Part shown: piece after piece, positions 1 to 64,000 of the stretch
How the letters are laid out: every line of letters starts with the position of its first letter
Position numbering within the stretch: the stretch's first letter is position 1
Assembly: GCA_018062705.1 (NCBI GenBank)
Contig: JAGORQ010000001.1
Span: forward strand, 21,624-85,623
From: Candidatus Shapirobacteria bacterium
GTDB taxonomy: Bacteria; Patescibacteriota; Microgenomatia; UBA12405
Length of the DNA: 64,000 nt
Direction of reading: 5' to 3'
Program-made: the position numbers and the translations under genes
Notes under the pieces: generated by a model
Seen by the model: only the letters and a program-made list of their open reading frames with translations
What the model was told of the DNA's origin: nothing
The model's database searches: none

Positions 1-470
1 TTAGGATTGAGAGATAAGTTGGTAATAAAGTCGACGATTGATGATTCTTGATAGGCATTTAAGGCAAGCTTAGCCGATAAAACCTTGGTTACAGGATCAC
101 TATTAATTGATAATTTATTAAACAAAATATCGGGAGGTGTACTTTCTACCAGACTGCTAAGGCTACTTGAGTAATCTGGCTGTAAAAGATAAAACTTCTT
201 GATAAAACTTAGTCGATTTTGAAGTAATTGATAATCTTTTTCAAAAGGCTGAGTACTTTCCAAAATGGCCCGTCGTTGACGAATAATTTCTGATAAGTCT
301 GAATTTTTTCGATCGAGCCAAAAACGGGAAATAAAAGCGAGGATCACAAACAGCTCAGTGAAGACAATGACAAAACGACCGACCGAAGTTAACCAATTAG
401 TAATTCGGGCAATTAGTGAGGTAGGATTTTCTGATTCGGGAAGAAGTGAGAGCTCCTTTTTTTGCACCAT
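1..470 (-). CDS. PilN-like type IV pilus assembly protein, N-terminal part (gene continues beyond the window start)
   Basis: Open minus-strand frame, ATG at 470..468, absent from the ORF track because it is edge-truncated. Translation is MVQKKELSLLPE..., then a TM helix (FVIVFTELFVILAFISRFWL), then a coiled coil. The xxLLP N-terminus plus single TM plus coiled coil is the PilN architecture. Confidence 0.3.
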   Translation of the reverse strand, partial: MVQKKELSLLPESENPTSLIARITNWLTSVGRFVIVFTELFVILAFISRFWLDRKNSDLSEIIRQRRAILESTQPFEKDYQLLQNRLSFIKKFYLLQPDYSSSLSSLVESTPPDILFNKLSINSDPVTKVLSAKLALNAYQESSIVDFITNLSLNP

Positions 471-491
471 ATAAACAGTATATATGGGAAT

Positions 492-2105
492 TTATTTTTT
501 TGCGATAAATGCTTTGACGCGGTTAAGATATTTTTGATAGTCAGTGATTTCTTCGACTTGAAAAAGATTGGCTGATAGGATAAAAACGGTGAGTCCGACG
601 ACAGAAGTAAAACAAAACAAAATAAGAAGCGGTAGAGTTTTGGAAGTATCAAAAACGAACAAATCAAAAACCCTTAGGCTAAGCCAGGTAGAGAGTCCCA
701 TTAATACCGAGGCGAAAAGAATTTTTACAAAATTTAACAAAGTTTTAAGCCAGCCGGTGCCATCGATAACTCTGATGAAAATTATTAATAGTCCAAGACA
801 TTGAACTATATTACCAACTGAAGCGCTCAAGGCGAGTCCAAGTATTCCTAAATCTGTATAGTTAATAAAGAAAAAAGCGGTGCCGATGTTGGCAATTAAG
901 GAAATAAAGGATATTCGTAAAGGAGTTTTGGTGTCGTGAAGCGCATAAAAAGCTCGAACAAGGATTTGAATAACAGCTTGGGCAACAATAGCCGGGGTAA
1001 GATAGGCTAGAGTTTTGGCAGTTATGAGGGTGGCACTCCAGGGAAATTCGCGAGCACCAAATGCCAAACGAATTATGGCTACCCGATGAACTAGTAACAA
1101 TGTCGTCAGTGGGACGGCAATAAAAAGGCTTTGAAGAATGGTTTTACGGACAGTATTGCGAAAGAGATCGATTTCGTTGCGAGCAATGTTTTTCGAGAGA
1201 ATTGGCAAAGATGCCTGACCGATGGTGGTGCCAAAAATACGACTAGGAAGATACATTATTTGCATTGCCAAATTAAGAAGAGAGATTGATCCAGCCGAGA
1301 GTGAGCTCGCAAAAAACAAGGTAATGGTGTTTTCAATTTCTCCTAGACCAAGCGAAAGAGTGCGGGGGAACATTAGACGAATAACCTCCTTGACTCCGGA
1401 AAGATTTCGGTTGATGACAATTGCGTAGTTAAACCCGGTACCTTTTATAAAAGGAAGTTGAATACCAAAATGCAAAATAGCCCCAATTACAGCACCGTAA
1501 GCTATACCGTAAATTCCAAAAATTGGAGCTAGTGTGAATATACTCACAATAATTGCAAGGTTGTAAACAATGGGGGATAAAGACGGTACGATAAATATTT
1601 GATGAACCTGTAGAATGGCAGTGAAAAAATTGCTGATCAGGAAAAATATTTGAGCGAACAAAAGAATCCGAGTAAGTTCAGTCATTAAAGTTATCTGTTC
1701 GGCAGAGAATCCGGCAGCTATAATTGAGTTAAAAAATGGAGCAAAAATGAAGACGATCACAGAAATGACAATAAACACCAACAAAAGTAAATTTATGATA
1801 GTTGAGGCAATCTTGTTGGCCATTCGCTCGTCTTTGTGAAGATAGCTACTAAATACTGGAATAAATGAGGCGGACAGAGCTCCGGTGACCAAAAGTTTAA
1901 AAATTAGATCGGGAAGTCGAAAAGCGGCGTTATAGGCATCAAGTTGCAAGACACAGCAATTAAAAAAATAGGCGTATAGAAATTTGCTACGAAATAAGCC
2001 AAGTAAAGCGGACAGACCAAAAGTTACTCCTAAAACCAGTGAGGCAGATAAAATGCTGTTTTGTTTTCGAGAGCCAAGATTCAACAAGTGGTGGCCTATT
2101 TTCAT
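492..2105 (-). CDS. murJ: Lipid II flippase MurJ/MviN (537 aa polytopic membrane protein)
   Basis: 537-aa ORF with about 14 predicted TM helices and N/C regions typical of the MurJ/MviN family. Confidence 0.75.
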   Translation of the reverse strand: MKIGHHLLNLGSRKQNSILSASLVLGVTFGLSALLGLFRSKFLYAYFFNCCVLQLDAYNAAFRLPDLIFKLLVTGALSASFIPVFSSYLHKDERMANKIASTIINLLLLVFIVISVIVFIFAPFFNSIIAAGFSAEQITLMTELTRILLFAQIFFLISNFFTAILQVHQIFIVPSLSPIVYNLAIIVSIFTLAPIFGIYGIAYGAVIGAILHFGIQLPFIKGTGFNYAIVINRNLSGVKEVIRLMFPRTLSLGLGEIENTITLFFASSLSAGSISLLNLAMQIMYLPSRIFGTTIGQASLPILSKNIARNEIDLFRNTVRKTILQSLFIAVPLTTLLLVHRVAIIRLAFGAREFPWSATLITAKTLAYLTPAIVAQAVIQILVRAFYALHDTKTPLRISFISLIANIGTAFFFINYTDLGILGLALSASVGNIVQCLGLLIIFIRVIDGTGWLKTLLNFVKILFASVLMGLSTWLSLRVFDLFVFDTSKTLPLLILFCFTSVVGLTVFILSANLFQVEEITDYQKYLNRVKAFIAKK

Positions 2106-2120
2106 CAGGTTATTATATGG

Positions 2121-2126
2121 TATAAT
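2121..2126 (+). promoter_or_regulatory. TATAAT -10 box 7 nt upstream of the rpsT ATG (leaderless-type arrangement)
   Basis: tattatatggTATAATcccatctATG, read directly from the sequence. Confidence 0.35.
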
Positions 2127-2133
2127 CCCATCT

Positions 2134-2460
2134 ATGCCAATTGGAAGATCAGCAAAAAAATCACTGCGAAAAGCAGTAAAAAATCACAAGACTAACGTCT
2201 TTTTTAAAAACAAGCTTAAGCTTGTAATAAAAGAATATTTGGTTAAGCCGACAGAAAAAGGCTTGGTTGAAGTAGCCTCATTTGTGGATAAAGCCGTCAA
2301 AAAAAGCTTGATGCATATAAATAAGGCAGCCAGAATAAAATCACGTCTTTCAAAAATGCTTTCAGCACCAAAAGCTGAAGTAAAAACAAAAGCTGTGGTA
2401 AAAAAAGTTGTCAAGAAAGTACCAACTAAACGAACAGCCAAAGAAAAGATGTCAAAATAA
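2134..2460 (+). CDS. rpsT: 30S ribosomal protein bS20 with a Lys-rich C-terminal tail
   Basis: The internal Met of ORF 1984..2460 gives MPIGRSAKKSLRKAVKNHK...HINKAARIKSRL, a typical S20 sequence. The upstream 50 aa of the ORF are an artefact that overlaps the murJ start. Confidence 0.8.
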   Translation: MPIGRSAKKSLRKAVKNHKTNVFFKNKLKLVIKEYLVKPTEKGLVEVASFVDKAVKKSLMHINKAARIKSRLSKMLSAPKAEVKTKAVVKKVVKKVPTKRTAKEKMSK

Positions 2461-2494
2461 TTGAGTTGTATACTTAATTATTTTAATATCTTTA

Positions 2495-4264
2495 ATGAAC
2501 AAAAAATTTTACGTTACCACCCCGATTTATTATATAAACGATGTGCCTCATATTGGGCATACCTGCACTACTGTAGTGGCTGATATTTTGGCGCGAACTC
2601 ATCGCCAGGCGGGAGACGATGTGTTTTTTTTGACGGGGACTGATGAACATGGTCAAAAGGTTGCTGAGTGTGCTGAAAAAGAAGGGTTGGACCCTCAAAC
2701 TTACTGCGATAAAATTGCCCCGACTTTTGAAACTGCTTGGAAAGATTTAAACATTAGCTATGATTATTTTATAAGGACAACAAATCCCCAACACGAAGTT
2801 GTGGTGGCAGAATTGTTGCAGAAAATTTACGATGCGGGTGATGTTTACAAGGCGAAGTATGAAGGGTATTACTGTATTGGTTGTGAGAAATTTTTGACCG
2901 AAACTGACTTGGTCGATGGACACTGCCCACTTCATCCACCGGAGAAGACAGTTAAAAAGTCGGAAGAAAACTGGTTTTTTAAATTGTCAAAGTTTGTCCC
3001 ACAAATTATAGAAATTATTGAAAAAGAAAATTATATTTTCCCGGAAGGAAAGCGAGCTGAGGTGTTGGCAAAATTGAAGGGGGGAGTGACTGACATATCA
3101 CTATCTCGAGAAAATGTGTCATGGGGGATTCCCCTACCGTGGGATAAAAAACAAACTGCGTACGTATGGTTTGATGCCTTAATTAATTACTACAGCGCCA
3201 CCCAATTTGTCGAAGGCAAAAAAGACTTTTGGCCAGCAGATTTGCATTTGCTCGGAAAAGAAATTTTGTGGTTCCACACGGTTATTTGGCAAGCAATGTT
3301 GTTGTCGGCCAAAATTGGGTTGCCAAAAAAGACATATACTCATAGTTTTTATATGATCGACGGACAAAAAATGTCTAAAAGTTTGGGTAATGTGATTAGT
3401 CCGAAACAATTAATAGACTTGTTTGGAGTTGATGGCACCAGATATTTAATCGCCCGATCGTTTCCAGCGGAAAACGATGCTGATGTCGGTATTGGTAGAT
3501 TTGTGGAAAGATATAATGCAGATTTGGCGAACAACTTGGGTAATTTGGTGTCGAGAGTGTGTAAACTCGCAATCAAAATCCCCCTGTCTCCACCGAAGGC
3601 GGAGACCTCCCCCTTTGACGAAAGGGGGACTTATTTGGAATTAGTGAATAGTTTAAAACTGGATGAGGCGATAGGGTGGGTATTTGAAAAATTTATTGAT
3701 AAATCAAACAACAGACTAAATGAGGTGATGCCATGGAAATTGGAGGCAGATGACCCAAAAAGAATCGAGGTGTTGACTGAGTGTGTGAACAACTTAAGAC
3801 AGGTGGCATTTTATTTAAAACCAGTCATGCCTGATGTTTCTAAAAAAATAGAAGATTGTTTTGATGGTGAAGTTAAACCACTAGAAAGTTCGCTTTTTCC
3901 GCGGGTGGAAGTTCCCAAAATGGCTCCAAATTTGTTGATAAATAAAATCGTGATTGGGGAGATAAAAAATATAGAAAAATTGCCAGACAAGACAATTCAA
4001 AAAATTACGGTCGATGTAGGAACCAAAGAACTAAAAATTGTTTGTGGAGATTTAAGTCTAAAAGTTGGCGAAAAAGTACCAGTGGCACTGCCGGGATCGA
4101 GGGTGAATGATGTTAATGGCGGCAAGAGAAAAATTAAAAAAGGCAAGGTTCATGGAGTCGAATCGGAAGGAATGCTGTGCTCTGGGCTGGAACTAGGGAA
4201 AAATAAAGATGGTGAATTAATTTATAGAGTTGAGGGAGTGGTGGGGGAAGAGATAAATGATTGA
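2495..4264 (+). CDS. metG: Methionyl-tRNA synthetase with a C-terminal EMAP/Trbp111-like tRNA-binding domain
   Basis: Carries the class I HIGH motif (PHIGH) and KMSKS (KMSKS) plus the LANNLGNL anticodon-domain motif. The C-terminal ~100 aa are OB-fold tRNA-binding. Confidence 0.9.
   Translation: MNKKFYVTTPIYYINDVPHIGHTCTTVVADILARTHRQAGDDVFFLTGTDEHGQKVAECAEKEGLDPQTYCDKIAPTFETAWKDLNISYDYFIRTTNPQHEVVVAELLQKIYDAGDVYKAKYEGYYCIGCEKFLTETDLVDGHCPLHPPEKTVKKSEENWFFKLSKFVPQIIEIIEKENYIFPEGKRAEVLAKLKGGVTDISLSRENVSWGIPLPWDKKQTAYVWFDALINYYSATQFVEGKKDFWPADLHLLGKEILWFHTVIWQAMLLSAKIGLPKKTYTHSFYMIDGQKMSKSLGNVISPKQLIDLFGVDGTRYLIARSFPAENDADVGIGRFVERYNADLANNLGNLVSRVCKLAIKIPLSPPKAETSPFDERGTYLELVNSLKLDEAIGWVFEKFIDKSNNRLNEVMPWKLEADDPKRIEVLTECVNNLRQVAFYLKPVMPDVSKKIEDCFDGEVKPLESSLFPRVEVPKMAPNLLINKIVIGEIKNIEKLPDKTIQKITVDVGTKELKIVCGDLSLKVGEKVPVALPGSRVNDVNGGKRKIKKGKVHGVESEGMLCSGLELGKNKDGELIYRVEGVVGEEIND
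3577..3630. repeat. Family E two-hairpin element, in-frame inside metG (encodes ~IPLSPPKAETSPFDERGT)
   Basis: aatccccctgtc-[gtctccaccgaaggcggagac]-ctccccctttgacgaaagggggac. It has the same architecture and near-identical flanks as the intergenic copies at 43497 and 46373. Confidence 0.5.
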
Positions 4265-4985
4265 TACACATTGCCACCTAAGAAACACTGAGGATATTAA
4301 AATTAAGGGCCTAGAGTTTGCGGTGTTGTCGGCAAGCAATTTGGAAGACTCAAAAGAAAATGTCAAATTACAAATGTCAAATGACAAATTAAAGGCATCG
4401 GTGGGGGTACATCCGCAAGAATTAATTACTAATTACGAATTACTAATTACTAATTTAGAAGAATTACTAAGTCAAAATAAAGAAATTGTTGCGGTAGGGG
4501 AATGTGGACTAGACTTTAGTGCCGAAAACTACGATAGACATTCTCAAGAAATTATGTTTAGGGCGCAAATTTGTTTGGCTTTGAAATATGATAAGCCGTT
4601 GATAATTCATAGTCGGAAGGCGATGGACGAAACGTTGGAAGTGTTGAAAAGTTACAAAAACTTACGAGGAGCAATTCATTGTTATAGTGGGGGAATTAAG
4701 CGAATTAAAAAAGTTTTGGAGCTACCCGGAGAGTGGTTCTTTGGTATCGATGGAAATTTAACCTATGAAGCGGGATTGCAGGAAGTAGTAAAAAATATAC
4801 CGAAGGACAGGCTAGTGCTCGAGACTGACAGTCCAGAGTTGACCCCCATCCCCCATCGGGGTGAAAAAAATTATCCGGAGTATGTAAAATTTATTTATCA
4901 AAAAGTGGCAGAGATTTGGGTGATGAGCTTGAAAGAAACTGAGGAATTGATTGATGGGAATGCGAAAAGAATTTTTGATATTTAG
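4257..4985 (+). CDS. tatD: TatD family metal-dependent DNase/hydrolase
   Basis: Has the MIDTHCHL N-terminus and other TatD His/Glu/Asp motifs. It overlaps the metG end by 8 nt. Confidence 0.8.
   Translation: MIDTHCHLRNTEDIKIKGLEFAVLSASNLEDSKENVKLQMSNDKLKASVGVHPQELITNYELLITNLEELLSQNKEIVAVGECGLDFSAENYDRHSQEIMFRAQICLALKYDKPLIIHSRKAMDETLEVLKSYKNLRGAIHCYSGGIKRIKKVLELPGEWFFGIDGNLTYEAGLQEVVKNIPKDRLVLETDSPELTPIPHRGEKNYPEYVKFIYQKVAEIWVMSLKETEELIDGNAKRIFDI
4421..4471. repeat. (TTACTAAT)n microsatellite copy inside the tatD coding sequence (encodes ELITNYELLITNLEELL)
   Basis: attaattactaattacgaattactaattactaatttagaagaattactaag. The same octamer repeat occurs at 5986 and 41565. Confidence 0.4.
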
Positions 4986-4986
4986 C

Positions 4987-5229
4987 GGGTTTGGGCAAGC
5001 CAAACCCCTACTTTACCTTGGCTGTATCGGGTTTGGGCAAGCCAAACCCCTACTTTACTTTGGCAACTTTGGGTTTGGGCAAGCCAAACCCCTACTTTAC
5101 CTTGGCTGTATCGGGTTTGGGCAAGCCAAACCCCTACTTTACCTTGGCTGTATCGGGTTTGGGCAAGCCAAACCCCTACTTTACCTTGGCTGTATCGGGT
5201 TTGGGCAAGCCAAACCCCTACTTTACTAA
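4987..5229. repeat. Tandem array of ~5.8 copies of a 42-bp REP-like unit (GGGTTTGGGCAAGCCAAACCCCTACTTTACCTTGGCTGTATC), each with a GGGTTTGG/CCAAACCC hairpin
   Basis: Exact 42-nt periodicity starting at 4987, 5029, 5071, 5113, 5155 and 5197. ORF-track entries 4951..5229 and 4991..5257 are translations of this array. Confidence 0.85.
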
Positions 5230-5231
5230 AA

Positions 5232-5711
5232 TTGTATATGCGACTTTTAAACGGTAGGCATACTATTCGACGACAAAAAGTAGATTACACAAAACCAAAT
5301 TGTTTTATGGTGACCATTTGTGCCAATAAATTTGGTTATTATTTCGAAAAATATCCAGAATTAAAAAAGATTATTGAAGATAATTTATTAAAAATTTCTG
5401 GTGACTTTGCCAATACTAGGTTAGGTGAATATGTGGTAATGCCAAACCATATCCACTTTATATTGACAATGAGATATCAAATAAAAAATGTAAGTTTGGG
5501 GAAAATTATTGCCACATTTAAATCGAGAGTCGTAACTGACTGGCTAAAAGTAATAAACGATCAAAAACTTAATTCTTTAGCAAAAATTTGGCAAAGAAAT
5601 TATCACGAACATATTATTAGAAATAAAGATGAGTTTGAAGCTTACACTAAATATATCGTTAATAATCCAAAAAATTGGCTAAATGATTCATACCACGTTT
5701 CGGTAAAGTAG
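5232..5711 (+). CDS. IS200/IS605-family Y1 HuH transposase, REP-associated tyrosine transposase (RAYT)-like
   Basis: HuH motif (PNHIHFIL), N-terminal KPNCFMVTIC motif, and C-terminal YHEHIIRN...YIVNNPKNW typical of TnpA_REP/RAYT. The gene is flanked by REP copies in inverted orientation. Confidence 0.75.
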   Translation: MYMRLLNGRHTIRRQKVDYTKPNCFMVTICANKFGYYFEKYPELKKIIEDNLLKISGDFANTRLGEYVVMPNHIHFILTMRYQIKNVSLGKIIATFKSRVVTDWLKVINDQKLNSLAKIWQRNYHEHIIRNKDEFEAYTKYIVNNPKNWLNDSYHVSVK

Positions 5712-5748
5712 GGGTTTTGCTTGCCCAAACCCGACTTACTTTAAAAAA
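5711..5748. repeat. Single inverted copy of the 42-bp REP unit immediately 3' of RAYT1
   Basis: ggggttttgcttgcccaaacccgacttacttt is the reverse complement of the unit core GGGTTTGGGCAAGCCAAACCCCTAC, with 2 mismatches. Confidence 0.6.
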
Positions 5749-5978
5749 TCATTAACAATGTTTTCCAGTTCTTTTTGAGAAGGGTAGCGGTCGATCAAAG
5801 CGACTTCGTTGTCGATTAGCAAAATAGTGTTGCCTTGGTAGCCTCGTGCGTAAGCTTTGTTGAGATCTTTGGAATACTCGGGTTCGTTTTCAATTTGAAG
5901 ACGTTTGCAGACAACTTCCAAATCAGCAAATAATTTTTTACCTTGAGGCAAGCCTCGATCAAAAAGTTGAATTCGCAT
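5736..5978 (-). CDS. Small glutaredoxin-like (thioredoxin-fold) protein lacking the CxxC motif
   Basis: 80 aa. The beta-alpha-beta pattern (RIQLF...KKLFADLEVVCKRL...GNTILLIDNEVAL...ELENI) resembles Grx/NrdH, but no CxxC is present. Confidence 0.3.
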   Translation of the reverse strand: MRIQLFDRGLPQGKKLFADLEVVCKRLQIENEPEYSKDLNKAYARGYQGNTILLIDNEVALIDRYPSQKELENIVNDFLK

Positions 5979-5985
5979 AAAAAAA

Positions 5986-6015
5986 ATTACTAATTACTAA
6001 TTAATAATTACTAAT
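5986..6015. repeat. (TTACTAAT)n microsatellite immediately upstream of the ATG of the minus-strand gene 5736..5978
   Basis: attactaattactaattaataattactaat. Confidence 0.4.
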
Positions 6016-6022
6016 GAGAAAC

Positions 6023-6784
6023 TTAAGTTAGTATAGCAGTAGGTGGTGAAGTTAGATTTTCAAGTAAGCAGGCGATGGTGAGTGGCCCAATACAGCCATA
6101 GGTTGGGGTGATATAGCCAGCTACTTCTGAAACTTCGGTAAAATTTACATCACCACTGGCAGCATCAATCACTATGGCACCGGGTTTGATATAGTCTTTG
6201 GTCACGAGGCCTTTGACGCCGGTGGCAGAAATAAGAAGATCGGCTCCCCTGCTGATTTCTGAGATATTTTTGGTGAATTCATTGCAAAGTGTAACTTGAA
6301 TTTTTTTGGATAATAAAAATTTTTCCAAAGGTTTGCCAATCAAATTTGAATCGTTGATAATTACCGCAGTTTTTACCGTAGGGAGGAGTTGGTATTCAAT
6401 TAGAAGATGAACAATACCTTTAACTACTGCTGGGGTGTAGGGTGAATTTGGAGTAAGCCCATCAACATCTTTCGATTGAACTATGGATGATAAAATTATA
6501 TTTTTGTCAAGATTACTTGGTAGCGGAAGTTGGACAAAAAATCCGGTAACTTGGGGATTATTATTTAGATTATTAATTAGAGAAATGATTTCTTGTTCAG
6601 AAATTGTTTGGGGCAAGGAGTGGATAACACAGTCCTGACCAATCTCTTGGCACTTTTGTTGTTTAAGAGACACATACTTGAGACTGGCAGGATTGTCCCC
6701 CACCAAGATTATGTGGAGTGTGCCTCGAGGCTGGAGATTGGAAATTATTTTATTGGCAAGTGTTTTACCATCAAGAAGTACCAT
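6023..6784 (-). CDS. folD: Bifunctional methylenetetrahydrofolate dehydrogenase/cyclohydrolase
   Basis: LVGDNPASLKYVSLKQQKC, a GxGxxG NAD(P) site and a PGAIVIDAA-type C-terminus. Confidence 0.85.
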   Translation of the reverse strand: MVLLDGKTLANKIISNLQPRGTLHIILVGDNPASLKYVSLKQQKCQEIGQDCVIHSLPQTISEQEIISLINNLNNNPQVTGFFVQLPLPSNLDKNIILSSIVQSKDVDGLTPNSPYTPAVVKGIVHLLIEYQLLPTVKTAVIINDSNLIGKPLEKFLLSKKIQVTLCNEFTKNISEISRGADLLISATGVKGLVTKDYIKPGAIVIDAASGDVNFTEVSEVAGYITPTYGCIGPLTIACLLENLTSPPTAILT

Positions 6785-6792
6785 GGTGTATT

Positions 6793-7371
6793 CTATCTAA
6801 AAATGGTGGAAAAGACATTCCAGACAAAGTGGTTGGCAATGGGAGCGTAAATTGAGCCGGTGACAAAAAATAAATAGATATCAACAAAACCAGATACAAA
6901 GTTACTAATACAATAAGTTAATAAATCGTAACCTGAGTAGTGGAGCTGAAAAATTGCCAGAGGTAGGTGAGTAAAAGTAAAAAATAAACCATTGGCAATT
7001 AGGGCCAGCCATGAGGGCTTAAAAAATTTTAACCAACGATTGAGCAAAAAACCGCGAAAAAATATTTCTTCGGTAAGGGCAGTGGCCAGGCAAACTAAAA
7101 TAGTTAAAAATATTTGGGTTGATTGAAATTCAAAATGTTTGGTAAATAGCCGCTCGAGGGAAAAGACCAAACCAACCCCTAGACCAATTAAAATATTTTG
7201 AAAAACTTTTTTATTAACGAAGCCGAGATTTTTGAATTTGGTGATCAAGTATATCGGTAGTAGCCAAATGAGAGGTTTGAGCAAAAATTCGTCGAGATAT
7301 AAACTTTCAGGAAAAGCTAGTCGATAGAAAGACCAGGTGAGAAAAACAATAAAGGCAATGATGAATGACAC
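6793..7371 (-). CDS. CPBP family (CAAX/Abi) intramembrane metalloprotease
   Basis: EEIFFRGFLL (EExxxR) motif plus FxxxH motif (FTFTHL) in a 6-TM protein. Confidence 0.6.
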   Translation of the reverse strand: MSFIIAFIVFLTWSFYRLAFPESLYLDEFLLKPLIWLLPIYLITKFKNLGFVNKKVFQNILIGLGVGLVFSLERLFTKHFEFQSTQIFLTILVCLATALTEEIFFRGFLLNRWLKFFKPSWLALIANGLFFTFTHLPLAIFQLHYSGYDLLTYCISNFVSGFVDIYLFFVTGSIYAPIANHFVWNVFSTIFR

Positions 7372-7487
7372 AATTTATTTTAATATAGATTCCCGCCTTC
7401 GCGGGAATGACAATTTATTGAAACGGGAATGACGTTTTGTCTGGTCTGGTATAACTTTGGAATTTGATTTAACTTTGATATTTTTTG

Positions 7488-7515
7488 TTAGAGACGCGCC
7501 ATGGTGCGTCTCTAC
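7488..7515. repeat. Family B palindrome (TTAGAGACGCGCC ATG GTGCGTCTCTAC) just 3' of the map stop
   Basis: Perfect inverted repeat. The outer GAGACGC/GCGTCTC stems are shared with 7 other copies. Confidence 0.6.
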
Positions 7516-7525
7516 GGAGAAGATA

Positions 7526-8284
7526 TCAGAGTCGAGTTAATACCTCACAACCATTTTCGGTTATCAAAACAGTATGTTCGAATTGGGCAGAAAGTGAACC
7601 GTCATGAGTGCGGATAGTCCAACCATCATTTTTGTCCAACACTACTTGCCAGTCGGAAGAAGCGTTGACCATTGGCTCAATGGTAAAAATCATGCCTGGT
7701 TTTAAGACAGTGTCGTCGGAACGGTTGGCAAAATGATAAACGAACGGATCTTCGTGAAACTTGACTCCAACGCCGTGCCCACCTAGGTCGCGGACGATAC
7801 CATAACCATATTGACGAAGATAGTTGTCGATAACTTTACCGACACAATCATTGATGTTTTTGCCAGGTCGGAGTGCCGAAATCGCTAAGTCTAGTGATTG
7901 GCGGGTCCGATCGAGCAATTGGGAGGCTTTTTTATCCACCTGACCAACCGGATATGAGGCGGAGGTGTCGCCATAATAACCGTTTAAAATAGTGGTGATA
8001 TCGAGGTTGATGATATCGCCGGTTTTGAGGATATCTTTGGGGGACGGGATACCGTGGCAAACCACATTATTGATAGAAGTGCAGAGGCTTTTGGGGAAGC
8101 CATTGTAATTTAGTGGGGCAGGAATTGCGCCATGATCAAGAATAAATTTATGGACAGCAGTATTTAGTTCTTCAGTTGAAGTCCCCTCTCTGACAAACTT
8201 TGAGGCAAAAATTAGAGTCTCGGCTGCCAATTTAGAAGATTTTCTAATTCCCTCGATTTGTTCGGGAGTTTTGATAATAATCAT
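7526..8284 (-). CDS. map: Methionine aminopeptidase type I
   Basis: Conserved metal-binding D/D/H/E/E context (DIINLDIT, HGVG, FTIEPM, EHTV). Confidence 0.9.
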   Translation of the reverse strand: MIIIKTPEQIEGIRKSSKLAAETLIFASKFVREGTSTEELNTAVHKFILDHGAIPAPLNYNGFPKSLCTSINNVVCHGIPSPKDILKTGDIINLDITTILNGYYGDTSASYPVGQVDKKASQLLDRTRQSLDLAISALRPGKNINDCVGKVIDNYLRQYGYGIVRDLGGHGVGVKFHEDPFVYHFANRSDDTVLKPGMIFTIEPMVNASSDWQVVLDKNDGWTIRTHDGSLSAQFEHTVLITENGCEVLTRL

Positions 8285-8305
8285 ATTGGTTGATTATAGC
8301 GCAGA

Positions 8306-8402
8306 ATCGTCATTGCGAGGAGTCTTATCATACGATCCCCAAAGGGGACAGGCTACACAATCCCAACGAGATTGCCACGACCTTCGGCCTCGCAATGACG
8401 TT
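8306..8402. repeat. Family C composite element (TCGTCATTGCGAGG ... CAATCCCAACGAGATTGC ... CCTCGCAATGACG) between the deacetylase stop and the map start
   Basis: 13-bp terminal inverted repeats enclose a CCAACGAGATTGC module that is shared with 38199, 54715 and 57268. Confidence 0.5.
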
Positions 8403-9138
8403 AATTTAATAACTCGGATAATTTAACAAAATTAAAGCCCTTGGATCGGAGATAGGGAATGGTAGCCTCGAGGGCCTCAGCAGAGTGAGGGGCATTTTTG
8501 TTGCCATGAAAATGGAAGAGTAAAATCGAACCATTTTGGGTTTTGGTTTTGATACTATTAATAATTGCCGGGAGATTGTCGTTAAAAGAATCGGTGCTGG
8601 CGGCATCCCAACCAACAACGGTTAAGCCGTACCTATTTGCCAGTTTAATATCAGTATCAGTTTGGCAACCACCCGGAAAACGAAAAAAATTGGGAGTAAT
8701 ACCAGTGATTTTTTTGATGGCTGATTGGGATTTTTCAAACTCCCCGTCACCACCCCAGGTGGGCATAGCAGGTAGGGCGAAGCATTGGTCAGCAAAACGA
8801 GGATGAGAGTAAGAATGGTTGGCAATTTCAAACAGTGGGTTACTAGCTAATTGACGTGATATATCTGGATAAAGCTCGGCCCACATACCGGACATAAAAA
8901 TTGTGGCGGGAATTTTTTCCCGTTCCAAAATTTCGACTATTTTATCGTTGTACCATGACTTTACTTTACCTTGTTTTAATTCTTCTACCATACCGGGGGT
9001 CATGTCAGCATCAAAAGTTAAGGCAATATTTGGTTGGGTTCGCGGTCCGTGGCTGACGTACGAAATAAATTTTGGCGAATCGACTGAGGTGGTGTGAACA
9101 TTGAAAAACGAAACTAGAAACAAAAAGAACTTAGTCAT
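8401..9138 (-). CDS. Polysaccharide deacetylase (CE4/NodB domain), secreted
   Basis: TFDADMTPGM...ANHSYSHP...LLFHFHG motifs. N-terminal signal/TM from the internal Met (MTKFFLFLVSFF). Confidence 0.75.
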   Translation of the reverse strand: MTKFFLFLVSFFNVHTTSVDSPKFISYVSHGPRTQPNIALTFDADMTPGMVEELKQGKVKSWYNDKIVEILEREKIPATIFMSGMWAELYPDISRQLASNPLFEIANHSYSHPRFADQCFALPAMPTWGGDGEFEKSQSAIKKITGITPNFFRFPGGCQTDTDIKLANRYGLTVVGWDAASTDSFNDNLPAIINSIKTKTQNGSILLFHFHGNKNAPHSAEALEATIPYLRSKGFNFVKLSELLN

Positions 9139-9760
9139 TTTCCCGTCGATAAAGAAAGTAGGAGTAAACAAAAACAAATATCACAGAGCCAAATAATGGC
9201 ACCATTAAAAAATAGACAGACAGTGTGGGCCAAAAGACTCCCAACAATGAAGTTAAGGCGCTAAGTTTGAAAAGCTTACCGCCGACTTGGTGGGTTTGAT
9301 TCCAGACTGATTCACTACTCAAAGTCCAGGGGGTGCGAATGCCGACAAACCAGTTGCGCCTGGCTTTTTGATTAAGAACCCCGGCATAATAAAAAATTAA
9401 AGAAAGTGCTGGTAATAAAAACTGAGTTAAATTAAATTCAAATCCATAATTCCAAGCAATCGTCAAAAAGTATATATAGAATAAAAAGACAAAGACTAAA
9501 TTTACAAAATTATCGTAGTATTTTTTGAACTGAGCAAAGTTGTGTTTGTACGGATCGGTTTTGGGTAAAAATAAAAACAGAAAATACAACAAAATTAATA
9601 ATGTTGGTAAAAAGAATAGACCAAAGCTTTTGGATGAATAGCCATCTACATTGTTATTGATTCCCCAATGAGTGACGATAGTAGGTGGCAGGTAAGGAAA
9701 CGAAATGATAGCTAGAGCAAACGACAATAAAATTATTAGTGGTGGAATGAATTTTTTCAT
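9131..9760 (-). CDS. SdpI/YhfL-family (DUF1648) integral membrane protein
   Basis: About 6 TM helices with a THWGINNNVDGY N-terminal motif, like SdpI immunity-type proteins. Confidence 0.4.
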   Translation of the reverse strand: MKKFIPPLIILLSFALAIISFPYLPPTIVTHWGINNNVDGYSSKSFGLFFLPTLLILLYFLFLFLPKTDPYKHNFAQFKKYYDNFVNLVFVFLFYIYFLTIAWNYGFEFNLTQFLLPALSLIFYYAGVLNQKARRNWFVGIRTPWTLSSESVWNQTHQVGGKLFKLSALTSLLGVFWPTLSVYFLMVPLFGSVIFVFVYSYFLYRREND

Positions 9761-9816
9761 TTGGTTAATTTTACCACTTGACCGTGAGACTGAACTACGA
9801 CTAAAATGATATAAGT

Positions 9817-10392
9817 ATGTTTAAACTAAATCCCCTACCCTATGCCTACGAGGCGCTCGAACCAGTTATTAGCCGTAAAATTATGGAGTTGCATCACGAT
9901 AAACACCATGCGGCCTATGTGACAGCGGCCAACGTAGCGACAGAAAAATTAGCTAAGGCCAGAGCTGGTGAGATAGAAATTGATACCCGAGCAGTAATGC
10001 GCGATTTTAGTTTTAATGCCAACGGAGCAATGATGCATGATATTTTTTGGAACTGTATGCGGGCACCAACTGAAAATAATTTACCGACTGGAAAAATGCT
10101 TGAAGAAATTAACCGAGGTTATGGTAGTTTCGAGGCTTTTAAAAAAGAATTTACGGTTGCCGCGACCACAGTGGAAGGCTCGGGCTGGGCAGTAATGTAT
10201 AAGACTCCCGAAGTACTGACTACAGGGCAACTAGAGAAACATAATTTAATGGCGCTTAATGGCTGTTTGCCAATCTTGGCTTTGGATGTATGGGAACATG
10301 CCTACTATCTTGATTACCTCAATGACCGCAAAACTTATGTAGAAAAGTGGTGGTCGTTAGTCAACTGGGAAGCAGTTGAAAAAATGTTATAG
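9817..10392 (+). CDS. sodA: Fe/Mn superoxide dismutase
   Basis: LHHDKHH N-terminal motif and DVWEHAYY C-terminal motif. Confidence 0.9.
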   Translation: MFKLNPLPYAYEALEPVISRKIMELHHDKHHAAYVTAANVATEKLAKARAGEIEIDTRAVMRDFSFNANGAMMHDIFWNCMRAPTENNLPTGKMLEEINRGYGSFEAFKKEFTVAATTVEGSGWAVMYKTPEVLTTGQLEKHNLMALNGCLPILALDVWEHAYYLDYLNDRKTYVEKWWSLVNWEAVEKML

Positions 10393-10881
10393 ATTGTCGA
10401 GGATCGAGTTGATTTCGGTATTCAAATCGCCGGTGAAAGAAGCGGTTAGAACAGAAACCTGATCTTTTTGAATTTTTATTCGTTGAATCAAGCTGATTTT
10501 GACTTTTTGATTGTAGTAATAGCCAGATAAATTGGCCGTATATAAATTTTCTGAAGATTTTCTTTTATCATCGGTGATGGTGAGAGAAGGGATGGCTGAA
10601 GTAGCGCCAGCAATTAAACTATCAGTATATTTGGCTGGAGCAGTAGCTTCAGATGACTGATTGATAGTTTTGACTATTTGGGGTTTGATGCCACTAGTAT
10701 TTTTTTCTAATTTTAAAGCTACGTTTTTGGCCTCAACAGCAGACCAGCCAGCAGGAAGTTTGTTGATTGAGTCAGAGGAAACCTGAGGCTCAGCTCGACG
10801 AAACATTGTTGGACGACGATAGATTAAATAACCACAAAGTACACCTAGAACTAAAAGAGAAGGGAGGATATATTTTTTCAT
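10387..10881 (-). CDS. Hypothetical N-terminally anchored protein, co-transcribed with the sortase
   Basis: 164 aa with a single N-terminal TM. Its start overlaps the sortase stop at the same nucleotide. Confidence 0.4.
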   Translation of the reverse strand: MKKYILPSLLVLGVLCGYLIYRRPTMFRRAEPQVSSDSINKLPAGWSAVEAKNVALKLEKNTSGIKPQIVKTINQSSEATAPAKYTDSLIAGATSAIPSLTITDDKRKSSENLYTANLSGYYYNQKVKISLIQRIKIQKDQVSVLTASFTGDLNTEINSILDNL

Positions 10882-12197
10882 TATTTGATAATTGAAGCTT
10901 TAACAATAATGCGAGAGTTAGGATAAGTGACACTACAAGTCATTAGGGCAATTTGATCACCAGTTGTCTTAATTGAGTCGACTTGGGATTTGTCGACAAA
11001 AAGCTTGTCGGTGATTTGGTAGGTTGATACCAAACCGTTATTTTCAGTCATGACTTTGTCACCAATATTTAGAGTAAATAACTGGCTAAAGACACCATAG
11101 CCATTGTGGCCGTAGTAGAGGTTGCCCTCACGTAAAACTTCGTTGTGACCGACAATAAATTGATCGCCAATTTTTTGGGGTAAATAAATTGGTTGGTTTA
11201 AATTAAGGGAGGGAATAATTAGCGCTTGATTAGTGTCGAGAGTATTTCCTGAAGGAAGTTTCTCGGTGGAATAGACCACTTCGGCAGTAGCTGCTAATTC
11301 AGAAGAAGTGCCGAGAACTGATCCACCATAACTATTTTTGATGCCATCAATTAGCGGATTGTTGTTTGTTCTAGCTCCTAGTACTCGAAAACCACCAACA
11401 TTTTGGTTGGTACAAACTACATTACTCGGGCTACCACCACGACAACCGTTTTGGGCCTGAACATAAAAACAATATTTGCCACCAGGATTGAGGGCCTTGA
11501 CAGTGTAAGTGGTGACGTTACCAACATTGGGATCACCATATATATAGTTGCCGGTAGTTGGGCCATAACCAACAGCATAGCTAGTGTGATTGCCAGGAGC
11601 ATGATTCCAAGTTAACAAAACTTTACCTCCACCGAGAGCAATGGCCACTAAATTTTGAGGTGCACCGGGATCTGAATCATTGCATGAAGGAGGATTGTTG
11701 TTCGAATTATTTGAAGGTTGAGGGGTTTGATTCTCCACCTGCGCCGTTGGCTCTGGCGAGACAAAGGGTGTGACTGTGGGAATTATTTGACAACTCTCAG
11801 TCTGTTCACAATTTAGAGTTGGAGTAACTGTTGGGGTATTTGATGGAGAAATAGTAGCTGTAGGGCTGGGATTTGAAGTAATCGTGGGTGAGGGAGTTTT
11901 CGTGGCCGTTGGGGTACGAGTGGGTGTGTTGGTAGGGCGACAATCATCATCGTCATGACGACCATGACGGCCATGTTGATTATCGTCACAATCATCATCG
12001 TGATGATTTGAAGTGGGGGTAGGGGTTGGGGTGCGAGTAGGTGTAGGTGTGCGAGTTGAAGTTGGGGTTCGAGTTGGGGTGGGAGAATTCCATTTTGCCT
12101 CAGAAACAATTTTATTCTGAAAAAATTTAGAATTAATAAAGAACACTTCGATTATTGCTAGTGCAACAATCAGACCTGCTTTGATTGTTTTTACCAT
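10881..12197 (-). CDS. Sortase-family transpeptidase with an N-terminal TM, a Pro/Thr-rich linker containing HDDDDC motifs, and an FN3-like domain
   Basis: C-terminal sortase fold with the active-site motif ALMTCS (TLxTC). (TPTRTPTP)n low-complexity region. FN3-like block ([20 protein letters not shown]...YCFYVQAQN). Confidence 0.7.
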
Positions 12198-12296
12198 ATT
12201 GGGAGATAGTATAGCACTATGAGATATAATTTGATAGGTTTTGATGATTGGGTGAGGCTATGCCAATTTTAGGTGGCGAGAGTTTGAGATTTATTA

Positions 12297-12324
12297 GTAG
12301 AGACGGGGCATGCCCCGTCTCTAC
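12297..12324. repeat. Family B palindrome (GTAGAGACGGGGCATGCCCCGTCTCTAC), intergenic
   Basis: Perfect 28-nt palindrome. Confidence 0.6.
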
Positions 12325-12400
12325 ATGATATTTCAAACAATTGTTGATAACCAAAACAAAGAGTCGCACCCAGACAATAAAAAAATATATAATATGCATC

Positions 12401-13165
12401 ATGACAACAGATACTTCATGGAAAAATGTGGGTGGGTGGTACAAAGAAATTGTCGGTGAGGAAGGGCACTTTTATCACCGTGAGGTGGTGTTGCCAAACC
12501 TACTTCGACTGATGAAACTGGATAATAAATCAAAAGTTTTGGATTTGGGCTGTGGACAGGGTGTATTGGCTAGGGCATTGCCCCCTGAAATATATTATTG
12601 GGGAGCAGACATGGCGCCAAATTTAATTGAAGAAGCAAAGAGACTCGATAAAAATCCCCGCCATGTATTTGGGGTGGCCGATGCCACTAAAACTATTCCC
12701 ATAGTTGAAACCGGATTTAGCCATATAACTGTAGTGCTGGCATTACAAAATTTGGAGAGTCCGTTTAAATTGATGAGGAATGTAGACAAATTAATGGCCA
12801 AGGATGGTAGGTTTTTTATCGTATTAAACCATCCGGCTTTTAGAATTCCCAAAAATAGTGACTGGGAAGTTGATGAAAATAAAACAGTGCAATATCGAAA
12901 AGAAAGTAAGTACATGTCTCCCTTAAAAATTGCGATTGAGTCCAGTCCGTTTGATAAAAAGAATAATCAAATTAGCATGTCTTATCATTATCCAATATCA
13001 GCCTATAGTGAAATGTTGCACGACAATGGCATGGTGATAGAAGTGATTGAAGAATGGGTGTCGCCCAAAAAATCGCAAGGACCTATGGCTAAAATTGAAG
13101 ATGTAGCCCGGCGAGAGTTTCCGTTATTTATGTGCATTGTGGCAAGAAAGGTCCAGTCGGGTTAA
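12401..13165 (+). CDS. Class I SAM-dependent methyltransferase
   Basis: VLDLGCGQGVLA motif I. TATAAT lies 7 nt upstream of this ATG. The ORF-track start at 12341 is an upstream extension. Confidence 0.65.
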   Translation: MTTDTSWKNVGGWYKEIVGEEGHFYHREVVLPNLLRLMKLDNKSKVLDLGCGQGVLARALPPEIYYWGADMAPNLIEEAKRLDKNPRHVFGVADATKTIPIVETGFSHITVVLALQNLESPFKLMRNVDKLMAKDGRFFIVLNHPAFRIPKNSDWEVDENKTVQYRKESKYMSPLKIAIESSPFDKKNNQISMSYHYPISAYSEMLHDNGMVIEVIEEWVSPKKSQGPMAKIEDVARREFPLFMCIVARKVQSG

Positions 13166-13173
13166 AATATTTC

Positions 13174-13380
13174 ATGTCGAAAAATGAATACTGGGCAATG
13201 GGAATTGGGGTGTGGTTGATTATTTTGGTGGCAATTTTTGTGGCCACGTCGTTTGGAGAAATTAAGAAACTTGACCAATGTAAAAATGAGAGAATTCGAA
13301 AATATGTCCCAACTGATTTTGTCTGGCAAGGAATTCTGGATGGAATCAAAAATGGCACCTATCAACCAAAGTGTATTTGA
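13174..13380 (+). CDS. Small single-TM protein
   Basis: Internal Met of ORF 13132..13380 (MSKNEYWAMGIGVWLIILVAIFVA). Confidence 0.3.
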   Translation: MSKNEYWAMGIGVWLIILVAIFVATSFGEIKKLDQCKNERIRKYVPTDFVWQGILDGIKNGTYQPKCI

Positions 13381-13424
13381 ATAGCTAGAAGATTTTTTGC
13401 AGATTTATTGGTACTATACGGTCA

Positions 13425-13874
13425 ATGGTAATAGTTGAAGTCACAAGTCATAGACAGGTATTGTCGGTGGCAAAAAAATTAGCAAAAAGTGAATCATTAC
13501 TATCTGTAGGTATCAGGTTTTTTAGAAAAGACCAAGTTGAAAGAGTGGTTCAGACTGGAACTGACAGGTCCGATGCTGATTCACGTGTGTGGTGTGACGA
13601 AAATGATTTTAGGGGAGTGAGACCAGCCAATATCACACCCGGAATAATAACTTATATGAGAGAGATTGACGTGGTAAGCAAGCCCGCAATAATTGTTGGT
13701 TTTAATGGAAGTAATGGTAGGTATGGTGACAGCCTAGATTACCTAAGACATATGGATGCGGACATGGCACAGGTTATTTACAATCCAACTAAAATGCGCC
13801 GAGTGTCTCTTAACGAGTGGTGGTTTATTTCTGACCCTAAGGAAGCTTTATTGGCAATCATTACCCGTCGCTAA
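13425..13874 (+). CDS. Hypothetical protein
   Basis: 149-aa ORF with compatible codon usage and no recognisable motif. Confidence 0.4.
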   Translation: MVIVEVTSHRQVLSVAKKLAKSESLLSVGIRFFRKDQVERVVQTGTDRSDADSRVWCDENDFRGVRPANITPGIITYMREIDVVSKPAIIVGFNGSNGRYGDSLDYLRHMDADMAQVIYNPTKMRRVSLNEWWFISDPKEALLAIITRR

Positions 13875-14170
13875 AGATTATATTTAAGATAGTCAATAAA
13901 ATTAATAATTTGCTGACCACTAAACTTAATCCCCTCGGCTTCGAGACGGCGACGTTGCTCGGGCCAATTGCCCAAGGAAAACTGGTTGGCTAACACTCCC
14001 CCACTTTTGACTACCCGATGGCAGGGAATAGACATGTTTTCGTTGCCCCGAAGTGCCCAGCCAACAACTCTTGGGGTGGTACCAATTAATTTGGCTATAG
14101 AACCGTAAGTAGTTACTTTACCTAGGGGTATTTGGCTAACAATCTGACGGATTTTGAGGAATATTTGCAT
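13871..14170 (-). CDS. ogt: Methylated-DNA-protein-cysteine methyltransferase (stand-alone DNA-binding/active-site domain)
   Basis: IPCHRVV active-site motif in a ~100-aa MGMT-C fold. Confidence 0.7.
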   Translation of the reverse strand: MQIFLKIRQIVSQIPLGKVTTYGSIAKLIGTTPRVVGWALRGNENMSIPCHRVVKSGGVLANQFSLGNWPEQRRRLEAEGIKFSGQQIINFIDYLKYNL

Positions 14171-14320
14171 ATTCTGTTATATATGGTAGACTACCATCTG
14201 ATTTTACGTTAGGCAACGAATCATAATACTGCCCCTGGTACAGATAGCTGTACATAAATATTTATTTTGTGGGCAAATATTACCCCGATGTGTTATCGGG
14301 ATGCCACAATTTAATAAAAT

Positions 14321-15520
14321 ATGTACAACAACAGTCGTCGTTTTGGTGGATACAATAATCATTCTCACCGTCCAAGTTTTGGTGGCAGACCTAAACGCGC
14401 CGGATTTGCTAAAAAAATAGACGAGAGATTATTTGTCAAAAAGGCAGAGGAGTTCAAAACAATTGATGAAGCAGTAACGGTAAATAGTTTTGCCGATTTT
14501 GGACTTAATCCAGTACTGCAAAAAAATATTGTGGGTAAGGGTTATACCAAACCAACTCCAATTCAGGATAGAGTAATTCCAGAGATAATGGCAGGTAAAG
14601 ATGTGTTGGGAATTGCTAACACGGGAACCGGTAAGACAGCAGCCTTTGCACTACCTTTGATCAATAAAATTTTGCAAAAACCGAATACCAGAATTTTAAT
14701 TATGGCGCCAACTCGCGAGCTGGCACAACAAATTAAACAAGATTTCCGATCTTTTACCTATGACTTGAAAATATATATCGCTTTAGCGATTGGTGGTTCG
14801 TTTATCCGCGAACAGATAATGGATATTCGTCGTGATCCACACATTGTGGTAGGCACACCAGGAAGAATTATGGATTTGGCAGAGCGCCGAGTAATTAATT
14901 TTGCAAAATTTGATACGGTTGTTTTAGATGAAGTTGACCGAATGTTGGATATGGGTTTTGTGGAAGATATCAAGGGTATTATGCAACAAATTCCTAAGAC
15001 TCGACAAACACTTTTCTTCTCGGCCACAGTAGATCGAAAAATTGAAACATTAATCGATACCTTTTTGACAAACCCAGCTAAAATTTCAGTTAAAACTCAA
15101 GATACTTCGTCTCACGTCGAACAAGATGTGGTCCGAGTAGCTCGTGGTCAAAAAGAAAGCAAATTGTGTGACCTATTAACCCAAGAACATTTCAAAAAAG
15201 TGTTGGTCTTTGGTGCCACCAAAATGATGGTGGACAGAATTACCACCACCTTGATTCAGAGAGGTTTTAGAGCTGATTCAATTCATGGTAACAAGGCCCA
15301 AAATAAACGTCAGAGAGTCTTGCAAGCATTCAAACTTAGCCAAATAAATATTTTAGTGGCCACAGATGTGGCGGCACGGGGACTAGATATTGCTGATATT
15401 TCCCATGTAATTAATTATGATCAACCAAATAACTACGAAGATTATATTCACCGAATTGGTCGTACTGGCCGAGGTGATGCCAAAGGTTTTGCTTTGACGT
15501 TTGTTGAAGAGAGATACTAA
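14321..15520 (+). CDS. DEAD-box ATP-dependent RNA helicase with an Arg/Gly-rich N-terminus
   Basis: Q motif (PTPIQ), Walker A (ANTGTGKT), DEVD (DEAD variant), SAT, and HRIGRTGR motif VI. Confidence 0.85.
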   Translation: MYNNSRRFGGYNNHSHRPSFGGRPKRAGFAKKIDERLFVKKAEEFKTIDEAVTVNSFADFGLNPVLQKNIVGKGYTKPTPIQDRVIPEIMAGKDVLGIANTGTGKTAAFALPLINKILQKPNTRILIMAPTRELAQQIKQDFRSFTYDLKIYIALAIGGSFIREQIMDIRRDPHIVVGTPGRIMDLAERRVINFAKFDTVVLDEVDRMLDMGFVEDIKGIMQQIPKTRQTLFFSATVDRKIETLIDTFLTNPAKISVKTQDTSSHVEQDVVRVARGQKESKLCDLLTQEHFKKVLVFGATKMMVDRITTTLIQRGFRADSIHGNKAQNKRQRVLQAFKLSQINILVATDVAARGLDIADISHVINYDQPNNYEDYIHRIGRTGRGDAKGFALTFVEERY

Positions 15521-15531
15521 AACATTAAATT

Positions 15532-15559
15532 GTAGAGACGTTGCGCGCAACGTCTCTAC
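15532..15559. repeat. Family B palindrome (GTAGAGACGTTGCGCGCAACGTCTCTAC) between convergent genes; possible bidirectional terminator
   Basis: Perfect palindrome 12 nt after the DEAD helicase stop, followed by an A-run on + and a T-rich stretch on -. Confidence 0.55.
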
Positions 15560-15571
15560 AAAAAAATATCA

Positions 15572-16288
15572 TTATTTTTTTCCTGTTTCTATTTTACGCC
15601 TGGTTTCGCGGAGGGCGAGGCGGGGAAGAGTTAGACCCTGAGTTTCAAGGTACTCCCTAACTATTGATGGAAAGTTTTTGACCATTGAGCGGAGAATCCA
15701 AGAAACTGCTTTTGTTATCAGGATATCTGTTTCAAATTTTAGTTTTTCAACTAGCTCGAGTGATAGATTGGCTAGTTTTAAATTACTTGATTGGCGGAGT
15801 GGCTTACACAAGAAAACTATTGAAGCGCGACGCTGGTTAATGTTTTTTGATGTCGATAATTTCTTTAAAAATTTTGACCAATTTGGAAAATTTTCCAACA
15901 TAATTTCTGCCGAAACATCCGAGCTACACAAACTATCCACTTCTGCCCAACCATGGGTAAAGGTCAACCAATAGTCAAATTTATTGAGAGGAATTTGAGA
16001 GATAATCTTAGGATAGAATCCAATAAGTGAAGCTGCAAAAGAGGTTTCTTCAAAAGTACTAGCTTCTGAATAAAGTTTGTCGATTAACTCAACTAACTCA
16101 TTAATATTTAGAGGGTTGGCTTTGGCAGTTTTTTTGGCTAACTGGCGAATGAGATCGGTTTTGATACAACGAGTAGGCTTGTTACTGCCGAGATATTTTT
16201 GAACCCAACTGCGTTCGGATGGGTTCTCTTTGCCGGGGAGTTTGAATAACTCTGTCTGGACTTGGCGATAAAATGATTGGATGTCCAT
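15572..16288 (-). CDS. DNA alkylation repair enzyme (AlkC/AlkD-like HEAT-repeat glycosylase family)
   Basis: Resembles the all-helical DNA alkylation repair enzyme family (WVQKYLGS..., WLTFTHGWAEVDSLC). Confidence 0.55.
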   Translation of the reverse strand: MDIQSFYRQVQTELFKLPGKENPSERSWVQKYLGSNKPTRCIKTDLIRQLAKKTAKANPLNINELVELIDKLYSEASTFEETSFAASLIGFYPKIISQIPLNKFDYWLTFTHGWAEVDSLCSSDVSAEIMLENFPNWSKFLKKLSTSKNINQRRASIVFLCKPLRQSSNLKLANLSLELVEKLKFETDILITKAVSWILRSMVKNFPSIVREYLETQGLTLPRLALRETRRKIETGKK

Positions 16289-16294
16289 ACAAAA

Positions 16295-16969
16295 CTACAA
16301 TTTGTAATCTGAGATAACCTCATAACTAGCATAAGGGAGAATAGTTTTATCTAAAATACACATTTTTACCTCGGGCCAACAATTTTCCATTTCTTTAATT
16401 TGTTTTTGTGAAGACCAGACAACACCATCATCTAATTTCATTTTTTCTTTTTCACCCATACTCACCTCGATTTTATATATTGCTTGACCGTCGTCAAAAA
16501 GCACTTCTCCGGCGGGAGTTTTGGTAATTTTTAAATGCAAACTAACAAATGAAAATTTGTCTGACGTAACTTTTAGATCAGTATTTTTTTCAAAGATACG
16601 AACTAAAGACTCCTCTATTTTTTCTCCGAATCGAGGATCACCACTAGGTAAATTATAAAAATTTACTTTGGCCATAGGGTGTTCTTTTATCAGGAAATTT
16701 CCTGCGCCATCAGTAATTACCAGCCCGCAAAAAAATAGTTTTTTGCGAGGGAAGTCTAAGTCTGGCAGTCCAAGTGAGTAAATCTCTCGCAACCCTTTTG
16801 GAGTTATTTTGTATTTGTCTTGAGACTTTTCTATTAGTGCTTCTTTTGATAATTGCTTGAGGTGAAAAACAATATTATCTTCAAAATCGTAGCCTCTAGT
16901 TAGGTTTGAATATTTTTGACCGTTTTTGTTTACCAATCTGGCTAAAATAGTTTTTTGGATTTCATGCAT
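16295..16969 (-). CDS. Protein with N-terminal winged-helix-like region and a degenerate Nudix-like domain
   Basis: G-x5-E-x7-R pattern (GDPRFGEKIEESLVRIFEK) approximating the Nudix box. The N-terminal ~70 aa look like an HTH/wHTH. Confidence 0.35.
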   Translation of the reverse strand: MHEIQKTILARLVNKNGQKYSNLTRGYDFEDNIVFHLKQLSKEALIEKSQDKYKITPKGLREIYSLGLPDLDFPRKKLFFCGLVITDGAGNFLIKEHPMAKVNFYNLPSGDPRFGEKIEESLVRIFEKNTDLKVTSDKFSFVSLHLKITKTPAGEVLFDDGQAIYKIEVSMGEKEKMKLDDGVVWSSQKQIKEMENCWPEVKMCILDKTILPYASYEVISDYKL

Positions 16970-17042
16970 TTAGTGTAGTTTACTACTCTAGAAGCCAACA
17001 TTCTAAATTAGTACAATGCCTGAGTTATAGATTATCGCTACT

Positions 17043-17411
17043 ATGTTCAAAAAAATGTTTGCCAACTGTTTGCTAGTTAAAGATTTCAACAAATCTTTGG
17101 CTTTTTATAGAGATACTCTTGGACTTGAGATCAATACTACCGACGGTAAATTTGCCAATTTTAAGATAGATAATATCGAGCTGGCGATTATGGAACAATC
17201 ACAAGCGACTGAAATGTTACCAATGCAATACATGAAGGATGGTGGAAGTGTGCTACTCTGTTTCCAAGTTGAAGATGTAGTTAAAGCAGTCAAAAACCTA
17301 AAATCAAAAGGAGTAGATTTTATAGTGGATACAGAGAAGACATCTTGGGGGCAAACAGTCGCATATTTTCAAGACCCAGATAACAATGTTTGGGAAATAT
17401 CAAAATTATGA
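17043..17411 (+). CDS. VOC/glyoxalase/bleomycin-resistance family protein
   Basis: 122 aa with the beta-alpha-beta-beta-beta VOC pattern (LVKDFNKSLAFYRDTLGLE). Confidence 0.6.
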   Translation: MFKKMFANCLLVKDFNKSLAFYRDTLGLEINTTDGKFANFKIDNIELAIMEQSQATEMLPMQYMKDGGSVLLCFQVEDVVKAVKNLKSKGVDFIVDTEKTSWGQTVAYFQDPDNNVWEISKL

Positions 17412-18049
17412 TTAAAGCTGTAATTTTTGACTACGACGAGACTTTAACCAAAACTATCGAAGGTAAAGCCAAGGCGTATTCTGATTTTGCCAAGTCAGAA
17501 TATAATCAGGAGTTAACACTTGAGGCAGTCAGAAAGGCTTTTGGCAAACCGTACGAAGAATTTATCAAAACACTTTTTGGAAATGTCGAGGAGGTTAATA
17601 CCATTATTTCGAAATATCAAAAATTTAGTGAAAATTATCCACCAATCGCCTACGAAGACGCTGAGGAAAATGTTAATCGACTATTTACTAAGTACTTAGT
17701 CGGGATTGTTAGCGGTGTCAGAAGAAAAGCCCTTTTTAAAGATTTGGAAAAATTGAAATTTGACCAAAAGAGTTTTTTTCATATTCAATGTGGTGACGAC
17801 ACCGTTGACCTAAAACCAAATCCCAAAGTATTTACACCATTACTTTCAAAACTAAAATTATGCCAAATCAGTCCAAGTGAAGTTGTTTATGTTGGTGATA
17901 GTCTCGGAGACTTTCAGGTTTCGACTGCAGTTGGTTTTCAATTTATCGGCACAGCCGAGCATACAATTCCAAAATCAGAATTCGAAAAAGTCGGAGCAGA
18001 GTATATAACTGAATTTAAGCAATTGGAATTAGTCTTAAGCGGTAAGTAG
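17408..18049 (+). CDS. HAD-superfamily hydrolase (subfamily IA-like)
   Basis: DxD motif I (VIFDYDETL), GDS motif (YVGDSLGD). ATGA overlap with the preceding gene. Confidence 0.7.
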   Translation: MIKAVIFDYDETLTKTIEGKAKAYSDFAKSEYNQELTLEAVRKAFGKPYEEFIKTLFGNVEEVNTIISKYQKFSENYPPIAYEDAEENVNRLFTKYLVGIVSGVRRKALFKDLEKLKFDQKSFFHIQCGDDTVDLKPNPKVFTPLLSKLKLCQISPSEVVYVGDSLGDFQVSTAVGFQFIGTAEHTIPKSEFEKVGAEYITEFKQLELVLSGK

Positions 18050-18248
18050 GGAATAACTAGGTTGATTCTGGTATAGGTAATTTTTTCGTATGTCGTCCAG
18101 AATGTGGAGCAAAATGTTAAATTAGCCCAAAGATGAAGTATATATACTACTTTGCGAAGATGACATACTTTATGCCAGAATCTCAAATGTCTTTGACTAT
18201 CGATTCAATTGGTGAAACTTTATAGTTAAAGCAGTATATTTGTTATTA

Positions 18249-19472
18249 ATGATAAAGCTTACACACCAACAACAAGTTTTAGCTGGATATATATATAAAG
18301 AATTTGTATTAAAAGAAGCAAGGGAAAATGACGTTCCATTTATCGACTACGATCAGCAATTCCCAATTATTGACTGGTGGGCTTTGGCTGGAGCAAAGTT
18401 GCTTACTAAACTCAATCAAAGTCAGGTCGACAATTCGGATATATCCTCAGTCTGGAAGAATCGGGTTGTGTTAGACGAATGTCCTGTTTGTGGCCACACA
18501 ATGTCTTTAAAGAAATTGAAATATATTGGAATTTCTAGTATTGAAAATTGTCAAAATTGTGGTCATGGGTTTCAAAATCCGCAATTGTCATTGCCATATT
18601 CGGTAACTCCATTTCCAACACTTATGTCGGATAGTGCAATAACTATAGGTGGAAGAAAACCAAAGATTGTTGAAACCATTGACTATATTGAATCTTGTTT
18701 AAAAGATAAAGATTCTTGGAATGAGCAAGAAACATTAATAGATGTTGGATGTGGCAAAGGTGATCTCATTCAACTATTATTGGACAGAGGATACCCGGGT
18801 ACAATTTACGGTTGTGACACTGACATTAACGCAATTAAAATAGCCAAGGACAAGGTCCAAGGTAGTGACAAAGTTTCCTTAATCTGTGGCACTTTTGAAG
18901 ACCTGATTAGAATCAAAAAGCTTGGGCGGACAAATATTGGAACATTTGTATTGTCAAAATCTCTCGAGCATCTACCTAAACCAAAACAAATAATATCGCA
19001 AATGTTGAACCTGCTAAAACAATCCGGTGTGGTGATAATTTTGGAGATACCAAATCATGATCCGAAAAGTATCATTTCATCTTTGCTTGAAGACAAGACT
19101 GGCTATAATTATTTCCCAGACCATCTTCATTTTTTTACAGTCAATTCCCTAAGAATTCTAGCAAAATCCATCTTCGCAGAAATTAAAATAGACAGAGTCG
19201 GCCACCTTACAGAAAAAGAACCTGTCATAACCGAAATAGGAGCTCGGGGATGGTTTGGAAAAACTGAATGGGTTGGAGGTGAAATGGCTGTAAACAATCC
19301 GAATTTCTGTAACTCATACCAATTAAATATTTCCCATATAAAGAAATTTTTTAAGTTACACAACTTGAATATTCCTCCAAAAATTGGATCATTTGAGAAA
19401 TTCTTTGATTTATTCAAAAAAACAGATATTACCGGTTCGGCTTTATTGAACGCGGTAATAACAAAAACCTAA
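18249..19472 (+). CDS. Class I SAM-dependent methyltransferase with an N-terminal Cys4 zinc-ribbon
   Basis: CPVCGH...CQNCGH, and IDVGCGKGDL motif I. Confidence 0.6.
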   Translation: MIKLTHQQQVLAGYIYKEFVLKEARENDVPFIDYDQQFPIIDWWALAGAKLLTKLNQSQVDNSDISSVWKNRVVLDECPVCGHTMSLKKLKYIGISSIENCQNCGHGFQNPQLSLPYSVTPFPTLMSDSAITIGGRKPKIVETIDYIESCLKDKDSWNEQETLIDVGCGKGDLIQLLLDRGYPGTIYGCDTDINAIKIAKDKVQGSDKVSLICGTFEDLIRIKKLGRTNIGTFVLSKSLEHLPKPKQIISQMLNLLKQSGVVIILEIPNHDPKSIISSLLEDKTGYNYFPDHLHFFTVNSLRILAKSIFAEIKIDRVGHLTEKEPVITEIGARGWFGKTEWVGGEMAVNNPNFCNSYQLNISHIKKFFKLHNLNIPPKIGSFEKFFDLFKKTDITGSALLNAVITKT

Positions 19473-19843
19473 ATTTATTTTGATGTTTTAAATTGTTGTT
19501 TCTAGCTTTATCATTGTAGTCGCATACTTCTTCCAAATTATATCTAAGACTAAGAGCATTAATAAGTTATTTGGAGTTCTAGGGTCTCAAACACTGTCCT
19601 GGTATTCCCCCATTCCTAAATATGTCTACTAGTGGGAGCATAATAAAAAAGCCGTCAAAAATGACGGGTTATTTATTATCTTCTCACTCAGTTTCAGGTC
19701 TGGGAGCCTGTCCTGAGTGAATTCATCATGAACTTGCCGAATGAACCGAAGGACGCGGTGGAGCAGACATTAATATAATACGTAAAGATACGCCAAACAT
19801 ACTTTCTTGTAATGGTTTAATAGAAGTAAAGTATAATCAGTTC

Positions 19844-20299
19844 ATGAAAACTAAAAGAGCTGCACGAACGGTGATTATCGATGAGGATAACTTGGTCGCT
19901 TTGATTGATGTTAGAGATGGAGAGTATTATAAAATTCCCGGTGGTGGAATTGAGAAAGGTGAAACGGAAGAAGCAGCTGCCAAAAGAGAAGCTCTAGAAG
20001 AAGCTGGTTGTGATATTGAAATAATTAAAAAAATCGGAGAACAACAGTTTGAAGATATGAATCCTAAGTTTGGCGACATTATTCATCACTCTGTTTGTTA
20101 TTTAGCTAAGAAAGTCGGTGACAAGAAAAACACTAGTTTTGATGAGTGGGAAAAGAGTAACAAAATGAAACTAATCTGGGTTACTTTTCCAAAAGCTATA
20201 GAACTTTTTTCGAAAGTGAATACCCATGATTTCTTTGGGTCGGAGATAAATAAAAGAGACTTCGGGTTTGTTCTCAAAGCTAAAGAAATGTTGGCATAG
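19844..20299 (+). CDS. NUDIX hydrolase
   Basis: Canonical Nudix box GGGIEKGETEEAAAKREALEEAGC. Confidence 0.8.
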   Translation: MKTKRAARTVIIDEDNLVALIDVRDGEYYKIPGGGIEKGETEEAAAKREALEEAGCDIEIIKKIGEQQFEDMNPKFGDIIHHSVCYLAKKVGDKKNTSFDEWEKSNKMKLIWVTFPKAIELFSKVNTHDFFGSEINKRDFGFVLKAKEMLA

Positions 20300-20415
20300 T
20301 TTTAAAATCGTTCCACTCACGTAGCATCATAGACTCGGACTTATTTTGAACCCAAAATAGGTCCAAACTTTTCATACCCCCTCATAGACTTCAGAACTTT
20401 TGGTAAAATCATATA

Positions 20416-20727
20416 ATGAAAATATACAATTTTGCTACTGACCCAGGCGTTATTACTGGGCAAGAAAATAACCCTGATTTGTTTATTAGAAGAACTGATT
20501 TCTCTGCAGGGTATTCCGAAGCTGACTATCATAATCATCCCAACTCTTACGAATTCTATGTTGTGTTGAAAGGCAAAATAAAGTTTGAATCAGAAAATAA
20601 AGAAATAGTTGATGCAATCAGTGGTTCATTGGTTTATTTTAATGAAGCCGAGCCACACAGAATCGTAATGGTTGATGAAGATGTTGAAATGTTGTTGATA
20701 AAAAGACTTGGAGCTACAAAAGCATAA
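20416..20727 (+). CDS. Cupin-domain protein
   Basis: Cupin motifs (YHNHPNSYEFYVVLKG ... AEPHRIV). Confidence 0.55.
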   Translation: MKIYNFATDPGVITGQENNPDLFIRRTDFSAGYSEADYHNHPNSYEFYVVLKGKIKFESENKEIVDAISGSLVYFNEAEPHRIVMVDEDVEMLLIKRLGATKA

Positions 20728-20876
20728 GTTTACCTTAATATCCGCAAACAGCAGTCATGATTGATTCCAAAGCGGGGAGCAGATATATTCCATAAGTTAT
20801 TTGTTGGTAGAGCATAATTATATTGTAGTATAAGTTTTATTCAGCTGAGATTAAGCTACTAGACTATAATTGGAGT

Positions 20877-21533
20877 ATGAGAATACTAGTCGTCGAAGAT
20901 GAACACCGAATTGCCAACACCATTAAAAAAGGGTTGGAACTAGAACATTATGCTGTTGATGTGGCCTATGATGGAATTGAAGGTTATGATTTGGCCAGTA
21001 GTGGCGACCATGATTTGATTATCTTAGATTTAATGTTGCCCGGAAAAGACGGTCTAAAAATTTGTGCCGAGCTTAGGGCTAATAAAATTCAAACACCAAT
21101 TTTGATTTTGACGGCCAAAGGCCAAACACAAGACAAGGTGAAGGGGTTAAACATGGGAGCAGACGATTATTTGACAAAACCATTTGCGTTTGAAGAATTG
21201 TTGGCTCGAATCAAGGCGTTGTCGAGAAGACCAAAAACTGCGATTAATCAGATGATTGAAGTGGCTGATTTGAAAATTAATACCACAACTTATGAAGTTA
21301 AAAATGGTAATAAAATAATTGAACTATCGAAGAAAGAATATGCATTGCTCGAGTGTCTGGCCCGGCATGCCAATAAAATTTTGAGTAAAGATCAAATTAT
21401 GAATCAGGTGTGGAACTATGAGGCAGATATTTTACCAAATACGGTGGAAGTTTATATTAAAAAATTGAGAAATAAATTGGGGGAGAAAGTTATTAAAACA
21501 GTGAGAGGGTTTGGATATAAACTAGAGAGTTAA
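20877..21533 (+). CDS. OmpR/PhoB-family response regulator
   Basis: REC domain (D-D-K residues, ILDLMLPG) plus a C-terminal winged helix (VRGFGYKL). Confidence 0.85.
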   Translation: MRILVVEDEHRIANTIKKGLELEHYAVDVAYDGIEGYDLASSGDHDLIILDLMLPGKDGLKICAELRANKIQTPILILTAKGQTQDKVKGLNMGADDYLTKPFAFEELLARIKALSRRPKTAINQMIEVADLKINTTTYEVKNGNKIIELSKKEYALLECLARHANKILSKDQIMNQVWNYEADILPNTVEVYIKKLRNKLGEKVIKTVRGFGYKLES

Positions 21534-21534
21534 A

Positions 21535-21573
21535 TAGATTTAAGATTTAAGATGTATGATTTAAGAATAGAAC
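21535..21573. repeat. Family D element (TAGATTTAAGATTTAAGATGTATGATTTAAGAATAGAAC) between the RR stop and the HK start
   Basis: Shares more than 80% identity with copies at 23821, 24551, 32913, 39432 and 45654. Confidence 0.6.
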
Positions 21574-21588
21574 ATCAACAATCAAATA

Positions 21589-22599
21589 ATGTTTGAGAAA
21601 ACGAGACTAAAATTAACCGGCTGGTACTTGATGATTATTATGGTGGTGTCATTATCTTTTTCGGGCGTAATTTATAGAATTGTAACTCAAGAAATAGATA
21701 GATTTGCTCAGGCGCAACGATCAAGAACCGAAAGAAGGATGATGGTGTTTCCCGGAGGACCTACCGTGGTGTTTTTGGATACTGATTTGGTAGCAGAGAC
21801 AAAAAAGAGATTAGTAATTGAACTAATGTCGGTCAATGTACTTGTATTGATAATTTCTGGATGGTTAGCTTATTTGTTGTCTGGTAAGACATTGAAGCCA
21901 ATTCAGGAAATGGTGGAGGAACAAAATAGATTTATTTCTGATGCGTCACATGAACTTAAAACTCCCCTAACCTCCCTAAAAACGGCAATGGAAGTGAGTT
22001 TGCGCGATAAAAATTTTTCTTTAAACGAAGCAAAAGAGCAAATAAAGGAAAATATTGAAGAGGTAAATAAATTACAATCACTGTCGGAGGGGTTGTTGGA
22101 GTTATCAAGATTTGAACAACCAAAACAAATTAATGATTTGGAAAAAATAGTGTTGCCTAAATCAATTGCCAGTGTGGTTAAAACTTTGAAACCAATTGCC
22201 ACAAAAAAAGAAGTGAAAATAATTAACTTAATAAAAGGTGGTGGTGAAATAAAAGGCAACGAGGCGGAACTGAACAAGCTATGGACAATATTAATTGAAA
22301 ACGCGATTAAATATACTAATAATACTGGCGAAGTGAAATTGGAATTGGGTGAGACCAAAAATCATTGGCAAGTAATTATCAGTGATAATGGTGTGGGAAT
22401 CGCTCCAGCGGATGTGCCACATATTTTTGATCGATTTTATCGGGCGGACAGTGCCAGAACCAAAGCAGGAAATGATGGCTACGGACTAGGGCTAGCAATT
22501 GCTAAAAAAATAATTGAATCACACAATGCTAAAGTAGAAGTGCAAAGTGAAATTAATAAAGGTACCAGCTTTAAGCTGACATTCAGGAAAGAGATTTAA
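21589..22599 (+). CDS. Sensor histidine kinase (2 TM, HisKA, HATPase_c)
   Basis: H-box SHELKTPL and the N, G1, G2 boxes (DNGVGI, GYGLGLAI). Confidence 0.85.
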   Translation: MFEKTRLKLTGWYLMIIMVVSLSFSGVIYRIVTQEIDRFAQAQRSRTERRMMVFPGGPTVVFLDTDLVAETKKRLVIELMSVNVLVLIISGWLAYLLSGKTLKPIQEMVEEQNRFISDASHELKTPLTSLKTAMEVSLRDKNFSLNEAKEQIKENIEEVNKLQSLSEGLLELSRFEQPKQINDLEKIVLPKSIASVVKTLKPIATKKEVKIINLIKGGGEIKGNEAELNKLWTILIENAIKYTNNTGEVKLELGETKNHWQVIISDNGVGIAPADVPHIFDRFYRADSARTKAGNDGYGLGLAIAKKIIESHNAKVEVQSEINKGTSFKLTFRKEI

Positions 22600-22608
22600 A
22601 TTACCACC

Positions 22609-23817
22609 ATGAAAACAAAGGTTAAATATCTAATAATATTTTTGATAGGAGTTGGCGGTTGGTTAATTTATGCCAATTTGTTTAAAAATAAAACAGCTAC
22701 TGTCAGTTATCAAACAGCGGTGGCGGAAAAAGGAACACTGATAACCACATTATCTGGATCGGGACAAATTAGTAGTGTGAATAATCGAGCAGTAACCACA
22801 TCAACTTCGGGAGTAGTATCAAAAGTTTATGTCAAAAACGGACAAAAAGTAATAGTTGGTACAGTGGTAGCATCGGTTGACCTGGATATGACTGGAAGAC
22901 AAGCTCGAGATTCGGCCTACACTAGCTATTTGAGCGCCAAAAATACACTGGAGACGACAAAAAATAGTTTGTTGACATTACAAAGCACCCTGGCTACGGC
23001 TTATGATAAATTTCACAACGATGCCGGGGCTAGAGGTTTGGCGACAGACGATGTGACTTATGTTAACCAATACAATGCCTATCAATCAGCACAATTTAAT
23101 GTAAATAATTTTGTAAATCAACAAAAAATAGCTGAACAGCAAGTGGCTAATGCTTGGAGCAACTACCAACAAGCAAGTAATTTGATCTATGCACCGATTT
23201 CCGGAGTAATTAGTGGACTATCACTGAAACCTGGGATGGTCATAAGTGGTGGCACGACTGGTTTAAAAGTGGCCAATATTACGACTAGTGCTACACCAAC
23301 AGTAACAGTTAATCTGACTGAGGTAGATATTCCCAAGTTGACTGTAGGCAATAAAGCCACAATAACCTTGGATGCTTTGGCGGAGAAATCGTTTACCGGG
23401 ACGGTGGTGGCAATTGATAAATTGGGGTCGGTGTCGTCTGGGGTAGTTAATTATCCAGTAGTCATTCAGCTTGACAGCGTGTCGGAAGAAGTGTTCCCAA
23501 ACATGTCTGCCAGCGCCAAAATTATTACGAGTGTCAAAGACAATGTGATTTTGGTAGCGTCAACTGCTGTTAAAAAAACTAACGGGGTAGCAACTATCCA
23601 AGTGATGAAAAATGGTAAGCCAGTAAATATAGATGTGGAAGTTGGTGGAAATAATGATACTCAAACTGAAATAATTTCCGGAATTATTGAAGGCGATTTG
23701 GTAGTGACCTCGTCAACTAGTGCCTCAAAAGCCACAGGCACATCTACGTCGACTTCGGTTTTTGGTGGAAGTAATAGAGGTTTTGGGGGTGCTGGCGCGG
23801 TTAGAGTGGGGAGGTAA
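22609..23817 (+). CDS. HlyD/MacA-family periplasmic adaptor subunit
   Basis: N-terminal TM, coiled-coil, lipoyl and beta-barrel regions typical of membrane-fusion proteins. Sits in an operon with the ABC ATPase and permease. Confidence 0.7.
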   Translation: MKTKVKYLIIFLIGVGGWLIYANLFKNKTATVSYQTAVAEKGTLITTLSGSGQISSVNNRAVTTSTSGVVSKVYVKNGQKVIVGTVVASVDLDMTGRQARDSAYTSYLSAKNTLETTKNSLLTLQSTLATAYDKFHNDAGARGLATDDVTYVNQYNAYQSAQFNVNNFVNQQKIAEQQVANAWSNYQQASNLIYAPISGVISGLSLKPGMVISGGTTGLKVANITTSATPTVTVNLTEVDIPKLTVGNKATITLDALAEKSFTGTVVAIDKLGSVSSGVVNYPVVIQLDSVSEEVFPNMSASAKIITSVKDNVILVASTAVKKTNGVATIQVMKNGKPVNIDVEVGGNNDTQTEIISGIIEGDLVVTSSTSASKATGTSTSTSVFGGSNRGFGGAGAVRVGR

Positions 23818-23820
23818 AAA

Positions 23821-23877
23821 TAGATTTAAGAAATAAGATTTAAGATTCTTGCTGAAGCAAACAAGTATGAATAAGAC
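23821..23877. repeat. Family D element upstream of and overlapping the ABC ATPase start
   Basis: tagatttaagaaataagatttaagattcttgc...aagtatgaataagacaa. Confidence 0.55.
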
Positions 23878-24571
23878 AATAAAAAAAATAGTAATTGAGA
23901 CGAGGAATTTGTCGAAGGTGTATACCGTCGGAGATGTGAAGACGGTGGCACTCGATAAGGTGTCGTTTAACATTGAGCAAGGTGAATTTGTGGCGATAAT
24001 GGGACCATCTGGTTCGGGCAAATCAACTTTGATGCATATTATTGGAGCTCTGGACAAACCAACTGGCGGTCAATATATCTTGGATGGAAGTAATGTAGAA
24101 AATCTGAGTGATGATGAGCTGGCGGAAATTAGAAATAAAAAAATTGGGTTTATTTTTCAGGCGTTTAATTTATTACCCAGGACCACCACAATGAAAAATG
24201 TGATGCTACCAATGAAATATGCTGGGTTGTCGGAAGAAAAACAAAAAGCAACAGCAGAAAAGTTTTTGAAAATGGTGGGATTAGGAGACAGACTAAAACA
24301 TACCAGTAATCAGTTGTCCGGAGGACAACAACAGCGAGTGGCAATTGCTCGGGCACTAGTACTGGACCCGGCAATTATTTTGGCAGATGAGCCAACAGGA
24401 AATATTGCTTCGGCACAGGCGGATGAAATAATGGAGATTTTTGAAAAATTAAATGATGAAGGTCATACCATTGTGATGATTACTCACGAACCAGATATAG
24501 CCAATCATGCTAAAAGGATTATTCATATAAAGGATGGGCAAATATACAAAGATTTAAGAAATAAGATTTAA
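23867..24571 (+). CDS. ABC transporter ATP-binding protein (MacB/LolD-like)
   Basis: Walker A (GPSGSGKST), signature LSGGQQQRV, Walker B (ILADEPTGN). The last 8 codons are encoded by family D copy D3. Confidence 0.85.
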
Positions 24572-24590
24572 GATGTATGAATAAAACAAA
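24551..24590. repeat. Family D element that supplies the C-terminus (KDLRNKI) and TAA stop of the ABC ATPase and precedes the permease ATG
   Basis: gatttaagaaataagatttaagatgtatgaataaaacaaa. Confidence 0.55.
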
Positions 24591-24593
24591 CAC

Positions 24594-25820
24594 ATGAAAG
24601 AATTAATTAATCAATTTGTTGAAAGTTTGGGGACACTGACTCTGAATAAAACCAGGACAGGATTGGCGATTTTGGGAATTGTGATCGGTATTGGTAGTGT
24701 GATTGCGCTGGTGTCGCTCGGTGAGGCGACCCAAAAATCAATCCAAAATCAGATTGAGTCCTTGGGGTCAAACTTATTGACGGTTAATCCTGGCGCAGTC
24801 AGTTCGGGAGGAGTGCGGGGGGCACAGGGTGGTGTGACTACCTTAACTTTGGAAGATGCTAAAGCGATAATTACATCGAGCACTGTGACGACAATTAAAA
24901 CAGTGTCGCCAGAGTTTTCCAGAAGAACCCAGGTGGTAACAACCGGTAAAAATACCAACACCCAAATAATTGGAGTTAGCCCGGAATATGCGAATGTACA
25001 TAAACTGTCGGTGGAAACGGGTAGCTTTGTGTCGCAAACAGAAGTTGACGGCATGAGTAAGGTGGCAGTACTCGGGCCACAGGTTGTAACTGATTTGTTT
25101 GGAGATGGCGCTAATCCAGTTGGTCAGACAATAAGAATCAGTGGACAAACTTTTACGGTTATTGGAGTGACAGTGTCAAAAGGAGGCAGTGGTTTTCAAA
25201 ATCAAGACGATATTATTTACGTACCAATAACTACCGCCCAAAAACAATTGTTTGGAGTAAATTATTTGAGCTCAATTGGACTAGAAGCGAAAACGGCCGA
25301 GGTGATGACCCAAGCCCAAGACGAGGTAGGTTACTTATTATTATCGAGACATAAATTTAATGATCCGAGTCAGGCTGATTTTTCAATTTTTTCCCAACAG
25401 GATATTTTGAATACCGCTTCATCAACTACCGGGACGTTTACTTCGTTATTGTCGGGAATAGCGGCCATTTCATTACTAGTAGGCGGAATTGGGATAATGA
25501 ATATAATGCTAGTGACCGTGACGGAGAGAACTAGAGAAATTGGACTGCGTAAAGCCTTGGGAGCCAAAAAGAAAGTGATAACCAGTCAATTTTTGACTGA
25601 GTCAGTTATTCTGACATTTACTGGCGGAATTATTGGAGTGGCAATGGGGATACTGGCATCGTACATAATTTCACTCTTAACCGGCTCGTTATTTGTAGTA
25701 TCGGTAAATTCGATAGTGTTGGCATTTGGAGTGTCGGCGGGAATTGGAGTAGTGTTTGGCTGGTACCCAGCCCAAAAAGCTGCCAATATGCAACCGATAG
25801 AAGCGTTGAGATATGAATAG
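24594..25820 (+). CDS. ABC transporter permease, MacB/FtsX-like (4 TM with a large periplasmic domain)
   Basis: MacB_PCD-like periplasmic region and the FtsX C-terminal TM bundle. Confidence 0.8.
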   Translation: MKELINQFVESLGTLTLNKTRTGLAILGIVIGIGSVIALVSLGEATQKSIQNQIESLGSNLLTVNPGAVSSGGVRGAQGGVTTLTLEDAKAIITSSTVTTIKTVSPEFSRRTQVVTTGKNTNTQIIGVSPEYANVHKLSVETGSFVSQTEVDGMSKVAVLGPQVVTDLFGDGANPVGQTIRISGQTFTVIGVTVSKGGSGFQNQDDIIYVPITTAQKQLFGVNYLSSIGLEAKTAEVMTQAQDEVGYLLLSRHKFNDPSQADFSIFSQQDILNTASSTTGTFTSLLSGIAAISLLVGGIGIMNIMLVTVTERTREIGLRKALGAKKKVITSQFLTESVILTFTGGIIGVAMGILASYIISLLTGSLFVVSVNSIVLAFGVSAGIGVVFGWYPAQKAANMQPIEALRYE

Positions 25821-25911
25821 TTTAAATCCCAAACTCTAAACTCTAAATTCTAAAAAATTCAGTAAAAGTTAAGTAATAATTTATAAAATATATTAATAGT
25901 TATTAAATATT

Positions 25912-25931
25912 CCGCCTGCGGCGGGCTTTTT
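25912..25931 (+). terminator. GC hairpin (CCGCCTGCGGCGG) plus T-run abutting the next ATG
   Basis: tccgcctgcggcgggcttttt ATG, read directly from the sequence. Confidence 0.35.
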
Positions 25932-26384
25932 ATGAAACAAAATCAAATTATTTCCTTAGTTTTAGTAGCGGTTATTTTTGGTGCAGGTGGGTTTTTTGGA
26001 GGGATGAAATATCAACAATCAAAAGCCCCCAATTTTAATTTTGGAGACCGAGCAGGTATGGTGGGTCAATTTGGAAATAGACAAGGTGGTGGTATGGGAC
26101 AAAACGGAACTCAAGCGAGAAGAATGGGTGGGCAAACCTATGGCGATATATTGTCTTTAGATGACAAAACGATGACAGTAAAAATGGCAGATGGTAGCTC
26201 AAAAATAATTTTGTTATCTGACTCAACTTCATTTAATAAAGAGGCGACTGGTACTAAAACAGATTTAAAAGTTGGTGATAAGGTGGGTGTATTTGGTCAA
26301 AGCAATACCGATGGCTCAATCAGTGCCCAAATGGTGCAAATAAACCCAGTGATGCGACAACAAAGCCTTGTGCCGACGAAATAA
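25932..26384 (+). CDS. Hypothetical secreted Gly/Gln-rich protein
   Basis: N-terminal TM/signal (IISLVLVAVIFGAGGFFGG) and a G/Q-rich low-complexity region. Confidence 0.4.
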   Translation: MKQNQIISLVLVAVIFGAGGFFGGMKYQQSKAPNFNFGDRAGMVGQFGNRQGGGMGQNGTQARRMGGQTYGDILSLDDKTMTVKMADGSSKIILLSDSTSFNKEATGTKTDLKVGDKVGVFGQSNTDGSISAQMVQINPVMRQQSLVPTK

Positions 26385-26539
26385 GACCAAAAAAAATCCG
26401 TTAAAACGGATTCAGAAAAGGAAGGAATGAAAAAACAGTAGAGCAAAAAAATTTAAAATATAGGGGGGTATAAATTAAATTAAAGGGGGGATTTTTGGTC
26501 TGACTGTTTTTTCGTTTTTGGTTTGGGTTGGTTGTCTTG

Positions 26540-26760
26540 TGTGTTGTTGGTCACCCCCTTTGGGTGACCGCCGTGAGGACTCTTCCTATTCGCACCCATT
26601 TCTGTGCTACTTATGGAGAGGATACCTATTGGTAAAACTATAGGAAGAGTCCTAATTCCGGTCTCAGACGTTTCTGACTACACGAACAATACAAACGAAC
26701 AAACGTCTGAACTAATAAATGGTGGAGTCCACCGCTTGTTAGTTCAGACGTTACCTAAAC
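26540..26760 (+). ncRNA. Candidate structured non-coding RNA of unknown family, in a 477-nt non-coding gap
   Basis: Stacked hairpins: ggtcaccccctttgggtgacc; a 15-bp inverted repeat gaggactcttcctat / ataggaagagtccta; tcagacgtttctga; and a 13-bp stem acgtctgaactaa / ttagttcagacgt enclosing ggtggagtccacc. A TATAAAT box lies about 70 nt upstream. No conserved RNase P, tmRNA or SRP motifs were seen. Confidence 0.25.
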
Positions 26761-26861
26761 CAAAATTTTTAAAGAACTGATCGAATGGGTCAATGCAGAC
26801 ATTGAAATTCGATTGATGGGGTATTGTAATACCAAAAATATAGGCTGTCAAGACAGAGTTT

Positions 26862-27233
26862 TTATGGCAGATAAATCAATTTTAAAGCAGACTGAAGTGC
26901 TGTTTTGTGCTCGTCGGTGGCACCAAGTGACAATTCCCATTTTGGGGTCATAAACATATGGGTAATAAATCCAGAGCCGTGGACTCGTCGATAAAAATCT
27001 TCAAAATCTGAATGGGTTGCACCAGATTTTTTAATTGCTTCATAGACATCATCACTAAAAATGTCATTTTGAGAAAAAATGGGGAAATGGTGTAAACGAC
27101 GAAGATTTTTGGTGTATTTGTCTAGCCGTTTCAAATTTTTGGGGATATTTTCTGGTCCTTCGGAAGAAATGATGCCAGAAACATAACCAATTTGAGTAAT
27201 ACCTTGTTGACGCATTTTTAAAAAAAGAACCAA
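26862..27233 (-). CDS. Hypothetical protein (possibly a DUF4406/nucleoside deoxyribosyltransferase-like fold)
   Basis: 123-aa ORF. The family assignment is weak. Confidence 0.35.
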   Translation of the reverse strand: MVLFLKMRQQGITQIGYVSGIISSEGPENIPKNLKRLDKYTKNLRRLHHFPIFSQNDIFSDDVYEAIKKSGATHSDFEDFYRRVHGSGFITHMFMTPKWELSLGATDEHKTALQSALKLIYLP

Positions 27234-27295
27234 AAGACCGTCGGCGATTTCATCTAAACTCCTGGCACCTTGGAGGTGCTTTTGTATTATATGTT

Positions 27296-27619
27296 TTATG
27301 GAAAAGTATAAATTATTTTTTCAAAATCAACAACGCGGTCTTTGGCGGTGAGTTTAATCCCCTCTTTTTTATACAAGGCGAGTCTAGTTTTTCGATGTTT
27401 ATCATCTAACCATACCTTGCCACCGGAATAGACAATCCGATGAAAAGGAATTTTGTCTACATCGGGAGAACGACTGAGAATGGTGGTGATCATTTGAGAA
27501 AGTATTGGGTGGCCACCGGCGGCCACTGTCAACAAACCATAAGTGGTTACCCGACCAGGAGGTATGGTGAGGGCTAGGGCACAAACTTTTTTGGAAAATT
27601 CACCGGGAGCGAGCTTCAT
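27296..27619 (-). CDS. Alkyltransferase-like (ATL) MGMT-family protein lacking the active-site cysteine
   Basis: MGMT-C fold with PFHRIV in place of the PCHRV motif (Cys to Phe), as in ATL proteins. Confidence 0.55.
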   Translation of the reverse strand: MKLAPGEFSKKVCALALTIPPGRVTTYGLLTVAAGGHPILSQMITTILSRSPDVDKIPFHRIVYSGGKVWLDDKHRKTRLALYKKEGIKLTAKDRVVDFEKIIYTFP

Positions 27620-27677
27620 AAATTATTTCGGGCGCCAGCAACCTGCCTACCGGCAGGCAGGGTGTCGCCCCTACGGA

Positions 27678-28154
27678 TTAGTATAATGCCATTGTGTATG
27701 AATATAAATATAACGGTGAAGTAATTTTTGATTTTATAAGGGCGACACTATCTGATAGTTGTTTAAGGTTTTTTTGTTGCTCTTTTAACCGACGTTGATT
27801 CAATACATAACCTTTGACTAAATATTGTTTTAGGGTTTTAGTTGCCCAGATACGAAATTGGGTGGCCTTGACGGAATTTATGCGATAACCGACCGAAATT
27901 ATCAAGTCTAAGCTATAAGCTTTGACTGGTTTATCAGAATTTGCAATGTTCCATTTTAGAACATTGCTTTTTTCAACCAATTCGTTTGATTTAAAAATAT
28001 TATTTATGTGCTTGGTGACTGCAGGTCGTCGAGTACCGAATAAATCAGCTATTTGTGACTGTGTTAACCAGATGTTATTTTTTTCGATTTTAGTTTTTAG
28101 TTTAACTTCACCGTTAATGGATTTGTATATTGCAATCTGATTATTATTTTTCAT
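27678..28154 (-). CDS. RhuM-family (virulence protein RhuM-like) protein
   Basis: Conserved RhuM region (WLTQSQIADLFGTRRPAVTKHINNIF...FRIWATKTLKQYLVKGY). Start taken at the internal MKNNNQIAIY. Confidence 0.55.
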   Translation of the reverse strand: MKNNNQIAIYKSINGEVKLKTKIEKNNIWLTQSQIADLFGTRRPAVTKHINNIFKSNELVEKSNVLKWNIANSDKPVKAYSLDLIISVGYRINSVKATQFRIWATKTLKQYLVKGYVLNQRRLKEQQKNLKQLSDSVALIKSKITSPLYLYSYTMALY

Positions 28155-28211
28155 AAATAAATATAACCCAAATAAAAACCGAAGTAAATAATTTGGTGGT
28201 AAGATTAATGA

Positions 28212-28859
28212 ATGAAGAACCGAGCCAACAGCTCCACCAATCAACAAATTCGCAGTACTAGTGGTCAAGCATTTAGGCGGGCAGGAAAAGTATTGGTTTT
28301 AATGGTGGTTATCTTGGTTGGGGTAATGGTGGTAGGCAAAATGTACGGCGGGATGAAAGAGGATAAATTTTGTGTGACCAAACATGTTCCAACAACTACA
28401 AAACCTAAGGATTTGGTGACTGCCCAAGATTGGCTCTATACGGGTGATTATGATTTTGAGAGCGGTAATTGCGAACAAGCAATTTCCGATCTTAATATGG
28501 CAATTGGAATTAATCCAAAATATGCTGAGGCATACAATAACCGAGGTTACATAAAAACCAGACTAAAGCGCTATGCTGAGGCGTTACCCGATTTTGACAA
28601 AGCGATAGAATTAAGACCGGGTTATCCTCATGCGCTGATGAATCGAGGTGATTTGTACAATTATTATTTGGTGGTAAAAGACAAGACTAAAGCGATGGCG
28701 GATTATGATAGGGTGATTGCTTTGGGAAAAGAGACTATAAAATCAGAAGCAGTTTGTGGCCACCGTGATATGGCCACTTACGAGGGAAATTTTGTCAGAG
28801 CAATTTTTAATGCGGTTTTGAGGAAGGGAGAGTGTTGGAAATTGTATTTTGAAAAATAA
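28212..28859 (+). CDS. Membrane-anchored TPR-repeat protein
   Basis: N-terminal TM followed by three or more TPR units (AEAYNNRGYIKTRLKRYAEALPDFDKAIELRPGYPHALMNRGDLY). Confidence 0.6.
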   Translation: MKNRANSSTNQQIRSTSGQAFRRAGKVLVLMVVILVGVMVVGKMYGGMKEDKFCVTKHVPTTTKPKDLVTAQDWLYTGDYDFESGNCEQAISDLNMAIGINPKYAEAYNNRGYIKTRLKRYAEALPDFDKAIELRPGYPHALMNRGDLYNYYLVVKDKTKAMADYDRVIALGKETIKSEAVCGHRDMATYEGNFVRAIFNAVLRKGECWKLYFEK

Positions 28860-29503
28860 TGTCGTATTTACAAATAAATGATTTTGATGCGGAGTTAGAG
28901 CAGTTGCAGTTGAAACACGGCAATCCGAGTATCTGTTCAATAAATGGAGCCGGTTGTATTGATAACCCAAGACTATTTCTTTTGTTTATGAATCCGACAG
29001 CAAAAAATGTATCGGCCAACAAAAACTGGAGAGGTTTGAGAGCGCCATGGATTGGGACAAAAAATATTTGGAAACTGCTACTTAAACTTAATTTAATAGA
29101 CAAGGAACAATTTGATAAAACTCAGAAATTAAAACCGACTGAGTGGACAACGGATTTTGCAGAAAGCTTATATAAAACTTTGGCTAATAATAAAATCTAT
29201 TTAAGCAATTTGGCTAAGTGTACTCAGGATGATGCCAGACCACTAAAGAATGCCGTGTTTAGGGAATATTTAGAGCTAACTAAAAAAGAAGTTTATAAAG
29301 TGTCAGCAATAAATATAGTTTCGTTTGGAGTGCAAGTGAGCGAAATTTTACTGGGAAAGAAAATTGAATTGAAAAGTTCGACTGAAGAAGAATTGGTGAT
29401 TGAGGACAAAAAGTTTAATATCTATCCAACTTATTACCCGGTGGGACAAGGAATGAGAAATATGGGTAAAGCGGTGGAGCGAATATCAGCGCTTCTTGGG
29501 TAA
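28859..29503 (+). CDS. Uracil-DNA glycosylase superfamily protein (family 4/5-like)
   Basis: UDG-like motif block (LFLLFMNPTA...) and overall ~210-aa size. The assignment is tentative. Confidence 0.4.
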   Translation: MSYLQINDFDAELEQLQLKHGNPSICSINGAGCIDNPRLFLLFMNPTAKNVSANKNWRGLRAPWIGTKNIWKLLLKLNLIDKEQFDKTQKLKPTEWTTDFAESLYKTLANNKIYLSNLAKCTQDDARPLKNAVFREYLELTKKEVYKVSAINIVSFGVQVSEILLGKKIELKSSTEEELVIEDKKFNIYPTYYPVGQGMRNMGKAVERISALLG

Positions 29504-30397
29504 ATCGTGGTGGAAGATTACTTTGCCAAGAGCTAGAGTCATGGGACGGTTTTTCATGGAGTCAAGAATTATTTTATTTAAATTATCGCGGTACTCAGCG
29601 GTGTCGGCAGACTCAAAATCGGGAATTAGTTCGGGGGAATTTTTTTGAAGATACTCGTAAAGTCGGGTTTTGATTTTGGAACTTTGATTGAGATGTTCAA
29701 ACCAAACTTCGGAAACTCCGGCATGCTGGAGCGCATCGAGCAATTCATTAATGGCTTTTTTATTATTGACAAAATGTGGCAGAATTGGACCGACAAAGGC
29801 GTAAGTGGAAACACCATTATCGTGTAATTGTTTTAGTGCTTCAATGCGAGCAGAAATAGGTGGTGCTAGAGGTTCGAGAAAGCGAGCCACTTGGTCGTCG
29901 AGTGTGGTGACAGTAAAACCAACTTGAACTTTTTTTAATTTTTTTAAAATATCAATATCTTGAGTAACCAAGGGTGATTTTGTTTGAATGCCAATTGCTC
30001 CTTCATAACCAAAATCAACAAAAACTTGAAGACATTGGCGGGTGATATGGTATTTGGCTTCGAGACCGGTGTAGGGGTCGGTGACCGAACTAAAAAAGAT
30101 AAAACCAAAATCTTTTGATGATTTAATTTTATTTTGGTGTGTAGAGACGCCAGGCCTGGCGTCTCTACGAGACAGCTTGTTTAATTCATTTTTTAATAAT
30201 TCAGGCGCGTTGGTTTTGACATCTAAATAACTCCCCCACTCTTCATCGGGGTGATGCCAGCGGGCTATTTGGGCGGCATAGCAGTACGTGCAACCGAGCT
30301 GGCAACCGCCGTAGGAATTAACTACCCAATCGGCACCAGGCAGACCGGATTTGGTGAGGATTGTTTTGGCGGTAATTTCGTTAATTTTGAGGAGCAT
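29486..30397 (-). CDS. Radical SAM protein of the spore-photoproduct-lyase/DNA-photolyase-like (SplB) type, carrying an in-frame family B palindrome insert
   Basis: The CxxxCxxC cluster (CQLGCTYC) near the N-terminus and the overall architecture fit SplB-like rSAM. Residues SRRDARPGVST are encoded by the palindrome at 30141..30168. Confidence 0.55.
   Translation of the reverse strand: MLLKINEITAKTILTKSGLPGADWVVNSYGGCQLGCTYCYAAQIARWHHPDEEWGSYLDVKTNAPELLKNELNKLSRRDARPGVSTHQNKIKSSKDFGFIFFSSVTDPYTGLEAKYHITRQCLQVFVDFGYEGAIGIQTKSPLVTQDIDILKKLKKVQVGFTVTTLDDQVARFLEPLAPPISARIEALKQLHDNGVSTYAFVGPILPHFVNNKKAINELLDALQHAGVSEVWFEHLNQSSKIKTRLYEYLQKNSPELIPDFESADTAEYRDNLNKIILDSMKNRPMTLALGKVIFHHDLPKKR
30141..30168. 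repeat. Family B palindrome (GTAGAGACGCCAGGCCTGGCGTCTCTAC) in-frame inside the radical SAM gene
   Basis: Perfect 28-nt palindrome. The minus-strand reading frame passes through it without a stop. Confidence 0.6.
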
Positions 30398-31588
30398 TTA
30401 TTTTTTGGTAGTTTTGTTAATATAATACTTTTTATTTTTAACTTTATCGGGTAGTAACGATTCGGTGGTGTATTTTTCATACCCTTTGCCGTAGCCGAGG
30501 TCTTTCATCAGATCGGTAGGAGAATTGCGTAAATTCATCGGAATAGGCAAGTTTCCATAGGTCTTGATATCCGCTTGGGCTAAGCGGAGGCCGTCGTAGG
30601 CGGAGCGGTTTTTGGGGGAGAGGGCCAGATAGGTAACCCCATGGGCCAGGTTGATGGCACATTCAGGATAACCAATTTGGGTGACAGCTTGAAAGACTTG
30701 GTTGGCCAACATTAAGGCAGAAGAGTTGGCTACTCCAATATCTTCGGAGGCAAAAATCACCATCCGCCGGGCAATAAACTTGGGGTCCTCCCCCGCTTCA
30801 ACCATCCGTGCCAAGTAATAAAGAGCCGCATCGGGATTTGAGGCACGCATACTTTTAATGAAGGCACTAATAGTGTTGTAGTGTTCCTCGCCTTTTTTGT
30901 CGAAACGTAAATAAGAATTTTGGAGAGTGGATTTGAGAGTGTCGATAGTGATTTTTTGGTAGAGAGTAAAGGCGTTGTCCAACATGGTGATGGCTTGGCG
31001 GGCATCACCGTTGGCCATTTGAATTAGCCAATCTTTGGCTTTTTTGTCAATCCCCCCTTTAGTCCCCCCTTTGACAAGGGGGGAAAGAATATCTATACAG
31101 CGTTTTATTATTTGACCCATTTCATCGTCGGATAATTCTTTGAGAACAAAGACACGGCAGCGGGATAATAATGGAGAAATGACCTCGAAACTGGGATTTT
31201 CGGTGGTGGCACCGATGAGAGTTAGTAGACCTGATTCAACATAAGGCAGGAGAAAATCTTGTTGGGCTTTGTTGAAGCGATGAATTTCGTCTAAAAATAA
31301 TATTTTTTTGTTGAGGCCGGGCTGACCTGACCCAATAATTTTTTTGATATCGTCTTTACTAGCAGAAACAGCTGATAACTCATATAAATCGGCCTGGGAT
31401 TCGTGGGCAATAATTTTGGCGAGAGTAGTTTTACCCACACCGGGTGGGCCCCAAAAAATCATCGAGAAAATCTGATGATTGTCGATAGCCATTTTTAGAG
31501 GCTTCCCCTCCCCGACTAAATGAGTTTGGCCGACAAAGTCGGCTAGGGATTTTGGTCTTAATAGTGAAGCTAAAGGTTGAGTTAACAT
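30398..31588 (-). CDS. rarA: Replication-associated recombination protein A (AAA+ ATPase MgsA/RarA)
   Basis: Walker A (GPPGVGKTT), Walker B ([10 protein letters not shown]), and the characteristic C-terminal MgsA helical domain. Confidence 0.85.
31049..31090. repeat. Degenerate family E-like hairpin (AATCCCCCCTTTAGTCCCCCCTTTGACAAGGGGGGAAAG) in-frame in rarA (encodes ~[14 protein letters not shown])
   Basis: Shares AATCCC...CCCCCTTTGA(C/A)(G/A)AAGGGGG with family E copies. Confidence 0.3.
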
Positions 31589-31667
31589 TTTTGGGTTTTA
31601 TTTGGATGTCTTAGAATATAATTTATTATTAATTTAATCAAGTTGGAAGTGTTGTACAATAGTCGGC

Positions 31668-31994
31668 ATGTCAGAAGATATAAGTAAGCAACAGCTGGAG
31701 GCTATATATGCGAATGCGTTTAAACGATTGGGAGAACGATGTGTCCTTAGTCGGTCAGATTTGGCGAAGATAGCTGTTGAAGTTGGTTTAAAAGAAAAAA
31801 GCCTAGGTCCCCAGTTTTTAGAAGCGTCTATTAGAAGCCGTTTCATGGTGGATAATAATAGGCCGTTAACAGTGGTTCTGGTGGGTCAGGAAAGATTACT
31901 GTGGGATAGTCAGTTTCCACTGGAGAGAACAAACATTAGCCAAATAGTTGAGAGAAAGAATGGGGCCAAAAACAGACGGGTGAGAATTTTATAA
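31668..31994 (+). CDS. Hypothetical protein
   Basis: 108-aa ORF with no recognisable motif. Confidence 0.35.
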   Translation: MSEDISKQQLEAIYANAFKRLGERCVLSRSDLAKIAVEVGLKEKSLGPQFLEASIRSRFMVDNNRPLTVVLVGQERLLWDSQFPLERTNISQIVERKNGAKNRRVRIL

Positions 31995-32056
31995 AGATAT
32001 AGGCCTTTTTAATTATTAGATGAAGCTGTCAAGATGCTTTGATATAATCACTGATT

Positions 32057-32908
32057 ATGAAAAAGTTGGCCGGAATAATTTTATTATTGACGGTGTTTTT
32101 TGTTGGTCTATTAAATAGTAAGCATATTTATAGGGCTAAATTGGTGGTGGCTGATGCGCCTGTTGTTCCGACACTTACGCCAACCTTGATACCGACGCCA
32201 TCAATAAAGGTATTATCTTTTGAGGAAATGAATAAATATTATGGTCCTTGCGTGGTGGCGCCAACTCTCATGTACCACCACATTCAACCAGAGGTGGAGG
32301 CAAAAACAAAAGGTCAGGGTGGGCTAAGTATTAGCCCCGACTGGCTTAGAAAACACTTGGAATATCTAAGGATGAACGGCTACACAATAATTGATGCGCA
32401 TGATTTAAATGGTTTTTTTGACAATGGTTTGAAACTGCCAAATAAACCAGTAATTATTACTTGGGACGATGCTTACGAAGACAACTATTCTTTTGCCTTG
32501 CCAATTATTCGAGAACAGGTGGCCAAGGTAACCCTGTTTACACCAACTGGTTTGGTAACTAATCCTGACTATTTGAATTGGGAGCAGATTCGTGAAATGG
32601 CAGGCAGTGGTTTGGTATATTTTGGCAACCACACCTGGTCACACCAGAGCATGAAAACAACTGCTGAGAAAATTAGAGAGGAAATCGGAACAGCCGACAA
32701 ACAGCTTGTAGAGCACGGATTAAATAGTCACAAGGTATTTGCCTACCCATACGGTAGTTATAGTAAACTGGCTGAGGAAGAATTAAAAAGGCTGGGATAT
32801 GGTTTGGCTTTTGGCACTAAGAGTGGAAAAATTTTATGCAAGGGAATGAGGCTAGATTTGCCGAGAGTGAGGGTGGGGAATGCGCCGCTGTCGAGGTATG
32901 GAATATAA
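32057..32908 (+). CDS. Polysaccharide deacetylase (CE4/NodB), secreted; second paralog
   Basis: N-terminal TM, then ITWDDAYEDN ... GNHTWSHQSM motifs. Confidence 0.75.
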   Translation: MKKLAGIILLLTVFFVGLLNSKHIYRAKLVVADAPVVPTLTPTLIPTPSIKVLSFEEMNKYYGPCVVAPTLMYHHIQPEVEAKTKGQGGLSISPDWLRKHLEYLRMNGYTIIDAHDLNGFFDNGLKLPNKPVIITWDDAYEDNYSFALPIIREQVAKVTLFTPTGLVTNPDYLNWEQIREMAGSGLVYFGNHTWSHQSMKTTAEKIREEIGTADKQLVEHGLNSHKVFAYPYGSYSKLAEEELKRLGYGLAFGTKSGKILCKGMRLDLPRVRVGNAPLSRYGI

Positions 32909-32912
32909 AAAA

Positions 32913-32955
32913 TAGATTTAAGATTTAAGATGTAAGATTTATGAATAAGACAAAG
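32913..32955. repeat. Family D element immediately after the deacetylase stop
   Basis: tagatttaagatttaagatgtaagatttatgaataagacaaag. Confidence 0.55.
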
Positions 32956-32970
32956 ATGTTAAAATAAATT

Positions 32971-33114
32971 ATGATATTAAGAAATATTTCTCCGCTAATG
33001 TCTTTGATTTTTGGATTTTTGATTTTGATTAATCCAAAATTGTTGTCGGTGCTGGTGGCAATTTATTTGATTGTTACTGGGCTAATTGGATTGGGTGTGC
33101 TGAGGCTTGGATAA
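32971..33114 (+). CDS. Small (47 aa) two-TM hydrophobic protein, not in the ORF track (below its length cutoff)
   Basis: ATG at 32971, TAA at 33112..33114, translation MILRNISPLMSLIFGFLILINPKLLSVLVAIYLIVTGLIGLGVLRLG. Its 3' end overlaps the convergent gene 33074..34072. Confidence 0.3.
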   Translation: MILRNISPLMSLIFGFLILINPKLLSVLVAIYLIVTGLIGLGVLRLG

Positions 33115-34072
33115 ACTTTTTTTCTAATTTTTCGAGCTTGCGGGTTTTTCGGGCAAGGCTGTTTAATGAATCCTGGGCAGATTGATTTAGCTCATGAGGG
33201 GAGATTAATTTTTCCATAACCTCACTATAATAGTGGTGAAATTCCTGTAACCTTTTTTCTTTGGTACTTGAGTTCCGGGAGTGCCTTAAGGTGGCGATGG
33301 TGCTTTTTGTGAGTCGACGCAAAAATAATATTGCATGGTTAGGCGATAAGGAAGCATAGGCACTTAGATCAGGATTAAAGTCTTGTTTTTCGTAGTGAGA
33401 GACACTAACTCCATACATTCGACCACTAGTAGAGATTACTGTTTTACCTTGGTTTGGCAGATATCCTAGGTTCTGGTAAGCTTGCTCTTCGGATACTGTT
33501 TCACTGATAAATACAGGATAAACTTCGGCGTAGGGTGAGGGGAAATCTTTTTTTGGATTAATAGAGTCACTGATGCCAGGACCAACATAGACGATAGTTT
33601 CACCGGTACTAATTTTATGAAGCTGAGAATCGTGGGGGTCGGGAATTTGACTCTGAAATAGCTCGCAAACTTTTTGTTGACGAAGATTGTTGTCCATTTC
33701 TAGATACTTTGGATGTAAGAAAAAAGCTACGTTGTTAGTAGTCACCAAGGCATCGTTTTCACCCCATATTTCCAATTCATTTGTCTCAATAAATGGTTGT
33801 AGCTCTGTCCAGATTTCTGGACTACAACATAATACAGGAATGGTAAGGTCAATATCTTTGCCTTTGGCCCGATTTTCGGAAATTCCCGGACGAAGGTCGG
33901 CGATAATTGAGCCAATACGGTTGAGGATATGATAAGGACATTTGGGTAAAAGATCTAATAATGGCGCCAGTTTTTCGGGTGCATTAATAGATTCAGGTAA
34001 AGAATTGACCCGATGACCAAGTAAGTGCGTCAAATCTTCATTGATGTTCTGCATAGTTGAGACTATAGCCAC
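33074..34072 (-). CDS. Hypothetical cytoplasmic protein (332 aa), first gene of an uncharacterised three-gene cassette
   Basis: Long ORF with no recognisable domain. Overlaps the downstream regulator gene by 35 nt. Confidence 0.45.
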   Translation of the reverse strand: MAIVSTMQNINEDLTHLLGHRVNSLPESINAPEKLAPLLDLLPKCPYHILNRIGSIIADLRPGISENRAKGKDIDLTIPVLCCSPEIWTELQPFIETNELEIWGENDALVTTNNVAFFLHPKYLEMDNNLRQQKVCELFQSQIPDPHDSQLHKISTGETIVYVGPGISDSINPKKDFPSPYAEVYPVFISETVSEEQAYQNLGYLPNQGKTVISTSGRMYGVSVSHYEKQDFNPDLSAYASLSPNHAILFLRRLTKSTIATLRHSRNSSTKEKRLQEFHHYYSEVMEKLISPHELNQSAQDSLNSLARKTRKLEKLEKKFIQASAHPIQLAQ

Positions 34073-35129
34073 GGCCGCGACTGGTAGAAATTAATGTAGA
34101 TGGTAAGCCAATGTCAACTAACTTTTGACGGAGGCGGGAAATTAATTTGTCGATAGCTGAATCGGAAACTGTAAGAGGATTTTTGTGCCAACAAATTTCA
34201 ATTAACTGATCGCGGTTGATAAATTTTTCTTGAGACATTTTAACCAATAACTCTATTTCGTGCGGGGCAAAATAGCTATTGATTTCTGATTCACCAAGAA
34301 AAATGTTTTTATTTGACGAATCAATTACAAATTTATCGATTACTTTAAAGTTACTTAAAGTATGTGTCAAAGCAAGACTGATAACTTGGTTGGAAGTGTT
34401 GGTTAGTCCTAGTTTTTGAAAGTGAAGTTTGAAATCATCATCTTGTTTGGTAATATTTTTTAGTCTGACAATTTCAGTAACAGGTAACTGGTTGAGAAGC
34501 TTGATGGAGACAGGGTGCAAGTTATTTACTATTTCATCTTCAGATTTGGTTATTAGTGAAAATTCAAAAACCTTTTTGACTAAATAGGGGTAGCCGCCGG
34601 TAACACTTTGAATTTTCTGCAATTGGGCATTGGTGTAGTCAGTTGAAAAACGTTTTGAATAATGCTCAATTAACTCGGGAAATTCACTATTGCCAGCCAA
34701 CGGAAAATAGTCCAACTGTCGAGATGACGCTGATACTCCATACCAATTTGGATTTGAATAAAAATGATAAATAAGGTTGGTGTTTTTGCGGTGCTGATTG
34801 CGAAGCTTTTCAATTAGCTCATAGGTTTCTACACATTTGTTGGAAAACAAAGGAAAATTCTCAATCAAAAAGTAAGTTGGCCGTGAATTATTGTTTAAAC
34901 TAAATTTTTGGTCGAGGTAGTCAGCTAGTTTATCTGGATGAAGGGATATATCAATAATTGACAGTTCGTTTTCTAGCTCGAGCAAATTAAATGCCTCACT
35001 AATAGTTCTTTTGATACCAGACTTTGGTAGTCCGATAAAAAATGAATTCAGACGCTCTTCAATAATTTTTTTTAGTGTATCGGCTGTTGAGGCTACACGG
35101 TAGACAAATTTAATTGGTTGACTGTCCAT
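34038..35129 (-). CDS. Transcriptional regulator: N-terminal P-loop-like/ATPase-like region plus C-terminal OmpR/PhoB-type winged helix
   Basis: C-terminal trans_reg_C signature (LTVSDSAIDKLISRLRQKL...SRGRGYSL). N-terminal degenerate GxxxxGxK (GLPKSGIKRT). Confidence 0.5.
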   Translation of the reverse strand: MDSQPIKFVYRVASTADTLKKIIEERLNSFFIGLPKSGIKRTISEAFNLLELENELSIIDISLHPDKLADYLDQKFSLNNNSRPTYFLIENFPLFSNKCVETYELIEKLRNQHRKNTNLIYHFYSNPNWYGVSASSRQLDYFPLAGNSEFPELIEHYSKRFSTDYTNAQLQKIQSVTGGYPYLVKKVFEFSLITKSEDEIVNNLHPVSIKLLNQLPVTEIVRLKNITKQDDDFKLHFQKLGLTNTSNQVISLALTHTLSNFKVIDKFVIDSSNKNIFLGESEINSYFAPHEIELLVKMSQEKFINRDQLIEICWHKNPLTVSDSAIDKLISRLRQKLVDIGLPSTLISTSRGRGYSLNYAEHQ

Positions 35130-35230
35130 TTAGTAATTCTAGCACGCAGAAAAACAGACAAACTGTGTCAGATAATGTCAGGTAACTATGTAACCTATAA
35201 GTTATATTGTGGTCAATATTTAATTAAATA

Positions 35231-36866
35231 TATGAAGAAATTAATTGAAGGACAAAATATTGGTGAGAAAAAACCAAACCCAGCATTTGAATCTCAGATC
35301 GAAAGGCTGACGTTTTGGGGAAATGTGGAACTGGAGAGATTTGATTTTGTCGATGAAAAATACCTTCAAGGTTTATTTTTAAGTAGTCACTATCAATTAC
35401 TAGACGAAGATGGGAGCGAAATCATTTCTTCTTTAAAGGGTGAGAGATTATTTAGCTTTTTAAAAGATACTACAAAAAACCAATGGCCAACAGAAGTTGT
35501 TGACTTAGCTGAAAATCCGAGTGGAGATTTAGTAGAATTTTTAAGTTCAGAAAATATAGGCGATGAAGAATATGAGAGGATTATAAAGGTCAGCCAGATA
35601 ATGGCTACCAGAGCATACGAAAAAGTTGATAAAACTACGCCTCAAGAAAACAGACTGATTGATAACGGTGTGTCGGTGGCGGATATGGTGATACAAGTAA
35701 TGAATGCAGGGATAGAAAATAAAAACATGTTGCCAATGACGAATGGAAGCTGGAGAAACACAATTATTGATTTGGTTTCATCTGAGGAGCTTGAAGCCTA
35801 TACAAGAAATCTAAATTACGTTGATGGAATATTGGATAACAGAGACTGGTATAAGGATATGGGAATTGACCTACTAAAGAAGAGCCTGACAGAAGAATTA
35901 AGTGGTAGCCCATTACAAAAAACAAAAGAATTAATTGAAATACTGACGATAAGACCTCGGGCAATCACTGATTGTGCAAAAGAATTGATTCACACCACGA
36001 TTAGATATAGTCAAAACGCAAAGTTGATGATGGGAATGTTGGTTAAATACGCCGATTTAGCTCAACAAGATATTGACGGGACAATGAAGATTCCAAATTA
36101 TTGGCACATGTCACAGCTCTTTAAGTATACAAACAATAAAATAGAATCAGGTTTAGCTATTCCTATGGAGCCAGATCAAGGACAATCTTGGGAAGAAACT
36201 GTGATTAAAAATATGAAAAATCCAAATCGGTTCAGAGAAGTGCTAGAAAAATGGAGAAAAAGAGATGATTTAAGTGTTGAACAGGCTTCGGTCGATTTGT
36301 TTTTAGATGGTGCGATTAGGGACGATCTTTCGGTTAATAGTTATCTAAATATATTTAATAACCCTGGACTGATAACAAAATTAATACCAACACTGGAGGC
36401 TTCAGTAAATTATTCCCTTGGAGCTAATAATTTGGCGAGAAAAATATTGCATGTGGCTGAGGCTGGTCAAAGATTCAAAGAAAAAATCAATGCTGGTCTT
36501 AAAGTCGAGGTTGTTGTTTTAAAAGATAACAAGGAAACTATAAAAATTGGTTTAGACCTAGGAAAAGTAAAAGGTAATCTAACCAAAACAATAGATGGAG
36601 CCACCAATCGAAATAGACAAGGCGAATGGTTAAGTGTGACTCCCAATGGTCGGGTACATTTGGCTGTTGGTGAACATACACCGGGAGGAAAACTGTTGAA
36701 CAATGCTTTGGTCTGGAAAGAAATTGGACAAAGAATAAATATGAAACTGAGAATATTGCCAATTGGAAAATCCAGCACCACAAGATATTTGATGGATATC
36801 CCCCAAAATGGCGAATTAGTTGTCAGCAAACCACCACAAGAATGGCGGTTTAGACTTTCTGAATAA
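35231..36866 (+). CDS. Large hypothetical cytoplasmic protein (about 545-580 aa) divergent from the regulator
   Basis: Long ORF with no TM or signal and no recognisable motif. The ORF-track start at 35118 overlaps the divergent gene, so the internal ATG at 35231 (MKKLIEGQ) is preferred. Confidence 0.45.
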
Positions 36867-36918
36867 TGATGACGATTCTCAATACCTTTTTTGAGGTTGT
36901 GGTAAAAATCTAGGGCGA

Positions 36919-37266
36919 TTAGTTTTTTTTAAGTACAAGTTTGCCGTTTTCTATGGTAGCACTATCTGGAACAGCTATCATTGTAACCTTGGTACATTTT
37001 CTAATACCCAGCGCGTGCAACCACGAGTTTCCAGAATAAAAAGTTTCCTTGCATCCTAATTGGTATCTAAACTCATGTGTCCCTCTGAGATTGGGAATAG
37101 GTAACCCACCGTATTCAGCCTCAAGGACTACAAACATCTCAAAATTTTTTACCCGAGCAGAGGAATGGTGGTTAATTTTTGAGTGAGGAACAGTGTCTCC
37201 TGTGGCCAAGAAAGATACAACTTTTTTTTCGTCTGGAACTTCAACAGTGACAAAAGCTTTTGCCAT
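36919..37266 (-). CDS. Hypothetical protein
   Basis: 115-aa ORF. Confidence 0.3.
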   Translation of the reverse strand: MAKAFVTVEVPDEKKVVSFLATGDTVPHSKINHHSSARVKNFEMFVVLEAEYGGLPIPNLRGTHEFRYQLGCKETFYSGNSWLHALGIRKCTKVTMIAVPDSATIENGKLVLKKN

Positions 37267-37305
37267 ATTTCTATGTATTATAAGTCACTATCTCGTTTTA
37301 GTCAA

Positions 37306-38169
37306 CTAGGCTCTCTTTTTAATAAAATACCAATATATGATAACTAGTAGAAATATTATTGGAGAGTATACTGCTCCCCAGATAAGGAAATTGCCGAGAT
37401 TGCGGACATTGGCAATCAGGGAGCGGACGGCTTCTTTGAAAACTACGGCCGGGCGCCACTCGTTGGTAGGAGCGTATGGTAGAGCTAGTTCATCGGTGGA
37501 TAAATAGATGGATATTTTGGTAAGTTTGGCTGATTGCTCGTAGTATTTTTGTTGACCTTTGATACTGTCAATTTGTTGCTGAATGTTGGTTAGCTGTTGC
37601 TGAACATTCATTAGATCATTAACTTGGGTGGCTTTGGCCAAAATTTCCTGAAACTTTTGTTTGGTTTGAAGCAGAACTTCTAGCTGGGCATCAAGATCGG
37701 TGTACTGATCGGTAACATCATTGGCATAAACGGATCGGGAAACGACTTTGACGGCTAGCTTGGAAAATTCGGTCATAGCTTCTGATCTTTTTTCTTCAGG
37801 GACACGAACAGAGATATTGCCCGAAGCCGATTGGTCAGGACGATTAAGATTTGAATTGATCATATAGCCACCAAGGTTTTTGGTAGTAACTTCGATTTGA
37901 GAGATAGAGGCTGGGACATCTTTAACTTGAAGCGACAAACTAGTGTCTTGAATGACTAGCCGATTGGCAGAATCGGAAAGGGCTACTTCTCGAGTGGGCA
38001 TCATTTTCGAAGAGACAGAATCAAAGGCAAGACCGCCTGAACCGGCCATCATAGTATTAATTCCACCTCCAGCTATAGGAATGGTGGGAGAGGTGCTGGA
38101 CCGACCATAAACAAATGCAATCGTAACGATAACTAAAATTAACCAGTTTTGTTTGAGCCAATTGATCAT
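37306..38169 (-). CDS. DUF4349-like protein: N-terminal TM, coiled-coil, C-terminal TM
   Basis: Coiled-coil block (QLEVLLQTKQKFQEILAKATQVNDLMNVQQQLTNIQQQIDSIKGQQKYYEQ) and a C-terminal hydrophobic anchor. Start taken at MINWLKQNW, because the upstream part of the track ORF lies over repeat C2. Confidence 0.4.
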   Translation of the reverse strand: MINWLKQNWLILVIVTIAFVYGRSSTSPTIPIAGGGINTMMAGSGGLAFDSVSSKMMPTREVALSDSANRLVIQDTSLSLQVKDVPASISQIEVTTKNLGGYMINSNLNRPDQSASGNISVRVPEEKRSEAMTEFSKLAVKVVSRSVYANDVTDQYTDLDAQLEVLLQTKQKFQEILAKATQVNDLMNVQQQLTNIQQQIDSIKGQQKYYEQSAKLTKISIYLSTDELALPYAPTNEWRPAVVFKEAVRSLIANVRNLGNFLIWGAVYSPIIFLLVIIYWYFIKKRA

Positions 38170-38198
38170 ATATTTAAAGTATAGCACCACCATACTTT

Positions 38199-38346
38199 CG
38201 TCATTGCGATCCGCCAGTTGGCGGAGTGGCAATCCCAACGAGATTGCTTCGTCCCCTTCGGCTACGCTCAGGGTCCTCGCAATGACCCTTCGACTTCGCT
38301 CACAATCCTCGTTATAACCCTTCGACTTCGCTCAGGGTTATAACGT
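38199..38346. repeat. Family C composite element in a divergent promoter region; includes a duplicated CTTCGACTTCGCTCA(G/C) submodule
   Basis: gtcattgcga...ggcaatcccaacgagattgcttcg...cctcgcaatgacc, then two copies of cttcgacttcgctca. Confidence 0.5.
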
Positions 38347-38351
38347 ATTAT

Positions 38352-39614
38352 ATGGTTATGAAAATATGGTGGATTTTGCTAATTTGTCTGGGAATTAGAC
38401 TTATAGGAATTAATCAATCGTTGTGGCTAGATGAGGCAATATCGGCCAATGTAGCCAAGAATTTTTCCTACCAAGAAATACTGACAAAATTTAGTCCGGG
38501 AGATTTTCACCCGCCAGGATATTATCTGATGTTGAAAACTTGGGGAAGTATTTTTGGTTATTCGGAAATTAGCTTAAGACTAACGTCGGTAATATTTAGT
38601 TTAATAACGATTTATGTGGTTTATTTACTGGGAGGATCGGCTGGTGCAATGCTGGTTGGATTTAATCCCCTGTTAGTGTATTACTCGCAAGAAGTGAGAA
38701 TGTACTCGATGGTGACCATGTGGCTAACTTTGGCGATCTATTTTTTGATAAAAGAAAAATATTGGCTAGTGGGACTATTTTTTGGATTGGCGTTTGGGAC
38801 GTTTTACGGGTCGGTATTTTTGATGGTGGCGGTGTTTATCTATTTAATTGTTAATAAAAAATATAAACCGGCAGGAATCGTAACAATAGTTCCATTGATA
38901 TTCTTGCTAATTATATGGCCATTGATGAGTCAACAACTTCAAAATTCAAAGGTGATGTTGGCCACAGTGTCGGGCTGGAGCCTTGTGCTAGGAAAAGTAA
39001 ATCTGAAAAATTTATTGTTGATTCCGATGAAATTTACGTCGGGGAGAATCAGCTTTTATCCAAAGATTATTTATTATGTTTTGGCGGGAGGATGGTCTAT
39101 ATTTGTGTTTTTTAAAGTGCTTAGTGCTAAGTTCAAAGTGCAAAGCAAAATCTATAGTTTTTTGTTTTGGACTACGTTGGCAATCGGGGTGGTGTTTTCG
39201 ATATTTACCCCTATGTTTGAGTATTTTAGATTTTTGTACTTGATACCAATTATGGCGCTAGCAATAGGGAAAAATAAACTGATAGCCGGAGGGTTTTTGG
39301 CGTGGAGTTTGGTGTATGTACTAAACCCGAGTTTTTATCGAGAAGATTGGAAGAGTGTGGTGGCAGAGTTATCGAAAGACCAACCAGTTTACATGATCAA
39401 ATCATTTGAAGATCCGGTGAGTTATTACAATCTAGATTTAAGATATAAGACGTATGATTTAAGAATAGAACCGAAAGAAAATAGAATAACGGTAATACCC
39501 TATGGTGAGGAGATACATGGAGTGAACCATGTTAAATTGATGGAAAAACAGGGTTATAAAATGGTTGACCAAAAAAATTATCGAGGATTGGTGAGTGAAT
39601 CTTGGAGTCGGTGA
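38352..39614 (+). CDS. GT-C fold glycosyltransferase (GT39/GT83, PMT/ArnT-like) membrane protein
   Basis: DE motif in the first periplasmic loop (LWLDEAISANV) and about 11 TM helices. A family D repeat lies in-frame near the C-terminus. Confidence 0.6.
   Translation: MVMKIWWILLICLGIRLIGINQSLWLDEAISANVAKNFSYQEILTKFSPGDFHPPGYYLMLKTWGSIFGYSEISLRLTSVIFSLITIYVVYLLGGSAGAMLVGFNPLLVYYSQEVRMYSMVTMWLTLAIYFLIKEKYWLVGLFFGLAFGTFYGSVFLMVAVFIYLIVNKKYKPAGIVTIVPLIFLLIIWPLMSQQLQNSKVMLATVSGWSLVLGKVNLKNLLLIPMKFTSGRISFYPKIIYYVLAGGWSIFVFFKVLSAKFKVQSKIYSFLFWTTLAIGVVFSIFTPMFEYFRFLYLIPIMALAIGKNKLIAGGFLAWSLVYVLNPSFYREDWKSVVAELSKDQPVYMIKSFEDPVSYYNLDLRYKTYDLRIEPKENRITVIPYGEEIHGVNHVKLMEKQGYKMVDQKNYRGLVSESWSR
39432..39472. 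repeat. Family D element in-frame inside the GT39 gene (encodes LDLRYKTYDLRIEP)
   Basis: tagatttaagatataagacgtatgatttaagaatagaacc. Confidence 0.55.
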
Positions 39615-40369
39615 ATTATTGGCAGGGTAGCTTGGTAACCAAAGTTGATCATTTCTTCAATAGACTTTTCTGACTTAACTTGGGTAATTAGATTTTCTGG
39701 CTCGACGATAAAATCAGCATCTTCTAAATTTAATTTAGTTAGCTGATAAACGGAACAGTAAAATGCTTTAATGAGATCGTTGAGCTTACCTAGATTTTCG
39801 AGGTTGTTCATCGGAAAAACGTGACTAAGCAAATTAACCGCCAAGACAATATCACCATGTTCACGCGCAACTGATACAGGTACTGGTGAGGTAATTCCGC
39901 CATCTAATAAGGTGTGGTGGTGATGTTTAACTGATGGCATGATTAACGGGACAGCTACTGAGGCGGAAACTGCTTTGAACAAATTGCCTTCATTTAGAAC
40001 ACAGGGTTCTCCTAAATCAATATTGGTAGCTACGGCAGTAAAGGGAATTTTTAAATTAGCAAAAGTGATATCACCTAACTTTTGCCGGAAGTCGTTTAGT
40101 TTTCGACGATATTCAAGAAAAAATATATATTTTTTTCCGGCTACTTGAAACTTCGTTTGACGATAAAAATTTTCGACGTCATTTATATCGCCATTTATAC
40201 AATAAAGCGAACCAACCAAGGCTCCGGTAGAACAGCCGACAATATGGTCAATTTTAATATTGTTGTCAAGAAGACATTTAATGACTCCAATATGGGCGGC
40301 ACCACGAATACCACCGACACCGAGGGCTAGAGCTAACTTTGGTTTTTTTGGCAATTGATATATTGACAT
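39578..40369 (-). CDS. Patatin-like phospholipase
   Basis: GxGxxG oxyanion motif (GVGGIRGAAHIG) and the GCSTG lipase serine motif. Confidence 0.8.
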   Translation of the reverse strand: MSIYQLPKKPKLALALGVGGIRGAAHIGVIKCLLDNNIKIDHIVGCSTGALVGSLYCINGDINDVENFYRQTKFQVAGKKYIFFLEYRRKLNDFRQKLGDITFANLKIPFTAVATNIDLGEPCVLNEGNLFKAVSASVAVPLIMPSVKHHHHTLLDGGITSPVPVSVAREHGDIVLAVNLLSHVFPMNNLENLGKLNDLIKAFYCSVYQLTKLNLEDADFIVEPENLITQVKSEKSIEEMINFGYQATLPIIHRLQDSLTNPR

Positions 40370-40452
40370 GCTGGCAGTTAATATTTATACTGCTAATTGT
40401 CTTCGATATTATAAAGAAGACAAAACATTATATATTATTTTTAGGAGGATAT

Positions 40453-40866
40453 ATGAGATATCTACCTTTTAAGCCGTTACTAGATTACCGCCCATTTTTT
40501 TGGGATGAAGATGACTGGCAAGAAACAGCCGGAGCATCAGGAATTAATGTTTATATTGATGAAAAAGAAACTGAAGTAACCGTGGAAGCGCCAGTAGCAG
40601 GACTGGAACCAAAGGATGTAAAGGTGACATACCATGACGGGATGTTGCATATTTTCGGATCAAATAGTCAAAAAGATGAAGATAAGAAAAAGGGTCAGGT
40701 AGTGAAAAAGTGGCAAATGGCCACTAGTTTTGACTATGTAACTTCCCTACCCCGACCAATCGATGCCAAATCTGTCGACGCCAAGGTAAAAAACGGTGTA
40801 ATTACCATCAAAGCAAAAGTAGCCGAAGAGTCGAAACCAAAAGAAATTGAGGTTAAGGTTGGTTAA
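40453..40866 (+). CDS. Hsp20/alpha-crystallin small heat-shock protein
   Basis: ACD motifs (VTYHDGMLHIFG...NGVITIKA). An AGGAGG RBS lies upstream of this internal ATG. The track start at 40339 is a hydrophobic upstream extension. Confidence 0.8.
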   Translation: MRYLPFKPLLDYRPFFWDEDDWQETAGASGINVYIDEKETEVTVEAPVAGLEPKDVKVTYHDGMLHIFGSNSQKDEDKKKGQVVKKWQMATSFDYVTSLPRPIDAKSVDAKVKNGVITIKAKVAEESKPKEIEVKVG

Positions 40867-41557
40867 ACATTAAAGACTTCACTTCACCCGGGGATAGTGG
40901 TCGCCACTCCCCGGGTTTTAGTTGGCCTAGACTGATGCGACCGATGGAAATGCGACAGAGATCAATTACAAATAAATTGAGCGAGGCGCAAAGCAGACGG
41001 ATCTGGCGTTTTTTTCCTTGATATAGGGTGATTTTCATTTGAGTGTTGTCAAAGTTGCCAACCGTAGCCTCAACATCAGCCGGAACGCGACGAATTGTTT
41101 GGAGTTTTTCAGCAGTGACTTTGCCCCGAATTGTCACTAAATACGTTTTGGGTAAATGAAATCGAGGGTGGGTTAGCCGAAGGGTCAACTCACCATCGTT
41201 GGTTAAAATTATTAGACCAGATGATTCAAAATCGAGGCGACCAACCGGAAAAACCCGAGGGTTGAGAGGAACATAGTCGAGAACAGTTTTGCGTCCACGA
41301 TCATCACTGGTGCTACTGAGGACGAATTTTGGCTTGTTGAGCAGATAATAGACTAGGGTTGGTCCGCCAGCTGGCGGATGGGGTGGGATTATTTTTTTGT
41401 CGACAATAACTGTATCGACATCAGGGTCAACCTTATCCCCAAGTATGGCTATTTGACCATTAATTTGAATCCGGTGGCTAATGGTAAATTGATCGATTTG
41501 GCGACGGGAGGCGACTCCAAGGGAGGCGAGGTATTTATTTAGTCTGATTAATGGCAT
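40853..41557 (-). CDS. Pseudouridine synthase, RsuA/RluB family, with an S4 domain
   Basis: S4 N-terminus (LNKYLASLGVASRRQ) and the catalytic region (PVGRLDFESSGLIILTNDG). Confidence 0.8.
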   Translation of the reverse strand: MPLIRLNKYLASLGVASRRQIDQFTISHRIQINGQIAILGDKVDPDVDTVIVDKKIIPPHPPAGGPTLVYYLLNKPKFVLSSTSDDRGRKTVLDYVPLNPRVFPVGRLDFESSGLIILTNDGELTLRLTHPRFHLPKTYLVTIRGKVTAEKLQTIRRVPADVEATVGNFDNTQMKITLYQGKKRQIRLLCASLNLFVIDLCRISIGRISLGQLKPGEWRPLSPGEVKSLMFNQP

Positions 41558-41564
41558 GTGTTTT

Positions 41565-41598
41565 TAATTACTAATTACTAATTACTAATTACTAATTT
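41565..41598. repeat. (TTACTAAT)n microsatellite in the divergent promoter region between the rluB-like gene and the nuclease gene
   Basis: taattactaattactaattactaattactaattt. Confidence 0.4.
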
Positions 41599-41604
41599 GA
41601 AGAA

Positions 41605-42495
41605 ATGAGATATGATAGTTTTATGGCTAAAGACAAGTATAGCGCAATCTGGGTGAGTCATTCTTCGATAGGGAGTTTTTTGGAATGTCCGAGAGGTTAT
41701 TATTTGCGAAACATTTATAAAGATCCAAAATCGGGACATAAAATAAAAATTGTTAGCCCACCTTTGGCGTTGGGAACAGCGGTGCACGAGGTAATTGAGA
41801 GCTTGTCGAATATTCGGACCGACGAGCGATTTAAAGAATCGCTTTTGGAAAAATACGAGAGGGCCTGGAAAAAAGTGTCGGGTAAGCTAGGGGGATTTTT
41901 TGATGCCGACACTGAATATAAATATAAAATGCGGGGTCAGGAAATGATTGAGCGGGTGATGAAGCACCCTGGACCAGTGGCTGAAAAAGCAGTCAAGATT
42001 AATATGGAACTCCCCTATTATTGGCTGTCGGAAGAAGACAATATTATCTTGTGTGGCAAAATTGACTGGCTAAAATATATTGAAAAAACTGATTCAGTGG
42101 AAATAGTTGATTTTAAAACTAGCAAGAATGAAGAGGGTGAGGATAGTCTTCAATTACCAATCTACAATCTTCTTGTACATAACTGTCAGAAGAGAAAGGT
42201 GGATGGGGCGTGGTATTGGTACTTGGGTATGAGCGATGAATTGGTGAAAAAAGAATTACCAGATATTGTGGAAGCCGAAAAAAAGATATTAAAAATTGCT
42301 AAGCAAATGAAATTGGCCAGACAGCTGGAAAGGTTTGTCTGTCCATCTGGCACTGAGGGTTGCCGAGCCTGCCGACCTTATGAAATGGTGCTAAATGGTA
42401 GCGCAGAATTTGTGGGCAACGACGAATATCGAGCGGATGTGTATGTGATCAATAAACCTACGATGACTGAGGTAGAGGATGCGAGGGTACTTTAG
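41605..42495 (+). CDS. PD-(D/E)XK nuclease with a Cas4/RecB-like 4-Cys cluster
   Basis: One N-terminal Cys (FLECPRGYY), a D...E-V-D-F-K core (EIVDFKTSK), and three C-terminal Cys (CPSGTEGCRACRPY). No CRISPR array or cas genes are nearby. Confidence 0.55.
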   Translation: MRYDSFMAKDKYSAIWVSHSSIGSFLECPRGYYLRNIYKDPKSGHKIKIVSPPLALGTAVHEVIESLSNIRTDERFKESLLEKYERAWKKVSGKLGGFFDADTEYKYKMRGQEMIERVMKHPGPVAEKAVKINMELPYYWLSEEDNIILCGKIDWLKYIEKTDSVEIVDFKTSKNEEGEDSLQLPIYNLLVHNCQKRKVDGAWYWYLGMSDELVKKELPDIVEAEKKILKIAKQMKLARQLERFVCPSGTEGCRACRPYEMVLNGSAEFVGNDEYRADVYVINKPTMTEVEDARVL

Positions 42496-42513
42496 GTTTT
42501 GTATAATACCCAA

Positions 42514-42900
42514 ATGGCGAAGATTTTTGTAATACACCCAGAATGTATTAATATAGATTTAAGACTCAATTTACATTTACAATACAGACCACACCAGCTT
42601 GATGTTTTATCTCAAATTAAAACCATAACAAAAAATGCAAGGAACCTAGTTGTGATAGATGATTATGATTTAGAAAATACCCCAAAAGATGGTGATGTAT
42701 ATTTATTGGAAGAAGGTCCAACTCGACTGGTAGCAGGCTGTATAGTCAGAAAAGATGAGGCAATATTCATTGGTGCTTACACTGAAAAATGTGTTTCAGA
42801 AGCTGCCAATGTCGCAAGACGTGCTGGTGCAATCGTAACTATTAATAGAAAGCTAACTGTGCCACTAGATCCTAGATTATATTCTGAAATATTAAAATAG
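42514..42900 (+). CDS. Small isochorismatase-family-like (cysteine hydrolase-like) protein
   Basis: IGAYTEKCVSEAANVARRAGAIVTI resembles the isochorismatase catalytic-Cys block, but the protein is short (~128 aa). Confidence 0.3.
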   Translation: MAKIFVIHPECINIDLRLNLHLQYRPHQLDVLSQIKTITKNARNLVVIDDYDLENTPKDGDVYLLEEGPTRLVAGCIVRKDEAIFIGAYTEKCVSEAANVARRAGAIVTINRKLTVPLDPRLYSEILK

Positions 42901-43494
42901 TCCTAGTTGTGGTGCTTCAACTTTTTTGGGATAGGAAAAGTCGACCGGAAAGGTGCGGATAGTGTTCCATTTGTCCATGAATTTTAGTTGCTTGTTTTTG
43001 AGGCCAAAATCGTAGACTTCCTTGGTAACCTGGACATCAGCTTCGCAATATTTTTTTAATTTGGCAAGCGATTCGGCCGAGTGCTCCGCCCAATACTTAA
43101 CAGCGTTGAGACCATGATCGATTTTGGTGTGGCCGAGGGTTTCGGCGGCCAAATTCCCCAGACCAATTCTAAAACCGAGTGATAATTTAATCGGATCCAT
43201 TAGGTCAAAATGATTTAATTTTTTAAAATCATAAGGAGCTAGCGGAGCCATGGCCGGCACATCAAAATGAAGAGAATTGAAACCAATTATCCGATCGACA
43301 TTGGTAAATATTGGCCACATTTTGGGAAAATCTTCTTCCCAAAAACTCATCATTTGTCCATCGATTTCATTTAGATTATCGTCGAGAGTGCGTTTGAAAA
43401 CAGAGATAATGGAGATACCCAAATCGGCCGGATCGCCAGTGGCGATATCGTCAAATATTTTTTTGGTTTCGATGTCAAAAAAAACTTCAATCAT
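42892..43494 (-). CDS. DEDDh-type 3'-5' exonuclease (DnaQ-like fold)
   Basis: FDIET (Exo I), HFDVP (Exo II), and H...D in the C-terminal block. Confidence 0.5.
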   Translation of the reverse strand: MIEVFFDIETKKIFDDIATGDPADLGISIISVFKRTLDDNLNEIDGQMMSFWEEDFPKMWPIFTNVDRIIGFNSLHFDVPAMAPLAPYDFKKLNHFDLMDPIKLSLGFRIGLGNLAAETLGHTKIDHGLNAVKYWAEHSAESLAKLKKYCEADVQVTKEVYDFGLKNKQLKFMDKWNTIRTFPVDFSYPKKVEAPQLGLF

Positions 43495-43496
43495 AA

Positions 43497-43549
43497 ATCC
43501 CTCTGTCCTGCGGTCGCCGGACCTCTCCCTTTGAAGAAAGGGAGAAATA
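43497..43549. repeat. Family E two-hairpin element immediately 5' of the exonuclease ATG
   Basis: aatccctctgtc-[ctgcggtcgccggac]-ctctccctttgaagaaagggagaaataac. Confidence 0.55.
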
Positions 43550-43575
43550 ACTAAATACGTAGAGAGAAGATTATA

Positions 43576-44139
43576 TTAGAAACCGAGATCTTGTTCAACA
43601 AAGAGGATATGAGTGCGGGAGGCAACAGGTTCTTTATTGAGAATTAAAAGCTTATTAACACCACTGTGAACACCATAAGCTTTCAAGGCCCTAGCATCTT
43701 CAAGAGGTAGTACAACATCATAAATTCTCTTGAGAGCTGCGGTCAAGTCACCACTAATTTTTTTGGTGCTGACTACAAAAATAACTTTTTTGGCGCCAAA
43801 AACATACGCCGGAAGTTGGCTACCAGTAGCTGAGGCAATGACTAATTCGCCAGTTTCAGTGACCGCATGAACACTACCAATAGCAATATCTGGCAGGGAG
43901 GCTAAGTGGCGGGCTTCAGCATCGCCGGCATAAAACTTGGGTTTGATGGCATCATATTTGCCCGACTCATTAATTTCTTGGGAAATTCCTAACTGGTCGA
44001 GAGTGGTGGAAGACATGGTCATAACTTGACTACCTTCGGGAATTAACTCATGAATTTTTTTGATGACATCATCACTACTAACACTAACCGACACCTCAAA
44101 ACCATTATTTTTGAGATTTGAAATTAAATCTTGATTCAT
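43576..44139 (-). CDS. LUD-domain protein (YkgG/LutC family, DUF162)
   Basis: Pattern of conserved Gly-rich segments (IAIGSVHAVTETGELVIASATGS). Confidence 0.5.
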   Translation of the reverse strand: MNQDLISNLKNNGFEVSVSVSSDDVIKKIHELIPEGSQVMTMSSTTLDQLGISQEINESGKYDAIKPKFYAGDAEARHLASLPDIAIGSVHAVTETGELVIASATGSQLPAYVFGAKKVIFVVSTKKISGDLTAALKRIYDVVLPLEDARALKAYGVHSGVNKLLILNKEPVASRTHILFVEQDLGF

Positions 44140-44191
44140 TTTTTATAATAAATTTTAACTACTACAACTGTAGTATTAGTTAAGACAAATG

Positions 44192-45415
44192 TCAAGAGAT
44201 GTTGCCGAAGCCAATAGCGTCATGAACAGCTTCGCCCAGGCCCAGCATTTTGGCTGGAGTGAGAACGAAACTACCGTATTTTTGGGTAACTTTATCAATG
44301 GCTAAATTTAGATTGATATGTTTTTTGATGTCACCAAATAGATCGAGTTGGAGGCTATTGTTTTGCGATAAATTGAAAAAAGTGACGGCTAAATTGGCCA
44401 CCGGAGAATGGTAAGGGGAGGATGACATAATTTTGTAAGCTCGACGATAGAGGTGGTAATCATCGGAAACTGGTTCGGGGTAAATAGCGCCGTGATGCCA
44501 AAACTGACGGTCGCGATAGAGTAGTGAAATATGGACACCACTGGCGGTATAACCATGACTTCTGAGGCGAAGACCGGCTTTGACAACTAGTTTGTGGAGA
44601 ATGGGTGAGAGTTCCTCGGGGGTACTAAGTGGTTTGGGGAGTGAATACATATGACCAAAACTTTTGCGGGCAAAATCAACATTATCAATTTCTAGGCCTC
44701 GAAGACGAAGATACCAATAATAGCCGTTAATGGAGTTAAAGGCATGATGGAGAATGTGGATTGGGGCATTATAAAAATCCATAACTGAAAAAATACCTGA
44801 GTGGTGAAGGTGGGTGGCGTTAGCTCGGGCAATACCAGTCAGATCGGTGAGTTCAAGTTTTTGATAAATTTCTAAATAGTTTTTGGAATTTATTTCATCT
44901 AGACCATCGGGCTTGTGAAGATTACTAGCAGTTTTGGCCAAAAAACGGTTTGGACCAATACCAACCGAGACAGTTAGCCAATCCCCGATTTCACTTTTTA
45001 TTTTTGACTTTATTTCTCGACCTATAAGGTGCAGGCCAATTTTGAGGCCGGGAAAATTTTGAAAATTAAGAGAAAATTCATCAATAGATTTGGCGGTATA
45101 GTCGGCAGTATAGTAGCTTAATAATTTGTGGAGTTTATGGTGGACAAAACGATATTTGTCGGGATCGGAAGTGAGAACAATTAAGTTGGGACAAAGCTTT
45201 TTGGCCTCAAAGATGCGAAAACCGGTTTTGATGCCGAGGGCTTTGGCCTCGACTGAAGGAGCAAGAATGCAACCGCGAGGACTGTCGTAGGCGGCCACAG
45301 CGATCGGCCGACCACGGAGGAGTGGATTAGCCTGTTGCTCGATCCGAGCAAAACAGGAATTTAAATCGACGTGCATAAAAGTCGATTGACATTGATTAAA
45401 ATCGAGATTAATCAT
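44192..45415 (-). CDS. dinB: DNA polymerase IV (Y-family)
   Basis: MHVDLNSCFARIEQ N-terminus and the ImpB/UmuC core motifs. Confidence 0.9.
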   Translation of the reverse strand: MINLDFNQCQSTFMHVDLNSCFARIEQQANPLLRGRPIAVAAYDSPRGCILAPSVEAKALGIKTGFRIFEAKKLCPNLIVLTSDPDKYRFVHHKLHKLLSYYTADYTAKSIDEFSLNFQNFPGLKIGLHLIGREIKSKIKSEIGDWLTVSVGIGPNRFLAKTASNLHKPDGLDEINSKNYLEIYQKLELTDLTGIARANATHLHHSGIFSVMDFYNAPIHILHHAFNSINGYYWYLRLRGLEIDNVDFARKSFGHMYSLPKPLSTPEELSPILHKLVVKAGLRLRSHGYTASGVHISLLYRDRQFWHHGAIYPEPVSDDYHLYRRAYKIMSSSPYHSPVANLAVTFFNLSQNNSLQLDLFGDIKKHINLNLAIDKVTQKYGSFVLTPAKMLGLGEAVHDAIGFGNIS

Positions 45416-45653
45416 TGGAGACTTCTTGGAGTTCCCAAAATAAATTGTCAGTGTTGAGACTTAACCGAAAAAAAGTCTGATTGGCAGTGACAGAGAAAAT
45501 GTGGAACAGAGTCTGCCCGCGACGGATAGTATGGTGGAGACCGATTTGAGAAACGGTGTAATCTACTCCACGCCAAAAAAATTTACGCGGACCAACCCGA
45601 TTGGTGGCGGAGTCGAAACTAGAGATGACAGAGATGGGAATTTTTAACTGCAT
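45408..45653 (-). CDS. Small hypothetical protein overlapping the dinB start by 8 nt
   Basis: 81-aa ORF translationally coupled to dinB. Confidence 0.35.
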   Translation of the reverse strand: MQLKIPISVISSFDSATNRVGPRKFFWRGVDYTVSQIGLHHTIRRGQTLFHIFSVTANQTFFRLSLNTDNLFWELQEVSND

Positions 45654-45698
45654 GATTTAAGAAGTAAGATTTAAGATGTATGAATAAAACAAAAAAAC
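45654..45698. repeat. Family D element abutting the start codon of the minus-strand small gene
   Basis: gatttaagaagtaagatttaagatgtatgaataaaacaaaaaaac. Confidence 0.55.
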
Positions 45699-45705
45699 AT
45701 AGGTC

Positions 45706-45735
45706 ATTCCCGCGGAGGCGGGAATCTAATTTTTT
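45706..45735 (+). terminator. 8-bp GC hairpin (ATTCCCGC GGAG GCGGGAAT) plus T-run; terminator-like with no obvious upstream + gene
   Basis: A similar hairpin attcccgccttcgcgggaat occurs at 7389..7408. Confidence 0.3.
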
Positions 45736-45737
45736 AA

Positions 45738-45805
45738 ATCTCCCTCGGCTGCGCCGCATCCCTCATCTCTGCTGAGACATCTTCGACTTTGATGAAAGAG
45801 GGACT
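45738..45805. repeat. Divergent family E-like element
   Basis: aaatctccctcggctgcgccgcatccctcatctctgctgagacatcttcgactttgatgaaagagggact. Confidence 0.3.
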
Positions 45806-46024
45806 ATAAGGTAAATTTATACTATACCGAAGAAAAGCCGAAGTCAAGAGATATTAGATTTCAAAAACTTTGAAAATATACAATAAGTACGAAACATATG
45901 AGGATAAGTAATACTATCTTAGTTGCACAAACTAAAAAAGAGGTATAATACCTGCTGTAGAGAAGTTTCTGTCAAGCAAAGTTAGTTGAAAAGAGGTCGC
46001 TACAGATTATTAATTTTTACTAAA

Positions 46025-46372
46025 ATGGTAAAAAAATTGTATGTCGGCGGCTTGTCATTTTCGACAACTGATGACACTTTGAGAGCGGCATTCGCTCAAG
46101 CTGGAACCGTCGTTTCAGCAGTAGTTATTAAAGATAAATTCTCCGGTCAATCAAAAGGCTTTGGATTTGTGGAAATGGATTCGGAAGAGTCCGCACAAGC
46201 AGCTATTGATATGTGGAATGAGAAAGAATTGGATGGTCGCACCGTTAAGGTGAACGAGGCTCGTCCAATGGAAGAGAGACCCCCACGACGTGATAATTAC
46301 TCTCGTGGTCCTAGCCGACAAGGTTTCGGTGGTGGTTCACAAGGTGGTTACGGTGGTGGTTCAAGATACTAA
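46025..46372 (+). CDS. RRM-domain RNA-binding protein with a Gly-rich C-terminal tail
   Basis: RNP-2 (LYVGGL) and RNP-1 (KGFGFVEM). The promoter TATAAT at ~45936 predicts a ~85-nt 5' UTR that contains an inverted repeat. Confidence 0.8.
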   Translation: MVKKLYVGGLSFSTTDDTLRAAFAQAGTVVSAVVIKDKFSGQSKGFGFVEMDSEESAQAAIDMWNEKELDGRTVKVNEARPMEERPPRRDNYSRGPSRQGFGGGSQGGYGGGSRY

Positions 46373-46421
46373 AATCCCTCTGTCAGCGTTGCTGACATCT
46401 CCCTTTGAAGAAAGGGAGAAC
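46373..46421. repeat. Family E two-hairpin element immediately 3' of the RRM gene stop
   Basis: aatccctctgtc-[agcgttgctgacat]-ctccctttgaagaaagggagaacc. Confidence 0.55.
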
Positions 46422-46423
46422 CT

Positions 46424-46452
46424 AAAAAAACCCGTCGCAAGACGGGTTTTTT
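46424..46452. terminator. Rho-independent terminator, bidirectional (A-run, CCCGTC GCAA GACGGG, T-run)
   Basis: aaaaaaacccgtcgcaagacgggtttttt. Confidence 0.7.
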
Positions 46453-46475
46453 GATGGATTTTAAAATGTACCCAA

Positions 46476-46501
46476 AGAGACGCATTGCAATGCGTCTCTA
46501 C
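46476..46501. repeat. Family B palindrome (AGAGACGCATTGCAATGCGTCTCTAC) overlapping the RAYT2 stop codon
   Basis: Perfect palindrome. The minus-strand TAG of RAYT2 lies inside it. Confidence 0.6.
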
Positions 46502-47040
46502 AATTTGGAAAATAATCTGTCCTTTTGCCAGTTTTTGGGGTTGTTTCTGATGTAGTATTTGATTTGAGTTAACCGTTTTTCGTCGTGAATAATTTCGTCA
46601 TAAAAACGAGGTTGCCAGGCGAAATAAATATTATGTTTTTTGCAGATGCGTTTGACGGCACCTTTGAAGGATTTGATGGTTTGGGAAATTGTTTGGATTG
46701 ATTTGGAATTTATATCTTGATAAAAATCTGGGTGGTTCCGATGGCTATGGATAAATATTGGCGTTGGGGAACTTTCGTGTAGAGACGCATGGCAATGCGT
46801 CTCTACAGGGATATCCCGAATGGTGATTAGCAGGTGAACATGGTTGGGCATGACCACCCAGGGGTTGATAATTAAAGATTTTCGAATAGAGATGGTTTTG
46901 ATTAATTCATCAACAGCAATTTGACCCCTATCCGATAATTCCATTTTTCCGTTGATAATTTTGCCAAAGAAATTGTTATGGTTGTAGGTGCAGATGGTGA
47001 TGAAGTAAAAGCCAGGTGTGGAGTAGTCCCAACCATTCAA
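46498..47040 (-). CDS. IS200/IS605-family HuH Y1 transposase (RAYT-like), second copy, carrying an in-frame family B palindrome
   Basis: YFITICTYN N-terminal motif, HuH (PNHVHLLIT), C-terminal YYIRNNPKNW. Residues VETHCHASLH are encoded by the palindrome at 46779..46806. Confidence 0.7.
   Translation of the reverse strand: MNGWDYSTPGFYFITICTYNHNNFFGKIINGKMELSDRGQIAVDELIKTISIRKSLIINPWVVMPNHVHLLITIRDIPVETHCHASLHESSPTPIFIHSHRNHPDFYQDINSKSIQTISQTIKSFKGAVKRICKKHNIYFAWQPRFYDEIIHDEKRLTQIKYYIRNNPKNWQKDRLFSKL
46779..46806. repeat. Family B palindrome (GTAGAGACGCATGGCAATGCGTCTCTAC) in-frame inside RAYT2
   Basis: Differs by 1 nt from the copy at 46476. Confidence 0.6.
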
Positions 47041-47094
47041 TCGATTGGATTCAGTGCGATATTTTTCGGCAAAGCGGAGAACAAATAAATTGTA

Positions 47095-47652
47095 CTATTT
47101 TTGGCAGGCAGTGGGTGACCAGAGGCCGAGATTGTTCGATTCAGCCTGTTTTTGGGAATCTTTGAACTGTGTTTGGAATTTGTAGGGAATGCGATAGGTG
47201 TATTCATGACCATAACCATTCGCAATGATTTTTTGATTAACTAGGGTGCCGTCGGGCAGATAAACGTAGCGTAGTAGTCGGCCGTATTTGTCGAGATTGC
47301 CTTGGGTTGGGTCGGATACCAATATTACACTTTGATTTTCCAAAAGTTTTTTGGTGAACTCTGAGGCTTCCTTTCCAAAACACTGGACCGGTTTGCGCGG
47401 GTCGACCACTTCGGGAGTGTCGACACCAATTAGGCGGACCGTTTCGATTTTATTATCGATAATAACTTTGATGGTGTCACCATCAACGACCCGGTCGACT
47501 TTTACTGGTGCACCTGAAATTGAGGCGGTGATTGACGGTGTAACAGTGGCAACTATTTTTGTCGGCGTGACGGACGGAAATAAACTCTTAACTAATTTAG
47601 CCTGACTGCGAGGGAGAAAAAGGAGAAGGAAGGAGAGGAGAAGAATTTTCAC
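47095..47652 (-). CDS. Secreted thermonuclease (SNase/micrococcal nuclease family)
   Basis: Signal peptide, VVDGDTIKV...RLIGVDTPE, and YG...R catalytic residues. Confidence 0.8.
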   Translation of the reverse strand: MKILLLSFLLLFLPRSQAKLVKSLFPSVTPTKIVATVTPSITASISGAPVKVDRVVDGDTIKVIIDNKIETVRLIGVDTPEVVDPRKPVQCFGKEASEFTKKLLENQSVILVSDPTQGNLDKYGRLLRYVYLPDGTLVNQKIIANGYGHEYTYRIPYKFQTQFKDSQKQAESNNLGLWSPTACQK

Positions 47653-48548
47653 AATTTACTAACTAACAAATTTTTGGCTTCGTTGATGAATTTTACATCA
47701 ATATTTTCAATAACGTCGTTGGTCGAATGATAATTTTTCATGACTAAACTTTGATCGTTTTGGAGCCAGTAAGTTTTGGATGAATATTTTTCAAGATTTC
47801 GGAATTGAAGTACAAGTTTTAAATCAGTTTTAGTTAAATTTGGACTGCTTAACCCAATACCATCAACTACAAAAATTTGCTTGGCCGACTCGAGAATATC
47901 TTGATGCTTTGATTCAAAAACACGAAAACCGTGACCATCATAATCAACAATATCTTCGGGATACTCGTCGTAGGAAATTTCCTCATTACCGGCAAAAATA
48001 AATAGATTTTTTGTTAGAGAATTTGGATCTGATTTAATAATGTCAACCAGCATGGCGACAGCACAGCCATTGTCCATGGCGCCAGGACCAATAATGGAAT
48101 CGTGATGGGCAAATATTATGTTTTGTGGATTGATGATGTTGCCAACTAAAATATTTTTGGTGAAAAAATCTTCTTTGACGACAGTGATATTGCCATTGAT
48201 AACCTTGGCATTGTTTATTATTTCTTGATCGATCCGGGATATTGCGAGCGATGGTTGGTCGTAAAAAGACACTACACTGATATTGTCTGCATGAGGACTA
48301 GAATGAATAAATTCTTTGGAAACTATTTGGCCACTACTAAAACTACAACCCAGACAAGGAACGGCTTCACCATCTACCAACAACTCGGCTTTGGTGATTC
48401 GAGGAACGGAAGACTCAAAAGGTTCTTCAACAAAGTTGATGTTTGAACTTTTTAATTCGTCAATAATTACTTGCGCCCCCTTGGATTCATCTATACCGTA
48501 GCGAGGAGAGATGGAGGTTAGCTTTTGTAAAAAACTTAGATCAAACAT
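47649..48548 (-). CDS. M28-family Zn-dependent peptidase-like protein
   Basis: HHDS and GAMDNGCAVA motifs. Confidence 0.45.
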   Translation of the reverse strand: MFDLSFLQKLTSISPRYGIDESKGAQVIIDELKSSNINFVEEPFESSVPRITKAELLVDGEAVPCLGCSFSSGQIVSKEFIHSSPHADNISVVSFYDQPSLAISRIDQEIINNAKVINGNITVVKEDFFTKNILVGNIINPQNIIFAHHDSIIGPGAMDNGCAVAMLVDIIKSDPNSLTKNLFIFAGNEEISYDEYPEDIVDYDGHGFRVFESKHQDILESAKQIFVVDGIGLSSPNLTKTDLKLVLQFRNLEKYSSKTYWLQNDQSLVMKNYHSTNDVIENIDVKFINEAKNLLVSKL

Positions 48549-48565
48549 GACTGATTATAACCCAA

Positions 48566-48766
48566 TCAGGCGGTGACGGAGCAGAAGACTCTTTTCTCGC
48601 CATAGTCGTGTTTATCAAACTGTTTTTGATGTTTAGTATCATGCTCGGCAAATTCCTCCTTAAAAACTCGATGCATTTCTTTGATTATAAGTTTAAAGTA
48701 TTCACCAAACTTAACGTCGAATTTTTCATCAATTTTTTTCTCTAACTTATCACTAAATTCTTGCAA
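48566..48766 (-). CDS. Small charged hypothetical protein
   Basis: 66-aa Lys/Glu-rich ORF. Confidence 0.3.
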   Translation of the reverse strand: MQEFSDKLEKKIDEKFDVKFGEYFKLIIKEMHRVFKEEFAEHDTKHQKQFDKHDYGEKRVFCSVTA

Positions 48767-48853
48767 ATCCTTTTTTGTAACAAAATCAGTATTCTTGTTT
48801 ATAAATAATACTACCTCTAGTTTTAATTTTTAAAAATAGACATCAAAAGCATC

Positions 48854-49468
48854 TCAGAAAGTCAGATGACCGTAGCAGGTATTGCCATTGGTACCACTAT
48901 TGGTACCATCGGGACAAGTGGTGGTAGCTCCCCAATAAACATTGGTGATAGTGGTATTGGTAAAAATTGCCTTGTCAAAATTTGAATTATAAGTTTGACC
49001 GTCGATACTAAAAATAGCACCAGTTAGATTGGCGTTGGTAAAATTGGCACCAACTGCTTGGACATCTGTCAGCCTGGCACCGGTAATGTCGTCACCGGTG
49101 AAATCAGTACCGTTGAGACGAGCATAGTTGAGATTGGCACCAGTTAGTTTGTGGCCGGTAAAATCATGATAAATAATTCGTTCTTGTGACAAATCGGCAT
49201 TGGTCAGATCGGTGAGATATGAACCAGAGGTACTATAAATATTGTTGGTGATGTAGGTGGTGGTACCGACACCAGTTGAACTACCACCAGTACTTAGGGT
49301 GACTGCAGTTTCACGAGGAAAACAAGTTTGCTTACCAGCAATAATTCTGATTAAACCAAGCGGGGTGATACAAGCATTTAGCGAACCGGCGGCCAAAACT
49401 TCTTTAGTGACTAGAGCCACAACTAAACCAATAACGAGACCAGTACAGAGAATCGTTATTTTTTTCAT
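48854..49468 (-). CDS. Secreted pentapeptide-repeat protein
   Basis: Signal peptide plus tandem A(D/N)LxG pentapeptides (ANLNYARLNGTDFTGDDITGARLTDVQAVGANFTNANLTGAIF). Confidence 0.75.
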   Translation of the reverse strand: MKKITILCTGLVIGLVVALVTKEVLAAGSLNACITPLGLIRIIAGKQTCFPRETAVTLSTGGSSTGVGTTTYITNNIYSTSGSYLTDLTNADLSQERIIYHDFTGHKLTGANLNYARLNGTDFTGDDITGARLTDVQAVGANFTNANLTGAIFSIDGQTYNSNFDKAIFTNTTITNVYWGATTTCPDGTNSGTNGNTCYGHLTF

Positions 49469-49551
49469 TAAATTAATAATATAATCTTGGTACAGAGAGT
49501 CAATGACCTAGAGTGGTGAAACCGTAGCTGAAACAAGGTAGAATTGTCAAT

Positions 49552-51249
49552 ATGTGGAACTGGAAAAAATGGTTGATGGTTGGCATACTGACTGGATTAG
49601 CAGTATTTAGATTTAGTGGAATACTGAACAATCCTCCATCGCTGTTTTCTGATGAGGTGGATGAGGGTTACCAGGCATTTGTTTTAAATAACTGCGGTAC
49701 GGATTATTTTGGAAATAAATGGCCAGTGCATTTTCAATCTTTTGCCGACTTTAGAACACCGCTTTATATATATAGTATTGCTGGACTAGAAAGATTAGGA
49801 GTAGGGAGCGAACTGGCAGTGAGATTGCCGTCAGCAATTATGGGGATAGTTACTATTGGTGGCTTTTTTGGATTAATAATGTTGGTGTTTAATAACTATT
49901 GGCTGGCAGTGACCGGAATGGTCTTGCTAGCAATTAACCCGTGGTGGTGGCATTTTAGTCGAGGTGGGTGGGAAGTGGTGGGGATGATAATGTGTTTGTT
50001 GTGGGCACTAATTTGCTGGCTAAAATATTTGGATAACAAGCGAATTGGCTGGTTGTTGACTGGAGCAACTTTACTGGCGGGAAGTTTTTATTTTTATGCT
50101 ACTGCCAAAATGATGGCGGTAATATTGGGGATATTGCAAATTATCGTCTGGAGAAAACAGACCACAAAAATTGACAAAAAACATTTAATATTGGGGCTGG
50201 CTTGGTTGATGTTGGTAAGTGCGCCGATGATCAAAGACACTTTAAATGGGCGGGCTGGATACCGGTTTAATTATATTAATATTTTTTCTGACCCTACCAA
50301 TTCAAAAGTGGTTGACGGGGTACGTTACCAGGATGGGTTGTTGATGCAAAAGAAAGATACGGTTGGAATAGTGCCCAGCGCTGAAACTAAAATTGCTCAC
50401 AATAAACTAAGTTTGTTGGTGTCTAAATTTGGACGAAATTATCTAAAAGCATTTTCGACTGATTATTTATTTTTGACTGGCGACGGAAATTTGCGACATG
50501 GATTTGGAAGCAAAGGTTACTTGCTTTATCCAGATTTTATTTTAGTTATTTTGGGAATTGGAGCGGTCATATTTTCAAAAAAATACAAAAATAATCTGGG
50601 GACATTCATGTTGGGATGGTTACTGTTGGCACCAATTCCCAATGCGTTGACTCGGGATAGTGATTTTCCAAACGGTACTCGGTTGCTACTGATGTTAATA
50701 CCTCTTATGTACTTGGTGGTGGTGGGAATTAAAACTATTTGGAACAAAAAATGGCTACTGGCAATTACACTGGTAACCTACGGTTTGTCGTTTGCTGATT
50801 TTTATCATTATTATAGTTATCACTTTCCTCAAATTGCGCCAAAGGAATGGCATTACGGTATTAAAGAAGCGGTAAATGAATCGATTAAATTGGCACAACC
50901 TGATGACAAAATATATTTTAGTAATAGTTATGAGCCAGTACTACCATTTTTTTGGTTTTATAATAATTATTTACCGAGTAGTGGTAGCTGTGTGCCAGCA
51001 AAGGCGCTGGTAAAAACTAGCGAGTTTGGATTTGAAGGCAAAAGTTTGGAAAATAAATATTATTTTGGTAATTTTGAATGGAGGGAAATGGTGAAGAACA
51101 GATCCAGCCTAGAAAACAAAATATTTGTAATCAATAGCAAAGATATGGATCAAATTAAAATGTTACCGGGAGTAAAAGTTGACTTTTTGGCTCTACCACA
51201 AATTAAGTTTACCGAACAAGAAAAATTTTGGATAATCAGGCTAGATTAA
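49552..51249 (+). CDS. GT-C fold glycosyltransferase (PMT/ArnT-like, GT39/83) polytopic membrane protein; second paralog
   Basis: DE loop motif (FSDEVDEGYQAF) and about 12 TM helices. Confidence 0.6.
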   Translation: MWNWKKWLMVGILTGLAVFRFSGILNNPPSLFSDEVDEGYQAFVLNNCGTDYFGNKWPVHFQSFADFRTPLYIYSIAGLERLGVGSELAVRLPSAIMGIVTIGGFFGLIMLVFNNYWLAVTGMVLLAINPWWWHFSRGGWEVVGMIMCLLWALICWLKYLDNKRIGWLLTGATLLAGSFYFYATAKMMAVILGILQIIVWRKQTTKIDKKHLILGLAWLMLVSAPMIKDTLNGRAGYRFNYINIFSDPTNSKVVDGVRYQDGLLMQKKDTVGIVPSAETKIAHNKLSLLVSKFGRNYLKAFSTDYLFLTGDGNLRHGFGSKGYLLYPDFILVILGIGAVIFSKKYKNNLGTFMLGWLLLAPIPNALTRDSDFPNGTRLLLMLIPLMYLVVVGIKTIWNKKWLLAITLVTYGLSFADFYHYYSYHFPQIAPKEWHYGIKEAVNESIKLAQPDDKIYFSNSYEPVLPFFWFYNNYLPSSGSCVPAKALVKTSEFGFEGKSLENKYYFGNFEWREMVKNRSSLENKIFVINSKDMDQIKMLPGVKVDFLALPQIKFTEQEKFWIIRLD

Positions 51250-51701
51250 ATTTGACCTAAAGATATTTTTTGGATGCTGACTGGCTGATCGTTGACCATG
51301 ACTTTGGTGCCAATCGGTTGACCGAGAAGGGCAATGCCGAGTGGACTGTCAGCGGATACCCAGTCTGGACGGAGTCGAGCATCGTTTTTGCCAACCAAGG
51401 TGAGGGTGATTTGACGTTTATCGGTTTCAAAAAAAATAGTGACCTGGTGACCAAACTCGACAGTATTGGTTTGAGTTGGAGCGGTAGCCACAGTTGATTC
51501 TTTTAAATCGGTTTCGAGTTGATCAATTTGAGATTGAAGCACCTGGGCTCGTTCGCCTAGAAAGATGTAGGCGGAATTTTCTTTGAGGTCGCCCTCGGCG
51601 GCGGCGGCTTGACGCTCGTCGTAGGTGCGGGTGAGCTCGGACTTGAGCTCCTGAATTTGAGTGGTAAGGTTGTCTAAACCTAGTTGAGTAATCAAGGACA
51701 T
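51246..51701 (-). CDS. greA: Transcription elongation factor GreA
   Basis: N-terminal coiled coil (LTTQIQELKSELTR...) and C-terminal FKBP-like domain (VEFGHQVTIFF...GKNDARLRPDWVSADSPLGIALLG). Start at the internal Met. Confidence 0.8.
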   Translation of the reverse strand: MSLITQLGLDNLTTQIQELKSELTRTYDERQAAAAEGDLKENSAYIFLGERAQVLQSQIDQLETDLKESTVATAPTQTNTVEFGHQVTIFFETDKRQITLTLVGKNDARLRPDWVSADSPLGIALLGQPIGTKVMVNDQPVSIQKISLGQI

Positions 51702-51748
51702 GACGTCTATTTTAACACAAGAGCTAGTTTTGTAAGTTATACTTTGGC

Positions 51749-52447
51749 ATGAAATATGCAGTTTTGACAGGCGGATCATCAACAATTGGGCGGTTAGTAG
51801 CCAACGAGTTAATTAAAAATGATTTTGAAGTGGCGTTAATTGGACGAGATACTCAAAAATTAAAAGAAATCGGATTGCCGTATATTGAAGCAGATTTGTC
51901 GAACACAAAAAATATAGATACGTTAGTTAATAAAATATTAGAAAAAAATAAAAAAATAGACTTAATTGCCAATATTGCCGGTGTCTGGCACAACTCCGAT
52001 AGTGTTTTTGCTGGCGTAGATTTTGAGAAGTTTGAAGATAAAACAATAACTGAAACGATGAATGTGGGGATTTTGTCGCCGATGCTTTTGGTAAAGAAAT
52101 TAATTCCCAATATGGCAACTAATTCTTTGATAACTAATTTGTCTGGTACTTTTGAAAATGGGGGAAAAGGCTGGCTTCCTTATTTTGTTTCAAAAAGAGC
52201 GATTGAAGATTTTACTGTAGGATTAGCTGACGAATTACGAGAGAAAAATATTCGGGTGTGTGGAATTTCACCATCGGACACAGCAACCGAAAGTTATAAA
52301 AAGTTTTTCCCACAATATATTGAAGATTCTCTTGACCCAAGAGAAATTGCTAAATTTGTAACAGATCTATATTTTAATTCAAAAGAAACTGGGAAAATTT
52401 TTGTATTGAAAAAAGACACAAAACCTTTTGAGAATTTTCATTATTAA
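51749..52447 (+). CDS. SDR-family oxidoreductase
   Basis: TGGSSTIGR Rossmann motif, NIAG, YxxxK (YFVSKRA). Confidence 0.8.
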   Translation: MKYAVLTGGSSTIGRLVANELIKNDFEVALIGRDTQKLKEIGLPYIEADLSNTKNIDTLVNKILEKNKKIDLIANIAGVWHNSDSVFAGVDFEKFEDKTITETMNVGILSPMLLVKKLIPNMATNSLITNLSGTFENGGKGWLPYFVSKRAIEDFTVGLADELREKNIRVCGISPSDTATESYKKFFPQYIEDSLDPREIAKFVTDLYFNSKETGKIFVLKKDTKPFENFHY

Positions 52448-53007
52448 TGACCTACAAAACTCATAATGCATTTGGATTGGGATTGATGTTGGCGATAGCC
52501 ATATATCAGCCGGCAGAATCGATTGGGGTGGCCACAATAATTTTGGCGCTAATTGCTAATGCAGTTGGATCGATTGCCCCAGATATGGATCAGGGGTCAA
52601 ACAAGCTTTGGAGTATGTTGCCGGTGGGCAATATTATTGGAAAATTTTTGAGACGAATTTTTTTGGGGCACAGAGCAGTGTCACACTCATTCTTGGGAAT
52701 CTGGATAATTTATAAAATAAACATGTGGATATTTTTTAATATATTTAACCCTAATTTTGTAAATCCGGAGTGGATTGTGTTGGGATTTATGGTGGGATAT
52801 TTGTCGCACATTTTGATTGATGGATTAACTGAAGAGGGTGTTCCCCTACTCTGGCCACTGCCCTGGAAAGTAGGCTTCCCGCCAATTAAACCCTGGCGGA
52901 TAAAAACTGGTAAATGGTTTGAAAACTTGATTATTTTTCCAGGAATATTATTGTGGATTGGCTGGATGGGGTGGGATAAGTGGCTTCACTTGATATTGTT
53001 TTTATAG
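52447..53007 (+). CDS. Membrane-bound metal-dependent hydrolase, YdjM/DUF457 family
   Basis: Conserved His residues in TM segments (HNAFGLG...HRAVSHSFLG...HILIDGLT). Confidence 0.45.
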   Translation: MTYKTHNAFGLGLMLAIAIYQPAESIGVATIILALIANAVGSIAPDMDQGSNKLWSMLPVGNIIGKFLRRIFLGHRAVSHSFLGIWIIYKINMWIFFNIFNPNFVNPEWIVLGFMVGYLSHILIDGLTEEGVPLLWPLPWKVGFPPIKPWRIKTGKWFENLIIFPGILLWIGWMGWDKWLHLILFL

Positions 53008-53460
53008 AGAATGCCAATTGAACAATAGTAGAATTAGACTAGCGGTGGAAAACATCATGATGATTTGAAAAAAGACTTGCATAATAATCAGGCATTGTTG
53101 ATAAGAGATGTTGCCAAAAATATAGCGAAGAATTTGAAACCGATCATCAATATAATGTGGGAAATGCTTTGGTTCCAAAAATTGCTGGAGGAAAAAGTAA
53201 AGTGTTTCGCCGGCACTACGAATGACCCAAAAAATTAGGAAGAAAAATAAACCAAACTTTAGTTGCTCGGTGACTACGGTAATAATTGAGGCAATTAGAC
53301 CGTAAAGCGAGAAGATAAATATATCTTCCCAGACAAAGGCGCCAATTAAAAATGCCCAACTGTAGGTGAACTCGGCAATTTGCTTGCCCCGACGAATACT
53401 TCGCCAGGAGATGACTAAGAGGATTAAAAAAATTAGGGTAGAGAGGTAGGCGGGGAACAT
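53002..53460 (-). CDS. Hypothetical polytopic membrane protein
   Basis: About 4 TM helices from the internal Met MFPAYLSTLIF. The upstream part of the track ORF lies over repeats B7/B8. Confidence 0.4.
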   Translation of the reverse strand: MFPAYLSTLIFLILLVISWRSIRRGKQIAEFTYSWAFLIGAFVWEDIFIFSLYGLIASIITVVTEQLKFGLFFFLIFWVIRSAGETLYFFLQQFLEPKHFPHYIDDRFQILRYIFGNISYQQCLIIMQVFFQIIMMFSTASLILLLFNWHSL

Positions 53461-53496
53461 TGCCTGATTGTAACATTTATGAAAAAACTTGTACCA

Positions 53497-53522
53497 AGAG
53501 ACGTCATATATGACGTCTCTAC
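53497..53522. repeat. Family B palindrome (AGAGACGTCATATATGACGTCTCTAC)
   Basis: Perfect palindrome, intergenic. Confidence 0.6.
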
Positions 53523-53613
53523 AAAAATATTCTAGAGTCTTCGCTAAAACAAAACAAAACAAACAGAAGAGTTTAAATTGAAGATAAATACCTAGGTTTA
53601 GTTTTATGCTGAA

Positions 53614-53638
53614 AGAGACGCACATAGTGCGTCTCTAC
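53614..53638. repeat. Family B palindrome (AGAGACGCACATAGTGCGTCTCTAC) 4 nt from the stop of the minus-strand kinase gene
   Basis: Near-perfect palindrome with one central unpaired nt. Second copy 92 nt from B7. Confidence 0.6.
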
Positions 53639-53642
53639 AAAA

Positions 53643-54086
53643 TTAAATTATTTCTTTAACTAGTTTTTCGACTGGTAAGGTGGCGTCGAGGCTTTTGTCG
53701 ATAAGTCCGGCACGTTTAAGCTCGGATTGATAATCAAAATTACCATCAAGATAAAGTGATAGATCTTCTTTGCCGGACTTTAAATTAATTTGATTACGAC
53801 GAGTGGCTTCGGTGACAGTTATTTCGAGTTGATAAATTTTGAAACCAAGTTTTTTGGCTTCGCGAAGATCATCGAGAGTTAAGTAATCAGTGTTGGCAAT
53901 TAACAAAATATCTTTTTGAGCAAAAGCATCTTTGAGGATTTTGGGGATTTGATCGGCATATTTTTCGTGAACATCGGAAGTTGTTAGTTCTTCGTCAATT
54001 TCCCGATATTGGATATTTTTGGACCGGAGATGTGTGGCGAGAGTGGTTTTACCCGAGAGTGACGCGCCGATGATGATGGTTTTCAT
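53643..54086 (-). CDS. P-loop NTPase, small kinase-like protein
   Basis: Walker A (GASLSGKTT) in a 147-aa protein. Confidence 0.5.
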   Translation of the reverse strand: MKTIIIGASLSGKTTLATHLRSKNIQYREIDEELTTSDVHEKYADQIPKILKDAFAQKDILLIANTDYLTLDDLREAKKLGFKIYQLEITVTEATRRNQINLKSGKEDLSLYLDGNFDYQSELKRAGLIDKSLDATLPVEKLVKEII

Positions 54087-54087
54087 A

Positions 54088-54678
54088 TTATTTTTGAGGA
54101 TTTTTAAACATTTTACCGTGTCCAGGAATTATAAAATCGGCGACCTCAAGCACGGTCTGTCTTGATTTTTTAAGTGCTTCAATGTCGGTGGCAAAAGGGT
54201 CGACTAAATTCATTAAGTCTTCAACGGTGTCAGACTTTTGTTCACCATCTTCCCACCAAAAAACATCTGGGGCAATAGCTACTGTGCCATCTTTGGTGGT
54301 AACTAATAGCGTGGCATCTTCGGGTGAATGACCGGGGGTGGATAATATTTTTATGTCGGTGCCTGGCAAATAATCCTTGTAAAAATGCTCCTCATCTTCT
54401 CGCCACATGATGCCTCCATCATAAATGTCTACACCAGGAAAAAGTCGGATGTTTAAAAAATGATCGGGGTGGTAATGACTCAAATAAACTCCGGTAATGT
54501 CGGAAATTTTGAGATTATTTTTTGATAAAGCCTCGAGTAATAATTTTGAATTGGTGCCGGGATCAACAATAAATTTTTTGGTAACCGTATCGATTAAAGT
54601 GGTAGTGGGGCTGGCAATATAGATACCGTCTTTGCCAGGGTGGGCATAGCCTTCAATGAGAATGGTGATTGTATTCAT
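54088..54678 (-). CDS. MBL-fold metallo-hydrolase
   Basis: HxHxDH motif (LSHYHPDH) and downstream His/Asp ligands. Confidence 0.75.
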   Translation of the reverse strand: MNTITILIEGYAHPGKDGIYIASPTTTLIDTVTKKFIVDPGTNSKLLLEALSKNNLKISDITGVYLSHYHPDHFLNIRLFPGVDIYDGGIMWREDEEHFYKDYLPGTDIKILSTPGHSPEDATLLVTTKDGTVAIAPDVFWWEDGEQKSDTVEDLMNLVDPFATDIEALKKSRQTVLEVADFIIPGHGKMFKNPQK

Positions 54679-54714
54679 ATGGGGTTATTTTATAACATTT
54701 ACTTTTTATTTGGA

Positions 54715-54772
54715 CTGTTCCAATTTCAACTAGATTGCCACCCTTTCGACTTTGCTCAGGATCGCAATAACG
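54715..54772. repeat. Family C module copy (CAATTTCAACTAGATTGCC...TTTCGACTTTGCTCAGGATCGCAATAACG) immediately upstream of the MBL hydrolase gene
   Basis: About 85% identical to the copy at 57268, including the adjacent start-codon-proximal sequence. Confidence 0.5.
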
Positions 54773-55057
54773 TATGTATATGAATATTGATTAACAAAGT
54801 GTAATATTAATTATGAAAGGAAAACATAAAAGGATTAGAAGAAAAGAACTAAAAGACACTACTTCGATTGGCGAATGGTCAAGAATGTTGCACAAATGGT
54901 GGAAATTGAGTGTGCTAAATAAAATTGAATTCAAGAAGAAACGGGAAGACATACAATAGTACCCGTCTTTGTTTTCTAGCTATTTTATTGATGGTGATTG
55001 ATGCCATGTCGATATCAGGAGTTTAATTAAAATCTGTGTGTTAATTGGGACGGAGCA

Positions 55058-56044
55058 TTAGCTTTCAACTACTTTTTTTAACTCGTTTAATAAATTATCT
55101 TCAACTTCTATTTCACCTGCATCTAGCCTTGACTTGGTGGTCTTGTCGCCTTTTTCGCCAGGCATAAATATTTCATCAACTCCGGGCATTTTTTTGGTTG
55201 ATTTTACTTTGGTAGCTAACTCGGAAGTTTGTTTTTTAAAATCATTTATGTCTACTAACATTGTAGGATCAATGGCATAAATCAAGTTCCCCCAACCTTT
55301 TTCCGGACTGATACCAACATAAGAAGCGGCAATTAATGGACCAGTAAACATTTCGACAATAAGTGAAAGTGAAGCGCCTTTGTAGGATCCATCAAATGGT
55401 CGGATTGCCCCTTCCATAGCTAAGGCTGGATTAGTGGTTAAATTGCCTTGTTCATCGTAGGCAATACCTTCGGGAATTTGACGACCGGCAGTTTTGGCTT
55501 CAATTAATCCAAAATAAGGCATGGCTGATGTAGCCATATCTAAAACCACCGGCTCACTATCTGTTGGGACGCCAATAGCAAATGGATTGGTACCAAATAT
55601 TGCCTGATAAGAACCGTGATAATTTACACTAGGTGGCGAACCGGCAAATACAAAACCAATTAAATTTTCTTTAGCAATTTGGCGGGCAAAATAACCGATG
55701 GCGCCAGTTGAAGTTGAAGTATTATTGATACCAACAATTCCAAAACCATGCTCTTTGGCTTTTAAAATTGCCGTTTCGACGGCTTTTTTCATAACCACCA
55801 TACCCTGATTGTGGGCACCATCGAGTAGGGAGGAGAGTTTTGTTTCTTTGATGGTTTTGATTTCTGACGCAGTTGGGTCTTTGGGAATTCCTTTACCAAT
55901 TAATTTAACAACTCCTTGATTATTACCCCTAAGTTGGGCATACATTAAAACTTCGGAAATTATGTTGACTTCTTCTGGTTGATAACCATATTTAACCAAA
56001 GCTTTATCGACAAGTGTTTTTAGTTCGGAAATTGATATTTTCAT
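55058..56044 (-). CDS. Ldh_2-family malate/L-lactate/sulfolactate dehydrogenase
   Basis: Overall Ldh_2 family pattern (N-terminal YGYQPEE...AQLRGNNQG, C-terminal EKGDKTT). Confidence 0.65.
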   Translation of the reverse strand: MKISISELKTLVDKALVKYGYQPEEVNIISEVLMYAQLRGNNQGVVKLIGKGIPKDPTASEIKTIKETKLSSLLDGAHNQGMVVMKKAVETAILKAKEHGFGIVGINNTSTSTGAIGYFARQIAKENLIGFVFAGSPPSVNYHGSYQAIFGTNPFAIGVPTDSEPVVLDMATSAMPYFGLIEAKTAGRQIPEGIAYDEQGNLTTNPALAMEGAIRPFDGSYKGASLSLIVEMFTGPLIAASYVGISPEKGWGNLIYAIDPTMLVDINDFKKQTSELATKVKSTKKMPGVDEIFMPGEKGDKTTKSRLDAGEIEVEDNLLNELKKVVES

Positions 56045-56050
56045 ATTGTC

Positions 56051-57238
56051 CTATTGTATAACAATCGATTGCTTTTTTTGGAAAAATAAAAATGAGGCGG
56101 TGATGAAGAGTAAAATTAGTCCGATGATGGTATAGATAATTGGACTTTGAAATAGACCGATAAAATACATGCCAAGCCAGACACCGACAGCACTAAAAAA
56201 TGAAGAAAACATGTTGACAAAGGAAATTGAGGTGGCACGCTCTCGGGAACTTAACTCTTGATTTAAATAAGTGTCAGAAATTATTGGGGCAGTAGCAGTG
56301 ATCATTTCAATTAATAAAATAATACTCACTCCACCAATAAAACCGGCTATTTTTGATGGAAGTAAAACCAAAACTACCAGTAATAAATAGGTGTAGATGA
56401 CTTTGTTTTGGGAAAAACGAATAATTAGATGACCAATCACCATAACCGCAATTGTTTTGAGAATCGCACTAACTCCAAATAACAAACTTTGATTTTTGGC
56501 ATCGAGTCCTAAATCAATGGCATAGGAATAATTGAGATATTCACGAAAAATTACTCCAAAAGAAATTGCCGTAACCGACATTAGAGCAATTAATTTGATC
56601 CGTGATGAATGACTGATTGCCTTGAAACCATCGACAATCATTTGCCGATAACCAGTCCAGGAAAACTGCTGACTATCAATTGTCGGTTCGTTGACAAAAA
56701 ACCAGATGATAATTTCAACAAGACTGGTAACTCCGTACAACAAATAGGGTAGTGGACCCCAGAGGTTAAAAAGATAACCACCAGCAAAAGAACCAATGAT
56801 AATTCCGATACGAGAAATAGTTGAGGCAAGAGAATTAATTTTGGAAAAACTTTTTTCGTGGCCGACTGACAACAAGTGATCATAAATTAGCGCGGTATTG
56901 GAACCCGAGACAAAAGCCCCAGCCACCCCCCAGAGAAGTGAGCCAATTATTAAGTGGGTACTGTTAGTGGCAAAAGCAACGGTAAAGGCGGCCAGGGCAA
57001 TGCCAATTTTGCCAATAATAATTGAAGTTTTGCGGCCAAAAACATCAGCAAAAGCACCGGTGGGCACTTCCAAAAACATAGTTAAAATAATACCGATACT
57101 TTCAATTAATCCGACGGTAGACATGGGGATAAACCGGGTATACCAGATTAACCAAATAGGCAGTAAAAACTTCATGCCTTCAAAAAATGAGGAAAGATAG
57201 TAGAGACGAATGTTTTTGTCGGTGGACATGTTTGGCAT
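56051..57238 (-). CDS. MFS transporter
   Basis: 12 TM helices. Loop 2-3 motif (GAFADVFGRK). Confidence 0.8.
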   Translation of the reverse strand: MPNMSTDKNIRLYYLSSFFEGMKFLLPIWLIWYTRFIPMSTVGLIESIGIILTMFLEVPTGAFADVFGRKTSIIIGKIGIALAAFTVAFATNSTHLIIGSLLWGVAGAFVSGSNTALIYDHLLSVGHEKSFSKINSLASTISRIGIIIGSFAGGYLFNLWGPLPYLLYGVTSLVEIIIWFFVNEPTIDSQQFSWTGYRQMIVDGFKAISHSSRIKLIALMSVTAISFGVIFREYLNYSYAIDLGLDAKNQSLLFGVSAILKTIAVMVIGHLIIRFSQNKVIYTYLLLVVLVLLPSKIAGFIGGVSIILLIEMITATAPIISDTYLNQELSSRERATSISFVNMFSSFFSAVGVWLGMYFIGLFQSPIIYTIIGLILLFITASFLFFQKKQSIVIQ

Positions 57239-57267
57239 ATTTTATAACAATTACTTTTTATTGGGCT

Positions 57268-57323
57268 GGGGAGATTCCAACGAGATTGCTTCTCCTTCGA
57301 CTTCGCTCAGGATCGCAATGACG
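57268..57323. repeat. Family C module copy (GAGATTCCAACGAGATTGCTTCTCCTTCGACTTCGCTCAGGATCGCAATGACG) upstream of the MFS gene, in a divergent promoter region
   Basis: Shares the CCAACGAGATTGC, CTTCGACTTCGCTCAGG and CGCAATGACG submodules with C1-C3. Confidence 0.5.
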
Positions 57324-57375
57324 ACTTGGTTTATTTTTTAATTCAAGAAGAAACGGGAAACTGTATAATGAAATT

Positions 57376-57837
57376 ATGAAATGGATTCAGGGAGTGTTGA
57401 TAGTGCTAGTGCTGGGGGTATGGTGGAACGTGAGACTGGTGGAAAAAAAATTAATTGAGAAACAAAGCAACAAAGTTGAAACAAAAGTAATTGAAGCTGG
57501 GACTGATAATCAAGACTTGGCAATTCAAATTGATAATCTAAAAAAAGAGGTGAATGAACTAAAAAAACAACAGAGTAAAAGTCAGGTACTGGGAGCCAAT
57601 ATTGGTGGGGACCCAACAACTGTCCTGGGCACTGGATTTATCAAAATTCGCGACGAAAAATGGACAACGATAGAGGTGTTTGAAAAACCACTAGCATCGG
57701 CTAAAGTAGTGGGTAGTATTAATTTTGGAAAATTAATTTACTATACCAAGCAAGAACCGGGGTGGTATTTGGTGGAATATTTGGATGGTAAATACGGCTG
57801 GGTGCAAAACCAGTTTATGGAGGAGATAACTGAATGA
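57376..57837 (+). CDS. Membrane-anchored protein with a coiled coil and a C-terminal bacterial SH3-like domain
   Basis: N-terminal TM, coiled coil (DNLKKEVNELKKQQ), C-terminal GWYLVEYLDGKYGWV (SH3b-like). Confidence 0.4.
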   Translation: MKWIQGVLIVLVLGVWWNVRLVEKKLIEKQSNKVETKVIEAGTDNQDLAIQIDNLKKEVNELKKQQSKSQVLGANIGGDPTTVLGTGFIKIRDEKWTTIEVFEKPLASAKVVGSINFGKLIYYTKQEPGWYLVEYLDGKYGWVQNQFMEEITE

Positions 57838-58640
57838 CAATACTAGGCAAAATACTCTACTGGTACAGTTTCTTTTTGCTGATGTTGATATTGGTGTCTG
57901 GATTAGCGCTGGGTAGTGCCAACCGAAACACGGGGACACTAACTATCGTTGGTTTGATGTTGAGTTATTTTGGGTTGAAGAGATTAAAAGTAAAAATACT
58001 GCCAAATATTATAAGTTTTGTAGGGGCAATGGTGGGGATAGTGCTATTGGCAATGAATGCTGGCAGAGCCCAATCCCCTTATCAATTGACATTGGGATTA
58101 ATCTTTGGACCGGTGGCATTATTTTTTTGGCTGGAAATGGCTGAATGGATAGGAGAGGGGTGGAAAAAAATTAATTTGAAAAAATTTAAGAATTTAGAAT
58201 TTAAAAATTTAGAAACTAGAAAAGGAGAAGAAGGAGAAGTGATAAGAAGCAATGTGACTGATGAAGACAGACGGCGGTTTTTAAAAATAGTGGGTGGAAC
58301 TAGCCTAGGAATTGTGGCATTGTCACTAATTAACCCCAAAAAAGCTGGGGCGGCGTTTTTTGGAAGTGTGCCAGGTCCAGGGACAGTGGCCCTAAAAGAT
58401 AGTGGTGGAGTGAAAATTGACCCGGCAATAAAACAACCGACAGATGGATATAAAATTAGCCAGGTGGACGACTCAACTGCACCGGCATATTACGGTTATG
58501 TAAACAACGGTGGTGCCTGGTACATAATGAAGGAAGAAGCAGATGGTAGCTATCGCTATGTGCGAGGCGCAAGTGGATTTTCGACTGGCTGGACAAATAG
58601 GGCGAGTCAAACCTATGATTATTTTGATGCAGTTTTTTAG
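57834..58640 (+). CDS. Membrane protein (4-5 TM) with an extracytoplasmic C-terminal domain; contains an internal twin-arginine-like motif
   Basis: ATGA-coupled to the upstream gene. The internal DEDRRRFLKIVGGTSLGIVALSLI resembles a Tat signal and is preceded by AAGGAG and an in-frame GTG. Confidence 0.4.
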   Translation: MTILGKILYWYSFFLLMLILVSGLALGSANRNTGTLTIVGLMLSYFGLKRLKVKILPNIISFVGAMVGIVLLAMNAGRAQSPYQLTLGLIFGPVALFFWLEMAEWIGEGWKKINLKKFKNLEFKNLETRKGEEGEVIRSNVTDEDRRRFLKIVGGTSLGIVALSLINPKKAGAAFFGSVPGPGTVALKDSGGVKIDPAIKQPTDGYKISQVDDSTAPAYYGYVNNGGAWYIMKEEADGSYRYVRGASGFSTGWTNRASQTYDYFDAVF

Positions 58641-58652
58641 ATATAATGCGGA

Positions 58653-59144
58653 ATGATAATAACTGACATAAATGGTAGCCAACGAGAGTGTGTGGAAACA
58701 CGAATTGACCCGCAATATCCAGGTTTTGTGACGGTGGTATATGCCTCAAAAAACCGACCGGGGGATAAACATGTGGAATGGTATCCGATGGAAGAGTTTA
58801 TGAAGCTGAACCCGGAAGTGGTGACAGTTCTGGGTGGTATGCCAAACACACCAAAGGATGATTTGGGGGTAGTGACCCACGCCGGAGAGATGTACATGGA
58901 GGATACAAAAAAAGATTGGCAAACAAATATCTATGTGGGATTTTATGTTTGGATTTCTCGAGGAGAGGGGGAGGCTCAGGTGCGCTTAATTAAAAGTAAT
59001 AGTAAAAACACATTAACAATAGATAGGGTGTGGGATAAGGTGCCCAACACAACCTCACAGTATGTGATTTCACATAATATTCATGATGTTAAAATATTAG
59101 GTAACGAATTGCCGACTATAAATTTACAAAAAACAAATCAATAA
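58653..59144 (+). CDS. Hypothetical protein
   Basis: 163-aa ORF in the same operon. Confidence 0.4.
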   Translation: MIITDINGSQRECVETRIDPQYPGFVTVVYASKNRPGDKHVEWYPMEEFMKLNPEVVTVLGGMPNTPKDDLGVVTHAGEMYMEDTKKDWQTNIYVGFYVWISRGEGEAQVRLIKSNSKNTLTIDRVWDKVPNTTSQYVISHNIHDVKILGNELPTINLQKTNQ

Positions 59145-59159
59145 TTTTTAACAAAGAAT

Positions 59160-59609
59160 ATGAAAAAGGAATATTGGTTGTTTGTTGCAATAGGATTACT
59201 GGTGTTGGCCTTGGTGATTGATTCGGTGTCAGGACCAATAAATTTGCCAATAAAAAATCAACTAGAATACTTTGACCCGACAATAATGCAAAAATACCCG
59301 TTGACAACAGTGGGGATATTTTTTCGCAGTTTGGGAATTATTGTGGGATATGGACTGCTCTGGTCGTTATTTGAGAGATTGTATGGGATAAAGTTGATTG
59401 CAACCTTTTTGTTGACAGGGTTGATGGAATTGTTTGTGGTGCAACAATTGGCGACAGGGATGAGAACAGTTAATTTTCAGTGGATAATGGCGATTGCTGT
59501 GGCTGGAGCAGGATTTGGGTTGCCATTGGTTTATTACTTTGTAAGATTATTGATCCCATCACCAAGAGTACAAGTGGTGGTAGATGAAAATTCAAAGAGT
59601 GTGTTATAA
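59160..59609 (+). CDS. Hypothetical 4-TM membrane protein
   Basis: Four hydrophobic helices. Confidence 0.4.
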   Translation: MKKEYWLFVAIGLLVLALVIDSVSGPINLPIKNQLEYFDPTIMQKYPLTTVGIFFRSLGIIVGYGLLWSLFERLYGIKLIATFLLTGLMELFVVQQLATGMRTVNFQWIMAIAVAGAGFGLPLVYYFVRLLIPSPRVQVVVDENSKSVL

Positions 59610-59619
59610 GTAGCTAGCT

Positions 59620-60069
59620 ATGAAAAAAATAATAAAGAAGGAAGTGAAGAAAAAGGCGGTGGTGAAACCTGTTGATGTAGTGAAAGTTGAGGAGGTGGTT
59701 TTGGAGGTAAAAAAAGTTGAACCGGTAGTGAAGATTAAACCAGACTTAGTGAGCTTTTATAGTAATAATATTAGATGCACTTTTATGAATAACCAGTGGT
59801 ATTTTTCATTGGAGGATATTTTGAAAGTAGCTAAAGTGGTTGATCCAACTAAGATGCTAATTGAGCTTAAGAACTTAGAATCAATGAAAGACCGTTATTA
59901 TCATATGGTGGAAACTTTTAGTTATTATGATGAAGTTAATCCAGTGGTAATACCAATAGTAAACTATCAGTCTTTTGTGTCGATACTACCGGCAATTAGA
60001 GAAATGAGTTATGGAGTGCCTGGTCCGTTCCCGGAATGGCTGAGGTCAATGGCAAATCGAAAATTTTGA
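59620..60069 (+). CDS. Bro-N/KilA-N-like domain protein with a Lys/Val-rich N-terminus
   Basis: FYSNNIRCTFMNNQWYFSLEDILKVAKV resembles the Bro-N core (F..IR......WF...DV...L). Confidence 0.35.
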   Translation: MKKIIKKEVKKKAVVKPVDVVKVEEVVLEVKKVEPVVKIKPDLVSFYSNNIRCTFMNNQWYFSLEDILKVAKVVDPTKMLIELKNLESMKDRYYHMVETFSYYDEVNPVVIPIVNYQSFVSILPAIREMSYGVPGPFPEWLRSMANRKF

Positions 60070-60119
60070 AGACTGGTGTCTGATAAGTTGAGTTTGGCTT
60101 GCTATAATTTTGGTATCAC

Positions 60120-63100
60120 ATGGCCACGATTACAATGTACAACAGCATCAATATTGATGATGCATTTTCTCCAACTTTCGTTGCCATTGGTTATGGAGTG
60201 ACATCTGGATCATCAACTGCCGACACGACAGGAGCGTGGACTGCTCGGACTTTACCTTCATCATCAAATTGGAATTCTGTTTGTTATGGCAACAAACAAA
60301 TCGTCGCTGTCTCTGGCTCGACCACTGTTGCCGCTACAAGTCCAACTGGTGTTACCTGGACTGCACGTTCCTTGCCAGTTAGTGCTGTTTGGCAGTCGGT
60401 AGTTTATGGTACTCGCTTTGTCGCTATCGCCAATGGATCAACTGATACTGCCTATTCTGTGGACGGAATTAGTTGGACTAGTGGAGGTGCCCTTCCTAGC
60501 TCCGCCGCTTGGTTTTGTTTGGCTTATGGTGAGGGGACCTATGTTGCTGTTTCAACTACATCTTCTACTGCCGCCGCTTATTCAACTGATGCCGGCACAA
60601 GTTGGAACAGTGCTACTCTGCCGGCAACAGGCAATTGGCAATCAGTTACTTATGGCAACGGCACCTTTGTCGCCGTTGCTTATGGTGGAACTGATGCTGC
60701 TTATTCCGCCGATGGCACCACTTGGAATACTGCCACTTTACCCAGTTCTCAAAATTGGTCCAGTGTCACTTGGGGTAATCCAGGCAATACTGCTAACGGT
60801 GTTTTTGTTGCTGTTGCCTATGGTACGGCCATTGGAGCTATTTCCACCAATAATGGTGCCACTTGGACGCAGGTTTCCCTGGCTCCAGACGTGGTTGTAA
60901 ATGGTAGTTTTACAGGAAATGCTGATGGGTGGACTCTTGGTGCTGGTTGGACCTATGGTACCAACAATGTTGTCCATACATCAGGCACGGCTACCATCAC
61001 CCCCAACCCCGCCTTAACAATCGTTGCTGCTACTCAATACGAAGTTACCTATACTATTTCAGGATGTAGCAGTGGTTCAATTACTGCCAGAATTGGCAAC
61101 GTCAATGGTACTGCCAGGTCAACTAATGGCACCTATGTCGAAGTCATCACATCATCAAACACCAACAGCTTGATACTTACTCCTACTACTGATTTTGACG
61201 GAGCTATCGATGATATTAAAGTTCGCTATTCTGCCAACTGGAACTGTATTAGTTATGGAGAAATTTCTGCCCAAGGAGTTAAAGTGTTTACTGTTACTCC
61301 CTATGGACAGGCATTTACCGCAGTTTCCTTTGATGGTACTAACTGGTTTACCAAAACAATATCATCGGCTGCCAACTGGAAATATCACTGCTATGCCCCA
61401 GTAACTTGGAATTCAGGAGACACCCTCTCGATTCAAAATAATGCCACAATTACTGTTAATACAAACCAAACAAAATTTTGGAAAACTTTTACTGCCACTT
61501 ACGGTCAGCTTTCAATTCAAAATTCCAGTACCTCAGCCCCCATTGGCTTTTATATGGGGCGTGTTTCCGCAGCTACTGCCAACGATATTACCCCACTTTC
61601 TGGTGCTTTTAATATTGATATAGATGGTAACTGGATACAAATAGGAACTGGAACTGGTATCGCCGGACAGACCGTAACCGCTTCATTTTCAGAATATATT
61701 CCCAGTTTATGGATCGAGACTGGCAGTGGTACTGGCGTTTATGAAATTTGGAACAATATTACTGGTGCTACCGGTAATTACATGAATTTATTTGGTAAAG
61801 ATGGTCTTGAGTGGGCGGGGAGTGGTAAACAAGGGAACTACTTTGTTCAGACTCCAGCAACTAATCCCACTGAAATATTATCCTTATCTTCTGGTGCCAC
61901 TACCAATCAGTCTTATTTTGTAACGTGTACAGATACTACAGGTGTTTTGCCAGGTGCGTATATTACAGGAACCAATATTCCAGCAAACACGGTTGTTAAT
62001 AAAGTTGTTGATGGCACTACCCTCGAATTAAATGTTGTGTGCACTGCCACTGGTTCTGCATATACTTTTACTGTTTACAACCCTGTTCAATCTCAATGGA
62101 CAACTACAATTGTTTTTGGTAATGGAACCAATGGTAATTTGGTTCCCAGTGGTGCCAAAATTAGACAACCAAATATTTTAATTAGTGATATCACTAATGC
62201 TTCAATTTTGGGAGCCAATCATACAACTCAGGCTTACATTAATATGGGTAATGGTGGTCTAATAGATGCACGAATTTGTCTGTTTGGTGAGTCTTATGTA
62301 AATTTTGCCCAAGCGGCATCTGTTTACTTACGTAATGTTGGGTTTGCCTATCAATGGGCACTTTCAGAGTGTTACTCAGTAGATATGGATGGTATTGGCA
62401 ACGCCGCCAATCCTACTGTTTGGTATTATTCGGGTCAATGGATTATTCGAGACCCTCGTTATGGAATCTTGCCACCTTTTGGCTATACTGCATCTTCAGC
62501 CACAAGCAATGTTTCTATTTCCTACGTCCATAATGCAACTATAAAAAACTGGCACAAAGTAGTTTATTGTTCGGCTTATTTTACAGGCACTTCAATTCTG
62601 ATGCCAATCGACCTGTCATACACTGACGATGCTGTATTTGAAAATATTCGCTCTGTAGTCCTCATGCCACATCGTGCCATCCGCTGTTTTAATATTAGTG
62701 CTCGGGTGTATCGTACCACTTTTACCAACCTTGAGCTTTATGGTGCGAACCCTCTTCAAGTCGCCACCAGTGACAACAATACTTTTGCCGGCATAGAGTA
62801 CTCACTTGATATGTTTAAGCCTATAGTGGCCTTCAAATCAAATCATCGCTTGTCCCAGAAAGCTGATGGCACTCTACTTTCTGACAATGTTCCTGTTTAT
62901 ATAAAAACTCGAACATTTTTTTCTTGGGCGACTCGGGATATGTATTTTGAGTCGGGTGAGTACAGTGCCACTCCTTTTCAAAACAATTGGCTTTTTCCCG
63001 ACATAATTTCTGTCCGACCTACCGAATCTGTCCCTGCATCCGTTACTTTTAACTGGACACAGAGGGAACCTACCGCCGCCACCACCACTGCCTATGAAAT

Positions 63101-64000
63101 TCATAGATCAACATCTGAAGGTTTTACGGCTCGAAATACTGCCACAGCAGTTTTTCGTATTGCCACACCAGCCACAGTTACTTATGCAAATAGTCCCACT
63201 ACACCGGTTGTTGCCGGTGCCCCAAATCTTACATTTAATGTCAACAAGACTATTACAGCAGCATCGGCAATTTGGACTGCAAATGGCTTTGCTGTTGGAG
63301 ACGTGGTCGAAGTGACGGGAACTGTGGCTAATAATGGCACTTACACAATTACTACCCTAACTACTACGGTGATGACGGTCATGGAAACACTGGTTACTGA
63401 AGCAACTTATACTAGCGGTGCTACCGTTACAGGACGACCCCCGACATTAGACACCAAATATTACTACCGCATGCGCAAATTCCACAGCATTACGGCACAC
63501 GTAGACTGTTCTGTTGCTAGCGGTTCTACAACCATGACGTGTTCTAATATCAACACCAACTGGGGGTTTGACAAATTATATGCCGCCAAAGATTTTTATT
63601 ACGATTCTGGCTCTACTGTTATTCGCAACCGAAAATACAATTTATTTGCACTACCTTATTATCTTGGAGCCACCATTACTGGCCCTGGCATTCCCGCAGG
63701 CACAACTATTACTTATATAGACGCGGCCGGACAAAAATATAATATTAGTCAGGCGACCACATCGGCGCAGACAAATGCTACTGTCACTCTTCCAATTCAA
63801 GCTGGCATGGCAGTGGTTTGGCAAATAAACAGACCAGGAGAAGGGCTCCCTTACGGAAATACTGTTGCCAGTGTTGAAAGTGCAACTAGTCTGACCCTGA
63901 ATCAAGCTGCAACCGCTGATATTGCCTATCTTTCCAATGGTTCTTTTACTGGAAATGCTGATGGTTGGACTTTAACAGCTGGTTGGGCTTATGGAAGTAA
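60120..64000 (+). CDS. Giant BNR/Asp-box-repeat surface protein with Thr/Ser/Asn/Gly-rich beta-rich repeats (>1290 aa; 3' end beyond the window)
   Basis: Open frame from ATG 60120 (or 60135) to the window end with no stop. Absent from the ORF track because it is edge-truncated. Six ~45-aa N-terminal repeats each carry an Asp-box (YSVDGISW, YSTDAGTSW, YSADGTTW...) and W.SV.YGNG.FVAV. The internal motif LSNGSFTGNADGWTLxAGWxYG recurs about 3 kb apart (60895 and 63935). Confidence 0.7.
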   Translation, partial: MATITMYNSINIDDAFSPTFVAIGYGVTSGSSTADTTGAWTARTLPSSSNWNSVCYGNKQIVAVSGSTTVAATSPTGVTWTARSLPVSAVWQSVVYGTRFVAIANGSTDTAYSVDGISWTSGGALPSSAAWFCLAYGEGTYVAVSTTSSTAAAYSTDAGTSWNSATLPATGNWQSVTYGNGTFVAVAYGGTDAAYSADGTTWNTATLPSSQNWSSVTWGNPGNTANGVFVAVAYGTAIGAISTNNGATWTQVSLAPDVVVNGSFTGNADGWTLGAGWTYGTNNVVHTSGTATITPNPALTIVAATQYEVTYTISGCSSGSITARIGNVNGTARSTNGTYVEVITSSNTNSLILTPTTDFDGAIDDIKVRYSANWNCISYGEISAQGVKVFTVTPYGQAFTAVSFDGTNWFTKTISSAANWKYHCYAPVTWNSGDTLSIQNNATITVNTNQTKFWKTFTATYGQLSIQNSSTSAPIGFYMGRVSAATANDITPLSGAFNIDIDGNWIQIGTGTGIAGQTVTASFSEYIPSLWIETGSGTGVYEIWNNITGATGNYMNLFGKDGLEWAGSGKQGNYFVQTPATNPTEILSLSSGATTNQSYFVTCTDTTGVLPGAYITGTNIPANTVVNKVVDGTTLELNVVCTATGSAYTFTVYNPVQSQWTTTIVFGNGTNGNLVPSGAKIRQPNILISDITNASILGANHTTQAYINMGNGGLIDARICLFGESYVNFAQAASVYLRNVGFAYQWALSECYSVDMDGIGNAANPTVWYYSGQWIIRDPRYGILPPFGYTASSATSNVSISYVHNATIKNWHKVVYCSAYFTGTSILMPIDLSYTDDAVFENIRSVVLMPHRAIRCFNISARVYRTTFTNLELYGANPLQVATSDNNTFAGIEYSLDMFKPIVAFKSNHRLSQKADGTLLSDNVPVYIKTRTFFSWATRDMYFESGEYSATPFQNNWLFPDIISVRPTESVPASVTFNWTQREPTAATTTAYEIHRSTSEGFTARNTATAVFRIATPATVTYANSPTTPVVAGAPNLTFNVNKTITAASAIWTANGFAVGDVVEVTGTVANNGTYTITTLTTTVMTVMETLVTEATYTSGATVTGRPPTLDTKYYYRMRKFHSITAHVDCSVASGSTTMTCSNINTNWGFDKLYAAKDFYYDSGSTVIRNRKYNLFALPYYLGATITGPGIPAGTTITYIDAAGQKYNISQATTSAQTNATVTLPIQAGMAVVWQINRPGEGLPYGNTVASVESATSLTLNQAATADIAYLSNGSFTGNADGWTLTAGWAYGS

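Follow-up and report, generated by a model that had tools for sequence, protein, structure and literature searches.

Short repeats lie in frame within essential genes of a Candidatus Shapirobacteria genome (Patescibacteria) without breaking them, a behaviour that is real here and has already been described in other bacteria. We propose, at a probability of roughly 70%, that these are selfish short repeats that spread, were filtered by selection and survive in frame at variable loops. The genome is rich in short dispersed repeats, and the 64,000 nucleotides analysed (hereafter the window) hold four families: B and E are hairpins, while D and an AATTACT heptamer are AT-rich, non-palindromic and have a 7-nt periodicity. 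Copy numbers in the window clearly exceed chance expectation for family B (GTAGAGACG-N-CGTCTCTAC; 8 copies vs 0 expected), family E (3 long-form and 1 short-form copies vs 0), family D (6 loci vs 0.15) and the (AATTACT/G)n heptamer (8 overlapping pattern matches at 3 loci vs 0). Genic carriers make up about 6 of roughly 60 genes, with hosts identified by Pfam as MetRS, radical SAM/SPL-like, MgsA/RarA, PMT_2 (GT39), ABC_tran and Y1_Tnp, and near-identical copies also occur between genes, as the initial annotation had reported. The coordinates given there all contain the sequences named, and the host frame runs through each stated peptide with no stop. Its description of three palindromic families within open reading frames (ORFs) stands in part: sequences of B, E and D are present, and B and E are predicted to fold into hairpins, but D (z = 0.0 and +0.9) and the heptamer are not, and a fourth in-frame family, (AATTACT)n in TatD (4422-4456), had been missed.

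Judged from its sequence, family B is the "double-foot" GTAG REP of TnpA_REP/RAYT subclass 2.4, with a 5' GTAG foot, a 3' CTAC foot and a centre that is variable yet always self-complementary. The features concerned are as follows.

7488..7515, unstranded: family B REP, intergenic (sequence match)
12297-12324, 15532-15559, 53495-53522, 53612-53638: further intergenic family B REPs (sequence match)
46474..46501, unstranded: family B REP adjoining or overlapping the RAYT2 stop codon (sequence match)
46779..46806, unstranded: family B REP in frame inside RAYT2 (VETHCHASLH), 10 aa past the HuH motif
46498..47040, minus strand: RAYT2, tnpA_REP subclass 2.4-like (Pfam Y1_Tnp; motifs NHVH, WQ, YIRNNP)
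5232..5711, plus strand: RAYT1, tnpA_REP, 159 aa, no internal REP (Pfam Y1_Tnp; motifs NHIH, WQ, YIVNNP)
4986..5226, plus strand: 42-nt tandem array of RAYT1's own single-foot GTAG REP (GTAGGGGTTTGGCTTGCCCAAACCC, minus strand)
29486..30397, minus strand: radical-SAM gene (SPL-like, 'DNA repair photolyase'), family B host (Pfam Radical_SAM)
30141..30168, unstranded: family B perfect 28-nt palindrome in frame (RRDARPGVST) in the radical-SAM gene (hairpin z = -4.9)

RAYT2, for which a database search returned 17,755 homologs, matches RAYT1 by tblastn at 1e-9, and an inverted copy of the RAYT1 single-foot REP lies at 5702-5734. The internal family B copy of RAYT2 sits between the HuH and Tyr motifs, and family B copies after the HuH motif were also found in six further Patescibacteria RAYT genes. 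We infer that family B belongs to a REPtron whose Y1 HuH transposase, and hence mobilising enzyme, would be the RAYT2 encoded in the window; however, no start codon precedes the conserved N-terminal motif of RAYT2, which may therefore be inactive. Double-foot REPs, and REP copies in frame between HuH and Y inside the tnpA_REP gene as a hallmark, characterise the subclass 2.4 REPtrons of Quentin, Siguier, Chandler and Fichant 2018 (PMC6006769; Bertels group 4). The GTAG and CTAC feet around a GC-rich hairpin, the fit of RAYT2 to the NH[IFV]H, WQ and YIxNNP motifs and its internal REP all resemble this system, and RAYT1 with its GTAG-GGG...CCC REP resembles the second REP type of the subclass. 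However, subclass 2.4 has been described mainly from Cyanobacteria and Bacteroidetes, whereas the host here is a Patescibacteria genome of ~39% GC; RAYT2 has only one flanking REP, and the palindrome centre of family B differs in every copy.

The radical-SAM gene product is 100% identical to an NCBI protein annotated as a radical SAM protein of Candidatus Shapirobacteria. Its insert is a clean net gain of 13 aa that about 118 aligned orthologs do not have, and is placed by the AlphaFold model in a loop of pLDDT<50 after helix 64-78. Beyond the window, 130 exact family B copies were found in metagenome contigs, 53 of them inside ORFs of at least 100 aa; hosts of these metagenome copies resemble TatD (same loop), LigA and a UvrD-like helicase, as judged by eye from translations and not by domain search.

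Family E combines, in its long form, AATCCCCCT, a variable hairpin 1 and a hairpin 2, TCCCCCTTTGACGAAAGGGGGA.

2495..4264, plus strand: metG (MetRS, 589 aa), family E host (Pfam tRNA-synt_1g at 1e-97)
3577..3630, plus strand: family E long form in frame in MetRS, aa 361-379 (KIPLSPPKAETSPFDERGT), two hairpins (z = -3.2)
30398..31588, minus strand: rarA/mgsA (AAA+ ATPase, 396 aa), family E host (Pfam MgsA_C at 6e-51)
31049..31084, plus strand: family E in its short form (AATCCCCCCTTTAG + TCCCCCCTTTGACAAGGGGGGA), on the strand opposite to rarA, whose frame reads it as 12 aa
43495..43546, plus strand: family E long form, intergenic, flanked by two genes on the minus strand
46371..46420, plus strand: family E long form, ~1 nt past the stop codon of an RRM-protein gene (z = -7.2)

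The MetRS, whose homologs at 73-78% identity are annotated as Candidatus Shapirobacteria, had been credited with an insertion of about 18 aa; instead, family E stands in for most of a native 23-aa loop (baseline GEGLKINNQEVIIDNKY), a net gain of 5 aa, and lies in coil between helices 333-358 and 376-385 in the AlphaFold model. Of 101 homologs, 30 have E-type loops, a distribution that requires at least 17 state changes on a neighbour-joining (NJ) tree, in which the window and its sister P0001 are E-type and their neighbours baseline-type. On this comparison of sequences, the E-type loop is a derived state within a baseline-loop clade. RarA matches the solved E. coli RarA (3pvs) at 1e-90, and its insert (net 24 nt, +8 aa) is absent from L004, a relative 91.6% identical; L084 carries a similar element in the same loop of its rarA. 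The rarA copy had been called degenerate but is the short form of E, and its 9-bp hairpin is perfect. Together, the radical-SAM, RarA and MetRS comparisons bear out the proposed lineage-specific insertion and the behaviour likened to Rickettsia palindromic elements (RPEs), in which loops tolerate short selfish repeats that keep the frame.

The features of the two AT-rich families are as follows.

21534..21573, plus strand: family D at a response-regulator/histidine-kinase junction
near 23820-23848, 32912-32950, 45654-45690: other intergenic family D copies
24551..24585, plus strand: family D at the 3' end of the ABC ATPase gene (23849-24571), giving DLRNKI and a stop
38352..39614, plus strand: GT39/PMT_2 glycosyltransferase (Pfam PMT_2; NCBI annotation GT39)
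39432..39472, plus strand: D-like sequence in GT39 (LDLRYKTYDLRIEP; ortholog alignment)
4257..4985, plus strand: tatD (TatD DNase), heptamer host (Pfam TatD_DNase at 2e-61)
4422..4456, plus strand: (AATTACT/G)n heptamer in frame in TatD (LITNYELLITN; pattern match)
5983-6017, 41564-41598: intergenic heptamer copies

The response-regulator/histidine-kinase junction is filled in the window (55 nt) vs an 8-nt spacer in the relative L086, which has (AAATTAC)n at the same place in TatD. The MetRS and TatD copies recur in a relative whose DNA is only 69% identical, yet hairpins or periodicity stay intact, with compensatory changes, unlike what would be expected of simple neutral relics. In the ABC ATPase, homology to solved nucleotide-binding domains stops at aa 235, and the family D tail beyond this conserved domain is a trivial 3'-end overlap, supplying a non-conserved 6 codons and a stop (DLRNKI*) and not the last 8 codons previously assigned to it. 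The GT39 copy was rejected as a lineage-specific insertion because all orthologs carry homologous residues there, an outcome that the initial annotation itself had named as counting against insertion; across the D-like stretch the alignment is interrupted only by a 2-aa indel, and D[IL]R is conserved. This copy is at odds with the insertion model. The DNA motif itself recurs in an ortholog of 63% identity; at the same position, the L084 ortholog agrees with the D consensus at 33/37 nt (hand count).

The GT39 alignment favours an alternative in which the genic elements are ancestral protein segments that were never inserted, their likeness to intergenic repeats being secondary (convergence, slippage or gene conversion onto similar codons). 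Canonical MetRS and RarA loops are also similar in length at these points, T. thermophilus MetRS and E. coli RarA having long loops there, and baseline MetRS loops read L.I.N.EL.I, resembling the heptamer-encoded ITNYELRI, with four perfect AATTACG units in one relative. However, the radical-SAM and RarA inserts are missing in nearly all orthologs, including the RarA relative at 91.6% identity, so that empty-site alleles are seen for both genes; convergence cannot yield 28-nt perfect palindromes identical to intergenic copies, and E-type MetRS loops are derived on the tree. We therefore regard ancestral segments as improbable.

AlphaFold models agree with the surface-loop placement suggested earlier: the inserts are modelled with low confidence as coil flanked by helices or strands, and T. 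thermophilus MetRS and E. coli RarA have long loops at the corresponding points. In favour of a selection filter, hairpins are under-represented in ORFs: across 816 kb of Patescibacteria loci, long ORFs cover 83.5% of bases but hold 39% of the GC-rich perfect hairpins. Only stop-free frames of each element are used by genic copies (sequences inspected by eye), and their net length is always divisible by three. Both properties are needed only if the copies are translated, which argues against their removal before the mature protein by intron-like or intein-like processes or translational bypass. Patescibacteria are known for rRNA-gene insertions, and stable hairpins can in principle promote bypassing, but no intron or intein signatures were found, Rfam gave no matches, and such removal is very improbable. 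Hardly credible at all is that the inserts are assembly or annotation artefacts or the hosts pseudogenes: although the source is a metagenome-assembled genome and RAYT2 lacks a secure start codon, typical sequencing reads are by estimate longer than the elements (28-54 nt), frames are open with conserved domains running on at both sides, and the same kind of insert occupies the same loops in independent assemblies from other samples.

A further alternative is that genic hairpins are kept for a function, as a DNA site on the lagging-strand template or as mRNA structure tuning translation or stability of housekeeping genes, with particular loops targeted. The hairpin 2 stem of family E is perfect over 8-10 bp in 10 of 11 copies despite C:G/T:A swaps at at least 5 positions, always with the pyrimidine arm 5', and compensatory changes distinguish the copies that the window, L086, L002 and L003 carry at the same MetRS loop. 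In the window, the G-rich strand bears all 13 oriented copies (4 of E, 6 of D and 3 of the heptamer) regardless of gene strand, and the same holds for family E copies in 4 other genomes. Elements also recur at the same MetRS, RarA and TatD loops in lineages that are not sister to one another. However, the compensatory changes could also result from re-insertion or gene conversion out of each genome's own master copies, and transposition through single-stranded DNA should by itself bias the strand, with no need of a host function. There are few copies, and those in MetRS do not count as independent observations. Diversity is also high among the host proteins and loop sequences, the inserts are missing without apparent harm from many close relatives, and the family B copy at the same codon of the L085 radical-SAM gene has decayed. 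A retained function thus appears unlikely, if less readily dismissed.

Selfish repeats in frame have parallels elsewhere. Rickettsia RPEs, reportedly described by Ogata et al. in 2000, are said to be selfish palindromic repeats of about 105-146 bp, encoding 30-50 aa, in frame in conserved genes at surface positions of a small reduced genome. The elements of the window share this setting but are shorter (28-54 nt, 8-19 aa), come from another phylum and have no sequence resemblance to RPEs by eye; for family B, a cognate transposase can also be identified. Cyanobacterial small dispersed repeats and STRR heptamer repeats, reportedly the subject of Elhai et al. in 2008 and Mazel et al. in 1990, are similar in being very small hairpins (about 20-30 nt), often nested in other hairpins, or dispersed tandem 7-nt repeats; they differ in sequence and phylum, and in-frame residence in housekeeping enzymes is prominent here. 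The initial suggestion that such behaviour was undescribed was too strong, given the work of Quentin 2018 (PMC6006769), the further precedent of Delihas 2011 and the survey of Di Nocera, De Gregorio and Rocco 2013 (PMC3733652). That survey describes in-frame GTAG/CGTC REPs from many non-Rickettsia species, short and lying within known ORFs without breaking them. Their hosts include tRNA synthetases as well as genes of DNA repair and replication; some REPs occupy one site across related species, and others extend ORF ends. Unlike the present case, it draws on 2013-era complete genomes of 8 phyla, with no Patescibacteria and no GTAGAGACG family in the text consulted, nor does it cover the untagged family E and heptamer families. 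A literature search for in-frame short repeats in Patescibacteria found nothing, and we found no description of their occurrence there in about 6 of roughly 60 genes, of different lineages colonising the same MetRS, RarA and TatD loops, of compensatory changes preserving family E hairpins inside genes, or of all oriented copies lying on the G-rich strand. The repeated occupation of the same loops could reflect targeting and not selection alone.

For the spread of selfish repeats that we favour, a single-stranded DNA mechanism would apply by analogy with IS200/IS605 and TnpA_REP, with family B copies probably propagated at the replication fork in the form of single-stranded hairpins. Family E possibly also moves via single-stranded DNA; no transposase could be linked to family E, D or the heptamer, and neither target-site duplications nor a clear target motif were seen at the copies inspected. 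Insertions would land anywhere, with gene-breaking ones then purged by selection, leaving copies that are read in a stop-free frame, add a net multiple of three nucleotides and sit in variable loops exposed to solvent, as in MetRS, RarA, the radical-SAM enzyme, TatD and RAYT itself, where the inserted peptides would be translated and neutral.

Four families of short repeats are dispersed through the window, and the copies that the initial annotation had reported inside genes are real and well above chance (0-0.15 expected). Family B, a GTAG-type REP hairpin, is present in 8 copies in the 64 kb against 0 expected and is laid out as GTAGAGACG, then a self-complementary variable centre, then CGTCTCTAC. 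This centre is different in each copy, palindromic nonetheless, and the hairpins are perfect, their stems measuring 12-16 bp (z = -4.9 and -8.0). Both feet (5' GT[AG]G and 3' C[TC]AC) are found in 4 of the 8 copies and the CTAC side alone in the remaining 4, and more copies occur in related Patescibacteria loci. Family E (three long forms and one short form, 0 expected) combines AATCCCYCT with two hairpins: the first, GTC...GAC, is variable and optional, and the second, TCYCCCTTTGA-N-AAAGGGRGA, has its pyrimidine arm 5' and its purine arm 3'. The heptamer family, (AATTACT/G) x 4-5 in head-to-tail 7-nt units, occupies 3 loci (0 expected). Family D (6 loci, 0.15 expected) is AT-rich with 7-nt periodicity (GATTTAAGATTTAAGATGTATGATTTAAGAATAGAAC) and imperfect GATTTAA-type units; it had been described as a palindrome, a description that does not hold because no structure is predicted for it. 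Rfam (gathering thresholds) and tRNA scans of the window gave no matches. A further dispersed family, CCAACGAGATTGC...CCTTCGACTTCGCTCAGGATCGCAATGAC, was observed at 8307-8399, 38198-38349, 54704-54773 and 57255-57338; its copies are apparently all intergenic and include, immediately before the start of the GT39 glycosyltransferase gene, a 32-nt tandem triplet. The genes concerned are as follows.

2495-4264, plus strand: metG (MetRS), with a family E long form at 3577-3630; junction peptide of the insert IPLSPPKAETSPFDER
4257-4985, plus strand: tatD, with the heptamer repeat at 4422-4456
5232-5711: RAYT1, a Y1 HuH transposase gene (tnpA_REP)
23849-24571, plus strand: ABC ATPase, with family D over its 3' end at 24551-24585
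29486-30397, minus strand: radical-SAM (SPL-like) gene, with family B at 30141-30168; junction peptide of the insert LSRRDARPGVSTHQNK
30398-31588, minus strand: rarA, with a family E short form at 31049-31084, antisense to the gene
38352-39614, plus strand: GT39, with a D-like stretch at 39432-39472
46498-47040, minus strand: RAYT2, a second Y1 HuH transposase gene, with family B at 46779-46806

By our own reading of the sequences, stop codons are absent from two of three frames in family B, five of six in family E and one of three forward frames in family D. Genic copies use these open frames alone and their net lengths are multiples of three, which argues that the inserts are probably translated.

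The radical-SAM protein is 303 aa long compared with ~290 aa in nearly all of the ~120 listed orthologs, relative to which the insert reads RRDARPGVSTHQN. In its AlphaFold model, residues 80-91 form a loop with pLDDT <50 between helix 64-78 and strand 100-103; a sequence search of this protein against solved structures returned no match. A decayed B copy lies at the identical codon in the homolog P0142 (locus L085), and 100% identical NCBI Shapirobacteria proteins, encoded on a 137,486-nt contig, exist for both the radical-SAM and the GT39 products. Together with the MetRS homologs described below, these matches place the window in a metagenome-assembled Patescibacteria genome. The E copy in rarA adds 24 nt relative to locus L004, whose RarA is 91.6% identical and lacks the element. 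In L084, with a RarA only 75.8% identical, the loop in question holds an E element too, in matching orientation. A different insert occupies this loop in L005, L015 and L085, and the E insertion point corresponds to a long loop in E. coli RarA (3pvs). The inserts in these three loci (in L085, 6437-7624), which come from other Patescibacteria genomes, appear repeat-like: VSPDEALAKAGH, VSPAKIAKLSAG and LPAVALAKAG.

In MetRS, whose best homologs (73-78% identical) are annotated as Candidatus Shapirobacteria, a variable segment follows the SRVCKL helix in all relatives, with a baseline of 23 aa of the GEGLKINNQEVIIDNKY type. The corresponding loop in the window is 28 aa long and is specified by the E long form. 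Such E-type loops (consensus NPSKSPFDKGDF) are found in 30 of 101 homologs; on a rough NJ tree they take 17 or more state changes, against an average of 26 and a lowest value of 21 for shuffles. The window protein and its sister P0001 (locus L086) are both E-type amid baseline-type tree neighbours. The element is thus a lineage-specific replacement within a native loop. The proposed insertion is therefore upheld as lineage-specific, whereas the 18-aa addition originally claimed reduces to 5 aa net. The loop of T. thermophilus MetRS at the E position is 19 aa long, and the model of the window protein shows a coil between helices 333-358 and 376-385. ITNYELRI loops in MetRS of relatives were considered as independent heptamer insertions and rejected; the direction of this change is ambiguous because the baseline loop of the clade already fits L.I.N.EL.I. 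At locus L002, family E is found, within 5 kb, in the loop of metG, between genes and, in frame, inside tatD; the L002 tatD has a conserved N-terminus upstream of the element, which is thus in frame there.

TatD was overlooked as a host in the initial annotation. The heptamer repeat is read in frame past the GVHPQE motif as LITNYELLITN, a net gain of 4 aa over two relatives, and in L086 the corresponding site of TatD also holds a repeat, (AAATTAC)n. GT39, which had been put forward as a lineage-specific insertion, drops out: its orthologs align straight through the D-like stretch (D[IL]R conserved, 2-aa indel only), and the L084 ortholog, 63% identical, matches 33 of 37 nt of the D consensus at the same place by our own count. 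Homologous residues in orthologs are what the annotation itself had named as evidence against an insertion. Family D does lie at the 3' end of the ABC ATPase gene, as proposed, where homology to solved nucleotide-binding domains stops at residue 235 and D supplies DLRNKI and the stop codon; as an RPE-like case (after the Rickettsia palindromic elements) this is trivial. Outside this gene, D is nonetheless a real dispersed insertion, with 55 nt in the window at the response-regulator/histidine-kinase junction compared with an 8-nt spacer in L086.

TnpA_REP subclass 2.4 is characterised by NH[IFV]H, WQ and YIxNNP motifs (table), double-foot REPs and in-frame REPs between HuH and Y (PMC6006769), and family B together with RAYT2 matches it in the feet, the dispersed copies, the HuH/WQ/Y motifs and the in-gene REP (PMC6006769). 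RAYT2 carries PNHVHLL, WQPRFYD and YIRNNP (Pfam Y1_Tnp, 4e-6), and its internal B copy reads VETHCHASLH, 10 aa past HVH. The family is represented by 17,755 homologue matches, among whose named members are a Chryseobacterium transposase and "RayT" (JGI annotation). The post-HuH segment of these homologues is variable in length and commonly reads VETxxxASL or CRDxxxxVST, the two open frames of family B, in 0-3 copies. B copies lie in frame after HuH in many of 37 aligned homologues, and DNA from 6 other loci confirms in-gene copies in RAYT genes. Another B copy (46474-46501) abuts the RAYT2 stop codon, and the 55 nt upstream of RAYT2 are without one. RAYT1 belongs to a second REPtron. A 42-nt tandem array (4986-5226, ~6 units) lies ahead of it, composed of the single-foot GTAG REP of this gene, GTAGGGGTTTGGCTTGCCCAAACCC, which is of GTAG-GGG...CCC type; gene and REPs together fit the second REP type of subclass 2.4 (PMC6006769).

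Several further observations concern these loci. The conserved RAYT N-terminal motif FAEKYRxESNRL lies in frame upstream of RAYT2 (47041-47094, minus), with no ATG, GTG or TTG between it and the previous stop codon, and RAYT2 may have an unusual start codon or a damaged N-terminus. A GC-rich hairpin at 46424-46452, flanked by A and T runs (AAAAAAACCCGTCGCAAGACGGGTTTTTT) and situated between an E copy and a B copy, stands between the RRM-protein gene and RAYT2, which converge there, and resembles a bidirectional terminator. The RAYT1 array begins directly past the tatD stop, and an inverted REP copy (5702-5734) closes the locus. In L003, L004, L005, L007 and L008, from related genomes, rarA has as its downstream neighbour a RAYT gene of the same subclass that harbours 1-3 B copies; in the window the neighbour of rarA is the radical-SAM gene and not a RAYT gene. 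The B copy at 53495-53522 in ORF 53002-53625 was rejected as an in-frame case, there being no Pfam match, the copy lying within the first 43 codons and a second copy (53612-53638) at the ORF start. Lying 117 nt apart, the two copies probably form a REP dimer between genes, ahead of a later start codon, with the ORF start likely called too far upstream.

An exact-pattern scan of metagenome contigs for family B recovered at least 130 copies on at least 120 contigs, with GC of 0.28-0.67 among the matches listed; also among the matches listed, 53 of 130 copies lie inside ORFs of at least 100 aa. Reading the translations, with no domain search, the apparent hosts are TatD, LigA, a UvrD-like helicase, histidine kinases and Bacteroidota-type secreted proteins, and the B copy in TatD occupies the same loop as the heptamer repeat of the window. 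A 616-aa ORF at L097 (171-1520) has four in-frame B copies with alternating VETRLIASLQ and GRDAINRVST readings; judged by its translation, it resembles a restriction-modification methyltransferase. Patescibacteria loci totalling 816 kb contain 72 GC-rich perfect hairpins, a count that takes in some chance palindromes and copies inside RAYT genes; 28 of them (39%) lie inside ORFs of at least 150 aa, and such ORFs make up 83.5% of bases. This depletion fits purifying selection with substantial leakage.

The second hairpin of family E has a perfect 8-10 bp stem in 10 of 11 copies, those in relatives' loci having been located by a generic hairpin scan, with C:G and T:A swapped at no fewer than 5 positions. 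The L086 MetRS carries an E short form whose hairpin differs from that of the window by a compensatory pair, C-to-T and G-to-A. Stems that are swapped yet perfect point to structural constraint or to repeated re-seeding from master copies, and a functional reading is therefore possible. The purine arm of this hairpin (AGAGGGA / GGGAGA) was observed 4-5 nt 5' of an ATG twice, at 43494-43546 (minus reading) and at ~11700-11745 of L002; in the window it may serve as the ribosome-binding site of the gene at 42892-43494.

Every one of the 13 oriented-family copies in the window (E 4, D 6, heptamer 3) is on the plus strand, the G-rich one, with surrounding genes in both orientations. GC is ~39% in the window, with a positive skew from 1 to ~60 kb. 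Y1 HuH enzymes act on single-stranded DNA, on the lagging-strand template (PMC6006769), and the uniform polarity would agree with such an action. At 60001-64000 the skew switches to negative and GC climbs to 0.44. Two 59-nt stretches in this region (60900-60958 and 63936-63994; 81% identical, 3,036 nt apart) are perhaps parts of paralogous large genes.

The RPE-like reading of the initial annotation stands for four of its hosts (radical-SAM, RarA, MetRS and RAYT2) and extends to TatD, the exceptions being GT39 and the trivial ABC ATPase case. Like RPEs, the elements lie in frame in conserved ORFs at tolerated surface positions (radical-SAM, RarA, MetRS). However, RPEs form Rickettsia-specific families (RPE-1 to RPE-8) and are ~105-146 bp long (table, PMC3184786), whereas the elements here are 28-54 nt and reside in Patescibacteria. 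B and E are plain hairpins of at most 54 nt, unlike MITEs, which have terminal inverted repeats round a core and target-site duplications; neither such duplications nor a shared target motif were seen by eye at B and E junctions, including those in radical-SAM, RarA and intergenic B. The heptamer family, with tandem 7-nt units dispersed at multiple loci, is STRR-like. In-frame REPs are on record from a range of bacteria other than Rickettsia, with tRNA synthetase and repair genes among the hosts (PMC3733652), and internal and 3'-terminal repeat-ORF fusions have been reviewed (PMC3184786). The phenomenon is thus of a known kind (PMC3733652, PMC6006769) and the REP/RAYT subclass of family B has been described, which narrows the earlier suggestion that such in-gene repeats are undescribed. 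A literature search linking Patescibacteria, the Candidate Phyla Radiation or Microgenomates with in-gene repeats of this sort found nothing relevant. What we did not find described is the Patescibacteria setting and its density (~6 of ~60 genes), the untagged family E, the recurrent colonisation of the same loops, the compensatory maintenance of hairpins inside genes and the uniform strand polarity.

We tentatively propose, at a probability of a little under one in five, that Patescibacteria harbour an uncharacterised class of single-stranded DNA elements, coupled to replication and lacking a known transposase, made up of family E and perhaps of the other oriented families too. These would repeatedly rewrite the same surface loops of core enzymes (MetRS, RarA, TatD), and their hairpins would be actively maintained in coding sequence by selection or master-copy conversion. 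If so, the elements would be a standing source of loop variation in minimal proteomes and not passive debris. Recurrent insertion into the same loop and uniform polarity offer a testable handle on how REP-like hairpins move. The repeats also account for numerous odd low-complexity peptides annotated in Patescibacteria proteomes (VETxxxASL, SPFDKGD and ITNYELR, for example); the segments are non-homologous insertions and call for masking in annotation and phylogenomics. Patescibacteria genomes are tiny and thought to be streamlined. About one gene in ten in the window carries a selfish repeat that is read as translated, which suggests that mobile micro-elements still shape the core proteins of these organisms.

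What the first reader, a model, noticed from the sequence alone, without database searches (positions are those of the whole stretch)
4987..5748. 42-bp REP tandem array (5.8 units) directly upstream of RAYT1 with an inverted unit downstream
The array is strictly periodic at 42 bp with a 21-nt imperfect hairpin per unit (GGGTTTGG GCAAGC CAAACCC). It starts 2 nt after the tatD stop and ends 2 nt before the RAYT1 ATG. Such BIME-like clusters are classical in gamma-proteobacteria but unexpected in a reduced genome. The ORF-track entries over it (4951..5229, 4991..5257) are translation artefacts.
Basis: seen in the sequence. Interest (0 to 1): 0.55.

Follow-up and report, generated by a model that had tools for sequence, protein, structure and literature searches.

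The report
Amplified REP hairpins beside a RAYT gene
A small domesticated transposase gene (RAYT) in a Candidatus Shapirobacteria (CPR) genome is bracketed by its hairpin repeats (REPs), and the upstream repeat has grown from one copy to six head-to-tail copies; this is a known kind of element seen here in an unusual host and arrangement.

Summary
Window 4986..5226 holds 5.7 copies of a 42-bp unit. Each unit has a perfect 8-bp stem with a 5-nt loop, then CTACTTTAC, then a 12-nt linker. One inverted copy lies at 5703..5732.

On the minus strand each unit reads GTAAAGTAG plus hairpin, the canonical GTAG-tagged REP. The gene between the arms (5238..5711) is an intact Y1 HUH enzyme. Its best sequence and fold match is E. 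coli TnpA-REP (4ER8), and the HUH motif, the catalytic Tyr and the GTAG-contacting residues are all conserved.

So this is a REPtron. It is not a BIME, because all six units point the same way. The source is a Candidatus Shapirobacteria (CPR) MAG.

At least five distinct related contigs carry the same tatD-REP-RAYT-iREP-thioredoxin-like locus, each with one REP per side. The array is therefore a lineage-specific +210 bp (5 x 42) amplification. Hairpin stems co-vary across relatives.

The amplification mechanism is unresolved: replication slippage or unequal recombination versus RAYT-catalysed cut-and-rejoin. Copy number cannot be checked without reads.

The same window holds a second RAYT with eight "double-foot" REPs. 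REP/RAYT systems are thus not exceptional in this lineage. Verdict: a new member of a known kind, of modest interest.

The parts
4257..4985 (+). tatD (TatD-family DNase), upstream neighbour; its stop TAG (4983-4985) is 1 nt from the first hairpin
   Evidence: Pfam PF01026, 208 bits; ORF list; stop position
4986..5226 (-). Head-to-tail array of six GTAG-type REP units, period 42 bp. The strand given is the one on which each unit reads 5'-GTAAAGTAG-hairpin-3'
   Evidence: TRF; exact 21-mer hits; GTAG+hairpin scan; unit table
4987..5016 (-). REP core 1 (21-nt hairpin + CTACTTTAC), followed by linker CTTGGCTGTATC (5017-5028)
5029..5058 (-). REP core 2, followed by the variant linker TTTGGCAACTTT (5059-5070)
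5071..5100 (-). REP core 3, followed by linker CTTGGCTGTATC (5101-5112)
5113..5142 (-). REP core 4, followed by linker CTTGGCTGTATC (5143-5154)
5155..5184 (-). REP core 5, followed by linker CTTGGCTGTATC (5185-5196)
5197..5226 (-). REP core 6. It is followed by a flank, TAAAATTGTATATG, that resembles the sequence after the single REP in the orthologous loci (similarity judged by eye, not aligned)
5238..5711 (+). RAYT1 / TnpA-REP-like Y1 HUH enzyme, 157 aa. HUH = H71-I-H73, catalytic Y139, N143, and GTAG-contact motif W118 Q119 E124 H125 R128
   Evidence: Pfam Y1_Tnp 28.4 bits, cutoff 23; NCBIfam REP_Tyr_transpos 67.5 bits, cutoff 80; phmmer alignment to 4ER8; invariant columns; AF2 model pLDDT 89, best fold hit 4ER8 with TM 0.65
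5703..5732 (+). Downstream REP in opposite orientation: GTAAAGTAG + GGGTTTTGCTTGCCCAAACCC. One stem mismatch. Its GTAG contains the RAYT stop codon
5736..5978 (-). Convergent 80-aa thioredoxin-like gene, a conserved right-hand neighbour of the REPtron in the relatives
   Evidence: ORF; weak NCBIfam redox_disulf_2 hit; synteny

Best explanation
The locus is a REPtron: a single-copy, vertically inherited Y1 HUH 'domesticated transposase' gene (RAYT / TnpA-REP) bracketed by its cognate GTAG-tagged REP hairpins in inverted orientation. The host is a Candidatus Shapirobacteria (Patescibacteria/CPR) genome.

The ancestral state is one 30-nt REP on each side. The REP is an 8-bp stem with a GGG/CCC foot, a 5-nt loop, and GTAG extended to GTAAAGTAG. 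In this genome the left REP plus a 12-nt linker has been reiterated head-to-tail to six copies (+210 bp).

Shown:
- the anatomy of the locus
- intact catalytic and GTAG-binding residues
- a covariation-supported hairpin
- synteny, with single-copy REPs in the relatives.

Inferred:
- RAYT1 binds the GTAG-hairpin strand as single-stranded DNA and can cut and rejoin next to it, by analogy with E. coli, S. maltophilia and Marinomonas TnpA-REP.
- The recent expansion (units 3-5 identical, unit 1 the same) most likely arose by replication slippage or unequal recombination between the identical 30-nt cores. An earlier RAYT-mediated or recombinational event probably created the first head-to-tail pair, which would explain the divergent linker of unit 2.
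- As RNA, the six hairpins sit in the tatD-to-RAYT read-through transcript. They probably protect the tatD 3' end and throttle RAYT expression.
For: GTAG directly 5' of a perfect 8-bp hairpin at all seven copies; 19 GTAG-hairpin sites were found in the window versus 1.9 in shuffles.

Hairpin covariation in 12 REPs from the window and relatives: 95.8% of cells are paired, 4 of 8 pairs show double changes, the GGG/CCC foot and GTAG are invariant, 0 of 500 shuffles reach this, and all slid registers are far lower.

RAYT identity:
- Pfam Y1_Tnp is above its cutoff.
- The best NCBIfam hit is REP_Tyr_transpos.
- The only significant PDB sequence hit is 4ER8. E. coli W94, Q95, E100, H101, R104, Y115 and N119 align to W118, Q119, E124, H125, R128, Y139 and N143 (residue roles from PMC6006769).
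- HUH, Y, N and P are invariant in 20 homologues.
- The AF2 model (pLDDT 89) best matches 4ER8, with TM 0.65 and rmsd 3.3 A versus 6-12 A for IS200/IS605 TnpA.

Synteny: tatD-REP-RAYT-iREP-80aa gene in L008, L009/L010/L011, L012, L013, L016 and L017. RAYT identity is 60-66%. Each has a single REP per side and a 43-51 nt spacer where the RAYT start is intact (79 nt in L009, whose start is truncated), against 252 nt here.

The same 30-mer or hairpin occurs at unrelated loci in other low-GC, likely CPR contigs, including GTAG-inside doublets.

Literature:
- REPtron concept and tandem amplification models (PMC3333891).
- A perfect 8-bp-stem REP directly preceded by GTAG, and REPs concentrated next to tnpA in Marinomonas (PMC8266576).
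- A canonical REP with three G-C pairs at the foot in subclass 2.4 (PMC6006769).
Against: - NCBIfam's curated equivalog cutoff is not reached (67.5 versus 80 bits).
- Within the 64-kb window REP1 is found only at the RAYT1 locus. A dispersed REP1 family in this genome is not shown.
- Head-to-tail REP arrangements are reported as rare (PMC3733652).
- All six differences between unit 2 and the other units lie in the 12-nt linker and none in the 30-nt core (P = 1.8e-4 if mutations were uniform). Simple duplication plus drift does not explain this.
- GC skew is strongly positive over the whole window. The + strand is therefore probably the lagging-strand template. On that strand the array reads as iREP, the orientation that TnpA-REP did not bind in vitro (PMC8266576). 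This argues against RAYT acting on the array at the fork.
- No biochemical or read-level evidence is available.
Confidence: 0.8

Rival explanations
1. Same REPtron, but RAYT1 itself built the array. Cleavage next to a REP, priming or strand transfer, and re-ligation would add REP+linker units one at a time. These are the 'rolling-circle-like' BIME amplification models of Ton-Hoang et al.
For: E. coli TnpA-REP assembles tandem BIME copies in vitro, and linker sequence variability is a hallmark of such products (PMC3333891). The linker of unit 2 differs at 6 of 12 positions while all cores are identical. Marinomonas REPs are concentrated next to their tnpA (PMC8266576). RAYT1 is intact.
Against: On the inferred lagging-strand template the array is in the iREP orientation. 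No CT dinucleotide, the usual cleavage site, lies outside the hairpin on the GTAG strand of the unit (sequence). Both linker variants are exactly 12 nt, and units 1, 3, 4 and 5 are identical; ordinary slippage or unequal crossing-over explains this more simply. None of the orthologous REPtrons has amplified.
Confidence: 0.3
2. The copy number, or the whole array, is an assembly artefact: expansion or collapse of a short tandem repeat in a metagenome-assembled genome.
For: The source is a MAG contig. Units 3-5 are identical. The stretch from the unit-2 variant linker to the unique right flank is about 157 nt, longer than a 150-nt read. All relatives have one unit.
Against: The array has an internal variant unit and unique flanks on both sides, and it is only 241 bp. 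The extra length is exactly 5 x 42 relative to the relatives. Assemblers usually collapse such repeats rather than expand them. No reads were available to test this.
Confidence: 0.1
3. The hairpin array is kept for a host function unrelated to transposition. It could act as an mRNA 3'-end stabiliser or translation brake for tatD, as an insulator that limits read-through into RAYT, or as a phased protein-binding site (42 bp is about four helical turns).
For: The REP abuts the tatD stop codon in every orthologue, and the downstream REP fills the 24-nt gap between two convergent stops. No promoter-like site lies between tatD and RAYT1. Six stable hairpins are predicted. Such roles have been proposed for REPs (abstract and discussion of PMC3733652).
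Against: One REP suffices in all relatives, so six copies are not needed. There is no U-tract terminator and no Rfam family. The RNA fold z-score is only -2.15.
Confidence: 0.15
4. An autonomous IS200/IS605-type insertion sequence, with the hairpins serving as its left and right ends.
For: Y1_Tnp domain; subterminal hairpins on both sides.
Against: The two arms are inverted, whereas IS200/IS605 ends carry hairpins on the same strand (general knowledge of IS608; PMC6006769 background). The gene sits at the same chromosomal locus in relatives only 60-66% identical. The fold and the motif region match TnpA-REP better than TnpA-IS200.
Confidence: 0.03

Closest known systems
E. coli K-12 REPtron (tnpAREP/yafM flanked by BIMEs; structure 4ER8)
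   Same: A single-copy Y1 HUH gene bracketed by GTAG-tagged REPs. The GTAG-contact residues and catalytic Tyr are conserved, and 4ER8 is the best sequence and fold match. Tandem reiteration of REP-containing units next to the gene, with locus-specific copy number, also occurs (PMC3333891).
   Different: E. coli REPs have long bulged stems, and the repeated unit is a BIME (REP + inverted REP). Here the stem is a short perfect 8-bp helix, and the repeated unit holds one REP, all in one orientation. Protein identity is only about 20%.
Group 3 REPtrons: S. maltophilia REPtron Sm and Marinomonas REPtron Mb (PMC8266576)
   Same: REPSm is a perfect 8-bp palindrome directly preceded by GTAG, as here. 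Marinomonas REPs are concentrated beside their tnpA, which was read as local multiplication.
   Different: The loop is 5 nt here versus 3-4 nt. RAYT1 keeps E124 at the position of E. coli E100, whereas subclass 2.5/2.7 proteins have D there (PMC6006769). The host is a CPR bacterium rather than a gamma-proteobacterium.
TnpA-Y1 subclass 2.4 REPtrons (PMC6006769)
   Same: The canonical REP has three consecutive G-C pairs at the stem foot, and these are invariant here. The second RAYT in the window shows the two other hallmarks of the subclass: 'double-foot' REPs and a REP inserted in-frame in its own gene between HuH and Y.
   Different: RAYT1 and its orthologues lack the in-gene REP insertion. 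Assignment to the subclass was not tested by phylogeny.
Tandem REPIN clusters next to RAYT genes in P. fluorescens SBW25 (PMC3116915) and 'singletons reiterated in tandem' (PMC3733652)
   Same: Highly ordered tandem repeats of nearly identical REP-containing units, including flanking sequence, located beside the cognate RAYT.
   Different: SBW25 units are REPINs (inverted doublets of 71-110 bp). Here the unit is a 42-bp singleton. [quoted passage not shown]

Membership tests
GTAG-type REP | Conserved 5' GT[AG]G tetranucleotide at the foot of a stem-loop | tested here: met
   GTAG directly abuts the stem in all 7 copies and in all 12 aligned relatives, where the column is invariant.
GTAG-type REP | Short palindromic stem-loop (20-40 nt) conserved as a structure | tested here: met
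   8-bp stem with 5-nt loop. 95.8% of cells are paired, 4 of 8 pairs have compensatory changes, and 0 of 500 shuffles reach this. DNA fold is -8 to -9 kcal/mol per unit.
GTAG-type REP | Many copies dispersed in extragenic space of the genome | tested here: inconclusive
   Within the 64-kb window all 7 copies are at the RAYT1 locus. The rest of the genome was not available. In related contigs the same REP occurs at unrelated loci (L001, L002, L003, L006, L007).
RAYT / TnpA-REP (REPtron) | Y1 HUH fold with an HUH motif and a single catalytic Tyr | tested here: met
   PF01797 at 28.4 bits against a cutoff of 23. H71/H73, Y139, N143 and P144 are invariant. The AF2 model's top PDB hit is 4ER8.
RAYT / TnpA-REP (REPtron) | RAYT-specific motif that contacts GTAG (E. 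coli W94, Q95, E100, H101, R104) | tested here: met
   IWQRNYHEHIIRN aligns to IWQPRFWEHAIRN of 4ER8. Residue roles are as stated in PMC6006769.
RAYT / TnpA-REP (REPtron) | Gene flanked by cognate REPs in inverted orientation | tested here: met
   Arms of 31-37 nt, 92-97% complementary. The same holds in all orthologous loci.
RAYT / TnpA-REP (REPtron) | Single copy, immobile, vertically inherited (behaves like a housekeeping gene) | tested here: met
   Same tatD/RAYT/80-aa-gene neighbourhood in at least five distinct contigs with 60-66% identical RAYTs, plus frameshifted L008. Only one RAYT1-type gene is in the window.
RAYT / TnpA-REP (REPtron) | Score above NCBIfam's curated equivalog cutoff (NF047646) | tested here: not met
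   67.5 bits versus a cutoff of 80. It is still by far the best NCBIfam hit; IS200 scores 18.6 bits.
RAYT / TnpA-REP (REPtron) | Sequence-specific binding and cleavage of single-stranded REP DNA | not testable with these tools
   Requires a biochemical assay (CST/EMSA as in PMC8266576).
BIME | Unit made of two REPs in opposite orientation separated by a linker | tested here: not met
   All six hairpin+CTAC units are on the same strand at a strict 42-bp spacing. The 12-nt linker is too short to hold a REP.
REPIN | Inverted REP doublet able to form one long hairpin | tested here: not met
   There is no inverted partner within the array. GTAG-inside doublets of this REP do exist in relatives L003 and L006.
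IS200/IS605 insertion sequence | Left- and right-end hairpins on the same strand; multi-copy and mobile as a unit | tested here: not met
   The arms are inverted and the locus is syntenic across relatives.
CRISPR array | Direct repeats separated by unique spacers; cas genes nearby | tested here: not met
   The inter-hairpin segments are identical in 4 of the 5 units that are followed by another unit. The neighbours are tatD, RAYT, a thioredoxin-like gene and folD.

The most novel reading that the evidence does not exclude
The six-unit head-to-tail array may be the footprint of recent, ongoing RAYT activity in an ultra-small CPR genome. In that case a minimal REPtron (157-aa enzyme, 30-nt REP) is actively multiplying single REPs in cis by a cut-prime-rejoin reaction. 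Such a system would be a naturally simple one for solving how REPs disseminate. The array might additionally autoregulate the enzyme by sequestering it or by blocking read-through.
Probability: 0.2. Interest if true: 0.5.

Novelty: new member of a known kind. Interest (0 to 1): 0.3.

Why it matters
REP/RAYT systems have been characterised almost entirely in Proteobacteria, and published surveys list eight phyla without CPR (PMC3733652). My literature searches found no paper linking RAYTs or REPs to Patescibacteria, although JGI's annotation already names an orthologue 'RayT'.

This lineage has very small genomes. The same REPtron nevertheless sits at one locus across deep divergence, and 64 kb holds two RAYTs with their own REP families. 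This supports the view that RAYTs are maintained, host-integrated genes rather than transient parasites.

The contrast of one REP in the relatives with six here gives a dated, local amplification event that could be followed in population metagenomes. Practically, it warns annotators that the two ORFs over the array are spurious and that the array may break or distort assemblies.

Tried and rejected
1. Exact look-ups of the RAYT1 protein, with both start codons and as P0001, to recover the rest of the source contig: not on record. REP1 copy number in the whole genome could therefore not be counted.
2. Translation of the array searched against 5.8 billion proteins, to find other arrays or a real repeat protein: nothing at E <= 0.01.
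3. Rfam on the locus (E <= 1) and on the whole window (gathering threshold): no family.
4. Sigma-70 promoter and intrinsic-terminator scans of 4200..6100: no terminator, and promoter-like sites at the chance level.
5. Origin of the 12-nt linker: no other copy in the window and none in the orthologous loci. The weak resemblance of both linker variants to half of the hairpin (TTGGC) is too short to score.
6. CRISPR, coding-repeat and IS200/IS605 readings were rejected; see the membership tests.
7. The genome-collection and metagenome scans with the REP found only single or double copies per contig, and no other tandem array.

Full report

Yes. Tandem Repeats Finder reports one strong array at 4986..5226: period 42, 5.7 copies, 93% matches, no indels, score 440. 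It is by far the highest-scoring repeat in the window.

The 21-mer GGGTTTGGGCAAGCCAAACCC occurs exactly at 4987, 5029, 5071, 5113, 5155 and 5197 on the + strand. It occurs once, with one mismatch, on the - strand at 5712..5732, and nowhere else in 64 kb. None is expected in 100 shuffles.

Each unit is a 21-nt hairpin, then CTACTTTAC, then a 12-nt linker.

The first hairpin starts one base after the tatD stop (TAG, 4983-4985). The last 30-nt core ends at 5226. That is 5 nt before an alternative TTG and 11 nt before the ATG at 5238, which is the start the orthologues support.

The downstream inverted copy (5703..5732) contains the stop codon of the transposase-like gene. It ends 3 nt before the stop of a convergent 80-aa gene.

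**2. What are the units?**

On the minus strand every unit reads 5'-GTAAAGTAG-GGGTTTGG-CTTGC-CCAAACCC-3'. The downstream copy reads the same way on the plus strand. A GTAG tetranucleotide at the foot of a short stem-loop is the defining signature of the GTAG super-family of REPs (PMC3733652; PMC6006769).

A scan for GTAG followed by a hairpin of at least 7 bp finds 19 sites in the window, against 1.9 in shuffles.

I aligned 12 distinct copies in the GTAG orientation, taken from the window and from related contigs, and scored the 8-bp helix:
- 95.8% of cells are paired.
- Four of the eight pairs show compensatory double changes (T-A to C-G, G-C to A-T, and others).
- The GGG/CCC foot and GTAG are invariant.
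- 0 of 500 shuffles reach the observed values, and all slid registers are far worse.

The hairpin is therefore a conserved structure, not just a conserved sequence.

**3. What is the gene?**

ORF 5238..5711 (157 aa) matches Pfam Y1_Tnp above its gathering score (28.4 versus 23 bits). Its best NCBIfam hit is 'REP-associated tyrosine transposase' at 67.5 bits. That is below the curated 80-bit cutoff, but IS200 scores only 18.6 bits.

The only significant PDB sequence hit is 4ER8, E. coli TnpA-REP bound to a REP. The alignment puts E. coli W94, Q95, E100, H101, R104, Y115 and N119 opposite W118, Q119, E124, H125, R128, Y139 and N143. According to PMC6006769 these are the conserved W, the GTAG-contacting residues, the catalytic tyrosine, and the asparagine essential in vivo.

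In an alignment of 20 homologues, MPNH-x-H (HUH = H71/H73), W118, Y139, N143 and P144 are invariant.

An AlphaFold model (pLDDT 89, pTM 0.83) has 4ER8 as its best PDB match: TM 0.65, rmsd 3.3 A over 140 columns. IS200/IS605 transposases follow with rmsd of 6-12 A.

The enzyme looks intact and RAYT-like.

**4. Source and relatives**

The protein is 100% identical to MBP9817148.1, 'transposase [Candidatus Shapirobacteria bacterium]', on a 137-kb contig. The lineage is Patescibacteria group, Microgenomates.

Proteins 60-66% identical are encoded in L009/L010/L011 (one on a 739-kb contig), L012, L013, L016 and L017. L008 carries a frameshifted orthologue. In every case the order is metG (where the contig reaches that far), tatD, REP, RAYT, inverted REP, then the same 80-aa thioredoxin-like gene on the opposite strand.

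All of these loci have exactly one upstream unit (hairpin + CTACTTTAC) abutting the tatD stop. All have one downstream GTAAAGTAG + hairpin overlapping the RAYT stop. The tatD-RAYT spacer is 43-51 nt where the RAYT start is intact (79 nt in L009, whose start is truncated), against 252 nt in the window.

The array is therefore a lineage-specific gain of 5 x 42 = 210 bp on an otherwise conserved, vertically inherited locus. This is the behaviour described for RAYTs: single copy, immobile, housekeeping-like (PMC8266576 introduction; PMC6006769).

The same REP also occurs away from any RAYT:
- Two copies in the Shapirobacteria MAG JAPLYY01, one of them in-frame inside a 381-aa oxidoreductase-like ORF.
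- Copies in L003, L006 and L007. In L003 and L006 these form GTAG-inside doublets with a second REP type, located after tsf and frr in L006.

**5. Classification**

RAYT plus inverted flanking REPs is a REPtron (PMC3333891; PMC3733652). The array is not a BIME or a REPIN, because those are pairs of oppositely oriented REPs. Here six single REPs point the same way.

[quoted passage not shown] Ordered tandem clusters next to each RAYT are known in P. fluorescens SBW25. REPs concentrated beside tnpA are known in Marinomonas.

A perfect 8-bp stem directly preceded by GTAG resembles the S. maltophilia group-3 REP. The three G-C pairs at the foot, and the retained Glu at the E100 position, fit subclass 2.4 of PMC6006769. 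That assignment is an inference and was not tested by phylogeny.

**6. How did the array arise and what does it do?**

Units 1, 3, 4 and 5 are identical over all 42 nt. Unit 2 differs at six positions, all of them in the 12-nt linker and none in the 30-nt core (P = 1.8e-4 if mutations were uniform). The sequence after the last core looks like the flank found after the single REP in the relatives, as judged by eye.

The identical units argue for recent slippage or unequal recombination between the 30-nt cores. The linker-only divergence of unit 2 suggests one of three things: an older, separately formed junction; conversion between cores; or selection on the cores.

RAYT-catalysed amplification, as in the models of Ton-Hoang et al., is the main alternative. 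Several observations weigh against it:
- GC skew is +0.09 to +0.21 across the whole window. The + strand is therefore probably the lagging-strand template, and on that strand the array is in the iREP orientation that TnpA-REP did not bind in vitro.
- On the GTAG strand there is no CT dinucleotide outside the hairpin.
- No orthologous REPtron has amplified.

I put host slippage or unequal recombination somewhat ahead of RAYT catalysis for the recent expansion. This remains unresolved.

Functionally, no promoter-like site or U-tract terminator lies between tatD and RAYT1. RAYT1 is therefore probably expressed by read-through across six stable hairpins. These could protect the tatD 3' end and damp RAYT expression, as proposed in general for REPtrons (PMC3733652 discussion). 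This step is inferred.

**7. The ORFs over the array**

ORFs 4951..5229 and 4991..5257 consist only of the 14-codon repeat. They have no homologue among 5.8 billion proteins, and they are absent from all orthologous loci.

**8. Is it unexpected or novel?**

Besides the orthologous REPtrons in relatives, the window itself has a second RAYT (46498..47040, minus strand, 25% identical).

Eight 'double-foot' REPs (GTAGAGACG-palindrome-CGTCTCTAC, with co-varying inner stems) are scattered over the 64 kb. One of them lies in-frame inside that RAYT gene, between the HUH and Tyr motifs. This is exactly the peculiarity described for subclass 2.4.

My searches of the held literature found no paper connecting RAYTs or REPs with CPR/Patescibacteria. 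However, JGI already labels an orthologue 'REP element-mobilizing transposase RayT'.

The finding is a new member, and a phylum extension, of a known kind, with an uncommon head-to-tail amplification.

**9. Limits**

Copy number cannot be verified without reads. The stretch from the unit-2 variant to the right flank is about 157 nt, so short-read assemblies could mis-count by a unit or more.

The rest of the source genome could not be retrieved. Whether REP1 is dispersed in this genome therefore remains unknown.

Noticed in passing
window 46498..47040 (-), plus 7490-7516, 12297-12324, 15532-15559, 30141-30168, 46476-46502, 46779-46806, 53497-53523, 53614-53638: A second RAYT gene (25% identical to RAYT1) with its own 'double-foot' REP family, GTAGAGACG-palindrome-CGTCTCTAC. 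There are eight copies in 64 kb with co-varying inner stems. One is inserted in-frame in the RAYT gene between HUH and Tyr, encoding VETHCHASLH. This matches the subclass 2.4 description in PMC6006769.
   Followed up: partly
window 4422-4456, 5983-6017, 41564-41598: Runs of the heptamer TAATTAC (4-5 copies). The first lies in-frame inside tatD, encoding ITNYELLITN, and a similar ITNYELQITN is present in the L008 TatD. The second sits between the thioredoxin-like gene and folD. The nature of these runs is unknown.
   Followed up: no
window 21532-21596, 23818-23882, 24546-24610, 32910-32974, 39430-39494, 45649-45713: Six dispersed copies of a ~65-nt AT-rich element built on AGATTTA/AAGATTT heptamers, 60-78% identical to the reference copy.
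   Followed up: no
window 8358-8382, 38230-38349, 54704-54773, 57255-57324: Another repeated element: CAATCCCAACGAGATTGC ... CCTTCGACTTCGCTCAGG ... CGCAATGAC. It includes a 3 x 32-bp tandem at 38254-38349, just upstream of a membrane-protein gene.
   Followed up: no
window 3604-3630, 43520-43546, 46394-46420: A hairpin element, GACCTCTCCCTTTGAAGAAAGGGAGAA. One copy lies inside metG and one lies just downstream of RAYT2's neighbouring gene.
   Followed up: no
window 1-64000: GC skew is strongly and uniformly positive (+0.09 to +0.21), so the whole window lies on one replichore with the + strand G-rich. There are no tRNA or Rfam hits at gathering score in 64 kb.
   Followed up: partly
L001 3449-3478 (JAPLYY010000068.1, Candidatus Shapirobacteria MAG): The same 30-nt REP lies in-frame (RVWASQTPTL) inside a 381-aa FAD/NAD-binding oxidoreductase-like ORF. 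This is a possible intragenic REP insertion.
   Followed up: no
L008 1755-2218: The orthologous RAYT in this metagenome contig is interrupted by a stop or frameshift around 2030. It is either a pseudogene or a sequencing error. Its flanking REPs are intact.
   Followed up: no
L006 3441-3498 and 4097-4146; L003 ~735-809: In other low-GC, likely CPR contigs the REP1 hairpin forms GTAG-inside (tail-to-tail) doublets with a second REP type (GGGCGCGG.../GGGCGCAG...). In L006 these sit in the spacers after tsf and frr, i.e. REPIN-like heterodimers.
   Followed up: partly

Follow-up and report, generated by a model that had tools for sequence, protein, structure and literature searches.

REP elements are a known class of bacterial hairpin repeats, mostly extragenic and near gene ends, although REPs lying in frame inside genes have also been reported (Di Nocera et al. 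2013). The described system closest to the one treated here is the double-foot REP of TnpA_REP subclass 2.4 (Quentin, Siguier, Chandler and Fichant 2018, BMC Genomics 19:475, PMC6006769), a subclass equal to RAYT group 4 of Bertels et al. 2017. In that paper's account of the subclass the transposase has about 194 aa and the motifs NH[IFV]H (HuH), WQ and YIxNNP, and its Table S1 gives GTAGAGACGCACGGCCGTGCGTCTCTAC as a double-foot REP of subclass 2.4. The REP/BIME system of E. coli, with its TnpA_REP (subclass 2.2, RAYT group 2; PDB 4ER8), is built differently: the palindromes are imperfect, containing a bulge and leaving GTAG unpaired, they occur as inverted pairs (BIME/REPIN), they are absent from inside the transposase gene, and the enzyme motifs are DHLH, WE and YIHYNP. 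Folded single-strand REPs are cleaved and rejoined by the enzymes of E. coli, S. maltophilia and Marinomonas (PMC8266576). The REPINs of Pseudomonas (Bertels and Rainey 2011) consist of two inverted REPs and a spacer, and the IS200/IS605 family combines a Y1 HUH transposase with folded single-stranded subterminal hairpins, where a tetranucleotide at the 5′ foot guides cleavage.

In this work we analyse a family of eight palindromes in one stretch of 64,000 nucleotides (hereafter the window) from a Candidatus Shapirobacteria (CPR/Patescibacteria) bacterium, together with the transposase gene that carries one of them in frame and abuts another.

Results

A search of the window for GAGACG-N(4-20)-CGTCTC gives eight matches where shuffled sequences are expected to give 0.01, and the palindromes called in an earlier, sequence-only reading are all there (Table 1), with a spacer of N(9-10) in each. 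The full unit is 28 nt in seven copies and 27 nt in one (53612-53638). What the eight have in common is a 9-nt foot and outer stem, enclosing seven different cores, every one of them self-complementary; the consensus proposed earlier, GTAGAGACGC, is over-specified at its tenth base, which is C in five of the eight copies. Five copies are perfect palindromes, two have a single mismatch (7488 and 46779) and one has an odd length and a 3-nt loop. Folded as DNA hairpins, all eight reach -9.6 to -15.2 kcal/mol (z = -4.5 to -8.1). On the plus strand a 5′ GTAG opens half of the copies, the other four having TTAG, AAAG, CAAG and AAAG, and a 3′ CTAC is kept in all eight, so that a minus-strand GTAG is present in each copy; both feet are therefore found in four copies, and a single one, the minus-strand GTAG, in the other four.

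The sequences flanking the eight palindromes bear no relation to one another, so these did not originate by local duplication. About 10 kb of additional sequence contains no further copy. Neither Rfam (at gathering thresholds) nor ARAGORN gives any hit in the window, which leaves the repeats outside any known RNA family. A Logan contig ending exactly at copy 3 was dropped as a sign of multi-copy status, since a perfect palindrome can by itself break a de Bruijn assembly.

Six copies are extragenic, and for four of these a stop codon is no more than about 12 nt away. Copy 7 falls within a mechanical ORF of 207 aa, the likely start of which is nevertheless the ATG at 53460, making this copy probably intergenic. 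The only close pair (53495 and 53612) lies 117 nt apart from start to start, with a gap of 89 nt, in direct orientation and with both feet on the minus strand. Next to copy 2 lies the gene of a generic SAM-methyltransferase-domain protein (12341-13165). The remaining two copies (30141 and 46779) are truly coding, and both are in frame.

Table 1. REP copies and the associated transposase gene, in window coordinates.
Feature	Coordinates	Strand	Remarks
REP copy 1, core CGCCATGGTG, one G-T mismatch	7488..7515	-	GTAG on minus only, TTAG on plus; the methionine aminopeptidase gene (7526-8284, minus) ends 10 nt upstream
REP copy 2, perfect 28-nt double-foot palindrome, core GGGCATGCCC	12297..12324	.	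Between the divergent starts of a sortase/fn3 gene (10881-12197, minus) and a methyltransferase gene (12341-13165, plus)
REP copy 3, perfect double-foot palindrome, 32 nt including flanks, core TTGCGCGCAA	15532..15559	.	Between the convergent 3′ ends of a DEAD-box helicase gene (14321-15520, plus) and a DNA-alkylation-repair gene (15572-16288, minus)
REP copy 4, perfect double-foot palindrome, core CCAGGCCTGG	30141..30168	.	In frame in a radical-SAM gene (29486-30397, minus)
REP copy 5, core CATTGCAATG	46474..46501	-	GTAG on minus only; its TAG doubles as the RAYT stop codon
REP copy 6, double-foot, plus-strand core CATGGCAATG, one mismatch	46779..46806	.	In frame in the RAYT gene
REP copy 7, core TCATATATGA	53495..53522	-	GTAG on minus only; 35 nt upstream of ATG 53460, the likely start of a membrane-protein gene
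REP copy 8, 27 nt, core CACATAGTG, 3-nt loop	53612..53638	-	GTAG on minus only; 4 nt 3′ of the stop of a P-loop/kinase-like gene (53643-54086, minus)
RAYT / TnpA_REP gene, probably cognate, HUH-Y1 transposase, subclass 2.4-like	46498..47094	-	PNHVHLL (HuH), AWQPRFYDEI, YIRNNP

The co-occurrence with a RAYT raised in the sequence-only reading is borne out in the window itself, where a RAYT-type Y1 transposase gene both carries and abuts the repeat. Its ORF (46498-47040, minus) matches Pfam Y1_Tnp and scores 46.8 bits against the NCBIfam REP-associated tyrosine transposase, under the cut-off of 80; the NCBIfam IS200 model does not match the protein, a phmmer search with this single protein found no match in PDB, and a profile of the family matches E. 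coli TnpA_REP (PDB 4ER8) with E = 2.9e-6. All alignment-invariant residues, including H67, H69, W142, Q143 and Y163, are kept, the motifs being NHVH (HuH), WQ and YIRNNP (a Y motif of class 2). Neither a tnpB nor left and right IS ends bracket the gene. Copy 6 encodes VETHCHASL, eight residues past the HuH motif, and copy 5 overlaps the stop codon, whilst no copy is found upstream of the gene in the window. In the AlphaFold model the core is confident, and the insert encoded by the REP (residues 79-114) falls below a pLDDT of 50.

The mechanical ORF of the RAYT gene starts at TTG 47040 and gives 180 aa, the NCBI annotation 148 aa only, and from stop to stop there are 198 codons, homologues having mostly 185-200 aa. 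The conserved N-terminal homology RFAEKYRTESNR runs in frame as far as the codon that terminates the upstream gene (47095-47097), and between that codon and TTG 47040 this conserved stretch has no canonical start codon, so the enzyme may be truncated or inactive. A second, independent REP-RAYT system within the same window shows that this genome hosts such systems.

Copy 4 encodes RRDARPGVST as part of a 13-aa insertion (about 30134-30172) in the radical-SAM protein relative to its 290-aa homologues, most of which lack it. In a relative (L202) decay has turned the orthologous insertion into GTAGAGACGCCAAATCTGGCTTCTCTAC, showing that REP copies can rot where they stand; the copy in the window being perfect whilst its orthologue decayed suggests ongoing maintenance or a recent arrival. 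In-frame copies are thus tolerated in disordered or surface-loop regions of proteins. An empty-site comparison of copy 3 with a syntenic relative (L203) was dropped, the DNA being too diverged.

The same arrangement is found in other genomes. Peptides encoded by the REP (VETxxxASL or RDxxxxVST) occur at the same site in nearly all of 22 aligned RAYT homologues, and of the metagenomic RAYT loci 40 out of 80 harbour a double-foot palindrome of 28/29 nt within the gene (offset 225-300 nt), many with a further palindrome upstream (-74 to -303 nt) and/or downstream. Among the matches listed the motif is present in Cyanobacteria, Bacteroidota, Chloroflexi, Spirochaetes, Omnitrophota, Geobacter, Acidobacteria and others, and of 120 random 8-kb motif loci taken from these matches 6 also contain a RAYT homologue, the REP lying within it or next to it. 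In homologous elements elsewhere GAGACG is replaced by GGGGCG, GGGACG, GGAACG, GAGACA or GAGGCG. A literal text search of the literature for GTAGAGACG returned primer sequences only, and in the literature searched no paper links REP/RAYT terms to CPR or Shapirobacteria.

The pattern proposed earlier from the eight copies, a conserved outer stem around cores that covary and are self-complementary, is real and extends across genomes: in 35 orthologous in-gene copies both sides change at 10 of the 14 stem pairs, and 98.6% of cells are paired. The selection for a hairpin that had been read from this pattern does not by itself account for the loop positions being symmetric as well. Of 89 independent cores, 90% and 84% have complementary bases at the two innermost positions, where pairing within a hairpin is impossible. 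In an IMG/VR scan, however, the symmetry of pair 4 is 49% and hence not universal, with asymmetric loops in some lineages, which weakens any claim of an obligatory loop symmetry. A census of differences at the same locus gives 27 compensated against 39 one-arm changes, a result that does not separate selection from active symmetrisation.

Discussion

The eight palindromes are REP elements, i.e., repeats of an already described kind, and they are very probably double-foot REPs of a REP/RAYT system whose HUH-Y1 enzyme (subclass 2.4, group 4) is encoded at 46498-47094 on the minus strand. With six of the eight outside genes, the family has the location usual for REPs, and it shares with subclass 2.4, as presented in Quentin et al. 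2018, a palindrome of 28 nt (27-28 nt here, with both feet in half of the copies) bounded by 5′ GTAG and 3′ CTAC, the GTAGAGACG...CGTCTCTAC type of sequence in Table S1, and the transposase motifs NH[IFV]H, WQ and YIxNNP; one REP inside the gene after the HuH motif and one flanking it (a REPtron) complete the likeness. What differs is the host, a CPR bacterium, the presence of seven cores in eight copies within 46 kb, and the restriction to one foot, always on the same strand, in half of the copies. Neither the symmetric loop nor the diversity of cores within one genome is discussed in the parts of Quentin et al. 2018 consulted here.

The more distant systems resemble this one in part. The E. 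coli system has an HUH-Y1 enzyme too, detectably related to ours, with a GTAG foot 5′ of a GC-rich hairpin, a mostly extragenic location close to gene 3′ ends and a REPtron-like layout beside the transposase gene; there, however, TnpA_REP reads GTAG single-stranded, whereas in the paired double-foot form described here GTAG is base-paired to CTAC. Pseudomonas REPINs are likewise symmetric units, GTAG-footed hairpins on either strand with a single-copy RAYT, but ours are singleton 28-bp dyads without a spacer, and the one close pair is direct, not an inverted pair acting as a unit. The IS200/IS605 elements differ in that the hairpins here are dispersed alone rather than bracketing an element in identical copies, with no IS ends and no TnpB, and in the Y motif, which is Y---NP and not Y---Q.

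By analogy with characterised TnpA_REP enzymes (PMC8266576, PMC3333891), the system could work as follows. The 28-bp dyad (GTAG, AGACG, core, CGTCT, CTAC) would fold on single-stranded DNA into a GTAG-footed hairpin, on both strands if both feet are intact, and the enzyme of the window would bind the folded hairpin, needing the GTAG foot and a perfect stem. Cleavage and rejoining might then take place at a nearby CT dinucleotide, several of which lie within the conserved 3′ CTCTAC, and in this way the copies may be dispersed or maintained by the RAYT; for subclass 2.4 REPs in general such mobilisation is likewise inferred by analogy. As only the foot and the outer stem are conserved, one enzyme could serve every core variant. 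Copies would persist where they do little harm, i.e., in short spacers just past genes and in tolerant protein loops.

It could be argued that the palindromes are primarily host regulatory RNA, intrinsic terminators or 3′-end stabilisers selected as hairpins, with an incidental link to the transposase. Like intrinsic terminators they form stable, GC-containing hairpins, often directly past a stop codon: to the four copies of the window can be added 50 of the 89 copies outside long ORFs which, in 120 genome loci and among the matches listed, lie within 50 nt of a long-ORF stop, the TAG of the foot being the stop codon itself in eight of these 50. REPs of E. coli, moreover, are known to stabilise upstream mRNA (cited in PMC6006769). 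The terminator role suggested in the sequence-only reading is nonetheless weakly supported, as no copy is followed by a convincing T-tract; a lax scan flags two of the eight, at 12297 (plus) and 15561 (minus), leaving copies 5-8 unflagged, and the first of these has no upstream gene on that strand, against a background where 8-10% of all genome 8-mers contain at least five T or A. A canonical hairpin-plus-T terminator (46425-46452) directly adjoins copy 5, two copies lie in coding sequence and copy 2 between divergent starts, and neither the conserved GTAG/CTAC feet nor the copy inside the RAYT across phyla would be explained. We consider this interpretation improbable as the primary one; protection or stabilisation of mRNA 3′ ends could possibly be a secondary, hypothetical benefit to the host. 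Reading the dyads as duplex-DNA sites for a dimeric protein, an operator or a nucleoid-organising site, would explain the symmetry through the centre, including that of the innermost positions, and is still very improbable, given that the middle 10 bp are different in nearly all copies, that only the outer half-sites would be readable and spacers need no palindromy, that loops are asymmetric in some lineages, and that copies occur in genes and in many phyla, always tied to one transposase family. A type IIS restriction-modification system (Esp3I/BsmBI-like, CGTCTC), suggested earlier, would fit the two inverted CGTCTC sites of each copy and is hardly credible: outside the palindromes the hexamer occurs 9 times, compared to 11 expected for the whole window, and is thus neither avoided nor enriched, the stems of homologous REPs vary (also in the Table S1 entries of PMC6006769), and the few window ORFs scanned against Pfam include no restriction enzyme and no evident DNA methyltransferase.

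A closer competitor accepts the REP/RAYT system and takes it for a fossil, with an inactive RAYT and copies that are relics no longer moved or maintained. The absence of a canonical start ahead of the conserved N-terminal segment, the mismatch in the RAYT-internal copy, the loss of one foot in four of the eight copies and the decayed radical-SAM insertion of the relative would all fit. The residues predicted to be catalytic or to recognise the REP are intact, however, the core of the predicted structure is confident, and five of the eight copies are perfect, including the radical-SAM one whose orthologue decayed, so that we regard a fossil as unlikely, albeit clearly less so than the alternatives above.

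If the palindromes are indeed REPs handled by a RAYT, the symmetry of the loop positions lacks an explanation through hairpin recognition, and simple copying of a single master element would not be expected to yield seven cores across eight copies. It is tempting to speculate, although we hold it doubtful, that the dyad symmetry is not only selected but regenerated by copying of one arm onto the other, which turns a one-arm mutation into a paired change. This might proceed by template switching at the hairpin in replication, or by RAYT strand transfer on both identical strands, and it would preserve the palindrome through the loop and generate new cores within the genome whilst leaving foot and outer stem, the parts that the enzyme reads, fixed. 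In that case the RAYT-internal REP would serve as the family's heritable seed, and REP surveys based on 16-mers would systematically under-count REPs with variable cores. Already with about 9 nt conserved per arm and a core free but symmetric, k-mer surveys will under-estimate the abundance of this REP class, a wider implication that is modest but can be tested.

A conspicuous repeat of an uncultured CPR bacterium with a small genome now has a name and a probable enzyme, and the peptides VETxxxASL or RRDxxxxVST within otherwise conserved proteins can be annotated as REP insertions. Two REP/RAYT systems are kept within 64 kb of this CPR genome.

Results

A pattern search for GAGACG-N(4-20)-CGTCTC finds exactly eight matches in the window, against 0.01 expected from dinucleotide-preserving shuffles, and these are the same eight palindromes (family B) that a sequence-only reading had listed. 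Including their feet (GTAG at the 5′ side of the hairpin, CTAC at its 3′ side) the units measure 27-28 nt, and their flanking sequences bear no relation to one another, which marks the family as dispersed and rules out the local duplication of which that reading had warned. Palindromy is perfect in five copies and broken by one mismatch in each of two; the remaining copy is of odd length with a 3-nt loop. Every copy folds, as single-stranded DNA, into a single hairpin with an energy between -9.6 and -15.2 kcal/mol (z between -4.5 and -8.1). The consensus proposed earlier is too specific at its tenth base, which five copies alone have as C. All eight copies keep an intact 3′ CTAC on the plus strand, and with it a GTAG foot on the minus strand; the 5′ GTAG of the plus strand is intact in just four. 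All four one-footed copies (1, 5, 7 and 8) adjoin minus-strand genes, a number too small for significance.

Coordinates of the family-B copies (start positions) and of other features in the window
Feature	Position	Strand	Remarks
Copy 1	7488		10 nt past the methionine aminopeptidase stop codon
Copy 2	12297		between the starts of two divergent genes (sortase/fn3 and methyltransferase)
Copy 3	15532		takes up most of the 51 nt that separate two convergent genes (DEAD-box helicase and DNA-alkylation-repair)
Copy 4	30141		within a radical-SAM gene
Copies 5 and 6	46474, 46779		part of the Y1_Tnp ORF
Copies 7 and 8	53495, 53612		between two minus-strand genes
Y1_Tnp ORF (family-B RAYT)	46498-47040	-	
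Nuclease-like gene ahead of the family-B RAYT	47095-47652		ends in TAG
Bidirectional intrinsic terminator	about 46423-46454		AAAAAAACCCGTCGCAAGACGGGTTTTTT
Extra segment of the radical-SAM protein	30134-30172		SRRDARPGVSTHQ
Second REP-RAYT system	4986-5732		
Tandem repeats ahead of the second RAYT	4986-5226		5.7 units of 42 nt
Second Y1 transposase ORF	within 4986-5708	+	NHIH / WQ / YIVNNP; NF047646 65.8 bits
Single inverted REP copy past the second RAYT gene	5708-5732		
(TAATTAC)n arrays	4423-4455, 5985-6015, 41565-41598		4-5 units each
Inverted repeat	26702-26752		25 nt, 1-nt spacer, 88% complementarity (AACGTCTGAACTAATAAATGGTGGA / TCCACCGCTTGTTAGTTCAGACGTT)
2822-aa gene	~60120 to beyond 64000		past the window end

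The ORF that copies 5 and 6 are part of matches Pfam Y1_Tnp, the IS200-like transposase family, and its protein carries the motifs NHVH, WQ (in AWQPRFYDEI) and YIRNNP. Among the 149 relatives obtained from a search of 5.8 billion proteins, those with names are called ‘REP element-mobilizing transposase RayT’ or ‘transposase’, and several come from Candidatus Shapirobacteria and Microgenomates. Products of window genes have identical counterparts annotated as Candidatus Shapirobacteria on an NCBI contig of 137,486 bp, which makes the host a CPR/Patescibacteria bacterium. The NCBIfam model of REP-associated tyrosine transposases (RAYTs) gives it 46.8 bits, below the cut-off of 80; a profile of 22 family members matches E. 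coli TnpA_REP (PDB 4ER8) with E = 2.9e-6, in two blocks divided by an insert, and the alignment-invariant residues H67, H69, W142, Q143, R145, D148 and Y163 are all kept. On the minus strand, the reading frame of the gene runs through copy 6 eight residues past the HuH motif (PNHVHLL...PVETHCHASLH), and it stops at the TAG of the GTAG foot of copy 5. In the AlphaFold model the core has a pLDDT above 90 and the insert (residues 79-114) one below 50, which fits a REP-encoded insert forming a tolerated surface loop. At the other end, the N-terminal homology (RFAEKYRTESNR, window 47040-47097) extends in frame beyond TTG 47040 until it meets the stop of the gene before it, an interval that contains no ATG, GTG or TTG, and the public NCBI annotation covers only 148 aa, from an internal Met. 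Such a conserved N-terminus without a start codon, together with this annotation, leaves it uncertain where the gene really starts and, with that, whether the enzyme is active; the gene may be truncated.

Two copies, as had been noted from the sequence, lie inside coding sequences; these prove to be copy 6 in the RAYT gene and copy 4 in the radical-SAM gene. (The mechanically called 207-aa ORF over copies 7 and 8 most likely starts at ATG 53460.) The radical-SAM protein (DNA repair photolyase-like) has 303 aa against 290 in most homologues; its extra segment falls in a variable stretch between conserved blocks, and RRDARPGVST in the middle of it corresponds to the second open frame of the REP. 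A homologue of 64% identity from another sample (L202) has a degenerate REP copy whose site and frame agree with those of copy 4 (GTAGAGACGCCAAATCTGGCTTCTCTAC, L202 8727-8756), and the insertion was found neither in a closer homologue (L203) nor in closer ones of 290 aa. The insertion may be an old one that some lines lost precisely, or the site may be an insertion hot spot. Copy 4 is still a perfect palindrome with 14-bp arms and its L202 counterpart has decayed; these sequences hint that copy 4 may be maintained in the window genome.

In other genomes, the strict motif GTAGAGACG-N(8-12)-CGTCTCTAC occurs in at least 120 loci of one-genome-per-species contigs, with hosts that include, among the matches listed, Cyanobacteria, Bacteroidota, Chloroflexi, Spirochaetes, Omnitrophota, Geobacter, Acidobacteria, Zixibacteria and others. 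The co-occurrence with RAYT genes that the sequence-only reading had proposed to look for is seen at six of these random 8-kb loci, among the matches listed, where a REP lies inside the gene (L021, L082, L113) or beside it (L023, L054, L105). Over the 120 loci, again among the matches listed, 41 of 130 copies fall within stop-free stretches of at least 100 codons; 50 of the other 89 are within 50 nt of the stop of a long ORF, and in eight of the 89 the TAG of the foot is itself the ORF stop, all of these being raw figures with no proper null model. When metagenome contigs were scanned for the RAYT, 80 loci were obtained, 40 of which have a 28/29-nt double-foot palindrome (both GTAG and CTAC present) within the gene, at an offset of 225-300 nt; a copy stands just downstream of the gene at about ten loci, and 74-303 nt upstream at about eleven. 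Nearly all aligned RAYT homologues contain the REP-encoded peptide in either open frame (VETxxxASL or RDxxxxVST), some of them several times. The same motif is present in at least 120 loci of IMG/VR contigs (L206-L325), mostly with asymmetric-loop cores of the CAAAATCTTG and CAATATTTTG types. No RAYT homologue was found in the fetched stretches of these contigs, which may be true phage sequence or host DNA in proviral contigs.

The conserved outer stem and covarying core described for the window extend to 35 in-gene copies, which show both-side changes at 10 of 14 stem positions and a covariation score reached by no shuffle; 98.6% of cells are paired, a fraction biased upward by the palindrome finder that selected these copies. 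The genome-scan cores are an unbiased set, only the outer 9+9 nt being fixed, and 63 of the 89 distinct 10-nt cores among the matches listed are perfect palindromes, their complementarity running from the outermost to the central pair at 92, 94, 98, 90 and 84%. The last two pairs are impossible in a hairpin with a loop of at least three bases, and hairpin stability therefore leaves the symmetry there unexplained: selection on a hairpin alone, as part of the earlier proposal had it, does not account for these two pairs. The centre is usually purine-pyrimidine (CATG, AATT, TGCA, GGCC). Loop symmetry is not universal, complementarity at pair 4 being only 49% in the IMG/VR set (among the matches listed) owing to the CAAAATCTTG- and CAATATTTTG-type lineages. 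Between copies at one locus, 27 pair changes are fully compensated and 39 affect one arm only, with 10 changes of other kinds, so both states exist. Quentin et al. (PMC6006769) suggest an origin of double-foot REPs by central deletion of an inverted REP dimer; an arm-copying template switch is another possible source.

Discussion

Quentin, Siguier, Chandler and Fichant (2018, PMC6006769) split the TnpA_Y1 family into subclasses, of which 2.4, equal to Bertels group 4, is defined by the motifs NH[IFV]H / WQ / YIxNNP and by proteins with a median of 194 aa, with hosts among Cyanobacteria, Bacteroidetes and various other phyla; their Table S1 has GTAGAGACGCACGGCCGTGCGTCTCTAC in Chloroflexus aggregans, with double foot = T, as well as relatives with GTAGGGGCG stems. 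The window element agrees with every sequence-level criterion given there. Judged by sequence, family B is a set of double-foot REPs of RAYT subclass 2.4, a known type, now in a CPR host. Flanking 16-mers of group 4 RAYTs are only moderately abundant (Bertels et al. 2017), as one would expect if the core varies. Three points go beyond the portions of the cited literature consulted, interesting but small: the core diversity within one small genome region, a dyad symmetry that includes the loop, and the fact that the one-footed copies all keep their foot on one strand.

By analogy, the mechanism is most likely that of the studied TnpA_REP enzymes, which bind only a folded single strand and, given GTAG and a perfect stem, cut at a CT dinucleotide beside the REP (PMC8266576). 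The RAYT would recognise the GTAG foot and the AGACG/CGTCT outer stem of a hairpin exposed on single-stranded DNA, then nick and rejoin it, through which copies would spread or be maintained, the core being free as long as pairing is kept. The conserved CTCTAC 3′ end would make CT dinucleotides available for such cleavage.

It is unlikely that the palindromes are primarily intrinsic terminators or mRNA 3′-end stabilisers, roles that the sequence-only reading had found consistent with the position of several copies. A lax hairpin-plus-T scan flags only 12297(+), which has no upstream gene on that strand, and 15561(-), and none of copies 5-8, in a window so AT-rich that five or more T or A are already present in 8-10% of all 8-mers; moreover, the form of a real terminator in this genome can be seen directly beside copy 5, where a canonical bidirectional one separates it from the gene of an RRM-domain RNA-binding protein. 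REPs of E. coli protect mRNA 3′ ends, and similar protection by family-B copies is possible. A type IIS restriction-modification role, also considered at first, does not agree with a hexamer found nine times outside the copies against 11 expected for the whole window, nor with homologous REPs that have stems other than GAGACG. Duplex operator sites are hard to reconcile with a core that varies, with copies lying inside genes and with a link to one transposase family exclusively. Family B could possibly be a fossil system, in keeping with the uncertain start codon of its RAYT and the four one-footed copies, but the intact catalytic residues and five perfect copies suggest activity or recent activity.

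Other features of the window

The second REP-RAYT system is independent of family B and is a classical REPtron with ‘canonical long’ REPs; each of its 42-nt units contains the hairpin GGGTTTGG-GCAAG-CCAAACCC followed by CTAC, to be read on the minus strand as GTAG plus hairpin. The (TAATTAC)n heptamer arrays, two of which bracket the first RAYT locus along the window, are probably the ‘family A’ of the sequence-only reading. The inverted repeat at 26702-26752 is unrelated to family B. The 2822-aa gene, which has no Pfam hit on record (Logan contig L205), explains why the stretch at 60-64 kb looks ORF-free and has higher GC and a reversed GC skew.
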